Of a stretch of 64,000 bases of DNA, positions 1 to 64,000 are shown in pieces. Source of the stretch: a virus (Duplodnaviria > Caudoviricetes); the IMG/VR virus record IMGVR_UViG_3300020577_006105. One strand, 5' to 3'. Numbering within the stretch: position 1 is the stretch's first letter; every line of letters begins with the position of its first letter. Under the pieces are notes generated by a model that worked only from the letters and a program-made list of their open reading frames with translations, made no database searches and was not told where the DNA came from. Both the position numbers and the translations under genes were made by a program.

Positions 1-3000
1 CCAGGATAAGTTGCTGGGTCTTCTCCAACCGTTAATCTTGCTCCAATCCACAAACTATCGTCTGTTTTTAATACGTCGGCAGCAGAACGATAAAGATTAG
101 CGTCTCCGCCAAGTAAAATTCCGCCAGAACTGCCTGTGGCCGCAAGGGCTAGGCGACTTCCATCAAACGTCATGTTTGAAGAGTCTTGCAACAGACCACT
201 AGCACCAGCATATGTTACACGACCAGATGATAGTGTACCAACCAAAACCTGTGCAGACGCATTTACCGTGAGTGCGGTCGTGGCTCCTGATTTAACCAGC
301 AGTGGAACAACCGATGAAGATGAGCCGGTGGCAATATTCAACAATGCACCAGTGCCATTAGCTGAAGCATCAGTAGTTAAGTTGAATAAATTGTTTGTAG
401 ATGTACCTGTCGCCCAATTCCAAGTGGTTGTATATGTCGACATGGCAAGAGAATGGTTGCCATTTGGATTGACAATCGAGTTCCATCGAACGGCCAATGA
501 AGCAGGGTCAGTCCATGTCATTGCACTCGAACCACCACCAGATGAGGTCAAAACATGACCCGATGTACCAGCAGAGGTAGGCAAGTTAAAATTGTATGTT
601 CCAGCCGCCGCTTGAACAATAACACTTACTACACCAGAAGTAGAACCAAGTAAGTTAATAGTACCAGTTGTACCCCCCACAGCACCGATGGAGGCAGCCC
701 CAGACACAGTCAGGTTTGAATCAACTGTCAACGAATCGGGTGTTCTGAGTACATCGGCCGCAGAGCGATATAGCAAAGCGTCTCCGCCAAGTAATATACC
801 AGCAGACGAACCAGTTGTTGAAATTTGTAATTGACCATTGCCAGTCAGTGTCATCTTGTCCGAAGAAGTTCTAACAGTGACCCCGCTACCACCAGCAGTT
901 GCTGTTTGAAAAACAATATTTGATGAACCACTACCTGTGCTGTTGCCAGCAGTAAGAATAATATCACCACCGTCTAGGTCGGCTGTTGTGATAGCACTGC
1001 CAGATTTAATGTTGAGATGATGACCGCTATCAATGCTGGAATCAATCATTCCAATAACATACGTATATGGAAACACTCCAAGCATTGATGCCAACGTAAT
1101 GTCATGTGTTAATGTGTTCGTGCCAAAACCAATCCTACCAGCACCAAATCGGGCATGTAATGATGCACTATTGTCAGAGGTTCCACTAAAAACATTGTTG
1201 TTGTTGATTGAATAAATATCAACATATCCAGTGGCATTCCCGGTTGCAATTCCAGAGCTGAGTATTAAAGTGCCAGCAGATAAATCCGTACCACCAGATT
1301 GTGCGCCGCCAGACTGTATTGTGAGATTATTGCCAGCACCAGTTGCGCGACGATTGACACCGACTGTTCTTGCCGCTTCTCCGCCAAGCGATAGGTCATA
1401 TGACGGTGCGTTCGTGCCAACACCCACTCTGCTATCGTTGCGCACGAACAAGATTGTGTTTGCACCCGAATCTTGCACCTCAAACGATGATGTTGCAGAC
1501 GAAGCGCCAGTTCCAAGAATCCTTACACTTGGATTCGTGCCAGAAATCGCACCAGAGCGAGTGGTTCCGATACCAAGCGTGTTATTGGTGTCATCCCAAT
1601 AAAAATTCGCATTATCTTGCGCCAGGGTTGAGCCAGCACCCACGAACAGCACGCTACCAACTGTGCTGCCAGTAATGCCGTCGCCAATTGTTAATCCAGA
1701 TGTGGCAGGAGTCACCCATGACAAAGTAATATCGTAAGGGCCGCTACCAGTAACAGCGGAAGCTGACAATACTTGGTTTGTTGATGGCTGCGTTGTTGGA
1801 AGAGTATATCTCAAATCATTTGCTTGAGTTCCAGCAACAAAACTTGAGAAATTAACGCTACCGCTTTCGTACAACGAAAACGTTCCGGCGTTAAGAACGC
1901 TCAGATTTGCACCAACCACAAAGCTATCGTCAGTTCTTAAAGTATCAGCAGCAGAGCGATAAAGATTTGCGTCTCCGCCTATAAGTAATCCGCCTGTGTT
2001 TCCAGTTGTGGCAAGAGCTATTCTGTTGCCATCAAATGTCATATTGGCAGAGTCTTGCAGCAATCCATTTGTACCAGCGTATGTCACACGCCCGTTTGTA
2101 AGACTTCTAACTTGAACGCTTCCATCTAGTCTAACTATTCCTGCATCTACCCATAAAGCATATGCGTTTGTAATCGTTACATTTGCCCCAGTAGCCGGAG
2201 CATTTGATATGTACAGACTAGCAGCATCAGTATATGTTGTTACATTAGTTGCGGCAAATGTGGGTTGTGCAAATCCATGTGCGGCGACAGACGCAACTGT
2301 TCCAGATGATGAAGCATCGGTATATGTAGCAGCGTCAAATCTAAATCCAATACCAGCAACGCCCCATGCGTTTAGCTCAAGATTCCTTCCCGCGTGCAAG
2401 TGTGCAGACGGTGCTAATCCAAAGCCAACTTTTCCTAAGTCATCAAGCTGAATATCAAGCGCATTAGTGGCTGTTGTAGCCAGTGTGATGGTGTTAGTAT
2501 AAGCTGATAGCCAAAGCCCACCAGATTGCAATGTGTGAGCTTCAATAACAAGTGACTCCGCCCATTGAGACGGGGAATTAAACACATCACTTGTTGCCTT
2601 GATGTGACCGTATCCACTTCCAGAACCGACTAGCCTTAAACTAGCCGATGATGCCGCACCAGAAGTTGCATTATGGACTGATAAACATGTGTCATTATTT
2701 TGGTCAAGATGAAATTCAGCTACACTTGTCGCGGATACTGGGGTGTTCTCACCAACAAGAAATTTACCGTCGTCACGAACAAACAATAAGGTGTTTGAGC
2801 TAGAGTCCTGAATTTCGAACGAAGATGTTGCAGATGTTGTTCCAGAACCCTTAATTCTTGTTGTTGGGTTTGTTCCAGAAATTGCGCCCGAGCGAGTGGT
2901 TCCTACGCCGAAGGTGTTATTGGTGTCGTCCCAATAGAAGTTTGCGTTATCTTGAGCTAGAACAGGGCCAGAACCAACAAACAAAATGCTTCCAGTGGTT

Positions 3001-6000
3001 CCACTATTTACCGTGTCACCAATGGTGATACTTGCTGCATTTGTCACCCAGCCAAGTGTAATGTCGTATGGGCCGCTTCCTGTCACAGCAGTTGCTGTCA
3101 AAACTTGGTTTGTTGATGGCTGAGACGTTGGAAGAGTATATCTCAAGTCGTTTGCTTGAGTTCCAGCGGCAAAACTTGAGAAGTTTACAGAACCGCTTTC
3201 GTACAGCGAGAATGTTCCGGCGTTAAGTACACTAAGATTTACCCCAACAATAAAACTATCATCAGTTCTAAGAACGTCAGCGGCACTTCGATAAAGATTT
3301 GCGTCTCCACCAATCAACAAACCACCAGTATTGCCAGTTGTTGCAAGAGAGATTCTATTTCCGTCAAACGTCATGTTTGCAGAATCTTGAAGTAGGCCAT
3401 TGGTTCCTGCATATGTTACGCGACCAGAGGTCAAAGAGTTGACCAAAACCTGCGCAGAAGCATTTACAGTCAATGCAGTTGTGCCGGCGGCAACAACCAA
3501 CATTGGCACCACGGTGGCAGATGTGCCTGTGGCAATTCTAAGTAACGCACCAGTACCATTGGCAGAGGCATCTGTTGTCAGATTAAACAGGTTGTTTGTT
3601 GACGTGCCAGTGGCCCAATTCCATGTCGTTGTATGTGTTGACATAGTCAACGACTGAGCACCATTTGGACTCGTGATTGAGTTCCAACGAACAGCAAGGC
3701 TTGCCGGGTCTGTCCAGGTCATGGCGGTCGCGCCGCCACCGCCAGATGTCAATACATGTCCCGATGAACCAGCGGTTGTTGGCAAGTTGAAATTGTATGT
3801 ACCAGCCGCGGCCTGGACAAGTACACTGACTGTTCCAGAAGTAGAACCAAGTAGGTTAATGGTTCCAGTGGTGCCGCCGGCGGCACCAATAGAGGCAGTA
3901 CCAGAAACTGTTAGGTTAACATCTACAGTGAATGAATCCGGGGTGCGCAAAACATCAGCCGCTGAACGATAGAGTTGTGTGTCACCGCCAATTAAAACGC
4001 CGCCGCCTGAACCAGTTGCCGCAAGTCCGAGTTGGCCGCCAATTGTTGTAAATGTGAAGTTTGGAGAATCAACCAACAAGCCGCTTGTGCTCGCATATGT
4101 AACCCTTCCAGATGTCAATGAATTGACCGTAAGGTTTACTGCGACAATAAGGCTGTCATCAGTTTTAAGAGTGTCCGCTGCACTTCGATACAAATTAGCG
4201 TCACCGCCAATTAGCAATCCACCAGTGTTACCAGTTGTAGCAAGAGCAAGCCTGTTACCATCAAAGGTCATGTTTGCGGAATCTTGAAGCAATCCACCCG
4301 TGCCAGCGTAAGTAACACGAGTCGATGTCAATGTTCCAACGGTTAAACTTGCATCAACTGTCAGTGAGTCAGGTGTTCTAAGAACATCAGCGGCCGAGCG
4401 ATAAAGCTGTGCATCACCGCCAAGTAAGATGCCCGCTGAGCTTCCAGTTGTGGATACTTGTAGTTGACCAGCCCCAGTCAGTGTCATTTTGAGGCTAGAT
4501 GTTCTTACAGTTGTGCCACTACCACCAGCAGTAGCTGTGTAGAATGCAATGCTCGATGAACCGCTACCAGTACTGTTACCCGCTGTTAGGACAATTGAAC
4601 CACCGTTTAAGTCTGCGGTTGTTGTTACATGTCCTGCCTGAATGTTTAAGCTATGACCACTGCCAATTGTAGAGTCAAGCATGCCAATCGCATATGTATA
4701 TGGGCTTGCGGCTACCAGTGATGCAAGTGTGATGTCATAGGTAAGAGTGCTTGTGCCAAGTCCAATTCTGCCAGAACCAAACCTGGCGTGAATTCCAGCA
4801 GGATTATCTGTAGTTCCACCAACTAAATTAGCATTGTTAACAGCATAAATATCAACATACCCAGCAGCGTTTCCAGTAGCCGTACCAGAGCTTAATATTA
4901 GAGTGCCTGCCGCCAAATTGCTTCCGCCAGATTGTGCCCCTCCAGACTGTAATGTAAGGTTGTTTCCTGCGCCAGTTCCGCGTCTGTTAACACCAACGGT
5001 CCTTGCTGACTCTCCTCCAAGCGATAGGTCGTATGATGGTGCATTAGTGCCAATTCCTACGCGACTATCATTTCGCACGAATAGAATCGTGTTTGTACCC
5101 GAATCTTGAACTTCAAAGGATGATGTCGCTGACGAAGACCCTGTACCAAGAATTCTTACGCTTGGGTTCGTGCCGGAAATCGCGCCTGTTCGTGTTGTTC
5201 CAATACCCAGAGTGTTATTAGTGTCATCCCAGAAGAAGTTTGCGTTGTCTTGTGCCAGAGTAGAACCGGCGCCAACGAACAGCACACTACCAACTGTGCT
5301 ACCTGTGATTCCATCGCCAATAGTAATTCCAGAAGTAGCAGGGGTCACCCATGTGAGTGTGATGTCATAAGGGCCAGTTCCAGTGACCGCTGATGCCGAT
5401 AGTACCTGGTTGGTTGAAGGCTGTGTCGTTGGCAGTGTATATCTAAGGTCGTTGGCCTGAGTTCCTGCCGTAAAACTAGAGAAATTTACAGAACCACTTT
5501 CATAAAGTGAGAAAGTGCCAGCGTTTAGAACGCTGAGATTGACCCCAACAACAAAACTATCATCAGTCTTAAGAACATCAGCAGCAGAACGATAAAGATT
5601 GGCGTCTCCACCAATTAAAAGCCCACCAGAACTTCCTGTTGTAGCAAGTGATAGTTTGCTACCGTCAAAAGTCATGTTTGCGGAGTCTTGAAGCAATCCG
5701 TTCGTTCCGGCATATGTCACGCGGCCAGAGGTTAGGCTTCGCACCTGAACACTAGAGTCAAGTCTTACTGTTCCAGAGTCCACCCATAGTGCATATGCAT
5801 TCGTTAAAGTGACATTGCTTCCGGCAGTTGGTGAGTTGGCAATATAGACACTAGCGGCATCTGTGTATGTTGTGACACTTGATGCTGCAAATATCGGTGT
5901 CAAGAATGAATTACCAGCCGCAGTAGCAACTGTTCCGCTGCTTGTTGTGTCTGTAAATGTTCCAGCACGGCTTGTGAATGCTGGGCCGTTGGTTCCCCAC

Positions 6001-8741
6001 GCAGCCACACTCAAGTTACCATCAACATCAAGACGATAAGCCGGCACCCTGTTTGTGCCCACCACGCCATCAAACCGCGTGGCACCGGCCGCAACATATA
6101 GTGCATATGCATTTGTAAGCGTTACATTACTTCCAGCAGTAGGAGCGTTAGCAATGTATACAGTCGAGGCATGTGTAAAAGTGGTTACACTTGATGCCGC
6201 AACAGTGTTCTGTCCGAAAGAAGACATTACAACACTGTTAACAGTACCAGAAGATGACGTGTCTGTTGCCGTACCACCGACAACACGGGTGTAAATACCC
6301 TGTACACCCCACGCACTTGCCGAAATACTGCCTGTAACAGCTAGTCGAGCCGCAAGTGTTGTGCCACCAAGTGTTAGAGTGTCATCTATGCGAACATTGC
6401 CGTTATTTACCCACAGTGCATATGAGTTTGTGAATGTAACATTGGTGCCGGCAGTAGGAGCGTTCGAGATATAAACATTCGCGGCGTTTGTGAAAGTTGT
6501 CGAATTTGATGCGGCAAATGTCGGAGTGTTGAATGTTGATGATGTAACAGTTCCTACTGTGCCAGACGACGACGTGTCTGTATATGTGGCTGCTACAACC
6601 CTCAATGAAATACCGTTGCTACCCCATGCAGCGGCAGACAGACTTCCTCCAATTGCAAACCTGGACGAAGTGGGGGCGATACCAATTGTTACATTGTCAT
6701 CGAACCTAGTATTGCCAGTATTGACCCACAATGCATATGAGTTTGTGAGTGTAACATTCGTTCCAGCAACAGGGCCGCCTGTGATGTACAAGTTGGCAGC
6801 GTGCGTAAACGTGGTAGTATTTGACGCTGCAATAGTTGGTGTAGCAATAGCTGAAGCACCAACGTTTGTAACAGTTCCAGATGATGTTGTATCAGTTAAT
6901 GTCGCGCCACTAACTCTAAATAGGATACCACTAACGCCCCACGCCGATGCTGATTGGCTTCCAGAAACGTGCAATCTAGCGCCAGGTGCAGCAGAAGTGC
7001 CAACTCCCAAATAATTGTTGGTATCATCCCAGAATAGATTATTGTTATCCTGCGCCAAAACTGGGCCGCTTCCAACAAACAGAATACTTCCAGTAGTACC
7101 GCTTGTAACGGTGCCTCCGATTGCCATGTCGGTCGAGTTACTTACCCAGCCAAGAGTAATATCATATGGACCACTACCCGTTACAGAAGTTGCAGTAAGA
7201 ACCTGATTTGTTGAAGGTTGAGTGGTTGGCAGAGTGTATCGAAGGTCATTGGCCTGAGTGCCAGCAGCAAAACTTGAAAAGTTAACACTACCACTTTCAT
7301 ACAGAGAAAAAGTTCCTGCGTTCAGAACACCGAGATTGACTCCGACAATAAGACTGTCGTCTGTTTTTAGTGTATCGGCCGCAGAGCGATAAAGATTAGC
7401 GTCTCCGCCAATTAACAGTCCGCCCGTATTGCCAGTAGTGGCAAGAGCAATCCTGTTGCCATCAAAAGTCATGTTTGCTGAATCTTGAAGCAACCCAGAC
7501 GCGCCAGCGTAGGTGATACGCCCATTGGTCAACGTGCCAATCAGCACCTGTGCTGATGCATTTATAGTTAGTGCCGTCGTCGCACCGGCCTTGACCAACA
7601 ACGGCAGAACTGTTGAAGAAGAACCAGTGGCAATATTGAGCAGCGCACCAGTGCCATTAGCAGACGCATCTGTTGTCAATGAGAAAAGATTGTTGGTGGA
7701 TGTACCTGTGGTCCAATTGAATGTCGTCGTATGTGTCGACATGGACAATGACAAATTGGCATCTGGTGCGGTCAGTGCGCTCCATCTCGTTGTTGCTGTA
7801 ATAAACTGAGCAAAGGTGATTTCACCAGTTGCACCGCCGGCGTCAAGTGTCGTAAACGACGCATTGGACATTGACCAAACAGTACGCGCATTGACTGTTC
7901 CGCTGCGCACGAACACCATTGTGCCTGGAAAAATGTCTTGGGTGTCATTAAAATCTGGGGCGCGTCGGAACCTCCATGTATCAGAAGCACCATCACCTGC
8001 ACGTTCAACATAGTAGATACCGTTATTCGACAACGTGCTCCAGTTCTTGATAAGAATTCTATCGCCTGTCAGGCCCTCAGTAGTGTTCAGCGAGATACCG
8101 TCAATCGTCAACGATGCACTGGTGACACCAGTATCAATTAGTTCAGAAGAGTATGACCATCCAGAGAATGATGTAGCCGGAGTTGTTGCAACTCGAACTT
8201 CGTTCTTGATGATATTGCCATCTAAGCCCGTGCGGCCAATATAACGATAACCCTTGATTTTGAACGGAGCGCGTGACGACAATGAGCCACCACCGCCTGT
8301 TGTTGTAGTAGTGGAAGTGAACGTCAGAATTCCTGTTTGGTAATCAAAGAACCATCCGCATCCATCTGACGGTGGAATTTGAACATTTGACGTATCATAC
8401 AGAACTATCTCATATGTTGAACCATATTTGTCCGACACCCAGTTTTTTAGTCTTGAGGTTTCATCGGTTTGCGCCGGGACTGTGCTCGCATTAGATGTTG
8501 CAAACCAGGCCTGCTTGGTTGGAACACTGGTGTCTTCAACAAGTGTTAGTGTATTGTGATACTCAACGATATCAGTAGTTGCGCCTGGTGCAGTACTAGG
8601 GATAGCATCAACCCATAACTCGAGCTGGTGCGTGTTGATGGTGAAATCACCCTTTTCATTGAAGTAAAACTTAGCATCCGAGTCGGTGACTCGTTTGTTG
8701 ATAAGCGTCTTAAATGAGCGGTCTGTTTTGTTCCAGGGCAT
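1..8741 (-). CDS. Giant modular tail-fibre/adhesin-like virion protein (>2,913 aa, 3' end outside window)
   Basis: Not in the ORF track. ATG at 8741 lies 2 nt after the stop of the 826-aa gene. Hand translation gives MPWNKTDRSFKTLINKRVTD..., and the same frame reads ...GGDANLYRSAADVLKTDDSLWIGARLTVGEDPATYPG at the window edge; no stop was seen in the segments translated. Gly/Ser/Thr/Ala/Asn-rich. Contains the common phage-fibre motif VRVATT...IDG...GDRILIKN...NGIY...RRAPDFN...PGTMVFVRSGT and many internal repeats. Confidence 0.85.
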   Translation of the reverse strand, partial: MPWNKTDRSFKTLINKRVTDSDAKFYFNEKGDFTINTHQLELWVDAIPSTAPGATTDIVEYHNTLTLVEDTSVPTKQAWFATSNASTVPAQTDETSRLKNWVSDKYGSTYEIVLYDTSNVQIPPSDGCGWFFDYQTGILTFTSTTTTTGGGGSLSSRAPFKIKGYRYIGRTGLDGNIIKNEVRVATTPATSFSGWSYSSELIDTGVTSASLTIDGISLNTTEGLTGDRILIKNWSTLSNNGIYYVERAGDGASDTWRFRRAPDFNDTQDIFPGTMVFVRSGTVNARTVWSMSNASFTTLDAGGATGEITFAQFITATTRWSALTAPDANLSLSMSTHTTTFNWTTGTSTNNLFSLTTDASANGTGALLNIATGSSSTVLPLLVKAGATTALTINASAQVLIGTLTNGRITYAGASGLLQDSANMTFDGNRIALATTGNTGGLLIGGDANLYRSAADTLKTDDSLIVGVNLGVLNAGTFSLYESGSVNFSSFAAGTQANDLRYTLPTTQPSTNQVLTATSVTGSGPYDITLGWVSNSTDMAIGGTVTSGTTGSILFVGSGPVLAQDNNNLFWDDTNNYLGVGTSAAPGARLHVSGSQSASAWGVSGILFRVSGATLTDTTSSGTVTNVGASAIATPTIAASNTTTFTHAANLYITGGPVAGTNVTLTNSYALWVNTGNTRFDDNVTIGIAPTSSRFAIGGSLSAAAWGSNGISLRVVAATYTDTSSSGTVGTVTSSTFNTPTFAASNSTTFTNAANVYISNAPTAGTNVTFTNSYALWVNNGNVRIDDTLTLGGTTLAARLAVTGSISASAWGVQGIYTRVVGGTATDTSSSGTVNSVVMSSFGQNTVAASSVTTFTHASTVYIANAPTAGSNVTLTNAYALYVAAGATRFDGVVGTNRVPAYRLDVDGNLSVAAWGTNGPAFTSRAGTFTDTTSSGTVATAAGNSFLTPIFAASSVTTYTDAASVYIANSPTAGSNVTLTNAYALWVDSGTVRLDSSVQVRSLTSGRVTYAGTNGLLQDSANMTFDGSKLSLATTGSSGGLLIGGDANLYRSAADVLKTDDSFVVGVNLSVLNAGTFSLYESGSVNFSSFTAGTQANDLRYTLPTTQPSTNQVLSASAVTGTGPYDITLTWVTPATSGITIGDGITGSTVGSVLFVGAGSTLAQDNANFFWDDTNNTLGIGTTRTGAISGTNPSVRILGTGSSSATSSFEVQDSGTNTILFVRNDSRVGIGTNAPSYDLSLGGESARTVGVNRRGTGAGNNLTLQSGGAQSGGSNLAAGTLILSSGTATGNAAGYVDIYAVNNANLVGGTTDNPAGIHARFGSGRIGLGTSTLTYDITLASLVAASPYTYAIGMLDSTIGSGHSLNIQAGHVTTTADLNGGSIVLTAGNSTGSGSSSIAFYTATAGGSGTTVRTSSLKMTLTGAGQLQVSTTGSSAGILLGGDAQLYRSAADVLRTPDSLTVDASLTVGTLTSTRVTYAGTGGLLQDSANMTFDGNRLALATTGNTGGLLIGGDANLYRSAADTLKTDDSLIVAVNLTVNSLTSGRVTYASTSGLLVDSPNFTFTTIGGQLGLAATGSGGGVLIGGDTQLYRSAADVLRTPDSFTVDVNLTVSGTASIGAAGGTTGTINLLGSTSGTVSVLVQAAAGTYNFNLPTTAGSSGHVLTSGGGGATAMTWTDPASLAVRWNSITSPNGAQSLTMSTHTTTWNWATGTSTNNLFNLTTDASANGTGALLRIATGTSATVVPMLVVAAGTTALTVNASAQVLVNSLTSGRVTYAGTNGLLQDSANMTFDGNRISLATTGNTGGLLIGGDANLYRSAADVLRTDDSFIVGVNLSVLNAGTFSLYESGSVNFSSFAAGTQANDLRYTLPTSQPSTNQVLTATAVTGSGPYDITLGWVTNAASITIGDTVNSGTTGSILFVGSGPVLAQDNANFYWDDTNNTFGVGTTRSGAISGTNPTTRIKGSGTTSATSSFEIQDSSSNTLLFVRDDGKFLVGENTPVSATSVAEFHLDQNNDTCLSVHNATSGAASSASLRLVGSGSGYGHIKATSDVFNSPSQWAESLVIEAHTLQSGGLWLSAYTNTITLATTATNALDIQLDDLGKVGFGLAPSAHLHAGRNLELNAWGVAGIGFRFDAATYTDASSSGTVASVAAHGFAQPTFAATNVTTYTDAASLYISNAPATGANVTITNAYALWVDAGIVRLDGSVQVRSLTNGRVTYAGTNGLLQDSANMTFDGNRIALATTGNTGGLLIGGDANLYRSAADTLRTDDSFVVGANLSVLNAGTFSLYESGSVNFSSFVAGTQANDLRYTLPTTQPSTNQVLSASAVTGSGPYDITLSWVTPATSGLTIGDGITGSTVGSVLFVGAGSTLAQDNANFYWDDTNNTLGIGTTRSGAISGTNPSVRILGTGASSATSSFEVQDSGANTILFVRNDSRVGVGTNAPSYDLSLGGEAARTVGVNRRATGAGNNLTIQSGGAQSGGTDLSAGTLILSSGIATGNATGYVDIYSINNNNVFSGTSDNSASLHARFGAGRIGFGTNTLTHDITLASMLGVFPYTYVIGMIDSSIDSGHHLNIKSGSAITTADLDGGDIILTAGNSTGSGSSNIVFQTATAGGSGVTVRTSSDKMTLTGNGQLQISTTGSSAGILLGGDALLYRSAADVLRTPDSLTVDSNLTVSGAASIGAVGGTTGTINLLGSTSGVVSVIVQAAAGTYNFNLPTSAGTSGHVLTSSGGGSSAMTWTDPASLAVRWNSIVNPNGNHSLAMSTYTTTWNWATGTSTNNLFNLTTDASANGTGALLNIATGSSSSVVPLLVKSGATTALTVNASAQVLVGTLSSGRVTYAGASGLLQDSSNMTFDGSRLALAATGSSGGILLGGDANLYRSAADVLKTDDSLWIGARLTVGEDPATYP
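55..7730 (-). repeat. Interleaved coding repeats in the giant fibre gene
   Basis: GGD[AT][NLQ]LYRSAAD x9 (~85, 763, 1955, 3287, 3964, 4184, 4396, 5587, 7385). SGSVNFSSFxAGTQANDLRYTLPT x4 (~1830, 3160, 5460, 7260). NWxTGTSTNNLFxLTTDASANGTGALL x3 (~380, 3580, 7680). ~105-aa 'TN[SA]YAL[WY]V' module x5, four of them tandem at 6724/6409/6094/5782 (periods 315, 315, 312 nt) and one at 2149. Confidence 0.9.
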
Positions 8742-8743
8742 AT

Positions 8744-11224
8744 TTATGTACTCGTAATGCTATTGATAGTGTAAGTAGAATTTTTGAATGTAATTACAAG
8801 CCTAAACTTGGCATCATTACCAGAACCAGACGGCCCTGTAGTATATGTACCAATCGACCAGTTTAGTGTGCTGCCAGAACTACCTGTATTTCTGGCACCA
8901 TAAGCAAGTGCTCGTGTGCTTCCGTCTCTTGTGCCTGGGTCTGCACCAACATCAACACCAAGGTCAAACCACTTTGCGTCGTTCTCTAAGTAAATCAACA
9001 TGTTTATGTTTCCAGTATTCCAAGAAGCAATATTGGTGACTGTGAAACCAGTAAATGTCAAAGTGCCTGTTGAGGCAGATGTCTTATAGAAATACCTTTC
9101 ATATTCTCTGTCGCCAGTAAACGACGGCGTGTAGTTATATGGCGAAGGATTATTCTGATAATCTGCAACCACGGGATAACTCAACTGTCCATTTCTTACT
9201 TGTGCATAATTCCCCACAGTGTCAAAGGAGGTTGAAGACGAATACGACCCAAACGCAGTCGTAGATGGGTGCGCCCGAAGCCGATAACCCTCGTCATAAA
9301 AGTATTCAATTGTTGTTGTACTGTAGTTCGATGGATAGGTATTCACTGGTCTTGCTAACGTCGCACTGCTGCTTGCTGTGTTTCCTGTTGGTTTATACAA
9401 GGTTGTAGTAAGGTTCCTGGTTGTAATCGGCGGTGGCGTAGCCTGGTTTGAAACATCAAGTGTTACTAAAACAGGTGTGCTAACCCTGTCATATGTATCA
9501 GTGTATGTAGGTGTTGGTGATGGCAGTAAATTGATGTTATTTGAACCAGTACAAACCACTCTTGCTACCTGTGTTGGATGGTAACAACGATTGAAAATAC
9601 CTGCGGCCGCAACAAAACTAGCATTTAGTGTGGTGTTCAAGTCATAATATATGATGCCAGATAGCCATTTATCTACAGGCGTTACCTCTGCCACCGCTGT
9701 GCCTGTTGAGAATGAAGGGTTTGGATTTGAAGAACTGTAGGTGTCGCGCCAGTATTCTCGCTTAAGTGTTTCGCCGCCAACTGTATGATTGAGCGTATGG
9801 CCCTTGTACCCATCTGCTGAATGTGTGTAAGTAATGCTTGTGCTTGCAATACGCCAGATGCTATTGTATGTACTGATGACAATGTTAAGTGTGCCAGAAC
9901 TTCCATTGATATTGGTTGTCAGGTCATATGAAGCGTTATTAGAAGACGAACCGCCAGAGTACAAAACGTGATATATGGTCCCAAAAGCGGACGGCTTTCC
10001 CTTCCAGCCAAGATGGTAAGTGTTAGATGGACTCGCAGAATCTAAAACAAATGAGCTGCCCACACAGTAAGTTGTAATCGTATCGCCGGCGGTTTTGCCA
10101 CCCTGATACCAGTCGCTCGACGTAAGACCACTGGATAGAATCGCACTATACAAAGACGGAGTTGTGGTTTGCGTAAGTACTGTACCACCGAGGTCATTAC
10201 CCTGAGCAGGTACGATGTCAATGAGCAATTCATTTACATCGTCAAATGCATCACTAATATCTGTGGTTCCAGTCCAATCTTCAAAGAAACCATCTGTGTA
10301 CACTCCGTCATTAGGTATTCCAATATCTAGTGTGGTTCCAGATGCAGGGTCTTCCCAAGATGGCAAGCCGGCATTAACAGTCAAGACCTGACCGCTAGAA
10401 CCAATGCCATACCTTTGCCATGAACCAGAAGCACGTCTGATAATGTCGCCATTGGCCTCAGATGGGATAGTTAAACCTGAAATCAAAAAGGTCTGTGCTG
10501 GCGCAAACACAATGGCGTTATTAAATGTGTGAGTACCAGTCCATGTAAGATTTGCGCCCAGGTTCAAAGCCACAGAACCGGTGCTAATAATAGGGTCTGG
10601 TGTAAGTGTGATACCAGTACCGGCAGATATTGAAGTTACACCAGAGCCAATATCAACCCATGAGCCATTGTATAGCTTAGTGGTGCCAGAAACCGTGTTG
10701 TAATACAGGTCGCCTAAATTGCCTGTAACTGGATTGCTCGCACGATTCGACAGCCTAAGGATACCGGTTCCCATGTTGAGGTCACCGGACATAGGGTCGT
10801 TACTTGCATCAAGTTTGAGGAACAATGTATTGGCTTGTGACAATGTCAATGCGCCGATTTGAGCAACGTCTTGCCATCCAATCGAAGTGTAGATACGCAG
10901 AACACCAAGTCCTGTGTCGTAATAAAGCGCACCAATGGCGTTCTCTGTTGGTTCTACACTTGTGGAAAGCAACCTGAGTCCATATGGACCTGGAGACGAC
11001 GGAAGAAATTCAAGGTTACCTGTAATCGTATCGCCAGAACGCTTGACATAGTAGTTTGGAGTAACAGACAGTGTGAGCGTATTGTCAACTACATTCATGT
11101 CGAGCGGAGACTCGACTGCTAACAGCAAATCACCCGACAAACTGTTAAGAGAGCGAACGTAATTGGGACCGACTTCAAGACCTGGTACCTTTCGGGGTGG
11201 TACGATATAGAAGCCGTCAGCCAT
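8744..11224 (-). CDS. Putative tail/fibre-associated structural protein (826 aa)
   Basis: S/T/G/Y-rich with fibre-like motifs (YVKRSGDTITGNL, GALYYDT, GDLYYNT, GVTSISAGTGITL, GSSGQVLTVNAGLPSW); co-oriented and abutting the giant fibre gene. Confidence 0.7.
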   Translation of the reverse strand: MADGFYIVPPRKVPGLEVGPNYVRSLNSLSGDLLLAVESPLDMNVVDNTLTLSVTPNYYVKRSGDTITGNLEFLPSSPGPYGLRLLSTSVEPTENAIGALYYDTGLGVLRIYTSIGWQDVAQIGALTLSQANTLFLKLDASNDPMSGDLNMGTGILRLSNRASNPVTGNLGDLYYNTVSGTTKLYNGSWVDIGSGVTSISAGTGITLTPDPIISTGSVALNLGANLTWTGTHTFNNAIVFAPAQTFLISGLTIPSEANGDIIRRASGSWQRYGIGSSGQVLTVNAGLPSWEDPASGTTLDIGIPNDGVYTDGFFEDWTGTTDISDAFDDVNELLIDIVPAQGNDLGGTVLTQTTTPSLYSAILSSGLTSSDWYQGGKTAGDTITTYCVGSSFVLDSASPSNTYHLGWKGKPSAFGTIYHVLYSGGSSSNNASYDLTTNINGSSGTLNIVISTYNSIWRIASTSITYTHSADGYKGHTLNHTVGGETLKREYWRDTYSSSNPNPSFSTGTAVAEVTPVDKWLSGIIYYDLNTTLNASFVAAAGIFNRCYHPTQVARVVCTGSNNINLLPSPTPTYTDTYDRVSTPVLVTLDVSNQATPPPITTRNLTTTLYKPTGNTASSSATLARPVNTYPSNYSTTTIEYFYDEGYRLRAHPSTTAFGSYSSSTSFDTVGNYAQVRNGQLSYPVVADYQNNPSPYNYTPSFTGDREYERYFYKTSASTGTLTFTGFTVTNIASWNTGNINMLIYLENDAKWFDLGVDVGADPGTRDGSTRALAYGARNTGSSGSTLNWSIGTYTTGPSGSGNDAKFRLVITFKNSTYTINSITST

Positions 11225-13076
11225 GATATTCCTCCAATAGCGCAGTTGCGTTTAAGAAGCCATTCACGCCGTCAGCAACTGCGCTCAGGCGAATAACATC
11301 ACCTGATGTCAAAATTGATTCAGTAAAGTCAACGCATCCAATCTGTGCATTATGCACATTAAGGAAACCCTCAAAGATTTCCTGTCCATTCCTTTTTACT
11401 TGCAACCTTATTGGCGCAGAAAGTGCAAATGGTAAAACATCTATACGCTTGAGCTTCCATCTTGTCGTACTAGATGGGTTTGATACTGAAAATGGCACAA
11501 CCACCGCGCATGCCTCAAGACTGCTTGCTTGAATAGCATCATCAGATAAATTCAATGCTTGTGCCAGCGACAATACGACAACATGTTTCTGGGATATATC
11601 AGAACCGCTGTTCACCAACGCTTTCTTACCACGGCGACTTTGCAAATAGACATCGTCACCGTCGGTCCAAATAGAACCAATTGAGGGTGACTCAAGGTTG
11701 CGCAATACCTTAAGCCTAACCACATCTACATTAGCAAATTTTGATTCTAGAGAATCAAACTTGTGATTGGCCGTCCATGTAAACTCAGAATTGTTGTCAA
11801 TGGACACGACCTTGTCGACAAGTTTAATCCCTGGACCAGCACTAATGACCAATGGTGGTTCTATCCATTGTGGAATTGAGTTGACCCCGTCTGATGAAAG
11901 CACATGGCCTTGCGGCCCCGGTTGAATAGCCGTCCATGCATCTCGACTACGAGCAACAAGAATGGCACCACGACGAGTAACACCAGACAAATCATCACCG
12001 GTTCCACCTAAATGAACAGGTGTTACAGATGTCAACTGCAATTGATTAGAACCAGTAAGCGCGATTCTTTGCTTGTTATCATTAACAAAGAACAGCGCAT
12101 TGCCATCTGTTTCTAACCTAACACGGCGGTGACCGCCTTCAATCTTTACCGCAGCAATATCAATCCATGCCGGTAATCTCGATGCGCTAATTCCAAGCAC
12201 CCATCCTTCGCCATTTGGTACCGCTAGGCGCACCAACTCGCCATTGGCGTTGGCATATAGCAAATCGCCTGCGGCGAACCTATCGAGACCAGTGCCGCCC
12301 TGGGATACAGGAATCAGACCATGAATCAAGTCTGACTGCACTCCACCATCGGTCATTACACCACGCGCATTAAACTTGACAGCGCCTATCTCAAAAGCAC
12401 CAGTCTTCTTGAGGATGATACTGGTTTCACTGATGCCAATAGAAGCACGATTTTGGTTTGAATTGACAATCAAATCGCGGCCGACTTTCAACGTTCCATT
12501 CACGGAAACCGTGTTGGCAGACACAGAAATTGGACTATCAGATAAGAAATTACCATTCAGTGAACATGGAACAAACCCGTCTGAAATCTCGCCACGAATA
12601 TTACCAACAAACATCCATGTCGGTAGTCCATTTTGTGCGACTAGTGCTTGACCGGTTACACCAATAGGCAGTCGACCAATGAAATTGTTGTCTGGGGCAA
12701 AAAGAATCTCACCGCGAGATATTTGAGCAAGTCCTGTTCCTCCATGAGAGACGGCGAGTACACCAGATACATAATCTAATGTTGGCGTGCTCCAAGAAAC
12801 CCTAGAACCGTCAAAGAACAGCACTTTATAAGGGTTGCTGGGAGTGGCTCTTTGTATTGCAATGCCGTTGTGCCAATAAACAGCACCTAAAGTGGCGTTA
12901 TTGTCAACAACTTGTTCAATTTGATATCGCTGTGAACCAGAAAACTGCACGGGTTCAGTAAACACGTGCTGACCAGACCAAGACATACCTCGAGATAAAT
13001 CAACCAGTAAAACACCGGCCTCATTGAGTCTCAACCCTTGCCCAATAGCCCTTATTTGAAGAAATTCATCCGCCAC
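11217..13076 (-). CDS. Putative tail-fibre-like protein (~619 aa; likely GTG start 13076 rather than 13232)
   Basis: Three repeats of [LT]xVxxGGTG...G.[IL]L.A...G..G.[VA]L.....P.W typical of phage fibres. GTG at 13076 gives MADEFLQIRAIG (cf. MADGFYIV of the next gene), has a TATAAG 6 nt upstream, and avoids overlap with the divergent 13193 gene and its promoter. Confidence 0.65.
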   Translation of the reverse strand: MADEFLQIRAIGQGLRLNEAGVLLVDLSRGMSWSGQHVFTEPVQFSGSQRYQIEQVVDNNATLGAVYWHNGIAIQRATPSNPYKVLFFDGSRVSWSTPTLDYVSGVLAVSHGGTGLAQISRGEILFAPDNNFIGRLPIGVTGQALVAQNGLPTWMFVGNIRGEISDGFVPCSLNGNFLSDSPISVSANTVSVNGTLKVGRDLIVNSNQNRASIGISETSIILKKTGAFEIGAVKFNARGVMTDGGVQSDLIHGLIPVSQGGTGLDRFAAGDLLYANANGELVRLAVPNGEGWVLGISASRLPAWIDIAAVKIEGGHRRVRLETDGNALFFVNDNKQRIALTGSNQLQLTSVTPVHLGGTGDDLSGVTRRGAILVARSRDAWTAIQPGPQGHVLSSDGVNSIPQWIEPPLVISAGPGIKLVDKVVSIDNNSEFTWTANHKFDSLESKFANVDVVRLKVLRNLESPSIGSIWTDGDDVYLQSRRGKKALVNSGSDISQKHVVVLSLAQALNLSDDAIQASSLEACAVVVPFSVSNPSSTTRWKLKRIDVLPFALSAPIRLQVKRNGQEIFEGFLNVHNAQIGCVDFTESILTSGDVIRLSAVADGVNGFLNATALLEEYHG

Positions 13077-13122
13077 AAGACACTTATACTGAGACAAGAT
13101 AGAAAAAAGTCGCATAAGTAGT

Positions 13123-13150
13123 AGGTATCGAGAATATTGGTGCAGAAAAA
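13123..13150 (+). promoter_or_regulatory. AGG-N19-GAA putative phage late promoter
   Basis: AGG TATCGAGAATATTGGTGCA GAAAAA upstream of the 13193 gene. Confidence 0.55.
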
Positions 13151-13192
13151 CAATGCAGGGACGCCTCGACGGCCCAACACAGGAGAAACACA

Positions 13193-13639
13193 ATGCCAAC
13201 ATATCCAAGCAATTTGAACGACCCTTCAACAACGGTCAATAACTTGACCGATTTGCGAGAACTTAACAACCCAGTGGGTACAAACGGTGACCCGGACATC
13301 AGTAACCCAACTGCGACCTATGATGATGTCGCCACAGCCCTCAACAAACTCTTGGTTGAACTCTATCAAGTCAAGAGCCAGTTCATCGGCATGTACGACA
13401 TTGCTGACCCAACCGGCGTTGGTGTAACAACCAACTCCAACATCACGTCGGCTGAACAAGCCTACATCTCTGCACATTTTGGATTGAAGATTCACTATCT
13501 CACCAGTCGCGCAATGTCGTTGGCTCGAGAGATTCAGAACATCCAAGCCGACATCAACACTGCCGTTGGTTCCTCTGGTGCCCAGGCTCCTGTTGGTGTT
13601 ACGGCTACAATGCCTTCGGACTACAACCGAGGCTGGTAA
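13193..13639 (+). CDS. Hypothetical protein, likely abundant virion component (148 aa)
   Basis: Strong SD (AGGAG, 7 nt before ATG), own putative promoter and a strong terminator. C-ending codon bias. Helical segments. Confidence 0.75.
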   Translation: MPTYPSNLNDPSTTVNNLTDLRELNNPVGTNGDPDISNPTATYDDVATALNKLLVELYQVKSQFIGMYDIADPTGVGVTTNSNITSAEQAYISAHFGLKIHYLTSRAMSLAREIQNIQADINTAVGSSGAQAPVGVTATMPSDYNRGW

Positions 13640-13679
13640 CAATCCCATCTGTGTTCGAGGCACGACGGGTTCGTCCTTC

Positions 13680-13713
13680 AAACAAGACACTGCATTGCAG
13701 TGTCTTGTTTTTT
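13680..13713 (+). terminator. Intrinsic terminator
   Basis: AAACAAGACACTGC-ATT-GCAGTGTCTTGTTT perfect stem running into a T tract. Confidence 0.85.
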
Positions 13714-13715
13714 GT

Positions 13716-13743
13716 AGGTGAAGTGTGCCTAGCTTTATAAATA
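13716..13743 (+). promoter_or_regulatory. AGG-N19-TAA putative phage late promoter
   Basis: AGG TGAAGTGTGCCTAGCTTTA TAAATA, 6 nt before GTG 13750. Confidence 0.6.
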
Positions 13744-13749
13744 CTCATT

Positions 13750-14052
13750 GTGGACATCAAACAGTACATGAAGCCCCAAAGTCAAGGGAAAACATCAAAG
13801 TTTTCTCTTACTCGTACTTGTCCAGGGTGTAACAAGCAGTTCAATATGTCAGAAGTGGCATGGGTTTCCAATCCCCGCTGCTTTATGAACAATTCAAGTG
13901 ATTGTCCATTAGTCCAAGCACAAAACGCATGGATACAGAATAATCCAATCGACAGTAGATTACAGACTGCAGAAAGTCTTTACGAAATGGGTAATGACCG
14001 AATTGCCAACAAAGTCATCGACCAGTTACTCGATGATATCCTCGGAATCTGA
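13750..14052 (+). CDS. Small Cys-containing protein with C-terminal G-x4-A-x2-V helical motif (100 aa)
   Basis: CPGC...C...C putative Zn site; ends LQTAESLYEMGNDRIANKVIDQLL. Confidence 0.65.
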   Translation: MDIKQYMKPQSQGKTSKFSLTRTCPGCNKQFNMSEVAWVSNPRCFMNNSSDCPLVQAQNAWIQNNPIDSRLQTAESLYEMGNDRIANKVIDQLLDDILGI

Positions 14053-14343
14053 TTCCAAATATCTGGCTTCAATCTGTTCATCAATCATTGCAGCGCGTTT
14101 TTCCATTGCAATGAATCTCTCGAGGTCAATCAAACAACTGTCTGGCATTCTTGGCAAGCGATGCATTGGGCAAGTCAACATGATGTGTGCCTGCCAATCT
14201 GGATACGACACTGGTCGCTCATACTGCGCACTCTTGACGTCTCCGTGCCCCAAGTATCTCATTTCGTGCTTTTGCACATTGAACGTTGCACCACACACAT
14301 GACATTTAGAGCGAGTCATTACCCACCACCATGCTTTTGACAC
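14026..14343 (-). CDS. Hypothetical zinc-finger-like protein (105 aa)
   Basis: CHVC...CPMH; last gene of the minus-strand run. Confidence 0.55.
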   Translation of the reverse strand: MSKAWWWVMTRSKCHVCGATFNVQKHEMRYLGHGDVKSAQYERPVSYPDWQAHIMLTCPMHRLPRMPDSCLIDLERFIAMEKRAAMIDEQIEARYLESDSEDIIE

Positions 14344-14617
14344 CTTGAATCAACTCATGTGTGCTATTGAACCAATGTGAACCAAACGAATCCACAACGC
14401 AATGCAGACTTGTGCCTGCGAGGCCCCAATTGGTGTTAAAGCAACAAACAACCGGAAGTCCAAATTCTTGTCGGATATCAACCATCCACTTGACAACATC
14501 CCAACAATTACCCTTTGTATACTCAAACACTAAGGCATCATACTCATTGCTGTCTGGAGCGGTCTGAGAAGACCAAACTCGCATCACATCATTCAGTTCT
14601 TGAACAACACCAGGCAT
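14306..14617 (-). CDS. Hypothetical protein (103 aa)
   Basis: Stop/start overlap (TAATG) with the nucleotidyltransferase gene. YTKGNCW...LHCVV pattern may be a Cys/His pair (speculative). Confidence 0.6.
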   Translation of the reverse strand: MPGVVQELNDVMRVWSSQTAPDSNEYDALVFEYTKGNCWDVVKWMVDIRQEFGLPVVCCFNTNWGLAGTSLHCVVDSFGSHWFNSTHELIQGVKSMVVGNDSL

Positions 14618-15309
14618 TACATCTCACCCATGTGTGTCCAATATGCAAATGTTGCCTCTGTGACCAGTTCATTCAGCAATTCGTTACCGATATCTTCTGG
14701 GAGTCCGCATTTATGTAATTGTGCATCAATGGATTCATGCATATTTTTAGCCTTGTCGTGTGCTAGGTGAATTGAAGACCTAGCAAACTTAATGTCCATT
14801 AGCTCATCTCGGTGCTCTAATACTTGCACATCAAAAACACCTGTATCCAGCCATCGTTGAATCATATATCCAACTCTTACAGCATGCGATAATTGCTTGT
14901 GGATATTAGGCGTGTCATCACTAAGTTTTAGCCTGGTCATTGCCTCGATGAACCCGAGTGATTTCGTAATCAAAGCCTGGGTTAAGAATGCACTTCGCTG
15001 AAGAACAAAACAATCAAACGCAGGATGTTGCACGATGATACAAGACTCTGGTGCGAACAATGTTTCAACCCAAAAAGAAGAACCATTGGCCAGGTGCTTT
15101 GCATAATCATGCAAAGTCTTATAGGTTTCATCGGCTTCTGGGTGTTTAATGGTCTGGTATGGAGCAAAACCAAGAGTGCGCTTAGGGGTGTTAATGAACA
15201 CACCAAGCGAATCTTCGTCGCTGTTGTCATGATTTAGTCCATACATATATGAACCAGAGCGCACGGCATACACCGTCCTATTCCTGACATATTCTAATTC
15301 TTGGTTCAC
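14617..15309 (-). CDS. Pol-beta-superfamily nucleotidyltransferase, RlaP/YcgL-like (230 aa)
   Basis: VRSGSYMYGLNHDNSDEDSLGVF (GS...YGL...SDxD) motif, plus C-terminal KQLSHAVRV and ELMDIK helices typical of this family. Confidence 0.8.
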   Translation of the reverse strand: MNQELEYVRNRTVYAVRSGSYMYGLNHDNSDEDSLGVFINTPKRTLGFAPYQTIKHPEADETYKTLHDYAKHLANGSSFWVETLFAPESCIIVQHPAFDCFVLQRSAFLTQALITKSLGFIEAMTRLKLSDDTPNIHKQLSHAVRVGYMIQRWLDTGVFDVQVLEHRDELMDIKFARSSIHLAHDKAKNMHESIDAQLHKCGLPEDIGNELLNELVTEATFAYWTHMGEM

Positions 15310-15315
15310 ACAAGC

Positions 15316-15324
15316 ATTATACCA
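15316..15324 (-). promoter_or_regulatory. Extended -10 element (TGGTATAAT) 6 nt before GTG start
   Basis: Consensus TGnTATAAT; no SD between it and the start. Confidence 0.65.
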
Positions 15325-15327
15325 GCT

Positions 15328-15903
15328 TTACTTAAACCAGGTTAACCTCAGAATACCGAACTGTATGAGGCATTCCAAGACACCAACCAATCCAATGAAA
15401 GCGTATAGCCAAATTCTCCATCGCTTCCAAAAATCCAATGACTTTTGATTTTGAGTGTGAAGGTCTCTTACCATGGTCATTGTTGAATTCGATACTTGAT
15501 TCATAGAGTCATAAAACTCTTGGGCTGATTTTCTCAAATCAGAAATATCTTTGTCAGTGCCCTCAACCTTGTTTAAGATTTTGTCCAAAATGACCACGAA
15601 CTCATTGAACCTTTGGGAGAACACAGAGTGGTCAAGTCGAATGGCTTCTTCGGCGTGCTTGATACTTTCGCCAACTACAGTGACACATGTAACAATTTCT
15701 GAAAAATACTGCTCAATATTGGCGTCATTGTCTTTAACACCATCATGGAGCTGTCTAAGCAGTTCCATGATACGCGCAAGGGCGAGAGAATACTTCTCGT
15801 AAACCTCGGCCATGGCCTCATAGGCACCAACCTGTAGCCTAACCTGCTCTGATAATTGATGAATCTTTTCTTCAGAGCTGTTGTGTTCACCAGACGAGAA
15901 CAC
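15328..15903 (-). CDS. Coiled-coil protein with C-terminal transmembrane anchor (191 aa)
   Basis: Long heptad helix, then WKRWRIWLYAFIGLVGVLECLIQFGIL hydrophobic segment. Confidence 0.7.
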   Translation of the reverse strand: MFSSGEHNSSEEKIHQLSEQVRLQVGAYEAMAEVYEKYSLALARIMELLRQLHDGVKDNDANIEQYFSEIVTCVTVVGESIKHAEEAIRLDHSVFSQRFNEFVVILDKILNKVEGTDKDISDLRKSAQEFYDSMNQVSNSTMTMVRDLHTQNQKSLDFWKRWRIWLYAFIGLVGVLECLIQFGILRLTWFK

Positions 15904-15905
15904 AA

Positions 15906-16262
15906 TTAAAACGCCCCACTTAAGGCCTTGTCAAGCAAAGCACCGGCAAATTTGAGCCTTTCTGCCGGGTCAGTGACATCATGTAACTCGAACAAAATAC
16001 AATCTGTTTTATGGTTGAGTTTTTTGCTGATAACCTTGTATTGCTTGCCGCTTATATCAACGATTTGACCATCAGACATTTGAACAGTCGATAGGTCTTT
16101 GCCCTTGATGCTTTTTGCTGCTTTATTGCAGGCCACCAACCCATTACTTGGGCTGGTAACAAAGGCCGGACACTGAATGGCATCAACTAAACCTCTTACG
16201 AGTGCTGTGGCGGTGTTTGGGTCTTTTAGTGGCATAACTGGCTCCACTAAATCTTTTCGCAC
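15906..16262 (-). CDS. Stand-alone PAS-like domain protein (118 aa)
   Basis: LVDAIQCPAFVTSPSNGLVACNKAAKSI and terminal FELHDVTD...ERLK match the PAS N-cap (N.AA) and DIT motifs. Confidence 0.55.
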   Translation of the reverse strand: MRKDLVEPVMPLKDPNTATALVRGLVDAIQCPAFVTSPSNGLVACNKAAKSIKGKDLSTVQMSDGQIVDISGKQYKVISKKLNHKTDCILFELHDVTDPAERLKFAGALLDKALSGAF

Positions 16263-16278
16263 GCAGTGATATTACAAC

Positions 16279-17238
16279 CTACGACTCATTATCAAAAATT
16301 CTCTTTTGATAGTCCTCAAACACGTCCATTGTAGTGTCATCTGGAATCAGAATCACAATGTGTTTCAAATTCTTGGTTTGAACAGTGACCAAGAACTCAT
16401 GGATGGTCGAAATCTGTGCTTGAGCAGTAAGTTCAATGTCATATCCACCATAATCCATCGGCATCATTGCCAACGTGGTAATACCGTTAGCCTCTGCGTG
16501 ATATAGTGTTTTCCTTACAGCGTCTTCGATTTCAACAACATTGATGGATTGTACTCCGGCGACAACTCCTCGGTACACCAAACTACGCGCACTGACACTT
16601 GGATATGGCGACTTGACCGGATACACCTCTCCTGTCACAATTGGCCCTTGATAAGACGTGCTTGCTGCATCGAAATACGCGCCGGCATGTCTCATAAGCA
16701 TAAGGTCCATTGGTTCCAACAAGTTGTTTACAGGAACCAACATTGCATCACATTTGACCTTATATGGGTCTGGAACCTGGTGCATAGAAAACGTTGCATC
16801 AGAGGCATATTCAAGACTACCGGCAGAATAGCTTTCTTGTTCGGATTCTGCACGCTCTTCGGCCTGTTTTTCAGCAATTGCCGGTGGAGTAAATGAAGTT
16901 AATGGACGAGCCTCTGGTTCGTCTTCATCTTCGTCTTCAAATGGATTGTATGTATCAGCCACATCTCGGGCATTGGGGTCTACATCGCCCTCGTCATAAT
17001 CATACAACAGCGGCAAAACACTACAATTGTCCCACGAACCACCACAGTCTTCGGCCCAATCTTCGGGTGTTAAGTCACGGCTTTCTGAGACCAAACTTGT
17101 CGCCTCGTCTAATGTCATCGCATTCTTGATAAAGCAAAAACCCTTACCGCTCTTGTTCGGAGTGTAAAATGGACACGAGCAAGCCTCGGTAATATGCTGA
17201 ATCACAGCTATTTGTGTCTTTGGTTTTCTAGGTGGCAC
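16279..17238 (-). CDS. Cys-rich N-terminus + acidic linker + degenerate macrodomain (319 aa)
   Basis: KCDAMLVPVNNLL...RHAG...GEVYPVKSP...LYHAEANGITTLAMMPMDYGGY...LKHIVIL follows macrodomain order; N-terminal CSCPFY..C..C..C. Confidence 0.65.
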   Translation of the reverse strand: MPPRKPKTQIAVIQHITEACSCPFYTPNKSGKGFCFIKNAMTLDEATSLVSESRDLTPEDWAEDCGGSWDNCSVLPLLYDYDEGDVDPNARDVADTYNPFEDEDEDEPEARPLTSFTPPAIAEKQAEERAESEQESYSAGSLEYASDATFSMHQVPDPYKVKCDAMLVPVNNLLEPMDLMLMRHAGAYFDAASTSYQGPIVTGEVYPVKSPYPSVSARSLVYRGVVAGVQSINVVEIEDAVRKTLYHAEANGITTLAMMPMDYGGYDIELTAQAQISTIHEFLVTVQTKNLKHIVILIPDDTTMDVFEDYQKRIFDNES

Positions 17239-17243
17239 GAAGT

Positions 17244-17252
17244 ATTATGTCA
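17244..17252 (-). promoter_or_regulatory. Extended -10 element (TGACATAAT) 5 nt before GTG start
   Basis: TGn + CATAAT directly upstream of the macrodomain gene. Confidence 0.5.
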
Positions 17253-17256
17253 CTGT

Positions 17257-17799
17257 TTACGTTTTAGGCGTTGGTGTCTTGCCTCGTTGTTTGGCCTTAG
17301 CCTGAGCGGCGGCAAATTGTCGACTAAATTCATCATAGATTTTTCGATTAACCGCCTCGAGTTGCTTCATGTTATATGGCTGTTGAATCATCGAGAAAAA
17401 GTTTCTCATACCAGTCATGAGTTCTTGTTGACCAGAAATCTGTGCATATTGTTGTAGCCACTGATAGCACCGACGATTGAAACTCGCCATTGACTCTCCT
17501 GGCATAAGTTGTGGAACAGGAACACCTCTTGCTGGACCTGCAGTCGGCCTAAACCAACCAAGTACGGGACCGAATGTTTCCCACATCTTGGTGCGCTGAC
17601 CGCCATGCAATCCAAGTTCACTGCGACCAATTTGTGTAATATGATTGGAATTCAGAAGTTCGGGACCATTAGCCGCAATGCGCTCAGCAGCAGCAATCAC
17701 TTGCGACGCCTCGCGGGTCATACCGCTATCGCGCAAACTTCTAATGACATCATACAACGCCCTATTCAGTTCGTTCTGGTTGCTCATTTGGTTGCTCAT
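17257..17799 (-). CDS. Hypothetical protein with N-terminal G-x4-A-x2-V motif (180 aa), possible internal virion protein
   Basis: SLRDSGMTREASQVI...ERIAA; overlaps the end of the upstream gene. Confidence 0.65.
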   Translation of the reverse strand: MSNQMSNQNELNRALYDVIRSLRDSGMTREASQVIAAAERIAANGPELLNSNHITQIGRSELGLHGGQRTKMWETFGPVLGWFRPTAGPARGVPVPQLMPGESMASFNRRCYQWLQQYAQISGQQELMTGMRNFFSMIQQPYNMKQLEAVNRKIYDEFSRQFAAAQAKAKQRGKTPTPKT

Positions 17800-19594
17800 T
17801 TGGTTGCACCGGTTTGGATTTTTCAGACTCGATTCTTCTTTGTCTCTCTTGATAGAAAGACTCGAGGCTATTGGCCAACTTACCCATTTCGGTACTAAAC
17901 ATACTCAGTCCTTGCTCAAATCTCTTCATTGCATGACGAACTTCGTCTTCAGAGTGTGTGCTTTTGTATTCGTCAAACGACTTGCCGTCAAAATTACCCA
18001 TTAACAACGACTCTATGATTTGTTTGCCTGGCTGTTTGTCGGTGCCCAAGCCATAGTATGACAAGAAGTTTTGCGCTGCCAGTACTTTGTCTGCGCCATA
18101 ATCACTGAGTGCAGAATCATCTAGTTCATCTACACTAGGAGTGGATTTTTGTGCAGTGCGAGACCACGACTCATCTGAACCTCCGATATATCCCATGTCA
18201 TCATACGTGGGTTTAGATGTGCTTGGCGCATTCCACCAACCATTGTCATAATCAGAATCAGACTCAAACCTACGACGCTGAGTGGGCGGTGTGGTCTTGA
18301 ACTTATCCCATGCATCTTGTCCGTAGGCTTTAGGCGCCTGTGTTGTATTTGGTCCACCTGGATTCAGATTGTTCATAACATCTGGCGATGCCTCGTGTGC
18401 TGCACCTGCGTCATACCCACTGGATGAATTTGGACTCTCTGTCGCTGACTCAGGGCTGGTGGTTTGAGGACCAACATTCACTTCGTGGTTTCCTTTGCCC
18501 ATACTTTCATATGCGCCTTGCAATTTGTCCTTGCCGAGTAATAGCGTACCAGCAGCTCCGATGAGGAGCCAGGTTTTTCCGTTAAAATACCACTTCTTTC
18601 CATTGACAACTTTGGTGTCCCCTTGCTTTGGAACTGGTCGCGCATTGATACGTGTTTCTATTTCGGCTCTATTCTTGGCAATATCCTCTTTGTCGAGCTT
18701 GATTTTACCTATGGTGCTCTCATACTTTGTATTGTCCAGATTGATTTTTTCAACATCAATTTTAGGCAAGTTTTTGCCCTGAACACCAACTGGTTTGTTC
18801 ACACTGACTATCAAATTCTTTGTGTCATTGACAACATTCCCTTCTTTCTTAACTGCGGATGCAACTTCGTTCCGAATTGATTGAATGTAGTCACCTCTAT
18901 ATTTTTCCATTTCATCCGCAATAGCGTTGGCCTGGGCAATTGCTTGTGGGTTGTCATATTGTCGACGCACTTCATCAAATTGCGCCTTAGAAGCCTTGGC
19001 TTGATTTTCGTAAAAGGCAAATGTCTGCGAGGCTTTGATATGTTCGGCATCTGCGGCTTTTTTCGCAGCAACATCTGTGGAATTTTGCAAAGATTTAACC
19101 AAGTTATTGGCGGCATCCAGCTTTGCTTGTGCTTTTCTCTGTAAGCCCTCGGATTCCCTTAGTGATTTTTGTGCCTTCGCCAATGTGTCTTTTGGCAGAT
19201 TCCTAGCTTCGAGAATTGCTTTTTGGACTATGAGCTTGGCCTGAGCTTCAATATCTGCTTCAAATACCCTAAAGATGTCGGGGTGAGCTAAAGTGCGATG
19301 GTATTTATTCACATCGCGAGCGTCTACCATTTTACCAAGATATTTTTCTTGCTTCATCAACCGCGCAGCCTCTTGTGCATCACGGTCGCCTAAATGACGA
19401 AGTGATGTCCAGCCGTCGCCTAATTTTCTGCCCACGGCAGAAAACAAATCTGTAAACTTGTTTGCGCTAACTTCTCGATTGATTACATCGCTTGCAAATG
19501 AGTTGATTTCGCCCGTATCATCTGACGCCAATGCCGACAAATCACCAAACATGCCATACATGTCTTCGGCTTCTTTCTTTGAATGTGCGCTCAT
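17762..19594 (-). CDS. Coiled-coil protein with central hydrophobic segment (~610 aa), possible ejected/internal virion protein
   Basis: Long A/K/E/Q helices, WLLIGAAGTLLLG segment, low-complexity linker. Start moved to the second ATG (MSAHSKKEAE) because the first ATG lies inside the putative promoter. Confidence 0.7.
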   Translation of the reverse strand: MSAHSKKEAEDMYGMFGDLSALASDDTGEINSFASDVINREVSANKFTDLFSAVGRKLGDGWTSLRHLGDRDAQEAARLMKQEKYLGKMVDARDVNKYHRTLAHPDIFRVFEADIEAQAKLIVQKAILEARNLPKDTLAKAQKSLRESEGLQRKAQAKLDAANNLVKSLQNSTDVAAKKAADAEHIKASQTFAFYENQAKASKAQFDEVRRQYDNPQAIAQANAIADEMEKYRGDYIQSIRNEVASAVKKEGNVVNDTKNLIVSVNKPVGVQGKNLPKIDVEKINLDNTKYESTIGKIKLDKEDIAKNRAEIETRINARPVPKQGDTKVVNGKKWYFNGKTWLLIGAAGTLLLGKDKLQGAYESMGKGNHEVNVGPQTTSPESATESPNSSSGYDAGAAHEASPDVMNNLNPGGPNTTQAPKAYGQDAWDKFKTTPPTQRRRFESDSDYDNGWWNAPSTSKPTYDDMGYIGGSDESWSRTAQKSTPSVDELDDSALSDYGADKVLAAQNFLSYYGLGTDKQPGKQIIESLLMGNFDGKSFDEYKSTHSEDEVRHAMKRFEQGLSMFSTEMGKLANSLESFYQERQRRIESEKSKPVQPNEQPNEQPERTE

Positions 19595-19601
19595 AGTATC
19601 T

Positions 19602-19629
19602 CTATTCATATCACAGCATTGTCAAACCT
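19602..19629 (-). promoter_or_regulatory. AGG-N19-GAA putative phage late promoter
   Basis: AGG TTTGACAATGCTGTGATAT GAATAG, 7 nt before ATG 19594. Confidence 0.55.
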
Positions 19630-19673
19630 ATATTCACAGGAAAGTTCGCAACCAATTCCGTACAAAGAGGTAT

Positions 19674-21263
19674 ATGTCGCAAAATCTGCAATCCATAGCT
19701 GACTGGATGATATTCCACAAACCATTGTACATGGGGCGTATTGTCAGAACACACACACGTGGTGGTGTGAACTTCATTGTCGAGGAAGCCAATGAAAGTC
19801 AACACCGTAAGTGGTTTGCCTTCAATTTCGTGGATGAATCTGGAGAATTTGATGGTATCGACATATTTACCCATCGCCTATTGGTGGGCAGGCACAAGCT
19901 GTTGACCAAGCTCAACCAACTCAAATACGCAGAAGACTTTTATGCCTCTCTCAATAACAGCAAGGTCAAAGAACTTCTTGGTCCGGAATTCAGTTCTCTC
20001 GGCGGACAATGGATACAAATAACTGGCGTCGAAGACGTCAATACATCCTATGCCTGGTTGGTGCTTTCACCTTGGGGCAAGGTATGGCTGTCAAGATTGG
20101 CAATTCTTTGTTTGGCTGTTGCGACCACGGATAACTTCACAACATCAGACATGGTTGACCAGTCTGCAATCTCTCTTAATGACCTACCACAGCCAATGCA
20201 AATTTTAGCCTCGTCTAACTTGCACACCAACAAACAGGGAGATTCCACCATTACGGATAATCATACCATTGTGAGCTCATATAACCCTGCGAGAAAATTC
20301 AGAAGCGACACCGCAGAACTGTCGGTTCAAAATACATTTGGCCACCTATATGGTCTGGAACAATATGCTGCTGTTCGCGGAGATAGCCTGTGGGACCCAG
20401 ACCAAATCGGAAAAACACTTGGGCGCACGGCACTCACGGGTCTGGCAACATTCTTCACTGGTGGTGGTTTCTGGGGTGCGCCGCTTTCGTATATCAATCA
20501 AGAGTGGGAAAGAGGCCAATACCTAAATGCATCAATACCAGATAAGGTTAAACAACAATGTGATGACCTGTATGACGAGGCACTTATCATGGTTGAAATT
20601 GCTAAAAATGTGAAAGATGCCAACGTCACTTTCACAACCAACAAACTTAGAGAAGCAGTTGATGACCTAAGAAAAACGCTGCCGGCTAGATTTAAGGGCT
20701 TGGCATATGACCCCAAGAGTTTCTACAACGGCACCCCAGACGCGTTGCGTCAAAGATACCGCTCTGTGTTTTCACAAACACAAACCACAAAACCAGACAA
20801 CACCAAGCCATTGGGTGTGTCAGAACCAGAAGACAAATCATTGCTGTCAAAGATAGACGCAGACAGATTGCCAGAATCTGCCGGACTTGGCATTAAAACC
20901 ATGCTTACAAAACCAAGTGCGTGGAACCCCAACAAATGGGGAGCGATAGTTGCTCCTATGATAGTGCCACATGCAGAACGAGCATTGGCCATACATGCAA
21001 TAGGCGGACCTAGTGTCGCCATTGACAACCAGGCAAACAAAATGCGAGAGATAATGGCCGAGATTAAGGTCTTAGCAAGAGAATTCGATTACCAGAACAA
21101 AAGCAAGACACCAATATATCCAGATGTGCAAGTGGCCACAAATATCATCCACAGCTTCTTGGTAAAAATTGCTAATTCTTTACCTGAAAAAATGCAACCA
21201 GAGACAGAGCAACCAAACTACAAACAAATACCAGGTGTCGACCCGAATGTGTATCCGTCTTAA
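19674..21263 (+). CDS. Long stop-free frame (529 aa from ATG 19674) spanning an antisense DUF1289 gene
   Basis: GAGG/TACAAA just upstream of ATG 19674; no stop until 21263; may be two genes fused by a missing stop. Confidence 0.45.
   Translation: MSQNLQSIADWMIFHKPLYMGRIVRTHTRGGVNFIVEEANESQHRKWFAFNFVDESGEFDGIDIFTHRLLVGRHKLLTKLNQLKYAEDFYASLNNSKVKELLGPEFSSLGGQWIQITGVEDVNTSYAWLVLSPWGKVWLSRLAILCLAVATTDNFTTSDMVDQSAISLNDLPQPMQILASSNLHTNKQGDSTITDNHTIVSSYNPARKFRSDTAELSVQNTFGHLYGLEQYAAVRGDSLWDPDQIGKTLGRTALTGLATFFTGGGFWGAPLSYINQEWERGQYLNASIPDKVKQQCDDLYDEALIMVEIAKNVKDANVTFTTNKLREAVDDLRKTLPARFKGLAYDPKSFYNGTPDALRQRYRSVFSQTQTTKPDNTKPLGVSEPEDKSLLSKIDADRLPESAGLGIKTMLTKPSAWNPNKWGAIVAPMIVPHAERALAIHAIGGPSVAIDNQANKMREIMAEIKVLAREFDYQNKSKTPIYPDVQVATNIIHSFLVKIANSLPEKMQPETEQPNYKQIPGVDPNVYPS
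20048..20251 (-). CDS. DUF1289-family small Cys-rich (putative Fe-S/metal-binding) protein (67 aa)
   Basis: SPCLLVCKLDEAKICIGCGRSLREIADWSTMS..VKLSV matches the DUF1289 pattern SPC..VC......C.GC.R...EI..W..M; TGGTATGAT extended -10 lies 8 nt upstream. Confidence 0.85.
   Translation of the reverse strand: MVESPCLLVCKLDEAKICIGCGRSLREIADWSTMSDVVKLSVVATAKQRIANLDSHTLPQGESTNQA
20236..20263 (+). promoter_or_regulatory. AGG-N19-TAA putative phage late promoter
   Basis: AGG GAGATTCCACCATTACGGA TAATCA, 7 nt before in-frame GTG 20271. Confidence 0.5.
20271..21263 (+). CDS. Hypothetical protein (330 aa), possible internal virion protein
   Basis: GTG start MSSYNPARKF... downstream of the late-type motif; Gly-rich hydrophobic stretch TALTGLATFFTGGGFWGAPL. 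Confidence 0.6.
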   Translation: MSSYNPARKFRSDTAELSVQNTFGHLYGLEQYAAVRGDSLWDPDQIGKTLGRTALTGLATFFTGGGFWGAPLSYINQEWERGQYLNASIPDKVKQQCDDLYDEALIMVEIAKNVKDANVTFTTNKLREAVDDLRKTLPARFKGLAYDPKSFYNGTPDALRQRYRSVFSQTQTTKPDNTKPLGVSEPEDKSLLSKIDADRLPESAGLGIKTMLTKPSAWNPNKWGAIVAPMIVPHAERALAIHAIGGPSVAIDNQANKMREIMAEIKVLAREFDYQNKSKTPIYPDVQVATNIIHSFLVKIANSLPEKMQPETEQPNYKQIPGVDPNVYPS

Positions 21264-23500
21264 TCATTGCCGGCTATCTCTTGCAATCGGCTTGACAACC
21301 CCGTATTTCGATTGATGACCTTATCATTGTTGATTGCGGTAACAAGCGCATTGTGCTCTCCCATAATCAAACAAATCCTTTTAGCTCTTGTCACACAGGT
21401 ATAGAGCAAATTGCGCTGTAACATGATACCGTGGCAACTCTGAAGCACAAAAATCACAACCGGAATCTCAGAACCTTGAGACTTGTGAACTGTTGAAACC
21501 CAAGCGTGCTGAATTTGGTCAAGTGTCTCGTCGTCATACTCCACCGGGTGGATTATGTCTGGATACCGAACTGCGACCAATGGTCCATCAGCGGTCATAG
21601 AACTCGAGACAATATATCCAATGTCTCCATTGAACACACCAGAATCACCAAGCATATAGTTGTTCTTTATCTGCATGACCCTGTCACCAACACGCAGTAT
21701 CCTATGGCCGTCTTTGATTTGGTCTACGCCTGGTTTTTCAGGGTTAACGGCATCTTGCATCCATGGATTCATCTCATCCACAGAATATTTACCGGTGCGC
21801 CTTGGTGTCAAAATCTGTATGTCTTTCGCTTTCAAGTTGGCACCGTTATCATCGGTCAATTTGGGAATTTCTTTGGTGATAAGTTGCAAAATGAAACTTT
21901 GCATTTTTGATGAATCATCACCGATGTTTACCATCATGCAGTTTTTGCCTTTAGAATCCTTTGGAGTTGGCAAATCTGGAATTTCGCCCCCAACAATCGA
22001 GTGAGCCACATCAACAATGGTGTTTCCAGTCTCTTGTCGAAACACCTTGTTCAGACGCACCACCGGAATGACTCCAGAGTCAATGATATCATGCAAAACA
22101 TTGCCAGCGCCGACAGACGGTAATTGGTCTTTATCGCCTATCATCACAATTCTCGTGCTTGTTTCTAGTGCCCTAAGTAGGTCTCTGAACAAACGCAAGT
22201 CCACCATAGAAAACTCATCAACCAAGACAAAGTTTGTGGTCAATGGCAACGATGAATTGTGCATAAACGTGTTTGTGCTCGGTTGCCACGACAGCAGGCG
22301 ATGAATGGTTCTCGCTTGTTTACCAGATGATTCTGACAGTCGCTTGGCCGCACGACCAGTCGGTGAACACAATTCATAGCTGTATCCATGCTTATCCAAC
22401 AAAGAGACCAGTGCTCGAGTAATAGTGGTCTTTCCAGTCCCAGGACCGCCAGTAATAACGCACACCCGCTCATTCAAAGCGGTCATAATGGCTTGCAACT
22501 GAAGTCCATCTAACTTAATTGATGAATCAAAATTGGGCAAATCGTCCAGGTCACTTTCTACCTGTTCGTAATTGTTGTAGTGTTTTTTGCCGTGAGGGTA
22601 CTGAATCATCTTTACCAGTTCGCCAGCAACTTCAACCTCGGCATTGTACATCTCAGCCGAATATGTTGACGCTCCGTCGATGACAATATCACCGCTTTTT
22701 CTGAGAGTATTGACGCAGGTGCCAACCTGACTAGACTCTACATTGAGTAAATCACAAACCGACGCTATCAAACGATTAGTGTTCATGTAGCAGTGCCCCT
22801 GAACACCATATTCATCTAACGTGTATTTGATTGCTGCTTCAATTCTCCTTGGAGAATCACGCAATATATTGCACCTCAGAGCAACCTCGTCAGCGCGAGT
22901 AAATCCAATTCCACGCACTTCTGTCAGTCGATATGGATTGGATTTCAAAACATCCAATATGTTTTCATTTTCAAAGTGTTTGATTACACGATGTGCCAGC
23001 ACTGATGTCAGTCCGAGTTTTATGAGCTCAAGAGAACCGCGTTGATTATTGCGTGCCTTTGCCCACAACTCAGCAACTCGCTTGAGGCGGTTTGAGTTGG
23101 CACCCTTGACTTCAAACACGCGCTCTGGGTCTGCGTCCAGAATCTCAACCACGTTCTCACCAAAATGATTGACAATTAACGATGCTGTGACATCTCCTAC
23201 ATCTGGAAAGTCGTCACCTGCTAAGTATCGCTTTAAGCCATCCAATGTTGAATAACCACACGATATCAGGTCTACAACCTTGTACTGTGTGCCATACTTC
23301 TCATGCACGGATTTCTTGGCAGTGACAGCGATATTCATGCCCTCGGTGACACCAGGCATTGTGCCAACAACTGTCACAAGGTCTATCGCGAGTGACTTAT
23401 CATCATCTAATTTTGGCACAATGTTTGCAATGCACCATCCACTGTCAAATCTACGTATAGATGAGACCTCACCATTTATCGTCAGCACCGAATCGGCCAT
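21260..23500 (-). CDS. recD2: RecD2/TraA-family SF1B helicase (~746 aa)
   Basis: N-terminal OB and HhH region (NPYRLTEVRGIGFTRAD), Walker A TGGPGTGKT, PTGRAAKRL, VDEFSMVD, GDKDQLPSVGAG, TVHKSQGSE, LLYTCVTRAK. ATG 23500 is 7 nt after TGCGATAAT. Confidence 0.95.
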   Translation of the reverse strand: MADSVLTINGEVSSIRRFDSGWCIANIVPKLDDDKSLAIDLVTVVGTMPGVTEGMNIAVTAKKSVHEKYGTQYKVVDLISCGYSTLDGLKRYLAGDDFPDVGDVTASLIVNHFGENVVEILDADPERVFEVKGANSNRLKRVAELWAKARNNQRGSLELIKLGLTSVLAHRVIKHFENENILDVLKSNPYRLTEVRGIGFTRADEVALRCNILRDSPRRIEAAIKYTLDEYGVQGHCYMNTNRLIASVCDLLNVESSQVGTCVNTLRKSGDIVIDGASTYSAEMYNAEVEVAGELVKMIQYPHGKKHYNNYEQVESDLDDLPNFDSSIKLDGLQLQAIMTALNERVCVITGGPGTGKTTITRALVSLLDKHGYSYELCSPTGRAAKRLSESSGKQARTIHRLLSWQPSTNTFMHNSSLPLTTNFVLVDEFSMVDLRLFRDLLRALETSTRIVMIGDKDQLPSVGAGNVLHDIIDSGVIPVVRLNKVFRQETGNTIVDVAHSIVGGEIPDLPTPKDSKGKNCMMVNIGDDSSKMQSFILQLITKEIPKLTDDNGANLKAKDIQILTPRRTGKYSVDEMNPWMQDAVNPEKPGVDQIKDGHRILRVGDRVMQIKNNYMLGDSGVFNGDIGYIVSSSMTADGPLVAVRYPDIIHPVEYDDETLDQIQHAWVSTVHKSQGSEIPVVIFVLQSCHGIMLQRNLLYTCVTRAKRICLIMGEHNALVTAINNDKVINRNTGLSSRLQEIAGND

Positions 23501-23507
23501 ATTCAGG

Positions 23508-23518
23508 ATTATCGCACC
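23508..23518 (-). promoter_or_regulatory. GGTGCGATAAT extended -10-like element
   Basis: The identical 11-mer also lies upstream of the UvsW-like helicase (47729-47739). Confidence 0.55.
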
Positions 23519-23580
23519 TTGGTTCAAAAACCTTCCACCTGACTCGTCTAGAATTTTGTCGCATGTTTGTCACCCTACTT

Positions 23581-23608
23581 AGGCATGTATATCTTTCTTA
23601 GTTAAATG
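23581..23608 (+). promoter_or_regulatory. AGG-N19-TAA putative phage late promoter
   Basis: AGG CATGTATATCTTTCTTAGT TAAATG. Confidence 0.4.
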
Positions 23609-23722
23609 GTTAAGATTAGTTTCTAAAATCCTTGTGGGCCTGTTGTAATTTCAGTGATAAAAAGCCATGACATAGAATCCGTACAATATGGTTTGAAAGC
23701 AGTCGTATTTGTCGTATGCTGC

Positions 23723-23750
23723 AGGTCACATATGAGAAATATGAGAACAA
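23723..23750 (+). promoter_or_regulatory. AGG-N19-GAA putative phage late promoter
   Basis: AGG TCACATATGAGAAATATGA GAACAA. Confidence 0.5.
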
Positions 23751-23761
23751 ACTATCCAGAC

Positions 23762-24040
23762 ATGAGTGAATTACATGTCAGTCAAACAAAAGAGAAAGAG
23801 ATTATGGATAATTCAATCAGAGATGAAGGATTTGGACACTGGTATATTCAAACATACCAGCCAGATGGAAAGAACGACCGATTAGGTCCGTTTCGTGGGA
23901 ACCTATTAGTTGATTCAAAGCTATACACGGTCAAAGTGAATATGTCACAAGAACGAGGACAGATTGGAACCACAGTTATTGTAGTTCCGAGTCAAAATGT
24001 AGCATACGTCAGCAACGAAGACCCGGCCGTCAATCAGTAA
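23762..24040 (+). CDS. Small beta-rich hypothetical protein (start 23762 or 23804)
   Basis: The ORF-track start at 23654 lies upstream of the putative promoter; core WYIQTY...VIVVPSQNVAYV. Confidence 0.6.
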   Translation: MSELHVSQTKEKEIMDNSIRDEGFGHWYIQTYQPDGKNDRLGPFRGNLLVDSKLYTVKVNMSQERGQIGTTVIVVPSQNVAYVSNEDPAVNQ

Positions 24041-24044
24041 CAAC

Positions 24045-24305
24045 ATGTGGTACCGTTTAAGTGTTTCGACAATGGAAGATACGACACGCAAGGTTATGGA
24101 AAGCCTTGCGACCAGTTTGGTGCGTGACCTTTTGTTGAAGAACTCATTGAACAAACCCAGAGAACAAGATGTAGTCCTTGGTGTGAAACGAGTGATGAAA
24201 GAGATTGAGCGAGAACACGGTTCAGTCACCAAGGCAGCATTGAATTCACCGGATATCAGCCTGAAACCAATTGTCGAAGCAAGCATATCCAAAATCAAAT
24301 GGTAA
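24045..24305 (+). CDS. Hypothetical protein with MWYRLS N-terminus (86 aa)
   Basis: N-terminus nearly identical to MMWYRLAQ of the 25994 gene. Confidence 0.7.
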   Translation: MWYRLSVSTMEDTTRKVMESLATSLVRDLLLKNSLNKPREQDVVLGVKRVMKEIEREHGSVTKAALNSPDISLKPIVEASISKIKW

Positions 24306-24308
24306 TGT

Positions 24309-24932
24309 GTGATGAACAACCTAATTGCACTGATAGACAATGCAGTGGGTTCAAAGTCTAAATGTGAATCACTGGTCTATATTCATGCCTATCTATCAGG
24401 GGCATCACATGTTCCAAGGGCCTTTGTGCCAGATGAAATACATCACAAAGAGGCTGAAGAGTTACTTGAGGCACTGTTGCTCTCACACCCATTGCAAATA
24501 GCTCAAAAGACACACAGTAGGGCAAAGTCGTATATCAGTGGGTATATCTACGATATCAACTCTAAAAACACCATACTACAAGACATCGAGGCAGTCATTG
24601 AGTCCAGTTTTGGTGCGGGAAAAATCGTATACGAAGAGTCAAGATTCACACCATATGGTCGTTCTCTGTACGATGACTCGATGCACTTGGTAACTACTGG
24701 TTCGCCTAAGATTTCCAACCTTGCGCTGCACAAGCGCGAGAAAGCCAGAAAACGCGCTCCTCATCAAAAAAGACACGGAACCCCATGTACACCAGTTGAA
24801 CGCGCTCTACGGGCATCCTACGAGCAAAAATGGGCACTTGCGTGGATGACACCGAGTGTATATTTAACCCCAGGGAATTCAACTAAAACAGTTCACACAA
24901 TTTGGACTCAGCGATTTGGAGAGACCCAGTGA
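24309..24932 (+). CDS. Hypothetical protein (207 aa)
   Basis: Operonic spacing (3 nt after the previous stop); no recognisable motif. Confidence 0.55.
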   Translation: MMNNLIALIDNAVGSKSKCESLVYIHAYLSGASHVPRAFVPDEIHHKEAEELLEALLLSHPLQIAQKTHSRAKSYISGYIYDINSKNTILQDIEAVIESSFGAGKIVYEESRFTPYGRSLYDDSMHLVTTGSPKISNLALHKREKARKRAPHQKRHGTPCTPVERALRASYEQKWALAWMTPSVYLTPGNSTKTVHTIWTQRFGETQ

Positions 24933-25507
24933 TATATCAGACATATGGCGCAATAGCGATTGACCCTGTGAAACTGAGGTCTATGGAACCAGCTATTATC
25001 AGCCTGGCTGGAATTGGCAATGTGAAATGTATATCTATGTCCAATATAGATATTTGGGCCGGAGCAATCATCATGTGCTCATGGGACAAAGAACCCGCCA
25101 ATGATAACCCAAAAGCAATGTATCTGGTCGATGAGGAGGGAGACGTGCATCAATTCCATGGCTCGATTGATATGCTGATGCACGAGGGTGTCATATATGA
25201 TTTAACCGCTCCATACGGCAATACCCTTAGTGTAGCAGAACAAGTGTTGATGATGGTTGCACAACAAGACGATGCAGAGCAATGGTGGAATGAATACGTC
25301 AATCACTCTATCGTGATGAATATTCAAGGTTCAGATTTGGTGAAGTACGCATTATCATTGGCCGGAAAATACCAATGGGACAATAGTGTCATGGTGCAAA
25401 TTAAGGACATCAAAGTGAAATCTGCACTGTCACCCATACACAAGGTTAAACGTTTACACTATTCGGTGGCTGGACGCGAACACCGGTCTGCTCAACATAT
25501 TGATTGA
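24902..25507 (+). CDS. Hypothetical protein (~201 aa)
   Basis: Continues the + strand run; start uncertain. Confidence 0.55.
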   Translation: MDSAIWRDPVIYQTYGAIAIDPVKLRSMEPAIISLAGIGNVKCISMSNIDIWAGAIIMCSWDKEPANDNPKAMYLVDEEGDVHQFHGSIDMLMHEGVIYDLTAPYGNTLSVAEQVLMMVAQQDDAEQWWNEYVNHSIVMNIQGSDLVKYALSLAGKYQWDNSVMVQIKDIKVKSALSPIHKVKRLHYSVAGREHRSAQHID

Positions 25508-25994
25508 ACATTTGTTGCGCGTCTAAGCATTCGTTACATGCACCTGAACTAACTTCCCATCTTGGAACCAACAAATCTCCAGCACTGTCATCTGGTCTGA
25601 ATTGAATCCGGCATCGACATGATTCATGCATTGGGTATTCAACCCCAGCATTTGCCAATATTGCAGACAGGTCTTCTGCGCGGTACATATCCTGGGCCTG
25701 TTTTACTTCGTCTTCTTCTGCTGAGCTAGGAGGTGTGTAATCTGTAAAAGTGTCTGTGACACCATCTTCATCACCCTGCTCGTCCTCTATTTCTGGGACT
25801 TCTTCAATTTGAGGTTCTTCTTCAATGATTTTTGGTTCTACAACAGGTGCTTGAGGTGCCGGCGCTGGTGGTTGCACAGGTAAAGTGGTCTCAGGTGCTT
25901 TACGCGAACTTACGCCGCCAGTCATATCAAGAGTCTGGCGGTCAAGTTCATTTTTATCCTCTTCTGTTGATTGGGCTAACCTGTACCACATCAT
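25446..25994 (-). CDS. Acidic/Pro-rich protein with permuted MuF/gp7-like Cys-His motif (182 aa)
   Basis: MMWYRLAQ N-terminus; YPMHESCRCRI ... W....ACNEC. Confidence 0.7.
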   Translation of the reverse strand: MMWYRLAQSTEEDKNELDRQTLDMTGGVSSRKAPETTLPVQPPAPAPQAPVVEPKIIEEEPQIEEVPEIEDEQGDEDGVTDTFTDYTPPSSAEEDEVKQAQDMYRAEDLSAILANAGVEYPMHESCRCRIQFRPDDSAGDLLVPRWEVSSGACNECLDAQQMFNQYVEQTGVRVQPPNSVNV

Positions 25995-25998
25995 TGCT

Positions 25999-26026
25999 TT
26001 TTTAGTCTGTTGATTGCCTTAAACCT
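25999..26026 (-). promoter_or_regulatory. AGG-N19-TAA putative phage late promoter
   Basis: AGG TTTAAGGCAATCAACAGAC TAAAAA, immediately before ATGATG. Confidence 0.6.
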
Positions 26027-26052
26027 TGTCTTAGTCCTGTACAACTTTACAC

Positions 26053-27054
26053 ATGTCGTCAACAACCAAAAGAATGGACGCGAAAAAACTGGTAGACTTC
26101 TCTGTAGATTACTACGATGTTCTCGGACTTGTTCGCGAAAACGTACCACTTGGTACTACGCCTGCTGACAGAAGAGTCTTAGCCGATATGCTTGACCGAG
26201 CATATCAAAACGCTTGTCGTAGATACCATCCTGATTATAACCCAGGTCTCGAAAACGCAGAAGAGTTGTTCAAGTTGGCAATTCGGTCTCATACAATTCT
26301 TTCTGACCCAATTGCACGTCGTTACTATGACTCCGGCGGCGCCGATAAGTCACGCTCTATTGAGATTGATGGCAAGAGATATGAAATTGACTGGGACGAC
26401 CTTGGATACTATCGACCCGGAACAACTGCTGATTCTGTAGGATATGGTCTTTTTGTTGCGTTGTCAGAACGAAAAAGCGAACTTGGAATTGTGCCTGCGT
26501 TCTATCCAGAACTACCACAGCATAACTACGAGTGGGATTTTGCAGTGCCAGATATGGGTGTCAAATTAGCAGTATCACTGGTTCCAGACGAAGACGACGT
26601 TAGAAGGCTCACGACAGGTAGTGATATCGGTCACGCTCTACCATTTAAGATTTACATTTGTTTTCCTCGAGCTTGCCCGTATTTCTTTAAGTCCGAAGAA
26701 GAAGTGTATCAGGTTGGAGACAGAACAATTGTAATGCAAGGAAGATTGCAAAAGGCAATGTATGTCGACTATGACCTACTTGAAACCACTACGTTGCAAA
26801 CCGCTCAGGATTTTGTATCTGGGGACGGTATCAAAGATGCATTGCGTGATTTAAGAGATGGTTCACTGCAAACGCGACAACAAGAGAAAGACCGCCAGGC
26901 CGGCGCATTAAACTGGCTTGACACCAAAACCATGAAAGAAGTTGAAGCCGAAAGACTTAGAGCAATTTTACGTCGAAAGACACCACAAGCCAAATACGAC
27001 CCGCATGCTTCTGACTTTTTGCAACGAATTAGGAAAGAGCAGGTGGACGAGTGA
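26053..27054 (+). CDS. J-domain protein with uncharacterised C-terminal domain (333 aa)
   Basis: DYYDVLGL...AYQNACRRYHPDYNPG...AEELFKLAIRSHTILSDPIARRYYD: J-domain with intact HPD. Confidence 0.85.
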   Translation: MSSTTKRMDAKKLVDFSVDYYDVLGLVRENVPLGTTPADRRVLADMLDRAYQNACRRYHPDYNPGLENAEELFKLAIRSHTILSDPIARRYYDSGGADKSRSIEIDGKRYEIDWDDLGYYRPGTTADSVGYGLFVALSERKSELGIVPAFYPELPQHNYEWDFAVPDMGVKLAVSLVPDEDDVRRLTTGSDIGHALPFKIYICFPRACPYFFKSEEEVYQVGDRTIVMQGRLQKAMYVDYDLLETTTLQTAQDFVSGDGIKDALRDLRDGSLQTRQQEKDRQAGALNWLDTKTMKEVEAERLRAILRRKTPQAKYDPHASDFLQRIRKEQVDE

Positions 27055-27075
27055 CTTGGCTCATAAAATGTATTT

Positions 27076-28467
27076 GTGGCAAGCACACGAAATACAAGGA
27101 GGAATCCTTTGGTCAAACACTCATATGTCGTTGATACTTGCGTTTTAATACATGACCCAGCAGCATTATTCAAATTCAAGAACAATGACATCTACTTACC
27201 ACTCGCAGTCATAGATGACCTTGATGAACTCAAGACACGCCGAGACCCTACGGGTTGGGCTGCACGTGAAGTCTTCAGACACCTTGACAAACTGAACCTG
27301 GAGGATTTGGTTTCGAAAGGAGTTGTGATTAACGAACACAACGGAAGGCTATTCATTTACAACCCAGAAGCTCCAGTCCAGCGTGGAGAAATGCCTGCAA
27401 TTGTCCGCGTCAACAGTGATAATGCTATCATTCAGACCTGTTTGATGCTCAAAGCCCAGAGTCACAAGAAAGTTGCCATTGTGTCGAAAGACACTGGTCT
27501 ACGCGTAAGAGCCCAGTCAATGGGATGCACCGCAGAAAACTATCGAAGTGATTTACTGGAAGATGAAATCTACGACGGAGTTATTCACATCGAGGTGGAT
27601 AACACGGAGGATTGGGGCAATTTGTACGGCAATGGTGAAGTTATCCAAGTAGAACATCTGACAAAGCCATTACAAGAGCAAATCAGCAAACTTAACACAA
27701 ACGAGTTTGTAATGTTCAAGTATGGTGAGCAAGTGTGTCCGTGCTGGTTCAAAGAAGATGAACTCCGCGTCTTCCGAGATAAGCATGGTCAAAAACCTGA
27801 GTTTATGGGAATCAAGCCTCATAACATCGAGCAAAGATTTGCAATGGAGGCACTGGCAGCAGATGACATTCCATTGGTTATCTTACTCGGTCCAGCCGGA
27901 ACAGGAAAAACCATTCTCAGTCTGGCTGTTGCACTGCAAAAAGTCAATGACGGTACATACGACAGGATTGTGGTCATCAAGCCCAACATCCCAGTCGGAG
28001 GTGTTGACATTGGCGCATTGCCTGGAGACAAGTACGAAAAACTCAGTGCCTGGCTTGGTCCTATGAAGGATAACGTGCAGCAGCTTATCAACAGCAGACG
28101 TCGTTCAGCAGGAGAGACGTTTGAACAGATGGTAGACGAGGGCATTATTGAAGTCGAAGCACTTGGATATATTCAAGGCCGCTCAATTGCAAATAGTGTC
28201 GTGATAGTTGATGAATTACAGAACGTCAGTCCGCGTGTGGCACGAATGGTTGTCGAACGTTGCGGACGGGGTTCTAAAATCATACTTCTAGGAGACCCAT
28301 CACAGGTAGAGAATCCATTTTTGGACAATCGTTCAAATGGTCTAGCTCATGCTGCTATTGGTTCCAAAAAGAGTGACATGGCCGCTGTGGTCAAGTTGAC
28401 TAAGGTAGAGCGTTCGCCGCTTGCGGCCGCTGCATCTGCCATATTTGGTCGACCCGAAGCACATTAA
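27076..28467 (+). CDS. phoH: PIN-PhoH fusion (PhoH2/YlaK-like ATPase-RNase)
   Basis: PIN motifs YVVDTCVLIHDP, DNAII, SKDTGLRVRA; PhoH motifs GPAGTGKT, GALPGDKYEK, YIQGRS, IVDELQN, GDPSQV. TAAAAT lies 6 nt before the GTG. Confidence 0.93.
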   Translation: MASTRNTRRNPLVKHSYVVDTCVLIHDPAALFKFKNNDIYLPLAVIDDLDELKTRRDPTGWAAREVFRHLDKLNLEDLVSKGVVINEHNGRLFIYNPEAPVQRGEMPAIVRVNSDNAIIQTCLMLKAQSHKKVAIVSKDTGLRVRAQSMGCTAENYRSDLLEDEIYDGVIHIEVDNTEDWGNLYGNGEVIQVEHLTKPLQEQISKLNTNEFVMFKYGEQVCPCWFKEDELRVFRDKHGQKPEFMGIKPHNIEQRFAMEALAADDIPLVILLGPAGTGKTILSLAVALQKVNDGTYDRIVVIKPNIPVGGVDIGALPGDKYEKLSAWLGPMKDNVQQLINSRRRSAGETFEQMVDEGIIEVEALGYIQGRSIANSVVIVDELQNVSPRVARMVVERCGRGSKIILLGDPSQVENPFLDNRSNGLAHAAIGSKKSDMAAVVKLTKVERSPLAAAASAIFGRPEAH

Positions 28468-28477
28468 CTCCGTGTAT

Positions 28478-28508
28478 AAACCCCTTGGAACTCACTTCTG
28501 AGGGGTTT
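28478..28508 (+). terminator. Hairpin between phoH and the TolB-repeat gene
   Basis: AAACCCCTTGGAA-CTCAC-TTCTGAGGGGTTT, 13-bp stem with G-U pairs; ends 8 nt before ATG 28517. Confidence 0.6.
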
Positions 28509-28516
28509 TAGGTTTT

Positions 28517-31500
28517 ATGGCATTCTCTTATCGTTGGCGCAAACATTATCCAGGGTCTGGTTACATTGTAACAGACGAAGGCTTGTCGGTGCTTAATATG
28601 GGCACTTATAAGGCTGGAACATATGGTGACGACGATACAGATGTCAAGTCAGTAGTTAGTCTAAGATTCGCTGGAGCGCCGGCAAAATCTATTCAGGTAT
28701 GGTGCGACCCAAGTAGTGTCGACCTTATCAACGAAGACGGAACAGTCACACCTCGAGTAGATTTGACAGAGCTCGGGTATGAAATCAAATCTACTATTGT
28801 AGACACATACAGAATTGCCTATTCACTAGGCACATCTAATGCTAATGAGTCAAATGTTTTTTCATCAGGAGAAGAAAACAATGAAATACTACAACTTACA
28901 GCACATTCATTAGACAGCTATAGTGGTAGTTATAATTACGACAGCACCCAAATTGTGTTTGTGTCTGACCGTGCTGGTAAAAAGCAAATCTATCGTGCTA
29001 ACGCAGATGGCACTGGTGCAATCCCACTAACCGAACCTTCTTACAACGCCATCGACCCACATTGGTGCAAGGTAACCAACCCAATAGACCCTAGCTTCAA
29101 CAAAATCGTGTTTGCCTCAGACGCACACACTGGTTGGCAGCTCTATACGATGAATTCCGATGGCACCGGTCTTACACGACTAACTAATCGCACAGCTTCT
29201 GTGTACGATGGTGATGACTATTCACCATGCTGGAACTATGACGGTACCAGAATTTGTTTTGTCAGCACGCGAGATGGTGTGGAGCAGATTTACTACATTC
29301 AATCCAATGGCACAGGTACCACTAATATTGATGCTACTGGATTTTCCAATATTGACCCCGCTTACAATCCTGCCTCTAACGTAATCGCATTTTCCTCAAA
29401 TAGAACAGGAAGCTATGACATATACACGATTAACGACGATGGTTCAAGTCTTGCAAGGGTAACTCAGACCGGCCGTGATGCTACAGAGTCTTCTTGGCTA
29501 TCAAGTACAGCAATTGTGTTTGCCGGGCGTGCGAATGCAACAAAACACATCTATACTGTCAATAGCGACGGAACGTCACTAAATCGCGTCACATATTCTG
29601 CTGATGACGACGGCTCTCCGCAAGCAAATCATGATGGAACAAGAATTATCTATGATTCGATAAGAAGCAAATATCGAGTTGTCATGAGTTGTTTGTCTAC
29701 CGGCATACCAATTACCAGGTTAACAGAAAACAGTCCTGAAAGTTTTTGCCCGGCATTCAATCGAACCGGAGAGCTTTTTGCATTTTGTAGTGACCGAGGC
29801 GATGGCAACATCAATATCTATCAAACTGGTTCAGACCTAAACATCGGAACAGCAACAGCTATCACATCCAACACAGGAGTTAGCTGGCAACCAACATGGA
29901 GTGTAAATAGTTCAAAACTTGCGTTTTCTACAAACAAAGATGGAAACTATCAGATTTACAAAATCAACGCCAATGGCACAAGTCAAACTCGATTGATTAA
30001 CAATGCATTCGACTGCACTTTCCCAAGTTGGCAATATGCTGCCAATCCAGTAGATGAACGTATCATTTACATGAGCGACGAGAGTGGTACACATCAGATT
30101 TACTCAATGCACACTGATGGCACCAATCAAACCGTACTCACTGCTTCCGGGGTGAACATTTGGCCATCGGTTTCTCCAGATGGCACGAAGATTGCTTTTG
30201 CATCCAATAGGGTTGGTAATGAATTCAAATTGTATGTTATGAACTCCGATGGCTCGTCTGAGACCGCAGTTGGCAGCAATATAGTATCTTCGCCAATCAC
30301 ATGGTCTCCAGACGGAACACGAGTTGCATTTAATAGAGATGATTTCGAGATATACAGTGTCGATATAGCTACTGGCACAAGTCTTGATAGAGTCACCTAT
30401 AACAGCAATTCTGAATTCTATCTGGCATGGGACCCTGATGGCACGGCCATTGTATATGATTCGGCTTCAGAACTTGGTAGAAGGAGTCTCAAGTATGTAG
30501 ACCCGCTTGGCGGCGACACACAATCAGTAGACACTGTCGATTGTTTGTACGGCGGTTCATGGTCTTTTGATGGTTCTCAGATTGTATTCAACAGGACTTC
30601 GACTATTGGTAGAGAAAAACTGTTGTCATGCTCGTTTGATGGAACTAATAAAACAGCGATAACACTCGAGTCAATTGTTTCTGACAAAAAAGCTATCTAT
30701 TGTGCCAGTCTGGACAGGGTGTATTTTGAGCGTAATGTACCAGGGTTCAACACGGCCATATGCTATTACAGTCCTGCATCATCTACAATCACTACTCAAT
30801 ACACCACAAACTTTGACACAACAGTACTACAGGATGTATCTGCTGACGGATTGCGGCAATTACTTACATATGGTGGTCGGCTTTATGAACTGAATTCAAC
30901 CACTTCTACTGAGTTGACCACTGACACATCACTGTCTATCCCAGCAGAGTACGCGTGCTATAACCCAGACAGAAAACGCATTGCAATTATCATGCCAGGG
31001 GGAACGGGTAATTACCCGTTGAAACCGCAGATATTCCTTTACACTATCAGCACACAAAAGTTAACAAAAATCACAGATACAGACACTGTGAAGAAATACA
31101 TTAGCTGGCGCAGTACTTCACCAGAGTTGCTGTACACCGATGAAGTGTCGCCTGGTGTTCATAGATTGCACACTGTCAAAGTTAACGGTTCATCAAAAAC
31201 TCGCTTCATATCAACAAACACTGATAATGAACCAACAACCGAAGAAATTGGCGCACGATGGTGCTCTGATGGCGTCAAGGCGGTGTATTGTCGCAAGGTT
31301 TTAGGAGACAACGGTGGAATTTTTGTAACCGATGGTACAGGTCCTGGCGGTAACATCACACTGAATACCTATCTCACATCAGAGATAGCAGGTTACAATA
31401 TAGACGACGATATCACGTATTTTTCAGGTCAAGATGCTGATTATTACGTTAGTGGATTGTATTCAATTACAGACCACGACAACGCAGTTAGAACTACAAG

Positions 31501-33946
31501 TTTTGGGTACAACGACAGATTCGCCTCTTTCAACACCGATTCGTCAGAAATAGCCATTCAATCGCGCTATTTAGATGTGTCTGGTTCATCGTATGGTATT
31601 TACACAGCTAGTGTGTCAACACCATGGGATAGAACATTATTACGCGCATCATCTGCTTTTCCAGACTGGGGAACCAACGACAAGATTCTGTACACAACCC
31701 TGACCAGTGATGTCCAGGCAGGCTTTGGGTTCATCAATCCGAATGGCACCGGTAATACCAGTATCTCAACAACAGCCGGCGATGGTCAAGCAAGGTGGTC
31801 TAATGACGCCACTAAAATCACATTCATTCGCTCTGGTGAAGTGTGGATGTGTGACGCAGACGGGGACAACATGGTAAAGGTTGTCGATGCGATTACACCA
31901 CTTGGCAACCGCAGTCCTTCGTTCACTCCCGACGACGAGGAAATAGTATTTGAGGCCATGTCTCAAAACGGCAATGGTGAAATTTACAGAGTTGAGGCCA
32001 AAGAAGCCGGAGACGTTTCTGCTGTTAGTTTTCCAGGGAAATGGCCAAGGGTAGACCCTGTCGCTGGAAGGGTTATGTACACTAAAGAGCTTACCGCAAG
32101 TAATGTACTTGTGTGGCGAAATATTGACGGCACTGATGAGATTGAACTCACAGAAACATATTCTCAGGATACATCACCAAGATACAACAGGGCTACAGAT
32201 GACATCATTTTTGTCTCAGACCGAAATGGTAATCATCAGATTTACTCAGTGAATTTGTCTGGTACCGAGACACAGGTGATGTCGAACGCATACAACGACA
32301 AACACCCATACATGAACACAACAGGTTCATATATGGCATTTTCCAGTGACCGTGGAACCAATTCCAATCTTGATATTTACAAACGCGCTACATCTGGCGG
32401 TGCTGTTACACGATTGACCACCAGCACTGGTGAAGACTATCGACCATGTTGGAGTCAAGACGATACTAAAATCGCATTTGTTAGTACCAGAACAGGCACT
32501 CCACAAATTTGGATAATGAATGCCGATGGAACCAGTCAGACACAGTTGTCGACTGTCGGTGACAATGATTATCCAGCCATTTCGCCAGACAATACCTTAG
32601 TGATGTTCACTAGCAATCGTTCTGGCCAATGGGAGTTGTATTATGTGCCCATCGCTGGTGGTACCGAAACTAAGGTTGAAGTTGGAGGTATCAGTGTATA
32701 CCAAGCGGATTGGCGCAGTGACGGTGTAAAAATTGTTCTCGTTGGCGGCGATGGCAATTATCACCACATTTACACTCGAGACACCCCGCTAAATCAAACC
32801 AATTTGACACCGGTTCTACTGTGGAACAGCGGTGAATGTGGCAGCGCGTATTATGGTGAGTCAGATGCAAAAATCACTTTTGATTCCAATATTGATGGTC
32901 AATATGAGATTTACAAAATCGCATCCACTGGCGCTGACAACAACACTATTGCAGAAAGTTCATATGCTGATGCATACCAACCAGCATGGAGCAAAAATGG
33001 AACCGAACTGGCTTATGTCAGCCAAGGCAATGGTGGAATCAATATCTACAAACTTGACTCGAATTCAGTGCTAAGTCTGTTGACAAATCACTATGGTTTG
33101 CTCATCCAGAGTTCTCAACCATCTTGGGAACCAGTAGATAGCAACGCCAGAATTGTTTATCAGACCAATGATGATTCAATCATTTATCTTGACATTGTCT
33201 ATGGATTTTCATTTGGTGCCATGTCGTTCTTGAATTATGGAGTGGCAATAATGAATAACGATGGTTCAGGAAAGATGTTCTTGACAGACCCTAATACATC
33301 TAATTCTATAGAACCAGTGTGGAACCCAAGTGGAACGCATGTGTATTACGCAAGACAAGAAGGTGTAGGCAATTATGAGATATGGAAAGTGACACCAGAA
33401 GCCACTGGTCATGAGGTGGTTGTCAGTGTATCAGGAGATTGTAGGTATCCATGTTTGAATCCATCTGGAACAGTAGTTGTTTACGCAAACAACAGAACTG
33501 GTGAATATCAGTTGTATTCATACGAATTAGCCACAGGCACCGAAACACGACTTACGCAAAACACTTATGAGTGTACTAGACCTACATACACGCCGGATGG
33601 CGATTATGTGGTGTACACGCGATATTCTCCAGAAGGAGAACCAAGCATTTGGAGAATCAAGACAGATACTCTCGAAGATGAAGAGTGGAACAATCCAGAC
33701 GGTCTAAATATAGATGATGCCTCGTCTACGTATTCTGACGCATTTGGAAGCACATTGTTGCAAGACCCAGATACCTGGGCAAATCTTCCTACAACCCAAG
33801 ATGATGCCATCGACCTTGGAATTGCCTACGTAAATCCAAGACTGATTGGTTCGTCAAAGAAATTGGCCATCGCAGTCAAACCGCCAATAGGCGAAGGACC
33901 GTATCAACTTGCTAACTTACAATTAAAAGCAACGTTTCGAGTGTAA
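28517..33946 (+). CDS. Giant TolB/PD40 beta-propeller repeat protein (1809 aa)
   Basis: Dozens of blades of the type P.WSPDGT[KR]I[AV]F.S.R.G..[QE]IY.MN.DG[TS]..T.LT; no signal peptide; non-repeat N- and C-terminal caps. Confidence 0.9.
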   Translation: MAFSYRWRKHYPGSGYIVTDEGLSVLNMGTYKAGTYGDDDTDVKSVVSLRFAGAPAKSIQVWCDPSSVDLINEDGTVTPRVDLTELGYEIKSTIVDTYRIAYSLGTSNANESNVFSSGEENNEILQLTAHSLDSYSGSYNYDSTQIVFVSDRAGKKQIYRANADGTGAIPLTEPSYNAIDPHWCKVTNPIDPSFNKIVFASDAHTGWQLYTMNSDGTGLTRLTNRTASVYDGDDYSPCWNYDGTRICFVSTRDGVEQIYYIQSNGTGTTNIDATGFSNIDPAYNPASNVIAFSSNRTGSYDIYTINDDGSSLARVTQTGRDATESSWLSSTAIVFAGRANATKHIYTVNSDGTSLNRVTYSADDDGSPQANHDGTRIIYDSIRSKYRVVMSCLSTGIPITRLTENSPESFCPAFNRTGELFAFCSDRGDGNINIYQTGSDLNIGTATAITSNTGVSWQPTWSVNSSKLAFSTNKDGNYQIYKINANGTSQTRLINNAFDCTFPSWQYAANPVDERIIYMSDESGTHQIYSMHTDGTNQTVLTASGVNIWPSVSPDGTKIAFASNRVGNEFKLYVMNSDGSSETAVGSNIVSSPITWSPDGTRVAFNRDDFEIYSVDIATGTSLDRVTYNSNSEFYLAWDPDGTAIVYDSASELGRRSLKYVDPLGGDTQSVDTVDCLYGGSWSFDGSQIVFNRTSTIGREKLLSCSFDGTNKTAITLESIVSDKKAIYCASLDRVYFERNVPGFNTAICYYSPASSTITTQYTTNFDTTVLQDVSADGLRQLLTYGGRLYELNSTTSTELTTDTSLSIPAEYACYNPDRKRIAIIMPGGTGNYPLKPQIFLYTISTQKLTKITDTDTVKKYISWRSTSPELLYTDEVSPGVHRLHTVKVNGSSKTRFISTNTDNEPTTEEIGARWCSDGVKAVYCRKVLGDNGGIFVTDGTGPGGNITLNTYLTSEIAGYNIDDDITYFSGQDADYYVSGLYSITDHDNAVRTTSFGYNDRFASFNTDSSEIAIQSRYLDVSGSSYGIYTASVSTPWDRTLLRASSAFPDWGTNDKILYTTLTSDVQAGFGFINPNGTGNTSISTTAGDGQARWSNDATKITFIRSGEVWMCDADGDNMVKVVDAITPLGNRSPSFTPDDEEIVFEAMSQNGNGEIYRVEAKEAGDVSAVSFPGKWPRVDPVAGRVMYTKELTASNVLVWRNIDGTDEIELTETYSQDTSPRYNRATDDIIFVSDRNGNHQIYSVNLSGTETQVMSNAYNDKHPYMNTTGSYMAFSSDRGTNSNLDIYKRATSGGAVTRLTTSTGEDYRPCWSQDDTKIAFVSTRTGTPQIWIMNADGTSQTQLSTVGDNDYPAISPDNTLVMFTSNRSGQWELYYVPIAGGTETKVEVGGISVYQADWRSDGVKIVLVGGDGNYHHIYTRDTPLNQTNLTPVLLWNSGECGSAYYGESDAKITFDSNIDGQYEIYKIASTGADNNTIAESSYADAYQPAWSKNGTELAYVSQGNGGINIYKLDSNSVLSLLTNHYGLLIQSSQPSWEPVDSNARIVYQTNDDSIIYLDIVYGFSFGAMSFLNYGVAIMNNDGSGKMFLTDPNTSNSIEPVWNPSGTHVYYARQEGVGNYEIWKVTPEATGHEVVVSVSGDCRYPCLNPSGTVVVYANNRTGEYQLYSYELATGTETRLTQNTYECTRPTYTPDGDYVVYTRYSPEGEPSIWRIKTDTLEDEEWNNPDGLNIDDASSTYSDAFGSTLLQDPDTWANLPTTQDDAIDLGIAYVNPRLIGSSKKLAIAVKPPIGEGPYQLANLQLKATFRV

Positions 33947-33948
33947 GA

Positions 33949-34001
33949 AGGTACAGATAATTCGCTTACATAAAGGAACATTGTCGACCAATGTTTAATG
34001 A
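33949..34001 (+). promoter_or_regulatory. Two overlapping AGG-N19-TAA putative late promoters
   Basis: AGG TACAGATAATTCGCTTACA TAAAGG (33949) and AGG AACATTGTCGACCAATGTT TAATGA (33974; the spacer is an inverted repeat). Confidence 0.6.
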
Positions 34002-34043
34002 ATGGATTAGGGTGACGTCGAATCACACTGCAGGAAAGATTAA

Positions 34044-34511
34044 ATGCTAAACATAGAAGCAAAATTACATGAAATGCTGCTTGAGGTTGCACCTTATTAC
34101 AATGAGGGCGAACAAGCGCAGATTGTTGCCTATGCTTCATCTTTGTTTGACGGCATGGAAAGACAAGCATCTACACACGCTGCCGAAAGCCAGATGATGG
34201 ATGCAATGCTACAGGCAATTGGCCACTTGCGTGACTGGAGTGATATTGATACACCAGATTTCATAGATGGTCGCGGATTAACAGCGGAACAAATCGTGCG
34301 CTCAGCCGGCCGCACCTTGCCAGAAACAGGATTTGACATTATCAACGAAGACGATTTGGATGTATTCTTTGGAAACTCAGACTACCAAGACCCTAATGGT
34401 TACACTATGGATGATGTTGCTACTTTTGCTGATGGTGAAGAAGCACACCCAGATAGATATTTCTTTAAGCCGGGATTTGGACGACATCGAACAGATTCAC
34501 AATCGAGGTAA
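34044..34511 (+). CDS. Acidic hypothetical protein (155 aa)
   Basis: Downstream of the tandem late motifs; ...GMERQAS. Confidence 0.7.
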   Translation: MLNIEAKLHEMLLEVAPYYNEGEQAQIVAYASSLFDGMERQASTHAAESQMMDAMLQAIGHLRDWSDIDTPDFIDGRGLTAEQIVRSAGRTLPETGFDIINEDDLDVFFGNSDYQDPNGYTMDDVATFADGEEAHPDRYFFKPGFGRHRTDSQSR

Positions 34512-34513
34512 AC

Positions 34514-35167
34514 ATGAGGCGTTTTGCACAAGCACCTCCTCCCGACGCCGCACCTCCAGTCGGTGCTCTACCAATGGCACCGCCGCCAATGGGCGGAATG
34601 CCACCACCTCCAATGGGCGGAATGCCAGGAATGCCACCACCTCCAGGCGCACCACCATCTGGTCCTAGACAAGAGTTAATTGGTCCACTTGATTCTGTGT
34701 CCAAAATCTTGTATGATTACGACATTGGCACGGTTGTAGACGGTAACGCCGCTCGAGACGCCGAAGAACTTGCACTCGAGGTATGGAAAGCATACGGTGG
34801 CACTGAAATGGGTGATGATGTTGAGTCGAAAACAGGAAATCGAACGCCAGAATCAACCAAAGCCGCACCCGAAAAACAAGAGGCTGAGCACAAGGCTACT
34901 GAAGACAGTCGATGGCAGCGACTACCTTTTGGAAAAACTATTGAAGATATCACGACACTTGATGAGCTTTCTGAAATCTTATCAGGACTGATATTTGGTG
35001 CAGTAAAAGCCAAGGCACCAGCCGCAGCACCACCAGGTGGTATGCCACCGCCAATGGCAAATACGATTGAACTAATGCGACGATATTCAGCACTGGCCGA
35101 TGCTAGTGGCGCATATGATGTTGCTGATGAAATTGATTCAATCATTGCGTCAATCATTCGACCTTGA
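34514..35167 (+). CDS. Pro/Gly/Met-rich protein with MRRFAQ N-terminus and C-terminal G-x4-A-x2-I motif (217 aa), possible head assembly protein
   Basis: GAGG SD; PPPMGGMPPPPMGGMPG repeats; ends LADASGAYDVADEIDSII. Confidence 0.75.
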   Translation: MRRFAQAPPPDAAPPVGALPMAPPPMGGMPPPPMGGMPGMPPPPGAPPSGPRQELIGPLDSVSKILYDYDIGTVVDGNAARDAEELALEVWKAYGGTEMGDDVESKTGNRTPESTKAAPEKQEAEHKATEDSRWQRLPFGKTIEDITTLDELSEILSGLIFGAVKAKAPAAAPPGGMPPPMANTIELMRRYSALADASGAYDVADEIDSIIASIIRP

Positions 35168-35174
35168 TAACCAC

Positions 35175-35204
35175 TTGACTGGTTCGAAACGAATGTGTCA
35201 TAAT
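35175..35204 (+). promoter_or_regulatory. Sigma70-type promoter of the topoisomerase operon
   Basis: TTGACT-N18-CATAAT with TG extension. Confidence 0.6.
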
Positions 35205-35218
35205 AGGTTAATCAGCCT

Positions 35219-37141
35219 ATGTCTAAGTACAGCACACAATCAATCACGGTTTTAGAACCGATGGACGCCGTTCGTTTGCGTCCTGGCATGTACGTTGGTG
35301 ACGACGGAGAACGAGGAATGCACCACCTAATAGGTGAGGTTCTGGACAACTCTGTAGACGAAGCAATGCAAGGATTTTGCTCAAACATCAACGTTGTTCT
35401 ATACAAAGATGGATGTACCGTGTCGGTTGAAGACGACGGTCGAGGAATACCAGTAGATAATCACCCATCTGACGGAAGGTCAACGCTTGAAGTTGTTATG
35501 ACCGTTTTGCATGCTGGTGGTAAGTTTGGTCATGATGAAGCATATCAGGAATCCGGTGGGCTTCACGGTGTTGGTGTATCGTGCGTCAACGCACTATCGG
35601 AGCATTTTGAGGTTATTGTCAATCGGGTTGACAAATCAGCCGGCGCAGTGGGTAGTTACAAACAGACTTATTCAAAAGGCAAACCACTAACCAAGGTTGA
35701 AAAGATTGGCAGCGCAGGAAAATCTGGAACCAAAATCACATTCACGCCAGACAAGGGTATCTTCAAGTCTGTTAAGCATTATGATTCAAACATCATTGTT
35801 CGTAGGCTTCGAGAAATTGCACACCTTAATCCGGGTTTGAAAGTAACATTCAACGATGAACCAAATGACAAACAGTATGCATTTTTGTCTGATGGTGGCA
35901 TTATTGACATGTTGTCAGATTTTGTAGGTGATTCCACCGGGCTTTATCCAGAGCAACCACTGGTTATTGAAGGCAAAAGTGGTACGGTCACTGTCAAACT
36001 TGGTATGCAGTATCGTTCTGACGATGACGAAAGCCTGCATTCATATGCTAACAACATTCACACTCCAGAAGGTGGAACGCACGTTTCGGGATTCAAACGC
36101 GCACTAACCTCAGCAGTTAACACTACGGCCAAGAAAAGTGGTCTTATCAAAGACGGTCTGCAAAGTGACGACATTCGAGACGGATTGGTTCTTGTTCTCA
36201 CTGTGCGATTGCGCCAACCACAATTTGAAGGACAGACAAAGGGAAGACTGGGCTCTTCAGAGGCTGAGTCGTCAGTTCTTTCTGTCGTATCTGAGCAACT
36301 TGGCGATTATTTCCAGAGAGACCCTCAATTCCTCAAGCGCATTGTCGAACGCGCACAATTGGCACAAAAGGCTCGAGAAGCAGCCAAGCGAGAATCTGAC
36401 CTTATCAAGCGCAAAGGCGCGTTTGCTAAAAGCACAAGGTTGCCCGGAAAACTCAAAGATTGTAACGTTGACAGTCGACACAACAGTGAACTGTTCGTTG
36501 TAGAAGGTGACTCTGCTGCTGGTTCTGCTATTGATGGCAGAGACCCACAAACGCAAGCAATCCTACCGCTTCGTGGTAAAATCATGAACGCAGAAAAGAA
36601 CGACCTTGCAAGCATTCTCAAGAATGAAGAGGTAAAGAGTCTCGTACTTGCGATTGGCTCCGGTGTTGAGATACCTGGCAAAGAGGCATTCAGGCTTGAA
36701 GACCGAAGATATGAGCGAATCATCATTATGACTGACGCCGATGTGGATGGCGGTCATATTGAAACTCTTTTGCTGGCCTTCTTTTACCGATACATGAAAC
36801 CACTGGTATCATATGGTCATCTATATTTGGCTGTTCCACCGCTTTACAAAGTTGAGGACTCAAAGGGTGGGAAGCACTATTGCTGGAACGACGAAGAGCT
36901 CAGAAAGATTGTCGATAAACTAAAGAGCCCGAGGATTACAAGGTTTAAGGGGCTTGGAGAAATGAATTCACATGAATTGGCAGAAACCACAATGGACTAT
37001 GCCACGAGAAAGCTGATTCGCATTAGCGTGCCAGATGCCGCCGATGCCGAACGTGTGTTGTCGACGTTTATGGGCAAATCAGTGTCTGCGAGAAAGGAGT
37101 ACCTGCTTGAAAGAAGTAGTGAGGGTGTAGAAGTTGGCTAG
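35219..37141 (+). CDS. gyrB: Type IIA topoisomerase subunit B (GyrB/ParE-like, 640 aa)
   Basis: AVRLRPGMYVG, EVLDNSVDE, DDGRGIP, GGLHGVGVSCVNALS, EGDSAAGS, PLRGK, IMTDADVDG, RFKGLGEMN. Confidence 0.96.
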   Translation: MSKYSTQSITVLEPMDAVRLRPGMYVGDDGERGMHHLIGEVLDNSVDEAMQGFCSNINVVLYKDGCTVSVEDDGRGIPVDNHPSDGRSTLEVVMTVLHAGGKFGHDEAYQESGGLHGVGVSCVNALSEHFEVIVNRVDKSAGAVGSYKQTYSKGKPLTKVEKIGSAGKSGTKITFTPDKGIFKSVKHYDSNIIVRRLREIAHLNPGLKVTFNDEPNDKQYAFLSDGGIIDMLSDFVGDSTGLYPEQPLVIEGKSGTVTVKLGMQYRSDDDESLHSYANNIHTPEGGTHVSGFKRALTSAVNTTAKKSGLIKDGLQSDDIRDGLVLVLTVRLRQPQFEGQTKGRLGSSEAESSVLSVVSEQLGDYFQRDPQFLKRIVERAQLAQKAREAAKRESDLIKRKGAFAKSTRLPGKLKDCNVDSRHNSELFVVEGDSAAGSAIDGRDPQTQAILPLRGKIMNAEKNDLASILKNEEVKSLVLAIGSGVEIPGKEAFRLEDRRYERIIIMTDADVDGGHIETLLLAFFYRYMKPLVSYGHLYLAVPPLYKVEDSKGGKHYCWNDEELRKIVDKLKSPRITRFKGLGEMNSHELAETTMDYATRKLIRISVPDAADAERVLSTFMGKSVSARKEYLLERSSEGVEVG

Positions 37142-39533
37142 GAAGAGAAAAGACGCAGTTAATATCGAGTATTTCGGTGACATTGAAGAACAGTCACTGC
37201 CAAGGGTTTTGGACAACTCATATGTCCGATACTCTACACATGCCATTCTTCAACGCGCTATTCCAAACTCTAAAGATGGACTCAAGCCGGCGCAGCGTCG
37301 CCTTTTATATTCAATGTATCGGCTTGGATTGGATGACGGTACAAAATACTGCAAATGTGCCAAGGTCTGCGGACAAACCAGCGGCGACTTGCACCCACAC
37401 GGCGAGTCAGTCATTTACCCAACCCTCACTCGTCTTGTGCAAGATTGGGTGCTAAGGTACCCGCTAATTCACGGTCAAGGTAACTTCGGCACCGTCGATG
37501 GTCTTGATGCAGCAGCAATGCGATACACAGAGGCCAGGTTGAGCCCATATGGCATTGCCGTGGTTGATGATGTCAGTGCAGATGCGGTAGATTTCCAGCC
37601 AAACTACACTGAAACTGATTTCGAACCAGTGATTCTTCCTGGGTTGTTCCCCAATCTTCTGTGTAATGGTGGTTCTGGTATTGCAGTGAGTATCGCGTGC
37701 AATTTTGCGCCACACAACCTGCGCGAAGTTGCTGCTGTAATTCGCGAATGCGTTACGAACAAGGATGTGACCGTTGACCGGCTTTTAGAACTTATGCCTG
37801 GCCCGGACTTTCCAACTGGTGGCATTATTCGCGGACAGGGTTCCACACGTCAGTATTACAGCACTGGCCGTGGAACGATTACAATAGATGGCATTTGGGA
37901 AACAGGTTCGGATTCCAAAGGTAACAAAACAATCACTGTTAATGAACTTCCGTATGGTTCTTCTCCAGATAAGTTGGCGCAACAAGTTGCAGAGTTAGTG
38001 CAAAACAAGAAACTCGATGGTGTTGTAGACCTTAAAGAATTGAGCCATCGTAAAGACGGAACAAAGGTCATCAAAATTGTGTTCACGTTGTCCAAGACAG
38101 CCGATGAACAACTGGTAATAAGAACCCTGCTTCGCAACACTTGTTTGCGCAACACGTTCTCGGTGAACCAAACTGCCATCGTCAATGGCCGAGCTAGTGA
38201 AAACGTTTCAATAATTGACCTTGCGCTGTCTTATTACAATCACCGAGTTTCCATTCTCAAAAGACGCAGCGAGGCAGAGCTCGAGAAACTCACCAAGCGC
38301 ATTCATATTCTCGAGGGTCTTGTGAACATATGTTCAAAGATTCGAGAGGTTGTCGATTTGATTCTTGATTCTGAATCACCGGCAGATGCAAAAGAGCGGT
38401 TGATTGCACGCAAATATGTCAAAACCGACGAACAGGCAACAGCGGTGCTTGAAATCAGCCTGAAGAAGTTGACCAAACTCGAAGTCAATCAGCTACTGGA
38501 GCAAAAAGACCAGGCCGAAAAACGCGCATCAAAACTTGAGAAGCTACTATCTTCCAAGTCTGCAATGCGTGATGCGGTTTTGAAGCAACTAGATGATTTT
38601 GTTGAGAAGTATGGTGACGACCGCAGAACACAAATTGGAGAAGATGCTGAAACAGTTTCTGCACAAGACTTCATTAAGAAAGAAGACATTGTAGTCAGTG
38701 TCAATATTGACGGATATGTTCGCAGAAACGGCTCGTTTGACCCAGGTTCTCAATACATAGAAACAAATACACTGAACACCATTGTGTTTGTTACAGACAC
38801 AGGAACGGCTTATTGCAAGCAGGGACATGACATACCATACAGTGGCAAAGGTAAGGGTACTCATATTGCACAACTCATAGGTTGCCGCCCAGATGAAAGT
38901 GTTGTTGGTGTATATGAACTCGAGTCTGCTGTCAAGAAGGTGTTCGTACTGACAACAAAAGACGGTCATGTCAAGCGCATCAAAGGCACAGAATTTGAAT
39001 CCAAGAAACGAACCGGAATCAATATCATGAAAATCAATGATGGTTCACGGCTAATCAGCGCACATCCCTGTGTTGACAATGGCGACTTGCTTGTCGCAAC
39101 AGAAATGGGCAAGGGTGTTTGCTATCCGCTGTCTTCTGTGCCTGTTCAGGGCAGGAACTCAAACGGTGTTAGGGCCATCAAGCTCGCGACCAACGACAAA
39201 ATAGCACAGTCAGTGGTTATCCACAAGGACTTCAACGGGCATGTCATGTTCGTTGCATCGCTAGGATATGTTCAGAAGTTGCCAATATCTAAGTTCAGGT
39301 GCTATTCAGGTCGTCAAGCCGTAGGTAAAAACACGATTGATAACGTTAAGTTTGACAGAACTGGATTGGTTATCGCAGCGATACCCATTGCCGACAATAC
39401 TGCGCTTGTTTGTAGCACTAAAGATGGCTCGAGCGTAATGCTGAATCCTTCAGAGATTCGAGAATCAATCAAGCCATTGCTTAAGGTGCCACCAGAGAAA
39501 GGCGATGAACTCATAGCCGTTAGTACAACATGA
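37134..39533 (+). CDS. gyrA: Type IIA topoisomerase subunit A (GyrA/ParC-like, 799 aa)
   Basis: DGLKPAQRR, HPHGE, GQGNFG, AAAMRYTEARL (catalytic Tyr), GPDFPTGG, C-terminal pinwheel blades. Confidence 0.95.
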   Translation: MARKRKDAVNIEYFGDIEEQSLPRVLDNSYVRYSTHAILQRAIPNSKDGLKPAQRRLLYSMYRLGLDDGTKYCKCAKVCGQTSGDLHPHGESVIYPTLTRLVQDWVLRYPLIHGQGNFGTVDGLDAAAMRYTEARLSPYGIAVVDDVSADAVDFQPNYTETDFEPVILPGLFPNLLCNGGSGIAVSIACNFAPHNLREVAAVIRECVTNKDVTVDRLLELMPGPDFPTGGIIRGQGSTRQYYSTGRGTITIDGIWETGSDSKGNKTITVNELPYGSSPDKLAQQVAELVQNKKLDGVVDLKELSHRKDGTKVIKIVFTLSKTADEQLVIRTLLRNTCLRNTFSVNQTAIVNGRASENVSIIDLALSYYNHRVSILKRRSEAELEKLTKRIHILEGLVNICSKIREVVDLILDSESPADAKERLIARKYVKTDEQATAVLEISLKKLTKLEVNQLLEQKDQAEKRASKLEKLLSSKSAMRDAVLKQLDDFVEKYGDDRRTQIGEDAETVSAQDFIKKEDIVVSVNIDGYVRRNGSFDPGSQYIETNTLNTIVFVTDTGTAYCKQGHDIPYSGKGKGTHIAQLIGCRPDESVVGVYELESAVKKVFVLTTKDGHVKRIKGTEFESKKRTGINIMKINDGSRLISAHPCVDNGDLLVATEMGKGVCYPLSSVPVQGRNSNGVRAIKLATNDKIAQSVVIHKDFNGHVMFVASLGYVQKLPISKFRCYSGRQAVGKNTIDNVKFDRTGLVIAAIPIADNTALVCSTKDGSSVMLNPSEIRESIKPLLKVPPEKGDELIAVSTT

Positions 39534-39535
39534 TA

Positions 39536-39563
39536 AGGTGAACAGTGCCCTATGGTGGAAATA
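39536..39563 (+). promoter_or_regulatory. AGG-N19-GAA putative phage late promoter
   Basis: AGG TGAACAGTGCCCTATGGTG GAAATA; overlapped by the inverted repeat CTATGGTG/CACCATAG. Confidence 0.6.
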
Positions 39564-39576
39564 AACACCATAGACG

Positions 39577-40581
39577 ATGATTTACCGTGACACCCCAGGA
39601 CAATATGATGCCGGCCAAATTGCCACAGGTATTTTGGTGCGTGGAATCCGTGTGGATGGATACTACACGATTGTCAATTCGTGCGACATCAACTACGAGC
39701 ACGAAGTAGACCTGAAAAATTACATTCAGGGTGGCCCAAATTCCTCTATCGTTGATATGGGCAAGAAGGTAATAAAGGGCAGCATCACACTTCCGTTGCG
39801 CGTAGATAGAGACGGCGCACTAGAGTCAGCGGCACAAAGACTGCTTCAAATTGCACACAACCCTAGTGCGTCATCTGTTATCGACACAAATCATGTGTTG
39901 TCCTATGGTGGTATTGCAGCCGACAGGGACAACGGCGGTGACGCAGACAATGAACTTCTGTCGCTGAATTGCATGGTCATCGAATCACTCACAATCAAAA
40001 TGTCACCAGACTCTGGCGTCAACTTAACGGCTGCCTTTACTGGAATGATTGACAATCGCGAACCAGCAGACTTGGTGGCACCACCAAGTGACTATCTTCT
40101 CGGTCGACAATTGTCATTACAGGACTGTGATTGCTCTCGCGTCTCAAGTGCAATGAGGAACGTGGTTTCTTTTGAAGTATATGTGCGAAACAAGATTGTG
40201 GCACCTGTGTTTATTCCACCGTGTCATATCAACAATCGAGATGCAAGCGCACCGGGGACAGGACCAAATCAACCAAGTGATTGGGCTTTTATGCCAGAGC
40301 AGCCATTGATTCTCGGAGTGGAAGAAACTCGCTGGGGTGGCACATTTGAGGAAGTCCTTAGACTTGGCGGAGATACCGAAACGCACATGCACGCTGGTTG
40401 GATTCAGGATGAAGACCTTACATTCCAGTTTGGTCCAGCAAGCGCACTATTTAGAATTCCACTGTACAAAGTGTCAACAGTACCATTAATAGCAGGGGTA
40501 ATGAGACGCAAAACAGACTTCATGGGCATAGTTAAGCCCAGTCGCAAGAATAATCCAACCGAATTGTTCTTTTTCTCGTAA
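39577..40581 (+). CDS. Putative tail-tube-like structural protein (334 aa)
   Basis: Beta-rich; NYIQGGP...DMGKKVIKGSITLPL is shared with the next gene; late motif upstream. Confidence 0.5.
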   Translation: MIYRDTPGQYDAGQIATGILVRGIRVDGYYTIVNSCDINYEHEVDLKNYIQGGPNSSIVDMGKKVIKGSITLPLRVDRDGALESAAQRLLQIAHNPSASSVIDTNHVLSYGGIAADRDNGGDADNELLSLNCMVIESLTIKMSPDSGVNLTAAFTGMIDNREPADLVAPPSDYLLGRQLSLQDCDCSRVSSAMRNVVSFEVYVRNKIVAPVFIPPCHINNRDASAPGTGPNQPSDWAFMPEQPLILGVEETRWGGTFEEVLRLGGDTETHMHAGWIQDEDLTFQFGPASALFRIPLYKVSTVPLIAGVMRRKTDFMGIVKPSRKNNPTELFFFS

Positions 40582-40586
40582 AAAGC

Positions 40587-40648
40587 AGGACTGTTTCAGC
40601 CAGTGGCTTAAATCTGTAGTAGGTGCATGACGTTCAGTATGAGAATTG
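40587..40648 (+). promoter_or_regulatory. Two tandem AGG-N19-[TG]AA putative late promoters
   Basis: AGG ACTGTTTCAGCCAGTGGCT TAAATC (40587) and AGG TGCATGACGTTCAGTATGA GAATTG (40621). Confidence 0.6.
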
Positions 40649-40679
40649 AAATGTATGCCTTGTAAGTTGGGAAGATAAC

Positions 40680-41711
40680 ATGCCTATTAGAAACGAACTC
40701 TTGGGAGTATTCAAAACATTACGAATCGGTGGTGACCGCTTTGTTTTGGCCGAAACAGCAAAGCGCAACCGGTCGATGGATGTTCAGGCAAAAACATACA
40801 TTCAAGGTACGCCAAAAGCACGAATTCTAGACATCGGCGGCGCACATGAAAAGATTGACCTAACAATGCCTATTCTAGTAGGTCCGGGCTCTGCGCTAGA
40901 CGGCAGAACCTTGCTCTTGGAGCAAATCACAAATGCACTTGACCCAGTGAACGCCACGTTGCCACTTATTCAAAATGCAAGCATTTCTATCAACGAGAAC
41001 CAAACAAGTGTAAATCTTGGACTCATCAGCGATGGTGACCCAAATCAACCTCCGGTCTTCGAGGTGTTTTCAGACGTTCCTGCAGGATTTGATGGTGCCG
41101 GAAACAACGTACCGTCTTATCTGCTAGACCCTTCACTCGCCGGATGCCCAACACGCGTCGCTCGTTTTTATGATTTCAGAGTCAACCTTGCTGGATACTA
41201 CATGTATGTCATGAATGCACAGCTACAGGTTCAGGTACAAACCGCAGAGCACTACTTCCTTGGTGGTACCACAGACTGTGATGCCGGCAATGATGTTCAA
41301 GATTTGGCCCGCAACTGGGGCACCCAGTTCCCATTCATCGGTGTGTCTGGTGTTACTATTTCTGGTTCAGGTACCGCTGCTGTTTTGTTAGATGACCTGA
41401 CAGGCGACTACGATTTTGATGATTATGACCAGACCTATGCATGGCAAGAGGGAGATGAGTCTCTAAACCTTTCTTATGGAGAAAACGCAGGTTCAGATAT
41501 CACGCTTCAGTTGCCAGGACAATCGGTTTGTGTTCCTAGCACATTCTGCTTGAACATCTACAATCCAGATACAACCCAATGGGAGAGCTTGTTCTGGGAT
41601 GGAGCTCAAGAAGTTGTCGACCTGAGCAAAAGTGTAGTCAAGTCGTCATCGTTCAACGTCAGCACAGGATTGCTTACTGCTGAGTTTGAATTCTTCTGCT
41701 GGGTTAAGTAA
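40680..41711 (+). CDS. Putative tail-tube-like structural protein, paralogue of the upstream gene (343 aa)
   Basis: TYIQGTP...DIGGAHEKIDLTMPI; acidic, beta-rich; two late motifs upstream suggest high expression. Confidence 0.5.
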   Translation: MPIRNELLGVFKTLRIGGDRFVLAETAKRNRSMDVQAKTYIQGTPKARILDIGGAHEKIDLTMPILVGPGSALDGRTLLLEQITNALDPVNATLPLIQNASISINENQTSVNLGLISDGDPNQPPVFEVFSDVPAGFDGAGNNVPSYLLDPSLAGCPTRVARFYDFRVNLAGYYMYVMNAQLQVQVQTAEHYFLGGTTDCDAGNDVQDLARNWGTQFPFIGVSGVTISGSGTAAVLLDDLTGDYDFDDYDQTYAWQEGDESLNLSYGENAGSDITLQLPGQSVCVPSTFCLNIYNPDTTQWESLFWDGAQEVVDLSKSVVKSSSFNVSTGLLTAEFEFFCWVK

Positions 41712-41712
41712 C

Positions 41713-42213
41713 CTACCACTCATCCACATCATAGTGATATGGCCATTCATCAATGGTACACATATCTTCTAGCAAGGCTGTAACCACGCCTGGTGTGATT
41801 CCGTGTGTGTTAGCAAAAATAAACACATCACCCGGTGTAACAATTTGTGTGAACAATTTGCCTTCAGAGTCCTTCCATACTAGTCTTCCATACACAACAT
41901 CGCCGTGTTTCGCCTCGAGGATAGCGTGTGTTAACACAAACCCTAAACTCTTGGCCAGGTGCATGTATGTAGCATAAATATCTGGGATATGTGCGTGTTT
42001 GGCAAATCCATTGATGTAGTACGACGCCGTTATCGACTCGAGATGATTAAGTGGTGTGACATACTCGTTGTTGTTGGCTACAAAAACGAGTCCTACTTCA
42101 TCAGTCTGTGGTGACACGATGATTTTGAATCCTGTAATGCTTATGACTTTAAGCTCATCCACCGACCTTAATTTTGACATCATTTCTTCTGAAGTCAGGT
42201 TGATATCTTTCAT
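41713..42213 (-). CDS. DUF151/bifunctional-nuclease-like protein, divergent (166 aa)
   Basis: HIPDIY...LG..L..AIL....GDVVYGRL...IVTPGDVFIFA mirrors the RP.THDL...DG.FYA.L...RPSDAIALA layout of DUF151. Confidence 0.5.
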   Translation of the reverse strand: MKDINLTSEEMMSKLRSVDELKVISITGFKIIVSPQTDEVGLVFVANNNEYVTPLNHLESITASYYINGFAKHAHIPDIYATYMHLAKSLGFVLTHAILEAKHGDVVYGRLVWKDSEGKLFTQIVTPGDVFIFANTHGITPGVVTALLEDMCTIDEWPYHYDVDEW

Positions 42214-42869
42214 TGTTTTCGCCTCAGCAAATCGCTTCTTCCAGCATCTGGATTGATTCCATCTACCTTGTATGAGAACCGATGTAATCCTCGTACTTTT
42301 CCGTGTTGCCTAACAGCAGTTTTATGCACTGGCGATACGTAACCCTTGTGCGCATCGAGATGATACTCTGGATATTGCTCTCCGAGTTCGCTCATTAGAT
42401 TGTCTCTATATGTCTTGGCTATAATTGAGGCGGCCGCCACCACATGTGACAGAGAGTCTGCTTTTGCCATCATAATATGCGGCTCAAGGTCACACTCGGG
42501 CATCTGGTCTAAGACGAACAAATCAACATCCATACTCTGTTGGATTATCTTTCCTGCTTCGTATGATGCCGTTGCATTTGCCCAGGTAAGCCCCTTGCGG
42601 TCAATTGAAGGTGCTTCAATTTGGAACACGGTCCAAGCCAGAGCGACCTCTTTAATTTTCTCAGCAAGTGATTCACGAAGTTGCGCCGATATTTGTTTGC
42701 TGTCTGTCAGTTTTGGAATTACGACATCTTTGGGTAACACCACTGCTCCGACCACAAGTGGTCCCGCCCAGGAACCTCGTCCTACTTCATCTATACCACA
42801 CAAAATATCTCCATATTGCTCGCGGAGTTTTGTGTCATTGGCATAAGCCTCTTCTGGAGTAATTCTCAT
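42210..42869 (-). CDS. rnhB: Ribonuclease HII
   Basis: GIDEVGRGSWAGPLVVGAV, LTDSKQI, KADSLS..VAAASIIAK..RD, HKGY, HRFSY. Confidence 0.95.
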   Translation of the reverse strand: MRITPEEAYANDTKLREQYGDILCGIDEVGRGSWAGPLVVGAVVLPKDVVIPKLTDSKQISAQLRESLAEKIKEVALAWTVFQIEAPSIDRKGLTWANATASYEAGKIIQQSMDVDLFVLDQMPECDLEPHIMMAKADSLSHVVAAASIIAKTYRDNLMSELGEQYPEYHLDAHKGYVSPVHKTAVRQHGKVRGLHRFSYKVDGINPDAGRSDLLRRKQ

Positions 42870-44590
42870 CTAATCAACTTCGATGCAAATTCAGACAGTT
42901 CTTTATTGGCCTTCACCATGATTTCTTGACATGATTCATCAAGAGATTCCAGCAACTTGATGTTCTTGTCTTCTTGTGCATCGACTAAAGATTGGAATGC
43001 ATCATCAATTTCTTCTTTGATGCCTTCACTAAGCACGCCCCATGCATCTCTCTTCAGGGCTTCTATTTGGTGTATTCTACCACGAATTTTGTCTTGTGCA
43101 GCGGCGAGGATGAAATACTGTTCATCATCTGCTCGAGACTGCTCTGCCTCATTCATCATTTGCTCAACTTCTTCTGATGTTAAACTTGAACTTCCAGTAA
43201 GTACAACCTTTTGCGCGATTTGGCTCACAAGCTCTTTGGCTTTGACGCTCAAGATTCCGTTGGCATCAACATGGAAACCAACTTCAATTTCAGGAACACC
43301 TCTCGGTTTCTCTGGAATTCCCTCCAGCTTAAACTGACCAAGGAGTTTATTACCATCAGCCTTGAGGCGCTCGCCTTGATAAACCTTGATTGCTACTGAA
43401 TTCTGGTTGTCTTCAGTGGTTGTGAACATCTTGGTGGCCTCTGCTGGAATGGTTGTATTGCGATTTATCATTCGGTCCATAACACCACTTGCTGTTTCAA
43501 TACCCAGGGTCAAAGGGATGACATCAACCAGGAGAATATCGGGCGCAGTTTGACCAGACAGGATAGCGGCTTGTCTGGCTGCGCCAACAGCGACCGCCTC
43601 ATCTGGATTTACGCTCTTATTTGGCTTTTTGCCGGTCCATTGCTCGACCATGGATGCAATGAGGGGTATGCGTGTAGAACCGCCTACAAAGACAACCTCG
43701 TCAATCTGAGAGGCATTTATGCCTGCATCTCTGAGTGCTAGTTCTAGACAAGACTTGGTTTTCATGACAATTGGCTCAATTAGCTGATTGAAAGTTTCTC
43801 TTGTCAGGGTTACCACTGGCATTCCATGAATTGCGATTTTGGTCTGTTGTGTAGAGGTCAGAACTTTTTTAGCAGATTCAGCAGCAGTACGTAATGCAGC
43901 CTCGGAGTCATCATTTGCCACATAATCCTGCCATTGATTTCGACAGTAATCCATAATGACATGGTCAAAATCATCACCGCCCAAGTGCGTGTCGCCGCTT
44001 GTGGACTTTACATTGAACATGCCGTCGCCACTCAACTGTAGTACTGTGATATCAAATGTTCCTCCGCCAAGGTCGTAAACCACAACCGTCTGCCTTTCTT
44101 TTTTGTCGAGACCATAGGCCAGTGCAGCAGATGTTGGTTCGTTGATAACCCGAAGTACTTCAAATCCAGCAATTTCGCCAGCGGTTTTTGTGCTTTGGCG
44201 TTCATCACTGTTGAAATACGCCGGCACAGTAATAACAGCCTTGTCAACCTTGTATCCAAGGTATGCTTCGGCATCGTTCTTGATTTTGGATAAGATAGCC
44301 GCACTAATTTGTTCTGGGCTATACTTCTTGCCGCGCACTTCAACGCGATAATTCGTACCCATGTGTCGCTTGATAGACCTTACGGTGCTGTTAGCATTCA
44401 TGGACTCGCCATCGTGCGCCAGCTTACCAACGATAACTTCGTCGTCGTCCCACACCGCAAAGACAGATGGCGTAAGTCTTTCGCCTTCGGCATTTGGTAT
44501 GATTTCTATGGAACCATCTTCCCTGAGGCACGCTGCAACACTGTTGGTAGTACCAAGGTCGATTCCCAGAGCTTTGATTTTTTTACTCAT
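42866..44590 (-). CDS. dnaK: Hsp70 chaperone DnaK (574 aa, short C-terminal lid)
   Basis: [71 protein letters not shown]. Confidence 0.97.
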
Positions 44591-44604
44591 GGTGAACTTA
44601 TACT

Positions 44605-44618
44605 GGTTGAATTCAACC
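44605..44618. promoter_or_regulatory. 14-bp perfect palindrome upstream of dnaK
   Basis: GGTTGAATTCAACC, adjacent to a TATAAG -10-like box that sits 6 nt before the dnaK ATG. Confidence 0.4.
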
Positions 44619-44639
44619 GGCTATGTTAATTATGCCAAT

Positions 44640-44993
44640 CTATTCTGAATTGTTGTCGTTATCAAGTATGTTCTTGAGGCTCTCTGGTTTGGATAGTTTT
44701 TTACGGAAGTTGCGCATCTCTTCTACTGTGATAGGTTCGCCTTCTTTCACGGCCTCTTTCAGTGTCTTTGGCAACTTGTTGTAGTATTCATGCGCCATAG
44801 ACATAGGTTGACTTATGACAAATGTGTCAAGACACACTGGGCATCGAAGCACAGCATAGACCTCGATTTCGGACTGCAACATATAACCAAGATGAGACCC
44901 CCTTGTGAACAATCCATCGCAGTTGCGATTGAGACATCTTCGTGGCATACCAGAGATTTTGTGACTTCGCATAATGACCAAACCTATAATCAA
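44640..44993 (-). CDS. Small zinc-ribbon protein (~110 aa)
   Basis: RRCLNRNC...LRCPVC. Confidence 0.6.
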   Translation of the reverse strand: MIIGLVIMRSHKISGMPRRCLNRNCDGLFTRGSHLGYMLQSEIEVYAVLRCPVCLDTFVISQPMSMAHEYYNKLPKTLKEAVKEGEPITVEEMRNFRKKLSKPESLKNILDNDNNSE

Positions 44994-45018
44994 CTTCTAC
45001 AAAAACTCAACCTGCACC

Positions 45019-47706
45019 TTATTGAACTCTGTATACCTTAAATTCTGGTTCAAGTGCATATGCTCTCTTCCTTTTGAGAGAGTGGTCGTGCAAATCATCT
45101 TGCTCGTCTGAAAAATCAATAACAATCGCGTTCTCTTTACCCTCTGCTGGTCTTAGGATTCTTCCAACCTGCTGGAATGTCGTTACAGAAGACCGATTAG
45201 AACCCGCAAGTATCAATGAGTCAATAGCTGGTTCGTCAACACCAACGTTTGCCCATTGTGTTGCAATCAAAATATGTTCACCACGACCGCATCTGGCAAG
45301 CATTTCTAATCTGTAGTTCTCTACTTCTTCTGTAATGGTTTCATTACCACTACCATCATCTTTGCCTGGTACAAAGACCGAATCGTAAACCATTTGCTCG
45401 AGGATTTCACCGTGTTCAAGTCTTTCGACAAGTATGAGGACTTTTCTGCCTGCTGCAAAAAGACCTTCGGCAAACTGTTTGATTCGATAGTTTCTCTCCC
45501 AACAATTCACAACATGCTTGAAGTACGCATCATTGTAGTCTGAATGCGTTTCAATATGCTTGATTTTGACCATGAAGATATACGGTTTTACTAGCCATCC
45601 ATCTCTAATCAAGTCACTGGGGCGAATATTGATAAGAATGCGACCGAATGTGCCCTCAATACGTATCTCTTGGTTGTCCTCTCTCCAGGCCGTGGCTGTG
45701 ACACCAAAGCGGTAATACGATTTGGCTGCGTGCTCTCCAAGTCGCTGAATGACAATTGCAGCCGTGTGCGCCTCGTCTACAATGAAGACAGGCGTGTTTC
45801 TGATGAGTTGCTTGATTTGGCCCTTGTTGATAAGTTGTTGTTCGCGGTTTTTGAGCCGTGTTTGTGCCTTTCTCAACGCTGCCTTAGCTGATTTGACATC
45901 ACCCTTGCTTTCTTCGGCTTGTTTGAGCTTCCTTGTGGCATCATTCACGTCATCAATCAGTTGTGCCTTGGTTTTGCGAACTTGCAATCCAGTGAATTCA
46001 TCATATACAACCTTGTCGCCCTTTGCTGTGTATTTCTCATCAAATGCTTGTAGCGCGGTTTGCCATGTTAGGATATTGATGCCATCTGGATTCAAGTCGC
46101 AAATACTGTCGCCGGCGATACCGATTTTAGTCTTTTCTCCGTCAATTCTAAGGTACTTGTGAAACTCTTTTCTGGTTTGGTGCATCAGTGTTTTTGATGG
46201 CACAATGAACACAACTGGTAGTGCTTTGAGTTGCGCTATCAATTCGGCGGAAATCATAGTATTGTGTGTTGGAATCAATGTTTCGCCCGCAAGATACAGC
46301 TTACTTGGTGAGTCAACAGTAATGCATCTCACCGGAGTTGAACTGCGTTCATTGATTGATTTAACATACACGCGACCAATAGTCTTTCTTCGTTTGTAGT
46401 TTATTTTTTCAGATTTTCTAGGGAGTAAACACATGATGTAGTTACTTGGTGAAATCTTTATCCTCCATCTACTTCCAACAACTACTTTGTTTAGTTTTGC
46501 ATCTGATTTCTTAGCATTGACCTGGGCACCAAGACTTCTGCACAATTCAACTACATCTTTGGCAAGCCTTTCGTTGCATAATGTGATTTCTATACGACCA
46601 CAAGAGTCAACATGACCGTCTGTGTCTATGATTCCTGCTAAAACATGCTGTCTTGTTGTGATATTCCCTCGTAGATATTGTTCAGGCACATGCTTGTTAT
46701 TCCAAACACCGATTTCGCGCAATTTTTGTCGCATACCCTTGACGTAATAGTCATATTTGCTCACATGCCTAAGAATGAATCCATGTTTGGCAAATGCATC
46801 TATAAAATGAGACTCGGAAGTAGTGAATATGCCAGATTTGGTGCCACCATCGCCAAGCCAGCAACCGAGCAAATATGGGTCTAGCTCTACTTTCGCATCA
46901 ATTGAAGGATATGAAATCACACTTGGTCTGTCGATATAAAACATTGAACGTTTTTCAGTTCTTCTTTTTCGCTTTTTGGTTCTCCAAGTGCTATCGCCTT
47001 CATTGCGCATGTCATTGAGCATTTGCTGAGTGGTTACTGTAATCATTTGAGACTTGTCACTGTATCCAGGGGTAACTTTTACATTCCATAGATGCTCAGC
47101 GTCGGCAGTGATTGTACTACCATCAGAAAACTCAATATCATAACATGTCTGGTTAAACAATACCGAATGAGCGCACAAAACACGAGTCGTATTTCCATTA
47201 TCATCAAATACAATATCTCCCGTTTCGATTTCACCCATGGTGACCCATCCTCGATTTGCGGTCAAAATTGGAGTATTGATACACAGAGCTTTTCCGCCCC
47301 CGGTGGCGACTGATAACACACCTCGGCCGCGTGCCTTCGCAGCCTCAATGACCAATTCTTGATATGGTCTTAGGGTTCTTTTGTGCTCTTCAAACGCAGT
47401 TGTTACAAGTTTGTCCGTTTCTGGTTTTTCGCGTTTGTTTTCTATTACAAACTCAACATGTCGGTCTTGTAATACTTGCTTAACTCGAAACAACAATCCA
47501 GTTGGGAAAGATTTATCCCTCTTGTTGTATAGGGAAATCTTTCCATCCCAAGTACCCTCTTTGTACTTTTCAGACCACTCAGCACCGCTGACTTGATATG
47601 CCAAGGCATTGCGAAGCTCTTCTCTAATCTCATTAGAGACTTCGTAATCAGTGTGGAAATTCCCAAGTATGTTTGATACTGCGTTGTCTAGGACTATACG
47701 AACCAT
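45019..47706 (-). CDS. UvsW-like SF2 helicase containing an intein (895 aa precursor, ~552 aa spliced)
   Basis: N-terminal YQVSGAEWSEKYKEGTWDGKISL (UvsW-like), LRPYQ, ATGGGK|T, IVDEAH, GVTAT, QQVGRILR. Confidence 0.9.
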   Translation of the reverse strand: MVRIVLDNAVSNILGNFHTDYEVSNEIREELRNALAYQVSGAEWSEKYKEGTWDGKISLYNKRDKSFPTGLLFRVKQVLQDRHVEFVIENKREKPETDKLVTTAFEEHKRTLRPYQELVIEAAKARGRGVLSVATGGGKALCINTPILTANRGWVTMGEIETGDIVFDDNGNTTRVLCAHSVLFNQTCYDIEFSDGSTITADAEHLWNVKVTPGYSDKSQMITVTTQQMLNDMRNEGDSTWRTKKRKRRTEKRSMFYIDRPSVISYPSIDAKVELDPYLLGCWLGDGGTKSGIFTTSESHFIDAFAKHGFILRHVSKYDYYVKGMRQKLREIGVWNNKHVPEQYLRGNITTRQHVLAGIIDTDGHVDSCGRIEITLCNERLAKDVVELCRSLGAQVNAKKSDAKLNKVVVGSRWRIKISPSNYIMCLLPRKSEKINYKRRKTIGRVYVKSINERSSTPVRCITVDSPSKLYLAGETLIPTHNTMISAELIAQLKALPVVFIVPSKTLMHQTRKEFHKYLRIDGEKTKIGIAGDSICDLNPDGINILTWQTALQAFDEKYTAKGDKVVYDEFTGLQVRKTKAQLIDDVNDATRKLKQAEESKGDVKSAKAALRKAQTRLKNREQQLINKGQIKQLIRNTPVFIVDEAHTAAIVIQRLGEHAAKSYYRFGVTATAWREDNQEIRIEGTFGRILINIRPSDLIRDGWLVKPYIFMVKIKHIETHSDYNDAYFKHVVNCWERNYRIKQFAEGLFAAGRKVLILVERLEHGEILEQMVYDSVFVPGKDDGSGNETITEEVENYRLEMLARCGRGEHILIATQWANVGVDEPAIDSLILAGSNRSSVTTFQQVGRILRPAEGKENAIVIDFSDEQDDLHDHSLKRKRAYALEPEFKVYRVQ
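46261..47289 (-). mobile_element. Class-3 (Ala1, WCT) intein with LAGLIDADG homing endonuclease, 343 aa
   Basis: Inserted in Walker A GK|T. Starts ALCINTPILT..GW, block B ITADAEHLW, endonuclease motifs LLGCWLGDG and LAGIIDTDG, block F VRCITVD, ends LIPTHN|T. Confidence 0.9.
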
Positions 47707-47739
47707 AATACAGGCAATGCCTTATTGTATTATCGCACC

Positions 47740-48195
47740 CTAGAGTTCACACGGGCACGGCAAAACCGGCAGTTTATAGTTATCCTCGTCGTCACTCGTT
47801 GCTACAACCTCGCCATCCTTGCTCCTTTGTTGGTTCATTGTTACAAGAATTTTGGCCAGCTCGCGCTCTTCATCATCACTCAAAACTATTTCATTTCTCA
47901 TCCTGGTGATGAAATAGTTTTCACTATATGTTTTGGACTTGCTGTTGGCGGTTTGTTCTGTTTCTTTGACAATTTCATTCCATAACTCAAGTACCTGCTT
48001 GCTTTTTTCAGCGCCAAGTGAGGACTCGAGTTGGCCTTGTAATACATTCATCAGCATTTTGGCATACTGCCGAGTCTTTTTGTTGGCCAGTATGAACTTG
48101 AATAAGAATGTGGCAAACAGCAACGCAATTGGTGGCACAACGTATGGTGCCGCCAATGAGAGATACTGCTTGGCTACTTCAGACCATTCGCTCAT
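47740..48195 (-). CDS. Membrane protein with single N-terminal TM helix (151 aa)
   Basis: YLSLAAPYVVPPIALLFATFLFKFILA followed by a basic patch; holin-like layout possible but unproven. Confidence 0.65.
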   Translation of the reverse strand: MSEWSEVAKQYLSLAAPYVVPPIALLFATFLFKFILANKKTRQYAKMLMNVLQGQLESSLGAEKSKQVLELWNEIVKETEQTANSKSKTYSENYFITRMRNEIVLSDDEERELAKILVTMNQQRSKDGEVVATSDDEDNYKLPVLPCPCEL

Positions 48196-48380
48196 TGTTC
48201 TTTCGATTCAGGCTCTTCTTCGATGGATGTCGCTGGTGTTGCGACTTCTTCTTCAATGACTTCTACTGCTTCCTCGACATCTGCTGGGGTGATAGTAGTT
48301 GCAATCACTTCTTTACCATTCTTAGATTGAGTGTAAATAGATTCCACTCGGCCACCTGGTACTGTTCTCTTCATGCTCAT
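48192..48380 (-). CDS. Small acidic hypothetical protein (62 aa)
   Basis: GGAG SD upstream; ATGA overlap with the next gene. Confidence 0.55.
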   Translation of the reverse strand: MSMKRTVPGGRVESIYTQSKNGKEVIATTITPADVEEAVEVIEEEVATPATSIEEEPESKEQ

Positions 48381-48385
48381 TTTGT

Positions 48386-49450
48386 TTATTTCTCCGGCGC
48401 ATTCTCGTTGGTTGTCAAATATGCATTCAGCGCTGCTTCTTGCGCATCTGACAACTTGTCAGGCATCTTATACACGACTACGATATTTGCGTCATGTCGT
48501 TTACCGCTCATATCGCACAAACCTTTGTGTTTTAACACGATACGAGTGTTTGGTTCTGTCATCTTAGGAATATCTATTATCAATTCCTCTTTTGGCTTCA
48601 AGCCATTGGCTTTTACCTTACATCCAAGCATGGCTCTTATAGGGTCTACAAGCAGTTCATAGTTGGCTGTATACCCGTCAAATTTACAATGCCTGCTGAC
48701 AGGCACGACTACGATGACTAAATCACCTGGTGGTGCTGATAGTGTTTCTTGATGGCCTTGTTCGGATACAACCATACTACCGAATGCACAATTAGCCGGC
48801 ATTTTGAGAGAGATTTCTTCGTTTGATGTCTTGAGTCCAATTCCATCACATGATTTGCAATTTGAATCGTAGGTTTGACCTTTGCCTCTGCATTTATCAC
48901 ATACACCTCGCTCTTGTATTACCATGTTGCCCGCCCTTCTTACTTGCGTTCTATATCCAACACCCTGACATTCGTTGCAGATTGTTATGTTGCCAGCACC
49001 ACCGCTTCCAGAGCAATCTCGACACGCAGACACTTTTTGATACTTGATGTGTGCGTCATGTTCTGAGAACAGTTTTGATGCATTGACCTCATAATGCACT
49101 ACAACATTCGGATTTCTGACTTGTGGTTGATGGAAGTTAAACCCAAATCCATTCATAAAGTCGAATGGATTTCCAGCCCCGTCCCATTCGTGCCTGCCAG
49201 TACGAGAATAAATCGGTTCTCCGCTGGAGTCAATTACCCCGTTGTCAAAATCCCTGCGCTTTTCAGGGTCGGTTAAGAGCGCATAAGCAGCTCCAATTTC
49301 TTTGAATTTCTCTTCTGCCTCAGTGTTGTTTGGGTTGACGTCTGGATGATATTGCCTCGCGAGCTTGCGATAGGCAGATTGGATTTCCTTGGCCGAAGCT
49401 GTCTTGCTTACTCCAAGTATCTCATATGGAGATTTTGTTTGGCCACTCAT
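48386..49450 (-). CDS. dnaJ: Class A J-protein DnaJ (354 aa)
   Basis: J-domain (YHPDVN), G/F-like linker, four CxxCxGxG repeats, PGDLVI C-terminal domain. TGGTATCAT lies 6 nt before the ATG. Confidence 0.95.
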   Translation of the reverse strand: MSGQTKSPYEILGVSKTASAKEIQSAYRKLARQYHPDVNPNNTEAEEKFKEIGAAYALLTDPEKRRDFDNGVIDSSGEPIYSRTGRHEWDGAGNPFDFMNGFGFNFHQPQVRNPNVVVHYEVNASKLFSEHDAHIKYQKVSACRDCSGSGGAGNITICNECQGVGYRTQVRRAGNMVIQERGVCDKCRGKGQTYDSNCKSCDGIGLKTSNEEISLKMPANCAFGSMVVSEQGHQETLSAPPGDLVIVVVPVSRHCKFDGYTANYELLVDPIRAMLGCKVKANGLKPKEELIIDIPKMTEPNTRIVLKHKGLCDMSGKRHDANIVVVYKMPDKLSDAQEAALNAYLTTNENAPEK

Positions 49451-49465
49451 AATGATATGATACCA

Positions 49466-50131
49466 TTATCGAGACATTGAGTGTATAGCATCGGCAACAA
49501 TAGACACCAGCTTGTTACTTGGCTGTACACTGTTGAGGCCGACAAGCAATGGTGTTTGCCCGGTTCTGTCAAGAATTCCCAGAACCATTCCAATGAGCTT
49601 TCCGTCTTGGTTTAAGACCATCCCGCCACTTGAACCAGGCAGAAGGTCAATATCAATGAGAATCAAGTCGTTCCATGCTGGCGAATTCTCATCTATCTCT
49701 GGTGATTGGTGAATGTTTGTGACTCTGCCAACCGTACTTGTATCGTGAAACCCTTCCGGGGAAGCAATTACTGCTATCATATCCCCTCGCTCGACCTCAT
49801 TGCTGTTTCCGAACTCTATCTTTCCAATGTGTTCTTTGATTTTTGGCAAATAGACAATAGCTATGTCCAATTCGGGATTGGATGAAATCATTTTAGCCGG
49901 ATACATTGATATGCCATCGAATGTAACATTGATAGACACTGAAGGAGAGTACTCACCAATCACATGAGCAGCCGTCACAATCAATCCATGCCCGACGTGA
50001 AACCCGCTTCCTGTGGCGTATTCTTTTGGCGTAACAACAGACACAGTACACGAAGCCTGTTGCCCAATGCGAATTACTTCTCGCATTGGGTCTTCGTTTT
50101 TGTACTGGGCGTATCTGTTGATTCTATGCAT
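49466..50131 (-). CDS. Trypsin-like (S1/HtrA-type, no PDZ) serine protease with MHRINRYAQ N-terminus
   Basis: GSGF, TAAHV (His), LDIAIV (Asp), PGSSGG (Ser). Confidence 0.9.
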   Translation of the reverse strand: MHRINRYAQYKNEDPMREVIRIGQQASCTVSVVTPKEYATGSGFHVGHGLIVTAAHVIGEYSPSVSINVTFDGISMYPAKMISSNPELDIAIVYLPKIKEHIGKIEFGNSNEVERGDMIAVIASPEGFHDTSTVGRVTNIHQSPEIDENSPAWNDLILIDIDLLPGSSGGMVLNQDGKLIGMVLGILDRTGQTPLLVGLNSVQPSNKLVSIVADAIHSMSR

Positions 50132-50687
50132 GTTTATGATTGAAGTTTACAGGCGGCGGTGTTTTTCTTTGGTTCACAACTGATGGATACCAAAATGTCT
50201 CCGGTGTTTCTGTATAGTTCATTACTCCTATGATATCTTTTACATCAACAAGTCCAATATACCCAGAACCTAAACTAATATTGTTGGGTGCATCGCCCTC
50301 AACCCATATGTAATCCAGTGGTATGCTTATCCATTCATGCGACAGATTAAGCCATACGTATTCCATCGACACAATAGATGCATAGAACTGTCCATCGTTG
50401 ATGCCGTAACACACTGGTATTTCATCACCAGATAGTGCTACGATTCGTTTGATGTATGTTTCATTTTTGATTTTGAAGATGATAACATCTCCGCGTTGTA
50501 ATTGCCTCCCCTTTTTGTTTGCCAAATGCCATGAACCGTTTTTGTAAGTTGGTTCCATAGAGTGACCGTTTATGGTCACAAGCACGAATGGTGAAAAAAA
50601 GTTGAGCCACACAAGTGACAAGATTAAAGATATTGATATAGTGTATACGGTTAGTTTAGTCCACTTTTCGTGTTGAGACACCTTCAT
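50124..50687 (-). CDS. lepB: Signal peptidase I (S26)
   Basis: N-terminal TM, GHSMEPT (Ser), RGDVIIF, YIKRIVA (Lys), WVEGD. Confidence 0.88.
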   Translation of the reverse strand: MKVSQHEKWTKLTVYTISISLILSLVWLNFFSPFVLVTINGHSMEPTYKNGSWHLANKKGRQLQRGDVIIFKIKNETYIKRIVALSGDEIPVCYGINDGQFYASIVSMEYVWLNLSHEWISIPLDYIWVEGDAPNNISLGSGYIGLVDVKDIIGVMNYTETPETFWYPSVVNQRKTPPPVNFNHKHA

Positions 50688-50729
50688 TTATTTGGTTACC
50701 ATCATTTCTGTTACAGGTGCCAAAGTACA

Positions 50730-51650
50730 TTATTGTTTCCAATTGACGTTGGCAAAATCAGGGATACCAAAGCCTACATCTCCATCCTTGCCGATGTGCC
50801 CTGCACGACCCTTAGGGTCGCATACTGAGTCAAGAGCCTCGAGCATCTTCAGATACCCCTTAATTGGCTCAACCCCGGCAGTATTACGGCTGTGTGATAT
50901 CAATAAAGCACACACACCAGCCACATAGGGCGCCGCTTGACTAGTTCCATTCAAGACAGCATATCCATTGTTCAAACTAGTGGAGTAAATACCCACACCA
51001 GGTGCGCTAACATCGACTGCGGAGTCATGTGAAGAGAAATGTGCCATATTGCCCTGTTGGTCAATGGCGGCAACCGCAATAACTTCGTCGTATCTTGCGG
51101 GATAATTTACAGCAGCGGCGTCGTTCCCTGCCGCAGAAATCACAATGATTCCCTTGGCGGCGGCTTCTTGAATTGCTGCATATAAGCTGGGTGGTGGTGG
51201 CTGAGGAGAACCAAGGCTAAGGTTGATGATATCAGCACCATTTGAAATAGCGTGATGAATTCCCTGCTCAATCCAACCATAGTTTCCACGCGCAGAATCA
51301 TTTAGAACTTTGACTGACATAATTCTGGCTTCTGGCGCAACCCCAATAACACCATTGTCGTTAATTTCTCTAGCCGCAATAATTCCGGCCACGTGTGTTC
51401 CATGTCCCTGTTGGTCTAGAATAGTTTGTGAATCTGTGAAGTTAACTTTGTCGCCAAAAATCGCGCCGTCTAAACACGGATGCGAGGCCACACCGGTGTC
51501 TAATACAGCGACAAGTACGCCTTCACCCTTTGTGTGCTTCTGTGCTTCAGAAATATGCGACATGAAAATGCCCCAATTTTGGGCTTTCTCAATAGACATG
51601 GCCATAATTTCTGGATACATGTCTTCTGGTGTTAGAAAATCAATTAACAT
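50730..51650 (-). CDS. Subtilisin-like S8 serine protease (306 aa, no signal peptide)
   Basis: VAVLDTG, HGTHVAG, INLSLG, AAGN, GTSQAAP. Confidence 0.95.
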   Translation of the reverse strand: MLIDFLTPEDMYPEIMAMSIEKAQNWGIFMSHISEAQKHTKGEGVLVAVLDTGVASHPCLDGAIFGDKVNFTDSQTILDQQGHGTHVAGIIAAREINDNGVIGVAPEARIMSVKVLNDSARGNYGWIEQGIHHAISNGADIINLSLGSPQPPPPSLYAAIQEAAAKGIIVISAAGNDAAAVNYPARYDEVIAVAAIDQQGNMAHFSSHDSAVDVSAPGVGIYSTSLNNGYAVLNGTSQAAPYVAGVCALLISHSRNTAGVEPIKGYLKMLEALDSVCDPKGRAGHIGKDGDVGFGIPDFANVNWKQ

Positions 51651-51666
51651 ATGTGCCTCATGTCAT

Positions 51667-51694
51667 ATATTCGATGACTAGAGCACAGTTACCT
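51667..51694 (-). promoter_or_regulatory. AGG-N19-GAA putative phage late promoter
   Basis: AGG TAACTGTGCTCTAGTCATC GAATAT, upstream of the S8-S26-S1 protease run. Confidence 0.55.
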
Positions 51695-54600
51695 CGTCGC
51701 TTCTAACACTTGTTCCATAGTTTTGTCCGTCATATGGCGACACTATGAATGACAGCACTCGACCTGATGTGACCAGTTCGATTGGCAAGCTAACACCCAC
51801 ATACAACGATTCTTCCGAATCTTTGTTGTACCATGTAACAACACTTTCGTCATTGGTGCCATCAATGTCCTCAAATACATATTGAGCAGTGACAGTTGCG
51901 CCTGCCGGCACATAGTATTTGCCATCAATAGTGGTTTTCTGTGGCGAAGATACGTTAGCGCCAGTGACCCATGGTGGCGAGTTGTCTCCAAGCATAATTG
52001 AAGGCAATGAGTCCACTTCATCCCCATAACTGAACCCGTCATGTGGTGCAACCTTGACGTACCATCTATCCCCGTCCTTGAACAAGTCAAGTGTTCCTAT
52101 GTCAATCAATCGTTGTACGGTTCGGTTGTCATAATCCTCGCCGCCAACAAATCCATTGATTGCAGCAATTCGGACGAAATCATTATCATCAACCTCGCTG
52201 TAAATACCAGTGTCTTCTCCTGGGCGATACCTCCACCAACTTGTAGTGGTTTGTCTCTCCTTCGCATCATTTGGAGACAAATATTCGTACTCTATTGTTA
52301 GCCTTGTGTATGCGGTAGCATCATCACCTGGTGAAATCATTAGAGTGCCGTCGACAACCTGCGGTGGGTCTGGATTTTGATAACTAAATATGATACTGCG
52401 ATTTGTTCTTTGGGTGTAATAAACCCCAAATCGCTCAACATTTACACTGGTGTTGCTGTAATCCAATACTTCACAACCAACCCTAAATACGCCGGCATGC
52501 TGGATATACACAGTGACAATATCAGACACTTCACGTTCTTTCAAGAAGACAATAAGACCTTCTTCTGGAGACGTCCAATAACCACCGCGCTGAATATTTC
52601 CGTTCACTAATACAACCACTGTAGCGTCATACGGCCAACGACCGTTTACGGCATGGTATACACGATTGTCAGTTGTGGTTGTTGGTTCACCATCGTATAC
52701 ATATAGCTTTTGTGGGGTTATGATTGTTACTCTAACCTGTGTTCCTGCTGGCTGCTCGTCTCTGAAATACACAATACCTAGCGCATAATCGTATGTGTAA
52801 TATGGATTTTCTGGGTCATATCGCACCTCGACACCACCAATGTACACTTTAATGGTATCATCTGGTAACCAATTGGTTGGTTCTCCATTGCCGTCCAAAA
52901 CCTGATATGCGATATTGTCGACTGTTGATGTGTTTAGCAATTCTTGCACAATCTCGTCGCTAAATTGAATGCTTTGTTGTCTGTTTGGCAAACATCCTTT
53001 ACGGTTAGTGCGAACTGTCTCAAAATCTGCAAAATCAGTAGAATTGCCACGCACAATACCCCATGTGATTGAAGATGTTCTAGGGATATCTATGACAGGT
53101 GACAATAGATATTCAAACAGCATTCCATCAATATCGCGGGCCTCGGTCACAAGGTATTTTCTACCAGGTGTGACTTCTGTGTACGTGATACTATTGACTT
53201 GCGGTCTGATTGGCACTTCGTTGAATTCGTCCCAGCCATCAGACATTGACACGGTGAATTCCAGACCATAAACCAAGCAATCTACAGTTGAAGAAATACC
53301 ACTTTCGAGTGTAATCCAAGATGACCAATCAACTCTGTTTTGCGTAAAACGGTATTGAATTGAGCAGCTTGAACCTGGGTCTGCACTAAATCCAGCTTCC
53401 ACATTTCTAATCCAAGTAGATTCATCAAAATCAATCGACTTTGTCCAACTACTTGCAAAAATTGAATTGTCGCCAGTGTGCATCAATGTGCCCTCCACTG
53501 ATTCCCAATCGCCACCGGATGCACCTCGTTTGATAGTGGCATAGATGCCACCAGACTCATCACCCATGGTTTTCAGGTCTGTTTGCCTTTGTGATGTTTC
53601 GGTGCCCAATGCTATAATCTTGGTGCCATGCTGTGGCCAGCCGGCCACAGCACTTAATGCTACATTCTCGGCAGTTTGGCTGCCAGTATCATCACCGTCG
53701 CCAACAACAACAATGATTGGCATAAAGGTATTCGCCCATCGAGTGATGACATATTCTGAAACGTCTTCATAGTCTTTGATTGCGTTGATTTTGACTTCAT
53801 CAGAAGGGTCATCATATGGCCAATCAGAACGAGTTCCAACCGGTTCTGATTCGAACCATGTTACGATGTCATCGAGACGTAGTAATTGCTTGCTTGGGTC
53901 ATTAAGATACTCTACGACTTCTCCAACCAAAACACTCCAATCATCAGATTCCAAAATAGACTCTATGATAGCTTGAGGGAACATTGTAGTTGTTGCAAGT
54001 TGCGCGGCTTCATTCAGTGTTGATTTGGTGCCTCTTTCAAACAAGCCGCCAAGATAAATAGCTAACTGGTCTGGGTCATTGGTATACCCGCCTGTTCTGT
54101 CAATGATACTTGTCCCAAATGTGTACACTGAACCCCAAGATGGATAGTAGGTATCAGAATCAACTGTGATGTACTTGGTTCTTCTCCATATTTTATTCAT
54201 CAAAGAGGTCAATGAATCGCCTCTTGAACCATCGCCCAAATCATTATCCGGGTCACCCCAGTCCATACTTTGTGAGTCATCAATGACCCATGCGGCTGCG
54301 ATTTTGAAGTCGGTTGTTAGCGCGTTGCTGTCTGTGGCGATAAAACCACGGCCCTCGCCTTCTGACAAATCCACACTAACAACAGTTTCGGTGGCCTCTG
54401 GCTCAGGGTCAAAATGCACCCTAAAGAACAAATCAGCAATACCACCATTGTAACCATCAATAGTCGACCACGAACCATCATACTTAAACGCCTTACCGTC
54501 AGTGTATGGATTGTCCAATGTTGTTTTGTGCCACCTGAAGACCTTTGTGCCACCGGCTCCTGGGTCTGGCACCTCTTCGGCAACCAAAGCATAAGTGCTA

Positions 54601-57600
54601 GTGGAATCCGGCAACGTAAATGTGAATTCAGCAGACCAGAAATTTGGATACAGTACATCAGACGCAACAATATCAACGTTAGCAGTATCTAGAAGTGTGA
54701 CTGGTGCGCCATTCACATCGGTTGACCATATTGTGAATCTCAGATAGTTGTCAAGCAATGCCGTAGGATTGTCGTGCGTCTCTGGGTACTCTACAGACAG
54801 ATAAGCGGCCACTCTGATTACATCTGTTTGACCAGTCACAGGCTTAAATGTTTGCGCTATGTACTGTCCGTCAAACTCCTCTGATATTGAAACTGTTGGC
54901 CTTGTTTGTAAACACGCATTTACATTGTTGGGGTCTGGTCGATGCCAGGTGTCTCCGTCGTCGTCTGAGTAGAAAATACCGCTTTCTGTGGCAGCAATCA
55001 GGCATTGTCCATCGAACACCAAATCATAAACCGCTATATTGTCGTTGTTTATCCTTTCGCATCTATCATATGTGGTACCATCGTTGTACGAGCGATATAC
55101 ACCATAATCTGTGCCCACAAAAATCTTACTGAGTGGTTCGACACCATCAGCACAAGCACGTGTTGTTAGTGCATAGCAGTTGCACGTAATTCCGGCTAGA
55201 TTATGGCTTTCGGCATGAAAGTCAAGACCGCCGGCATCAGATGGGTCGCACCATCGCCAGTTCCTAACCTTGTAAACACCATTGCTGGTCAAGATGTGAA
55301 TGGGTATTGGTTGTTTTGCAGTGCTTCCATCACATGTTGGCCTAGGCAATCCTCTGAAAATACGATAGATTTTCACAGGGACTTGAATCGTATTGCCATC
55401 TGCATTGGTGTACGAAACCTCGAGTGGGTTGTCACCAAACATTTCACGACCGGTCAAAAACGCAGAATAAGTTCCCGAAGTAGCACCGTTGGTTACACCA
55501 AACAAACCATTTTCTGTACACAAATATAGTGCGTCGATTTCTTGTTGTTCGCCATTATCCTTAATGCGTATGAACTTGTTTTTCCACAAACCATAAACCT
55601 TGGTTTCTGCGACTGGCATAAACGGGTCAGACGTAAACTCGCTATCGCCAACAGTCCACACAAACGCTAATCCATCGCTTTTGCCAAACGCCTCAAATGT
55701 ACCATCAAACCAATCTCCACTGTCGTGTGCAAATATGTTTTGTGGATACAATGGATTGGCAGTCCACTCTCCGCCTATTCTTTGCCACAGTCCATTATTG
55801 GCCCCAATTGTAAGCGTACTTTCTCGACTTTTGATGAAGTACACTCTATTAGATTCGTCAAGTGCCGATTCCTTCTTCCATCGGGAGTCTTCATAAATCC
55901 AAACACCCTTGTCGGTACCAATTCGCATGCCTTCGCCGGTTTGGTCGACGTCATATAATGCGTAAATGCTTCTAGGGTTGTATGGAACGTCAAGTTCTGA
56001 AGGTTCAAGTTTGGAGCACACATTGGACGATGAACCAAGCGGGTCAAACGAATCAACCAATGAATTAAAGAAAAATGCTCCCTTGGGTCCACGGTCAGCA
56101 CTAAACCCAGGCCCAGGTGACCGCGAAAAATTGGTGTAAAAGTTAGCGTCCTTTTCCTCGGCTGTCATTGACATCTGAATAGTGTTGACGCCAATCAGCG
56201 AGTTCATGTGATATGTCTGATTGGAAGTAGCTTGACTTATGACATCTTCAATGCCGAGCACATTTGTGATTTCAACCAAATACACTTCTGTGAAATCTGC
56301 CGGGAATGTATTGGTGCCCTGTCTGTCATGTGCGAGATAAACCCGATTGTTGTCAGGGTCTACAACAACACTAACGCGTTCTTGGAACGAACGATATCTA
56401 AGTTCTAACAGGACAGCAGATGTTGGAACTGTGGTGCGGTCTTTGAGGATGATTTCAGTGCCAGCCACTGCGTTTCCAACCAATTCGTAAGCCAGTTTTG
56501 TCAGTGCGGTCAATCCAGCCACTGTAGCATTGAATAATTCTTCGTGCGGTGTGCTTCCTACATTCGAAATATATGCGCCGGCACGAATGATGGTCACCTT
56601 CACAACATCCTCAGAGCTCAATGTTGACGAGAAGCTAATTCGACCCTCATCTGGATACAGCGTGTATGGAATTTCTGCTACGCTATCATTGATGTACACA
56701 ACCACATCTGCATTCAGTGGATTCCATGGGCTAACGTAGTACTCTGTGTACACGCGCTCATATACATATGAAGTCCATGGTGTTTGTGCATCTACAAATG
56801 TGACAGCTTGCGTGTCTGCATCAACGGTGTAGTCCAAATCTGACAATCGCTCAAGTGTTGCAGTGTCGTATATTGTAACCGTATCGTACTGTGTGAATTG
56901 TTGAGAATTTCTTTTCCAGGTCTCGCAACTATCTGTTGACCTCCAAATACCTCGAGTAGAACCAACATAAATGCTTCCATCCGATGTTGACCACGCATAT
57001 ATTGGAGAGTCTTGTTCGCTGTTAGACCATGTTTTTGAGGTTACAGTTGGTGTTTCTAGGACATTATCGTCATCATATGTCAAAACCATGCTTCGGCATC
57101 TGTTGCTGCCCAACTTGGCCAAAACAAAAAACTGATTGCTTGTGTCTGCTTGTAAAACTGCTGAAGTAAACAGTTCTCCAGCACCATAAGCTATTCTGTA
57201 CCACAAATTGTTGTATGTGATATTGGAGCCATCTACACTGCATAGCCACCCAGAGCCATTCAGACTACCACCACCGTCAACTTGCACTCGAACTGTACTA
57301 AGTTGCGAACCAGCAACAAGGTTCAGGTTGGCACCATCAAATTCATAAACACCGTTTTCAGAGGCGTCTGATTGGTTTTTCACCAGAACTCGGTCGCCAA
57401 TACCGAGTGTATATCCGTCTACCGATGCCACAGCCGGCAAAGTTATGGCGTCGATGGTTGCAACCTGCACCTCAAACAACACAGTGCCAACGTCTGCCAG
57501 AGGGTGAGTCCACATATCTCGACCGCTGCCGTCTGGATTGGTTTCAACAATGTGTTCTCCAGAATGCGAAATATAGGTCGCATCATCCGTCCACCAAATC

Positions 57601-59768
57601 AACTGGTTCTGTGCGTTGCCGCTTCGTATCCAATAGAAACCCTTGACTTCTTCGGTGTTCAATCGGTCTCCGTTGATATAGAATCCATCATCGGCACCGA
57701 CATATACGGTTCGGTCTTGACTCTCGATTGAGCTACCATCCGCACTATAAGTGATATTCTTGGTGCAAATTTCTTGAATTGTGTACACTAAGTCTTCGGC
57801 ATATGCTTCTTTGCTCCAAACCCAATCATTACTAGCTGTTCCCTCTGGTATATTGGCTGTCCAAACACCGTGGTCTGTGGCCAGGTAGTATAGTGTTGAA
57901 TACTCAAAAACCTTAACTCCGCTATTGGTTTCACTTTGTGTCTTTTGTGTCGATACCCAGAAGTCAGTGGCACCAGATATAACATCTGCATCAATCGGCA
58001 TCCTGATAGCTGCCCAGCTTGCGCCCTGATTCTCGCTGACATATAGCTTTCCAAGTGTGTCTCGCCCCGGTTGTGTTATGAGATAAATTTCGTTGAAATG
58101 ATTTGTCTGAGACCCATCTTGCAATAGGTTGTCAATTGTCTTCTTGGGCCTTCCTCTGTCTGGATTCCATGTTGACAATAAAATACCAGACGATATGTCT
58201 GATGTCTGCATGAGACCACGTCTTGTGCTGAGCAAATATGGACTTTCGTCAATGTTCACTGTTAGGTATGCGTGATAAACCTCGGTTGCATGTTGTAATT
58301 CAGATGAAAGAATTTCTGGATAGTATCTGTAGTCATCACCAAGCTGGAATAATCTCTTCGTTGGCCGCAACTCTGCCACTTCTTGGTATCGAACTAATCC
58401 AACATGGTCTAGTTGTCTTATCCGCGTAGGGTCAAGTGTGCCTCTGGTTACTGTACTTGCATCAAGGTTCTCAAGCCGCTCTCCAGAAATGGTGTTTTCA
58501 ATCTCTTGACCAAGTTCTGTTAATACAAGCGTAAGGCTCTCTGATGTGTAAATACTTCCGTCAAGTGCTGGGTTGAAATTGATGCTACCGTCTTCTGGGG
58601 TGATTTCGTACAAATCACTGTCAACAAGCGCCTCATCCAAGAACACTTGTGCATCGCGATATAATCCACTATCCCAAGTAAAAATAACCTCGTGCTCTTG
58701 TCCGTTTTCATCTACTTCTGTACTGCCGTCTGTTATGTAGATGGGTCGCAATCTATCTGGGTTTAAGCCTTGATAGCTGTCGGTTATCAAGGAATCTTCG
58801 TGCATTCTCAGTGGGATTTGGTCAAACAATGGCATCACAATCGTGATGGCCGAGCCTGCAGGCAGACTGTTTTTCAGGAATATCCGTCTAGACGCCACGC
58901 TAATTGTGTAGTCATTTTCAGACAAAACCTCGTCATCAAGTCGCACAATAGGTATACCAAAGCCACCGTTGTTCCACTTGTCAAGATACTCATTAGGCAC
59001 CACAATACTGAGAATAGTTGAACCTGCTGGACCAACTGTCTCGAGTACGACATATGTGCTAAGTTGAATCTTGCTTGGGTGGTCAAAGCCACCAAGATGA
59101 ACGTGACGATAAAACGCCAAGTCAAGCGCTTCTTGAAGTGCTCCTTCTAGATTGCGCAATGCCTTTCTGCGCTCATCATATGTCACACTCAGGACAAAAC
59201 CCTCGCCAGGATACGACTCGTGCTCTGTGACCTCTACAGTCGCCAAATATGTAGCAGTGGCTCGTTCATCATGTTCGTACAGTCCGTCTTCTGGCACGGT
59301 AATATGACATCGTCCTTCTGACGCTAGGCACAAACCTGATTCTGCCCATACGTAAAACACTGTATCTGGTGTTTGGAATCTAAAATAGGCGTCTTGTACT
59401 GTTTCGGCCGCGAATACACCAACAATTCCAGTCCCTGAAGAAACCTTGACAATTTGTCCCCATGCCAACTCGTCCATCAATGACGGGCTGCCCAACAACT
59501 CATATACCTTTGCTAAATACGTTCCGGCCTCAGCATCAATCAATGAACTGCGCTCAGCAAGTTCATCACTGCCAATCGTATCTCCGCGCAAGTCGGATGG
59601 CATCATTGTGACTTCCCATTCGTCTAACACGCCTGGCCCCACAAATTGATACAGCGCACTGAATTGATTTTCAGTTGTGACCATGTTGCGCTCGTCGTAC
59701 CCTGGGTACCATACGTCGCGAAGCTCAGTGAGCGTGTAGAATCGGTAGATATCAGTGATTTTTGGCAT
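51678..59768 (-). CDS. Giant multidomain baseplate/tail protein (2696 aa)
   Basis: Asp-box propeller repeats (SENQGASW, STDSCETW, SYNDGTTY, SDDDGDTW), fibre motif VATIDAITL...GDRVLVKNQ...ENGVY, VWA/MIDAS VIDDSQSM...VGDGDD, repeated V.V...Y......G.I.F small domains, two C-terminal Ig-like repeats; very acidic. Confidence 0.75.
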   Translation of the reverse strand: MPKITDIYRFYTLTELRDVWYPGYDERNMVTTENQFSALYQFVGPGVLDEWEVTMMPSDLRGDTIGSDELAERSSLIDAEAGTYLAKVYELLGSPSLMDELAWGQIVKVSSGTGIVGVFAAETVQDAYFRFQTPDTVFYVWAESGLCLASEGRCHITVPEDGLYEHDERATATYLATVEVTEHESYPGEGFVLSVTYDERRKALRNLEGALQEALDLAFYRHVHLGGFDHPSKIQLSTYVVLETVGPAGSTILSIVVPNEYLDKWNNGGFGIPIVRLDDEVLSENDYTISVASRRIFLKNSLPAGSAITIVMPLFDQIPLRMHEDSLITDSYQGLNPDRLRPIYITDGSTEVDENGQEHEVIFTWDSGLYRDAQVFLDEALVDSDLYEITPEDGSINFNPALDGSIYTSESLTLVLTELGQEIENTISGERLENLDASTVTRGTLDPTRIRQLDHVGLVRYQEVAELRPTKRLFQLGDDYRYYPEILSSELQHATEVYHAYLTVNIDESPYLLSTRRGLMQTSDISSGILLSTWNPDRGRPKKTIDNLLQDGSQTNHFNEIYLITQPGRDTLGKLYVSENQGASWAAIRMPIDADVISGATDFWVSTQKTQSETNSGVKVFEYSTLYYLATDHGVWTANIPEGTASNDWVWSKEAYAEDLVYTIQEICTKNITYSADGSSIESQDRTVYVGADDGFYINGDRLNTEEVKGFYWIRSGNAQNQLIWWTDDATYISHSGEHIVETNPDGSGRDMWTHPLADVGTVLFEVQVATIDAITLPAVASVDGYTLGIGDRVLVKNQSDASENGVYEFDGANLNLVAGSQLSTVRVQVDGGGSLNGSGWLCSVDGSNITYNNLWYRIAYGAGELFTSAVLQADTSNQFFVLAKLGSNRCRSMVLTYDDDNVLETPTVTSKTWSNSEQDSPIYAWSTSDGSIYVGSTRGIWRSTDSCETWKRNSQQFTQYDTVTIYDTATLERLSDLDYTVDADTQAVTFVDAQTPWTSYVYERVYTEYYVSPWNPLNADVVVYINDSVAEIPYTLYPDEGRISFSSTLSSEDVVKVTIIRAGAYISNVGSTPHEELFNATVAGLTALTKLAYELVGNAVAGTEIILKDRTTVPTSAVLLELRYRSFQERVSVVVDPDNNRVYLAHDRQGTNTFPADFTEVYLVEITNVLGIEDVISQATSNQTYHMNSLIGVNTIQMSMTAEEKDANFYTNFSRSPGPGFSADRGPKGAFFFNSLVDSFDPLGSSSNVCSKLEPSELDVPYNPRSIYALYDVDQTGEGMRIGTDKGVWIYEDSRWKKESALDESNRVYFIKSRESTLTIGANNGLWQRIGGEWTANPLYPQNIFAHDSGDWFDGTFEAFGKSDGLAFVWTVGDSEFTSDPFMPVAETKVYGLWKNKFIRIKDNGEQQEIDALYLCTENGLFGVTNGATSGTYSAFLTGREMFGDNPLEVSYTNADGNTIQVPVKIYRIFRGLPRPTCDGSTAKQPIPIHILTSNGVYKVRNWRWCDPSDAGGLDFHAESHNLAGITCNCYALTTRACADGVEPLSKIFVGTDYGVYRSYNDGTTYDRCERINNDNIAVYDLVFDGQCLIAATESGIFYSDDDGDTWHRPDPNNVNACLQTRPTVSISEEFDGQYIAQTFKPVTGQTDVIRVAAYLSVEYPETHDNPTALLDNYLRFTIWSTDVNGAPVTLLDTANVDIVASDVLYPNFWSAEFTFTLPDSTSTYALVAEEVPDPGAGGTKVFRWHKTTLDNPYTDGKAFKYDGSWSTIDGYNGGIADLFFRVHFDPEPEATETVVSVDLSEGEGRGFIATDSNALTTDFKIAAAWVIDDSQSMDWGDPDNDLGDGSRGDSLTSLMNKIWRRTKYITVDSDTYYPSWGSVYTFGTSIIDRTGGYTNDPDQLAIYLGGLFERGTKSTLNEAAQLATTTMFPQAIIESILESDDWSVLVGEVVEYLNDPSKQLLRLDDIVTWFESEPVGTRSDWPYDDPSDEVKINAIKDYEDVSEYVITRWANTFMPIIVVVGDGDDTGSQTAENVALSAVAGWPQHGTKIIALGTETSQRQTDLKTMGDESGGIYATIKRGASGGDWESVEGTLMHTGDNSIFASSWTKSIDFDESTWIRNVEAGFSADPGSSCSIQYRFTQNRVDWSSWITLESGISSTVDCLVYGLEFTVSMSDGWDEFNEVPIRPQVNSITYTEVTPGRKYLVTEARDIDGMLFEYLLSPVIDIPRTSSITWGIVRGNSTDFADFETVRTNRKGCLPNRQQSIQFSDEIVQELLNTSTVDNIAYQVLDGNGEPTNWLPDDTIKVYIGGVEVRYDPENPYYTYDYALGIVYFRDEQPAGTQVRVTIITPQKLYVYDGEPTTTTDNRVYHAVNGRWPYDATVVVLVNGNIQRGGYWTSPEEGLIVFLKEREVSDIVTVYIQHAGVFRVGCEVLDYSNTSVNVERFGVYYTQRTNRSIIFSYQNPDPPQVVDGTLMISPGDDATAYTRLTIEYEYLSPNDAKERQTTTSWWRYRPGEDTGIYSEVDDNDFVRIAAINGFVGGEDYDNRTVQRLIDIGTLDLFKDGDRWYVKVAPHDGFSYGDEVDSLPSIMLGDNSPPWVTGANVSSPQKTTIDGKYYVPAGATVTAQYVFEDIDGTNDESVVTWYNKDSEESLYVGVSLPIELVTSGRVLSFIVSPYDGQNYGTSVRSDEVTVL

Positions 59769-59797
59769 GGTCAGCTAAAGTATTTGTACAGACCACA

Positions 59798-62700
59798 TCA
59801 CATGAAGTTCATGTCTTCATCGCCGGCATCCAAAATCACACCAAATTCATCAACTACTGCTGGGTTGATTGAATCTATAGACACAATCATAATGCCAAAA
59901 CGAATCTTTGATGATGTAGTTGGCAACGCAAAGATTCTATTTGGTGTAATCTCCTCGTACTGTGCAAAATCAAATGTTGCTCCTTCTTCGTCGCTTGTTG
60001 TGTATCCGTATTTGATGATTCCGCCGTTTGGAAGACTGTTGGCTGTCAAAATACCCCTGCGGAATTCTGGTGCCGGCACGGTCGCGCTATAGTTTGAAGT
60101 ATCAAACATGGTTGTGAAGAAGTACGATGCATCTGCTTCCAAATAGCTTAGTGTAACAGCGTGTACCACAGGAGACACATTCTGTTGCGCAGTGATAAGT
60201 TCGAGTTTGAATTGCAACCACTTTTTCTGCTCAATTGGTTCAAGATTAAACTCATCTACCAACGCAGTGTCTACATATCCAGAATCCGTTTCTGGTGGGA
60301 TAGTTGACCGAGTATATGCCTCACCCCAGTCTGCCGCCAGGAGTTCGTCTCGAGTGTCGCCTGTTCTAACGTACAGATTGACCTCTACACCCTGCTCAAG
60401 CCCAGCGACCTGCTCAGTCCCCGCCGATAGCGTTGCGGCGAATGAAATCATATCCCATCTGGTCAACGCTGCGACATAGAATGGTACAGACTCGTATCGA
60501 CCACTGATTCTTAGTCTTCGGTCAGGCGCGTATAGCGCACCGTTTTGTTGAGGTGTAAACGTGGCGACAATCTGCTTATCTGTGGTGACTTGATAGATTT
60601 TGCCACTCGATACAATCTCATCCCCGCGTCTCTCTGTGTCCTCAAGAATGAAATCGTTGGTAAGTACGGTTGAGGCAGTAATGTTGCCTGCCACATCTTG
60701 GAACCTTGCATACACACGTCGAACTCGTGATGATATTGGACTTGTATCAAGAGAGTGCAACCTGCCGTCACTTCCCGCATAAATGTACGCATTGCTGAAC
60801 TCGCACACATCATAAAGTGTTGCCCTTGAGTCAACAACATTATCCAAGAATAGATTTTCAGCAGGTACGGTGGTCTTGGTTATGTTTGCGCTTGCCCATT
60901 TGAAGTGAATATCAAAATCACCAGTAGACCGGTATACCTCAACTCGAATCGGGACCATTTGGCCAGCAATTAACTCATATGTGGCTGATTTTTCACCAAG
61001 AGATGGTGTATCCCAGTTGTCTATGAGCAATTCACCACCAGTCCAATCATCACCGTCAAGTTCACCACCAATATAGACTCTGAAACCCTCTGCACCATCG
61101 GCATAGATGGTATATGTATCAGTGAAGTCTGCACGCATATATCCAGTCCAACATGCATTCTGATATGTCGTGTTAATTGATGGGGTTAATGTTGCCGCAT
61201 ACGTCAAGATATCATCTTGGTCGACTACATATTCTGTTACAGTCGCTTGCTCTAAACCGCCTGGCAAGTACTGTGTGTCTTTGTAATTGCTAACATCGCT
61301 CTCAGTGTAGACAGCAGTCACACCATCGCTGTAGATTGCCGGTCCCTCAATAGATGAATATGTTTGTTCTGGCACATAGTAAACCTGCAGTCCTATGTCT
61401 GTAACAAACCAAACAAAATTGCCGTCTGAACTGGCTTTAATTTGATAGTATTGCTCTGCGTCACTGGTTTGCGGTGGAATGTCCCATTGTGTGGCAGTAC
61501 CAGTGTTGTCAAATGACAATGTGTGAATTATGCCACCAGACATACCGGCCCAAAGAACGCCAGCTCCATACCCCATTGCATCAACTCTGTCAGTGCTAGT
61601 GTCTCGAGACGGAGTCCATGCAATGCCGTCATACAGATAGATAACACCACCGCTTGTGTTGGTATCATCACTCAGGCCTACAAATAGATACTTGGATGTT
61701 GACGCCATACAACTGACGTATTTGCCAGAAAAGCTCTTGGCGTTGGTCGTGCTTGTGCCGTCATAAGAGTATACATACGATATATCGTCGCCGTCTCTGG
61801 ATGTACCAATCCACAATACCCCACCAAATGATTGCAAAGCAGTGATTCCTGGTAGCGATGTGGACGGATTGATGTGTGTGTACGACGAGCCGTTGGATGT
61901 TCGGTAAACGCGGCCGTCACTAAGGCCAATATAGACATCATCGCGATGTGTGGTAATCGCTTGGATATTTCCACTGAATGTTTGAGACAATGACATGCCA
62001 TCTGTGCTCGACCAGGTGTATGCTTGCGTGGTTGTAAATGCTATCAGCGTGGTGCCCATAGATGTTACAAACTTAATCGAGCTACTGAGTTTGCCTCTTT
62101 GGTGCATCCACAAACGATTAACATTTACTAGTTCCCAATCTACCAAAGAAACACCGTCTGTGTAATCAAACCAACCATCGGCACCAGCAGTAGAGAAATC
62201 CGCGGCATCTCTGAAGTCTGAAAAGTGTGAGATTTGCGCTCTGCTAACGTGACTTACATCATCATAAGCGGCAAATGTGAGTTCACCAGAACCAGTTGCC
62301 GCATACACATTTCCACCGTGTCGAACTCGAACTCCGGCTGTTTTGACCGCGTTGGCAAAATTGACAGTGTAGTACTCTTTTGTAATGTCGTTGGCTATGC
62401 CATAAAATACTGGCGACCATTGGTCTGTGGGTTTCATCCTGGCATCAATCAAGACTGCCTTTGGAACCGTGCTGACACAGCAATATTTGACACCTTTTAC
62501 TTCTGGATATTCAGATTCTGTTTTTGGTAATGATTTGCTAATTGCGTGTATGTTACCAGTGCCTATGATTTCATAAAGACTCTCATCATCGGCACCGGCA
62601 AGCTCTCCGGCTTTCCTTACTGGCCTGCCTGCTATGTTCTCAAGATAGTTTGTGCCAGCAATTGCATCACCACTAGAGTCAACTGCCTCAAACAGATGCA

Positions 62701-63523
62701 CCTTGATACCACCCGACGCTGCGTCTTCATTGAGAATCACTTGACCATACGGCGCAACTGTATCCAGCAAAACTGTGGTGTATGGAAAACCTCTTCGATA
62801 TTCAAGTAACCTCGCATCAATGTTGATTGTTGCGGCATCCGGACCAAATGGTTCATCACTCAATCCACCAAGTATTTCTAGCAGACTATATGAGTAGCCT
62901 GGTGTCATGTTAAGTGCGTTAAGCAAGTAGAAGGACGACAGGTAATTGGCTGGACCGGCAGTGTCTGTAACAGAACCAGCACTGACAGTGTTGATGTATG
63001 TTACTTCAACAATATCACCGAACCTAACTGGACTACTTAGCGTTAGCCTAACAGTTCTAAGGTCGTAATAGTCAGAAGCACCTCTTCTGACAGCAGATGT
63101 AACACCCCTTAGAATACCATTGACCAGAACATAAAAGTCTGTGATGCTGACGGCCGGCAGAATACCACCAGGTGTGTACATCTGGTTTATGGTGACGTCT
63201 ACAATGCTTGCATTAGCTATTGCTCCAACCGCGCCAAGAAAACCCGCAGGGGTTTGAACTCCGCCGCTTGGCGCCATGGTTTCTGCAAATTGTGCTAATA
63301 CTGATTGGCTGTAGGATTCGAATGCCGTGAAATCATCTATTCCACTTAGTGTGATTGACAAACTTGGCACATCAGAAGACAGATTTTCGTCAGACAACCC
63401 ATCTGCTGGTATTGAGTCAGCAGCCATCGACCCATGCGCTGGATATGAAATACCATGTGCATAAGTGTTCGCAGGCAATGAACCTGGGTCTATAGGTTGT
63501 GGTTCGTAATCGTCTTGAGGCAT
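59798..63523 (-). CDS. Large tail/baseplate protein with beta-propeller and PA14 domain (1241 aa)
   Basis: Propeller blades (IQAITTHRDDVYIG, ITALQSFGGVLWIG, VDAMGYGAGVLWAG); PA14 signature WTGYMRADFTDTYTIY..GAEGFRVYI...LIDNW...AGQMVPIRVE...FKW...VPAENL. Confidence 0.75.
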   Translation of the reverse strand: MPQDDYEPQPIDPGSLPANTYAHGISYPAHGSMAADSIPADGLSDENLSSDVPSLSITLSGIDDFTAFESYSQSVLAQFAETMAPSGGVQTPAGFLGAVGAIANASIVDVTINQMYTPGGILPAVSITDFYVLVNGILRGVTSAVRRGASDYYDLRTVRLTLSSPVRFGDIVEVTYINTVSAGSVTDTAGPANYLSSFYLLNALNMTPGYSYSLLEILGGLSDEPFGPDAATINIDARLLEYRRGFPYTTVLLDTVAPYGQVILNEDAASGGIKVHLFEAVDSSGDAIAGTNYLENIAGRPVRKAGELAGADDESLYEIIGTGNIHAISKSLPKTESEYPEVKGVKYCCVSTVPKAVLIDARMKPTDQWSPVFYGIANDITKEYYTVNFANAVKTAGVRVRHGGNVYAATGSGELTFAAYDDVSHVSRAQISHFSDFRDAADFSTAGADGWFDYTDGVSLVDWELVNVNRLWMHQRGKLSSSIKFVTSMGTTLIAFTTTQAYTWSSTDGMSLSQTFSGNIQAITTHRDDVYIGLSDGRVYRTSNGSSYTHINPSTSLPGITALQSFGGVLWIGTSRDGDDISYVYSYDGTSTTNAKSFSGKYVSCMASTSKYLFVGLSDDTNTSGGVIYLYDGIAWTPSRDTSTDRVDAMGYGAGVLWAGMSGGIIHTLSFDNTGTATQWDIPPQTSDAEQYYQIKASSDGNFVWFVTDIGLQVYYVPEQTYSSIEGPAIYSDGVTAVYTESDVSNYKDTQYLPGGLEQATVTEYVVDQDDILTYAATLTPSINTTYQNACWTGYMRADFTDTYTIYADGAEGFRVYIGGELDGDDWTGGELLIDNWDTPSLGEKSATYELIAGQMVPIRVEVYRSTGDFDIHFKWASANITKTTVPAENLFLDNVVDSRATLYDVCEFSNAYIYAGSDGRLHSLDTSPISSRVRRVYARFQDVAGNITASTVLTNDFILEDTERRGDEIVSSGKIYQVTTDKQIVATFTPQQNGALYAPDRRLRISGRYESVPFYVAALTRWDMISFAATLSAGTEQVAGLEQGVEVNLYVRTGDTRDELLAADWGEAYTRSTIPPETDSGYVDTALVDEFNLEPIEQKKWLQFKLELITAQQNVSPVVHAVTLSYLEADASYFFTTMFDTSNYSATVPAPEFRRGILTANSLPNGGIIKYGYTTSDEEGATFDFAQYEEITPNRIFALPTTSSKIRFGIMIVSIDSINPAVVDEFGVILDAGDEDMNFM

Positions 63524-63577
63524 AGCGTCTGTCCGTTGGATTTAACCCTTGGGTTAATAGCGAGTTCCAATCGCTGA

Positions 63578-64000
63578 TTATCCTAGCGAGAACAGATACT
63601 GCTGACTCGCAAGCGTATTACCCTTGACAAGTGGACTTGGATACCAAGCAGCCTTGGCAAGCAACACTCCGCCAGCAGGAAATGTGCTTACTGCCGCAGG
63701 CGGCGGAACCGCCACGCTACCCACCAATGCTTCTGTCCAATGGAATTGAGCCTCTGAAGCGTCGTAGTCAGTTTGCCAAGTTAGTGTAGGCAGACCGTCA
63801 ACCAGTCCTTCAGTTGGGTAACTAGCCGCAACTGCGCGATATGCTTTGTCTGAACCATATCCAGATGCCGTTAGGTCTGCTGCGTTGTTTCTACCCGAAA
63901 TAACGACATACGTGCCACTAGAGCGCGAATATCGTAATGGTTTTGTGAACGTAATTGTTCTGGCTAGAGGACTTCCACTTGCGGCAGAAACCGTTGCTAC
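63578..64000 (-). CDS. 3' part of a structural (baseplate/tail-collar-like) protein, start outside window
   Basis: Hand translation: VATVSAASGSPLARTITFTKPLRY...WQTDYDASEAQFHWTEALV...GVLLAKAAWYPSPLVKGNTLASQYLFSLG*, stop TAA at 63578-63580. Confidence 0.7.
   Translation of the reverse strand, partial: VATVSAASGSPLARTITFTKPLRYSRSSGTYVVISGRNNAADLTASGYGSDKAYRAVAASYPTEGLVDGLPTLTWQTDYDASEAQFHWTEALVGSVAVPPPAAVSTFPAGGVLLAKAAWYPSPLVKGNTLASQQYLFSLG

Follow-up and report, generated by a model that had tools for sequence, protein, structure and literature searches.

AGG-N19-KAA, a fixed-spacing motif and candidate SigH-like promoter class in an uncultured megaphage of about 480 kb

The 64,000-nt stretch of phage DNA analysed here (the window) carries repeated copies of AGG followed, exactly 19 nt later, by KAA (K being G or T), and this raises the question of whether so short a pattern can mark a class of promoters and, if so, which sigma factor would read it. 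Our answer, to which we give a probability of about 0.8, is that AGG-N19-KAA forms the core of a sigma-70-family promoter class read by a SigH-like sigma factor in an uncultured megaphage of ~480 kb.

Enrichment at a single spacing

An earlier note had listed 13 copies, all of which were recovered at the coordinates and on the strands it gave, and had put the chance rate at about one in 2 kb on each strand, which is near the observed one per 2.8 kb. Over the whole window the motif occurs at chance level, with 45 matches vs. 44.8 in shuffled sequence. In sense-oriented windows of 100 nt upstream of genes, taken from gene calls made in this analysis, N19 gives 14 matches vs. 2.9 ± 1.1 (maximum 6) for the control spacings N5–N40. 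The enrichment is positional and is confined to one spacing. The motif core carries only ~12–14 bits, so that chance is expected to account for about one in five upstream matches in the window (2.9/14) and for ~40% of those in the relative described below (33/84); given this fraction, single sites are individually candidates and cannot be certified.

The window taken by itself would fail a look-elsewhere correction: among 1.33 million patterns of this type, ~1,400 have at least 11 upstream matches, and the meaningless AAT-N34-SAA has 21. The motif, fixed beforehand, was for this reason put to the test in a complete relative of 478,840 bp (85% nucleotide identity), from which the window-homologous 63–128 kb were taken out for the out-of-sample scan. 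Upstream windows of the whole relative hold 84 matches at N19 vs. 33.1 ± 4.9 at other spacings, and the genome without its window-homologous part still holds 69 vs. 30.1 ± 4.5 (Poisson P = 9e-10), with no shoulders at N18 or N20 beside the spike. Intergenic DNA, where the count is independent of start calls, gives 64 vs. 28.2 ± 5.7, and coding DNA of the relative has no N19 excess inside genes. About 7 surplus sites in the relative face away from all called genes.

Both boxes are specific, with the consensus wAGGT-N18-TAAA. The AGG box reaches z = 9, and all nine of its single-base variants have z ≤ 1.2. Among the −10 trimers at N19, TAA (51 vs. 13.7) and GAA (33 vs. 18.6) are enriched and no other trimer rises above control. 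The base after AGG is A or T with T preferred (AGGT 45 vs. 8.6, AGGA 21 vs. 10.3), and the base after KAA is A (41 vs. 10) or T (19 vs. 9.4).

It could be argued that the pattern was simply picked by eye, since AGG is common ahead of genes as a Shine-Dalgarno sequence and TAA is common as a stop codon. The chance-level count over the whole window, the many same-class patterns that do as well upstream and the fact that an in-frame TAA before a first start arises in part from ORF calling itself (control 0.39 at offset 12) all lean this way. Against them stand the out-of-sample spike at exactly N19, the excess in intergenic counts that use no start calls and the conservation of the boxes over diverged spacers (see below); the AGG, moreover, lies at least 34 nt from the start and is therefore not a ribosome-binding site. 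We consider the chance reading refuted by the spacing spike, the box specificity, the out-of-sample test and the conservation, and its residual probability is very small.

Conservation and the individual sites

Both boxes are kept in the relative at 13 of the 14 upstream sites of the window, compared to 34 of 63 at control spacings (Fisher P = 0.005) and, among N19 matches that are not upstream of genes, 10 of 31. The spacers drift while the boxes stay, with spacer identity falling as low as 0.47. At the sites of the earlier list AGG and KAA are kept in 13 of 13 cases, and the two tandem pairs that it described are both real and both conserved. Two conserved sites, 16280− and 45019−, had been overlooked in that list. 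At this level the motif is real, specific, oriented toward genes and conserved, and its geometry is fixed. Table 1 collects the sites together with the other features discussed here.

The earlier note had also placed all copies at or near gene starts and had used the motif to settle two ambiguous starts. The start at 19594 fits the promoter model. The start at 20271 is refuted by third-codon-position substitution bias, which begins in the + frame at ~19728, continues through the 20236 match and puts the start of the + gene near 19707–19731; this match lies inside a coding region and is therefore not near a gene start. Third-position substitutions relative to the other genome likewise show that ORF 13193–13639 (+) is coding, and ORF 13750–14052 is coding as well.

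Table 1. Motif matches, neighbouring boxes and sigma-like genes in the window and its relative (conservation refers to the relative; decimals are spacer identities).
Feature	Coordinates	Strand	Gene or start	Conservation and remarks
AGG-N19-GAA site	13123..13147	+	70 nt before ATG 13193, which has AGGAGA Shine-Dalgarno	Both boxes and entire leader conserved; predicted leader ~36 nt
Intrinsic terminator (hairpin and T-run)	13683..13713	+	Ends 13193–13639 gene, directly before next putative promoter	Compensatory changes on both stem arms
AGGT-N18-TAAA site	13716..13740	+	GTG 13750 at +34, leaderless geometry	AGGT and TTTATAAA conserved; spacer diverged, 0.68
Extra site, absent from earlier list	16256..16280	−	Likely start ATG 16235 (+45), GGAG Shine-Dalgarno	Boxes conserved
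AGGT-N18-GAA site	19605..19629	−	ATG 19594 at +35, T at −1, leaderless geometry	
Pattern match inside gene	20236..20260	+		Probably chance
Extra pattern match	23509..23533	−		Probably chance, since a 1-nt spacer indel breaks the spacing
AGG-N19-TAA match	23581..23605	+	Could serve a long leader or small RNA	Within ~110-nt intergenic block, 100% conserved
AGGT-N18-GAA site	23723..23747	+	In-frame ATG 23762 at +39	TAA replaces the window's GAA; spacer diverged; non-triplet indels upstream rule out an ORF start at 23654
AGGT-N18-TAAA site	26002..26026	−	ATG ATG at +32, +35 (25994/25991), leaderless geometry	Both boxes conserved; spacer only 0.58
TGTACAA box, separate promoter class	26038..26044	+	15 nt before ATG 26053	
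TGTATAA box	28473..28479	+	Before 1809-aa gene	
Tandem pair, first member	33949..33973	+	Before 34044 operon (two genes without known function, then both topoisomerase II subunits)	Boxes conserved
Tandem pair, second member	33974..33998	+	Before 34044 operon	Boxes conserved
AGGT-N18-GAAA site	39536..39560	+	41 nt before ATG 39577 (tail-tube-like protein, weak Phage_tube_2 match)	Boxes conserved; spacer 0.74
Tandem pair, first member	40587..40611	+	Before gene 40680 (paralogue of 39577)	Boxes conserved; spacer 0.47
Tandem pair, second member	40621..40645	+	59 nt before ATG 40680	Boxes conserved
Extra site, absent from earlier list	44995..45019	−	Before 117-aa gene 44640–44993	Boxes conserved; spacer 0.63
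AGGT-N18-GAA site	51670..51694	−	44 nt before ATG 51650 (GAGG Shine-Dalgarno); heads minus-strand gene row including protease and helicase-primase	Boxes conserved
TGTACAA box	59784..59790	−	22 nt before ATG of 2696-aa gene	
SigH-like sigma, 222 aa	L003:1420-2088 (relative)			SigH models best match, E = 8e-33, full length
SigB/F/G-like protein, 189 aa	relative			Sigma-like
SigI-like protein, 285 aa	relative			Sigma-like
Region-4 protein, ~205 aa	relative			Sigma-like

Promoter geometry and the likely reader

From the sequence we infer that the motif acts as a promoter, which sigma factor reads it and that translation is leaderless. Twelve sites have the K 12 nt before the called start and 5 have it 13–14 nt before, compared to 0.39 per control spacing, and T occupies position −1 of the start codon in 15 of 20. 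A count independent of gene calls likewise has RTG in excess at offsets 10–13 (85 vs. 54). Perfect TTGACA-N17-TATAAT promoters of the same genome have their start codons 35–36 nt from the −35 box. A K that lies 12 nt before the start codon implies the geometry of a sigma-70-family promoter, with mRNAs that would be leaderless. In the mechanism we propose, AGG would fall on positions 2–4 of a −35 hexamer and KAA on −12 to −10, where a −10 hexamer has its first three bases, which leaves a spacer of 17 bp between the two hexamers. RNA polymerase with the SigH-like sigma would bind here and begin transcription ~12 nt after K. In about one third of the sites the base at this position is the first of an ATG or GTG, so that the mRNA would be leaderless, while the remaining sites would have leaders of 5–60 nt, some with a Shine-Dalgarno sequence. 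Assembled RNA contigs span the region; their ends are uninformative for transcript 5' ends.

The motif might instead bind a transcription regulator of the phage, be it an activator or a repressor, or act as a signal at the RNA level, without contacting a sigma factor. In favour of this, a 13-bp palindrome with compensatory changes overlaps one of the sites, namely that in front of the gene which lies upstream of the SigH-like sigma. The boxes themselves lack symmetry and keep a strict orientation toward genes, the spacing is rigid with 17 bp between the hexamers, and relative to start codons the boxes stand at −34 and −12, just where sigma-A-type promoters of this genome have their −35 and −10 boxes; an RNA signal is excluded for the leaderless cases because there the motif would be untranscribed. 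We regard this explanation as improbable compared to a sigma-read promoter.

As to the reader of such a promoter, the search for a sigma70-family or SigH-like gene that the earlier note had called for yields four sigma-like ORFs in the relative, all far from the window-homologous region, one of which is best matched by SigH models (Table 1). The five top matches of this 222-aa protein are all SigH-group models (PRK08295/TIGR02859; three named SigH), each over the full length, and the next family scores 54 bits. It stays below the NCBIfam SigH equivalog cut-offs, with 113.6 vs. 208 bits for NF006148 and 111.2 vs. 294.8 for TIGR02859, and is SigH-like rather than a certified SigH. Its Sigma70_r2 domain scores 36.2 bits, above cut-off, and its Sigma70_r4_2 domain 22.9 bits, just below cut-off; JGI annotates it as a sigma-H factor. 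The locus is present in samples that hold contigs 99.5–99.9% identical to the window. The AGG-N19-KAA class is probably read by a phage-encoded SigH-like sigma, most likely this 222-aa protein, whose gene lies elsewhere in the phage genome. The earlier suggestion of an alternative sigma encoded outside the window is plausible in view of the ORF and its co-occurrence.

It is also possible, if less likely, that the promoters are real and have another reader, i.e., the host's SigH, some other alternative sigma or one of the three other sigma-like proteins of the phage. Four sigma-like ORFs are available in the relative, and the −10 preference TAAA departs from the canonical GAAT of Bacillota. On the other hand, only the 222-aa protein has a full-length match to SigH models (113 bits vs. 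≤54 for other families), the box shapes and spacing agree with SigH promoters (PMC7438776), and the remaining sigmas could serve the TGTAYAA boxes and a further motif class of the genome, CCGGYCCCGGA.

Relation to known systems and to other promoter classes

The resemblance to sigma-H promoters that had been pointed out before is apt. Among the mapped SigH promoters of C. difficile, 11 Table 3 entries counted by eye comprise 6 AGG-N19-GAA and 5 AGG-N18-GAA (PMC7438776), and the SigH consensus in Bacillus (B. subtilis/B. thuringiensis) is RNAGGAWWW / RNNGAATWW (PMC8510167). The phage class shares with SigH promoters of Bacillota the AGG core of the −35 box, the (G)AA core of the −10 box at a matching distance, a purine or A-rich base before AGG and A or T after it. 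AGG is invariant as in RNAGGAWWW, with T preferred over the canonical A behind it. The distance falls within the 18–19 nt from AGG to GAA, although the phage spacing is rigid, with a spike at 19 only and nothing at 18. The −10 box is related to RNNGAATWW and not identical to it, with an invariant AA and with T (51) as a commoner first base than G (33); overall, the phage favours AGGT over AGGA and TAAA over GAAT. Many phage sites abut the start codon, whereas just 15 genes of C. difficile are potentially leaderless (PMC7438776), and the class is located in a phage genome where a phage copy of the sigma would probably serve it.

Conceptually, this is an ordinary phage sigma/promoter switch. As in SPO1 and T4, a phage sigma-70-family protein would redirect the host core polymerase to a phage-specific class, and several promoter classes occur in one genome. 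The −35 box of SPO1 middle promoters, AGGAGA, likewise starts with AGG. The −10 boxes differ, being TTTNTTT in SPO1 middle promoters and TATAAATA, without a −35 box, in the T4 late promoter. The temporal class is established in those cascades, with gp28 (middle) and gp33/34 (late) of SPO1 and gp55 of T4 (PMC9429907, discussion). The label "late" given earlier to the megaphage class has no support because the genes behind AGG-N19-KAA belong to no single functional group (they include the topoisomerase II operon, a protease/helicase-primase operon, a primase, transposases, tube-like proteins and an endolysin-domain protein, and the majority have no known function) and because the giant, probably virion, genes use the TGTAYAA box instead.

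Leaderless-mRNA promoters have been described in Mycobacterium (PMC3898074) and in a bacterial survey (PMC3160421). The phage sites resemble them in a −10 element fixed ~12 nt before the start, the lack of a Shine-Dalgarno sequence and a pyrimidine at −1; they differ in the phage setting, in the presence of at least three classes (AGG, TTGACA/TATAAT and TGTAYAA) and in being deduced from geometry only. Taken with the TGTAYAA and sigma-A-type boxes, which stand at the same distance from start codons, they suggest heavy reliance on leaderless mRNAs, which would be unusual for phages. A bolder and tentative reading, which we hold to be possible and somewhat short of an even chance, is that the whole programme of the megaphage lineage runs essentially on promoters fused to start codons, in at least these three classes, sorted by four sigma-like factors including a captured SigH retuned to TAAA in place of GAAT. 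If true, this would amount to a largely leaderless phage transcriptome with translation independent of Shine-Dalgarno pairing, of which we found no description in the literature searched.

The rule wAGGT-N18-TAAA with K at −12 is portable and tested. For a clade of uncultured ~0.5-Mb phages that live in rivers and wastewater it helps to annotate transcription units and to pick the true start codons, and it links one of their sigma-like genes to a candidate regulon. In distant relatives, whose sigma is 45–73% identical, AGGT-N18-KAA is retained upstream of orthologous genes.

Spacing, conservation and box specificity of the AGG-N19-KAA motif

All 13 copies of AGG-N19-KAA (K = T or G) that the earlier note had listed are present in the window. 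The motif total for the window is at chance level (45 vs. 44.8 in shuffles), so any signal must reside in position and spacing. Genes were called by our own procedure, using a codon-usage log-odds score with greedy non-overlap, and AGG-Nn-KAA was counted for n = 5 to 40 wherever AGG lay 1-100 nt before a same-strand start. In these upstream regions of the window N19 occurs 14 times and every other spacing 1-6 times (mean 2.9). Since the pattern had been chosen after inspection, we measured the look-elsewhere effect with an exhaustive 3-mer/spacer/3-mer scan of 1.33 million patterns of the same class, of which about 1,400 reach at least 11 upstream hits in the window, and the plainly meaningless AAT-N34-SAA scores 21. 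The window alone is thus no proof, and the test was therefore moved to a relative.

This relative (G001) was found via the topoisomerase protein as IMG/VR contig IMGVR_UViG_3300044957_000763, a contig of 478,840 bp with direct terminal repeats, rated 100% complete. It runs colinear with the window from 7603 to 64000, the nucleotide identity being 80-86%, and served us as a proxy for the whole genome of the window's phage. When the fixed hypothesis is applied out of sample, N19 occurs 84 times upstream of genes vs. 33.1±4.9 (maximum 43) over the other 35 spacings, and 64 times vs. 28.2±5.7 in intergenic DNA. After removal of the window-homologous 63-128 kb the upstream count is still 69 vs. 30.1±4.5 (Poisson P = 9e-10). 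In the relative, N18 and N20 show no shoulders, and N19 is not in excess within genes (sense 158 vs. 171±18, antisense 80 vs. 83±8). The antisense orientation within upstream regions of the relative is also in excess (31 vs. 11.4±3.8); 11-13 of these matches are simply divergent promoters, and about 7 aim at no called gene and may serve small uncalled genes or RNAs.

Each N19 match of the window was then mapped onto the relative. Among the 14 upstream matches, AGG, K, AA and the precise 19-nt distance are all retained in 13, compared with 34/63 upstream matches of other spacings (Fisher P = 0.005) and 10/31 N19 matches elsewhere in the window (P = 0.0002). The boxes stay intact where the spacer has drifted, with spacer identities of 0.47 at 40587, 0.58 at 26026, 0.63 at 40621 and 45019, and 0.68 at 13716, and site 23723 reads GAA in the window and TAA in the relative, precisely the permitted K variation. 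As the spacers are mutually unrelated, the motif is not a dispersed repeat.

The boxes themselves are specific. In the first, AGG gives z = 9, and TGG, CGG, GGG, AAG, ACG, ATG, AGA, AGC and AGT each give z ≤ 1.2; in the second, TAA (51 vs. 13.7) and GAA (33 vs. 18.6) are enriched, and AAA, CAA, TTA, TCA, TGA, TAT, TAC, TAG and GAT show no signal. AGG is followed by T (45 vs. 8.6) or A (21 vs. 10.3) and KAA by A (41 vs. 10), giving the consensus wAGGT-N18-TAAA. A longer common box (AGGTGAAnnGTGCC) at 13716, 39536 and 51694 was dropped, as a 20-site profile holds no information beyond the two cores.

At the level of single sites, all 13 of the earlier note's copies are conserved in the relative, and two further conserved sites, 16280- and 45019-, were absent from its list; in the relative an indel disrupts the match at 23533-. 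Chance should account for about 3 of the window's 14 upstream matches; the weakest candidates are 23581, for which no target is obvious, and, in each tandem pair, one of the two sites. The motif had also been used to settle two ambiguous starts. That at 19594 fits, with an ATG at +35 and T at -1. The start at 20271 is wrong: from about 19728 on, window-vs-relative substitutions fall on third positions of + frame codons, which places the gene start near 19707-19731 and site 20236 inside the gene. An ORF start at 23654 is ruled out by non-triplet indels there in the relative; the ORF likely starts at ATG 23762, which lies at +39 relative to site 23723.

Promoter geometry and predicted leaderless starts

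In the relative, the distance from K to the called start is 12 nt at 12 sites and 13-14 nt at 5; control spacings have 0.39 such sites per spacing at offset 12, a small background that arises from ORF calling and TAA stops in frame. Counted without gene calls, ATG or GTG stands at offsets 10-13 in 85 cases vs. 54, and T is found at -1 in 15/20 such sites. Transcription starting on the first base of the start codon would put K at -12 and AGG at -34 to -32, and the resulting layout, nAGGnn-N17-KAAnnn-N6-start, would be that of a canonical sigma-70-family promoter. AGG at -34 and TAA at -12 also emerged independently when all upstream regions were scanned position by position.

The relative also has seven perfect TTGACA-N16/17-TATAAT promoters (six N17, one N16), with about 0.2 expected by chance, and many near-perfect ones have the start codon 35-36 nt from the first T of TTGACA, the same layout as the AGG motif. 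These sigma-A-type promoters thus also look leaderless. From this geometry the motif is concluded to be a promoter core, about one third of whose sites would yield leaderless mRNAs. At the remaining sites the start is 18-75 nt away, in some cases behind a clear Shine-Dalgarno sequence (AGGAGA at 13193, GAGG at 51650, GGAG at 16235). Two metatranscriptome runs hold the stretch, as assembled contigs only; pieces span the spacer 40581-40680 and one begins at 33924, upstream of both predicted starts, and at contig level these data neither support nor refute the predicted promoters.

Coordinates of the features discussed (window coordinates unless the relative, G001, or a locus is named)
Feature	Location	Detail
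Sigma-like protein of relative		189 aa, SigB/F/G-like
Sigma-like protein of relative		285 aa, SigI-like
Sigma-like protein of relative		~205 aa, region-4 protein
Sigma-like protein of relative	L003:1420-2088	222 aa, SigH-like
Motif-overlapped palindrome	G001 431409-431460; L041 2409-2460	AGG-N19-GAA site overlaps 13-bp perfect palindrome
Operon behind motif	34044	Both topoisomerase II subunits
Gene row behind motif	Headed by 51650	Includes proteases and a helicase-primase
Tail-tube-like paralogues behind motif	39577; 40680	39577: weak Phage_tube_2 match, E = 2e-4
Other window genes behind motif		Several, of unknown function
Transposase genes (phrog_506)	G001 284720-285889; 254360-255538	AGG-N19-TAA exactly 34-35 nt before each start codon
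Perfect TTGACA/TATAAT promoters	G001 33651-, 148166+, 151122+, 158773+, 214192-, 216784-, 319043+	Mostly with TG extension
TGTA[CT]AA boxes	26038-26044 (+), 28473-28479 (+), 59784-59790 (-)	
CCGG[CT]CCCGGA block	L021-L023 (G001 322,000-369,400, +)	~60 short consecutive genes, each behind the element
Divergent intergenic regions	23540-23650; 19595-19727	~100% identical to relative over >100 nt
RecD-like helicase start region	23480-23527 (-)	1-nt indel in relative just 3' of TTG 23527

A candidate sigma factor

The earlier note had proposed that the motif is read by a phage-encoded alternative sigma factor located elsewhere in the genome, and a SigH-like gene was indeed found in the relative, where four sigma-like ORFs all lie outside the window-homologous region. 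The five best NCBIfam matches of the 222-aa protein are all SigH-group models (three named SigH), each matched from end to end, with a best E of 8e-33 and 113.6 bits. The next family reaches 54 bits, and 113.6 bits is below the curated equivalog cut-off of 208. The JGI annotation reads “RNA polymerase sigma-H factor.” The analogy drawn with sigma-H promoters is accurate, as the published consensus is RNAGGAWWW / RNNGAATWW (PMC8510167) and the 11 entries that we counted among mapped C. difficile SigH promoters comprise six AGG-N19-GAA and five AGG-N18-GAA (PMC7438776, Table 3). From this likeness we infer that the phage SigH-like protein is the best candidate for the reader of the motif. The -10 preference differs, being TAAA in the phage and GAAT in Bacillota SigH promoters, and the motif could possibly be read by one of the three other phage sigmas or by any host SigH.

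When viral contigs were searched with the sigma protein, only the same relative matched, and for P0002 no encoding contig is on record. Samples SRR31616005 and SRR32380195 hold contigs (L034, L036) 99.5-99.9% identical to window 38577-41581, and both also contain the sigma locus (L040/L041), 86% identical to that of the relative. Because the locus is present in both samples at the window-vs-relative divergence, the window's phage very probably carries a SigH-like sigma itself. Judged from sequence, the motif marks a real SigH-type promoter class whose reader is probably the phage-encoded SigH-like sigma and whose promoters are predicted to be often fused to the start codon. It is another instance of a familiar kind of system, the phage sigma/promoter switch.

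The site that overlaps a palindrome precedes a small gene upstream of the SigH-like sigma, and the two phages differ by compensatory changes within the palindrome, which could be an autoregulation operator or the clamp-loader gene terminator. More distant loci encode SigH-like proteins 73% (L030, GC 51%) and 45% (L031, GC 57%) identical, and the order clamp loader, sigma, sliding clamp, unknown gene, second sigma is preserved in both. AGGT-N18-KAA precedes two pairs of orthologous genes in these two loci, numbers too small for statistics. L030 (GCA_018268375.1, JAFDWS010000002.1, 161185-181850) lies on a 1.36-Mb contig binned as an Armatimonadetes bacterium, in the same phage-like module of primase, RecJ, RNR, clamp loader, the SigH-like sigma, clamp and second sigma. 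This contig could contain a provirus, could be mis-binned or chimeric, or could point to the host.

Downstream genes and other putative promoter classes

The window is gene-dense, with four giant ORFs (2913+, 2696, 1809 and 1241 aa) and genes for both type II topoisomerase subunits, a RecD/Dda-like helicase, a PhoH-like ATPase, a DnaB/primase-like helicase and proteases. The phage occurs in river and wastewater metagenomes; megablast of 8 kb of the window gave no match among GenBank phages, and neither Rfam nor tRNA scans of the window gave a hit. Annotated genes behind the motif in the relative comprise an endolysin-domain protein, a primase and two transposases. Thirty genes behind sites, compared with PHROG and Pfam, mostly gave no match and point to no temporal class, and the “late” label that had been attached to the AGG class is not supported. 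In metatranscriptome run X13, a contig at window 40772-41435, in the second tube-like gene, has a depth of 88.5 vs. 3-13 on its neighbours, which suggests, at contig level only, that this gene is strongly expressed.

The genes flanking the two near-identical divergent intergenic regions are only 80-86% identical, far less conserved than the spacers, which may be regulatory DNA or small RNAs; Rfam found nothing in them. Given the indel just downstream of TTG 23527, the 755-aa RecD-like helicase probably starts further in.

A TGTAYAA box precedes the giant, probably virion, genes (1809 and 2696 aa) and gene 26053. The relative has 35 such sites in upstream regions vs. 6 expected, 16 of them 14-16 nt before the start. 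The box resembles an extended -10 and may belong to sigma-A promoters of that kind or be the true late class. CCGG[CT]CCCGGA was rejected as a -35 partner of GTATAAT, being a separate class found only in 322-369 kb of the relative. Its distance to the following (AT)C-ATG start is constant at ~38 nt, often with a GC-rich hairpin and T-run between. This has the appearance of a distinct and very rigid class of promoter or terminator-promoter cassette, restricted to a single block of 47 kb.
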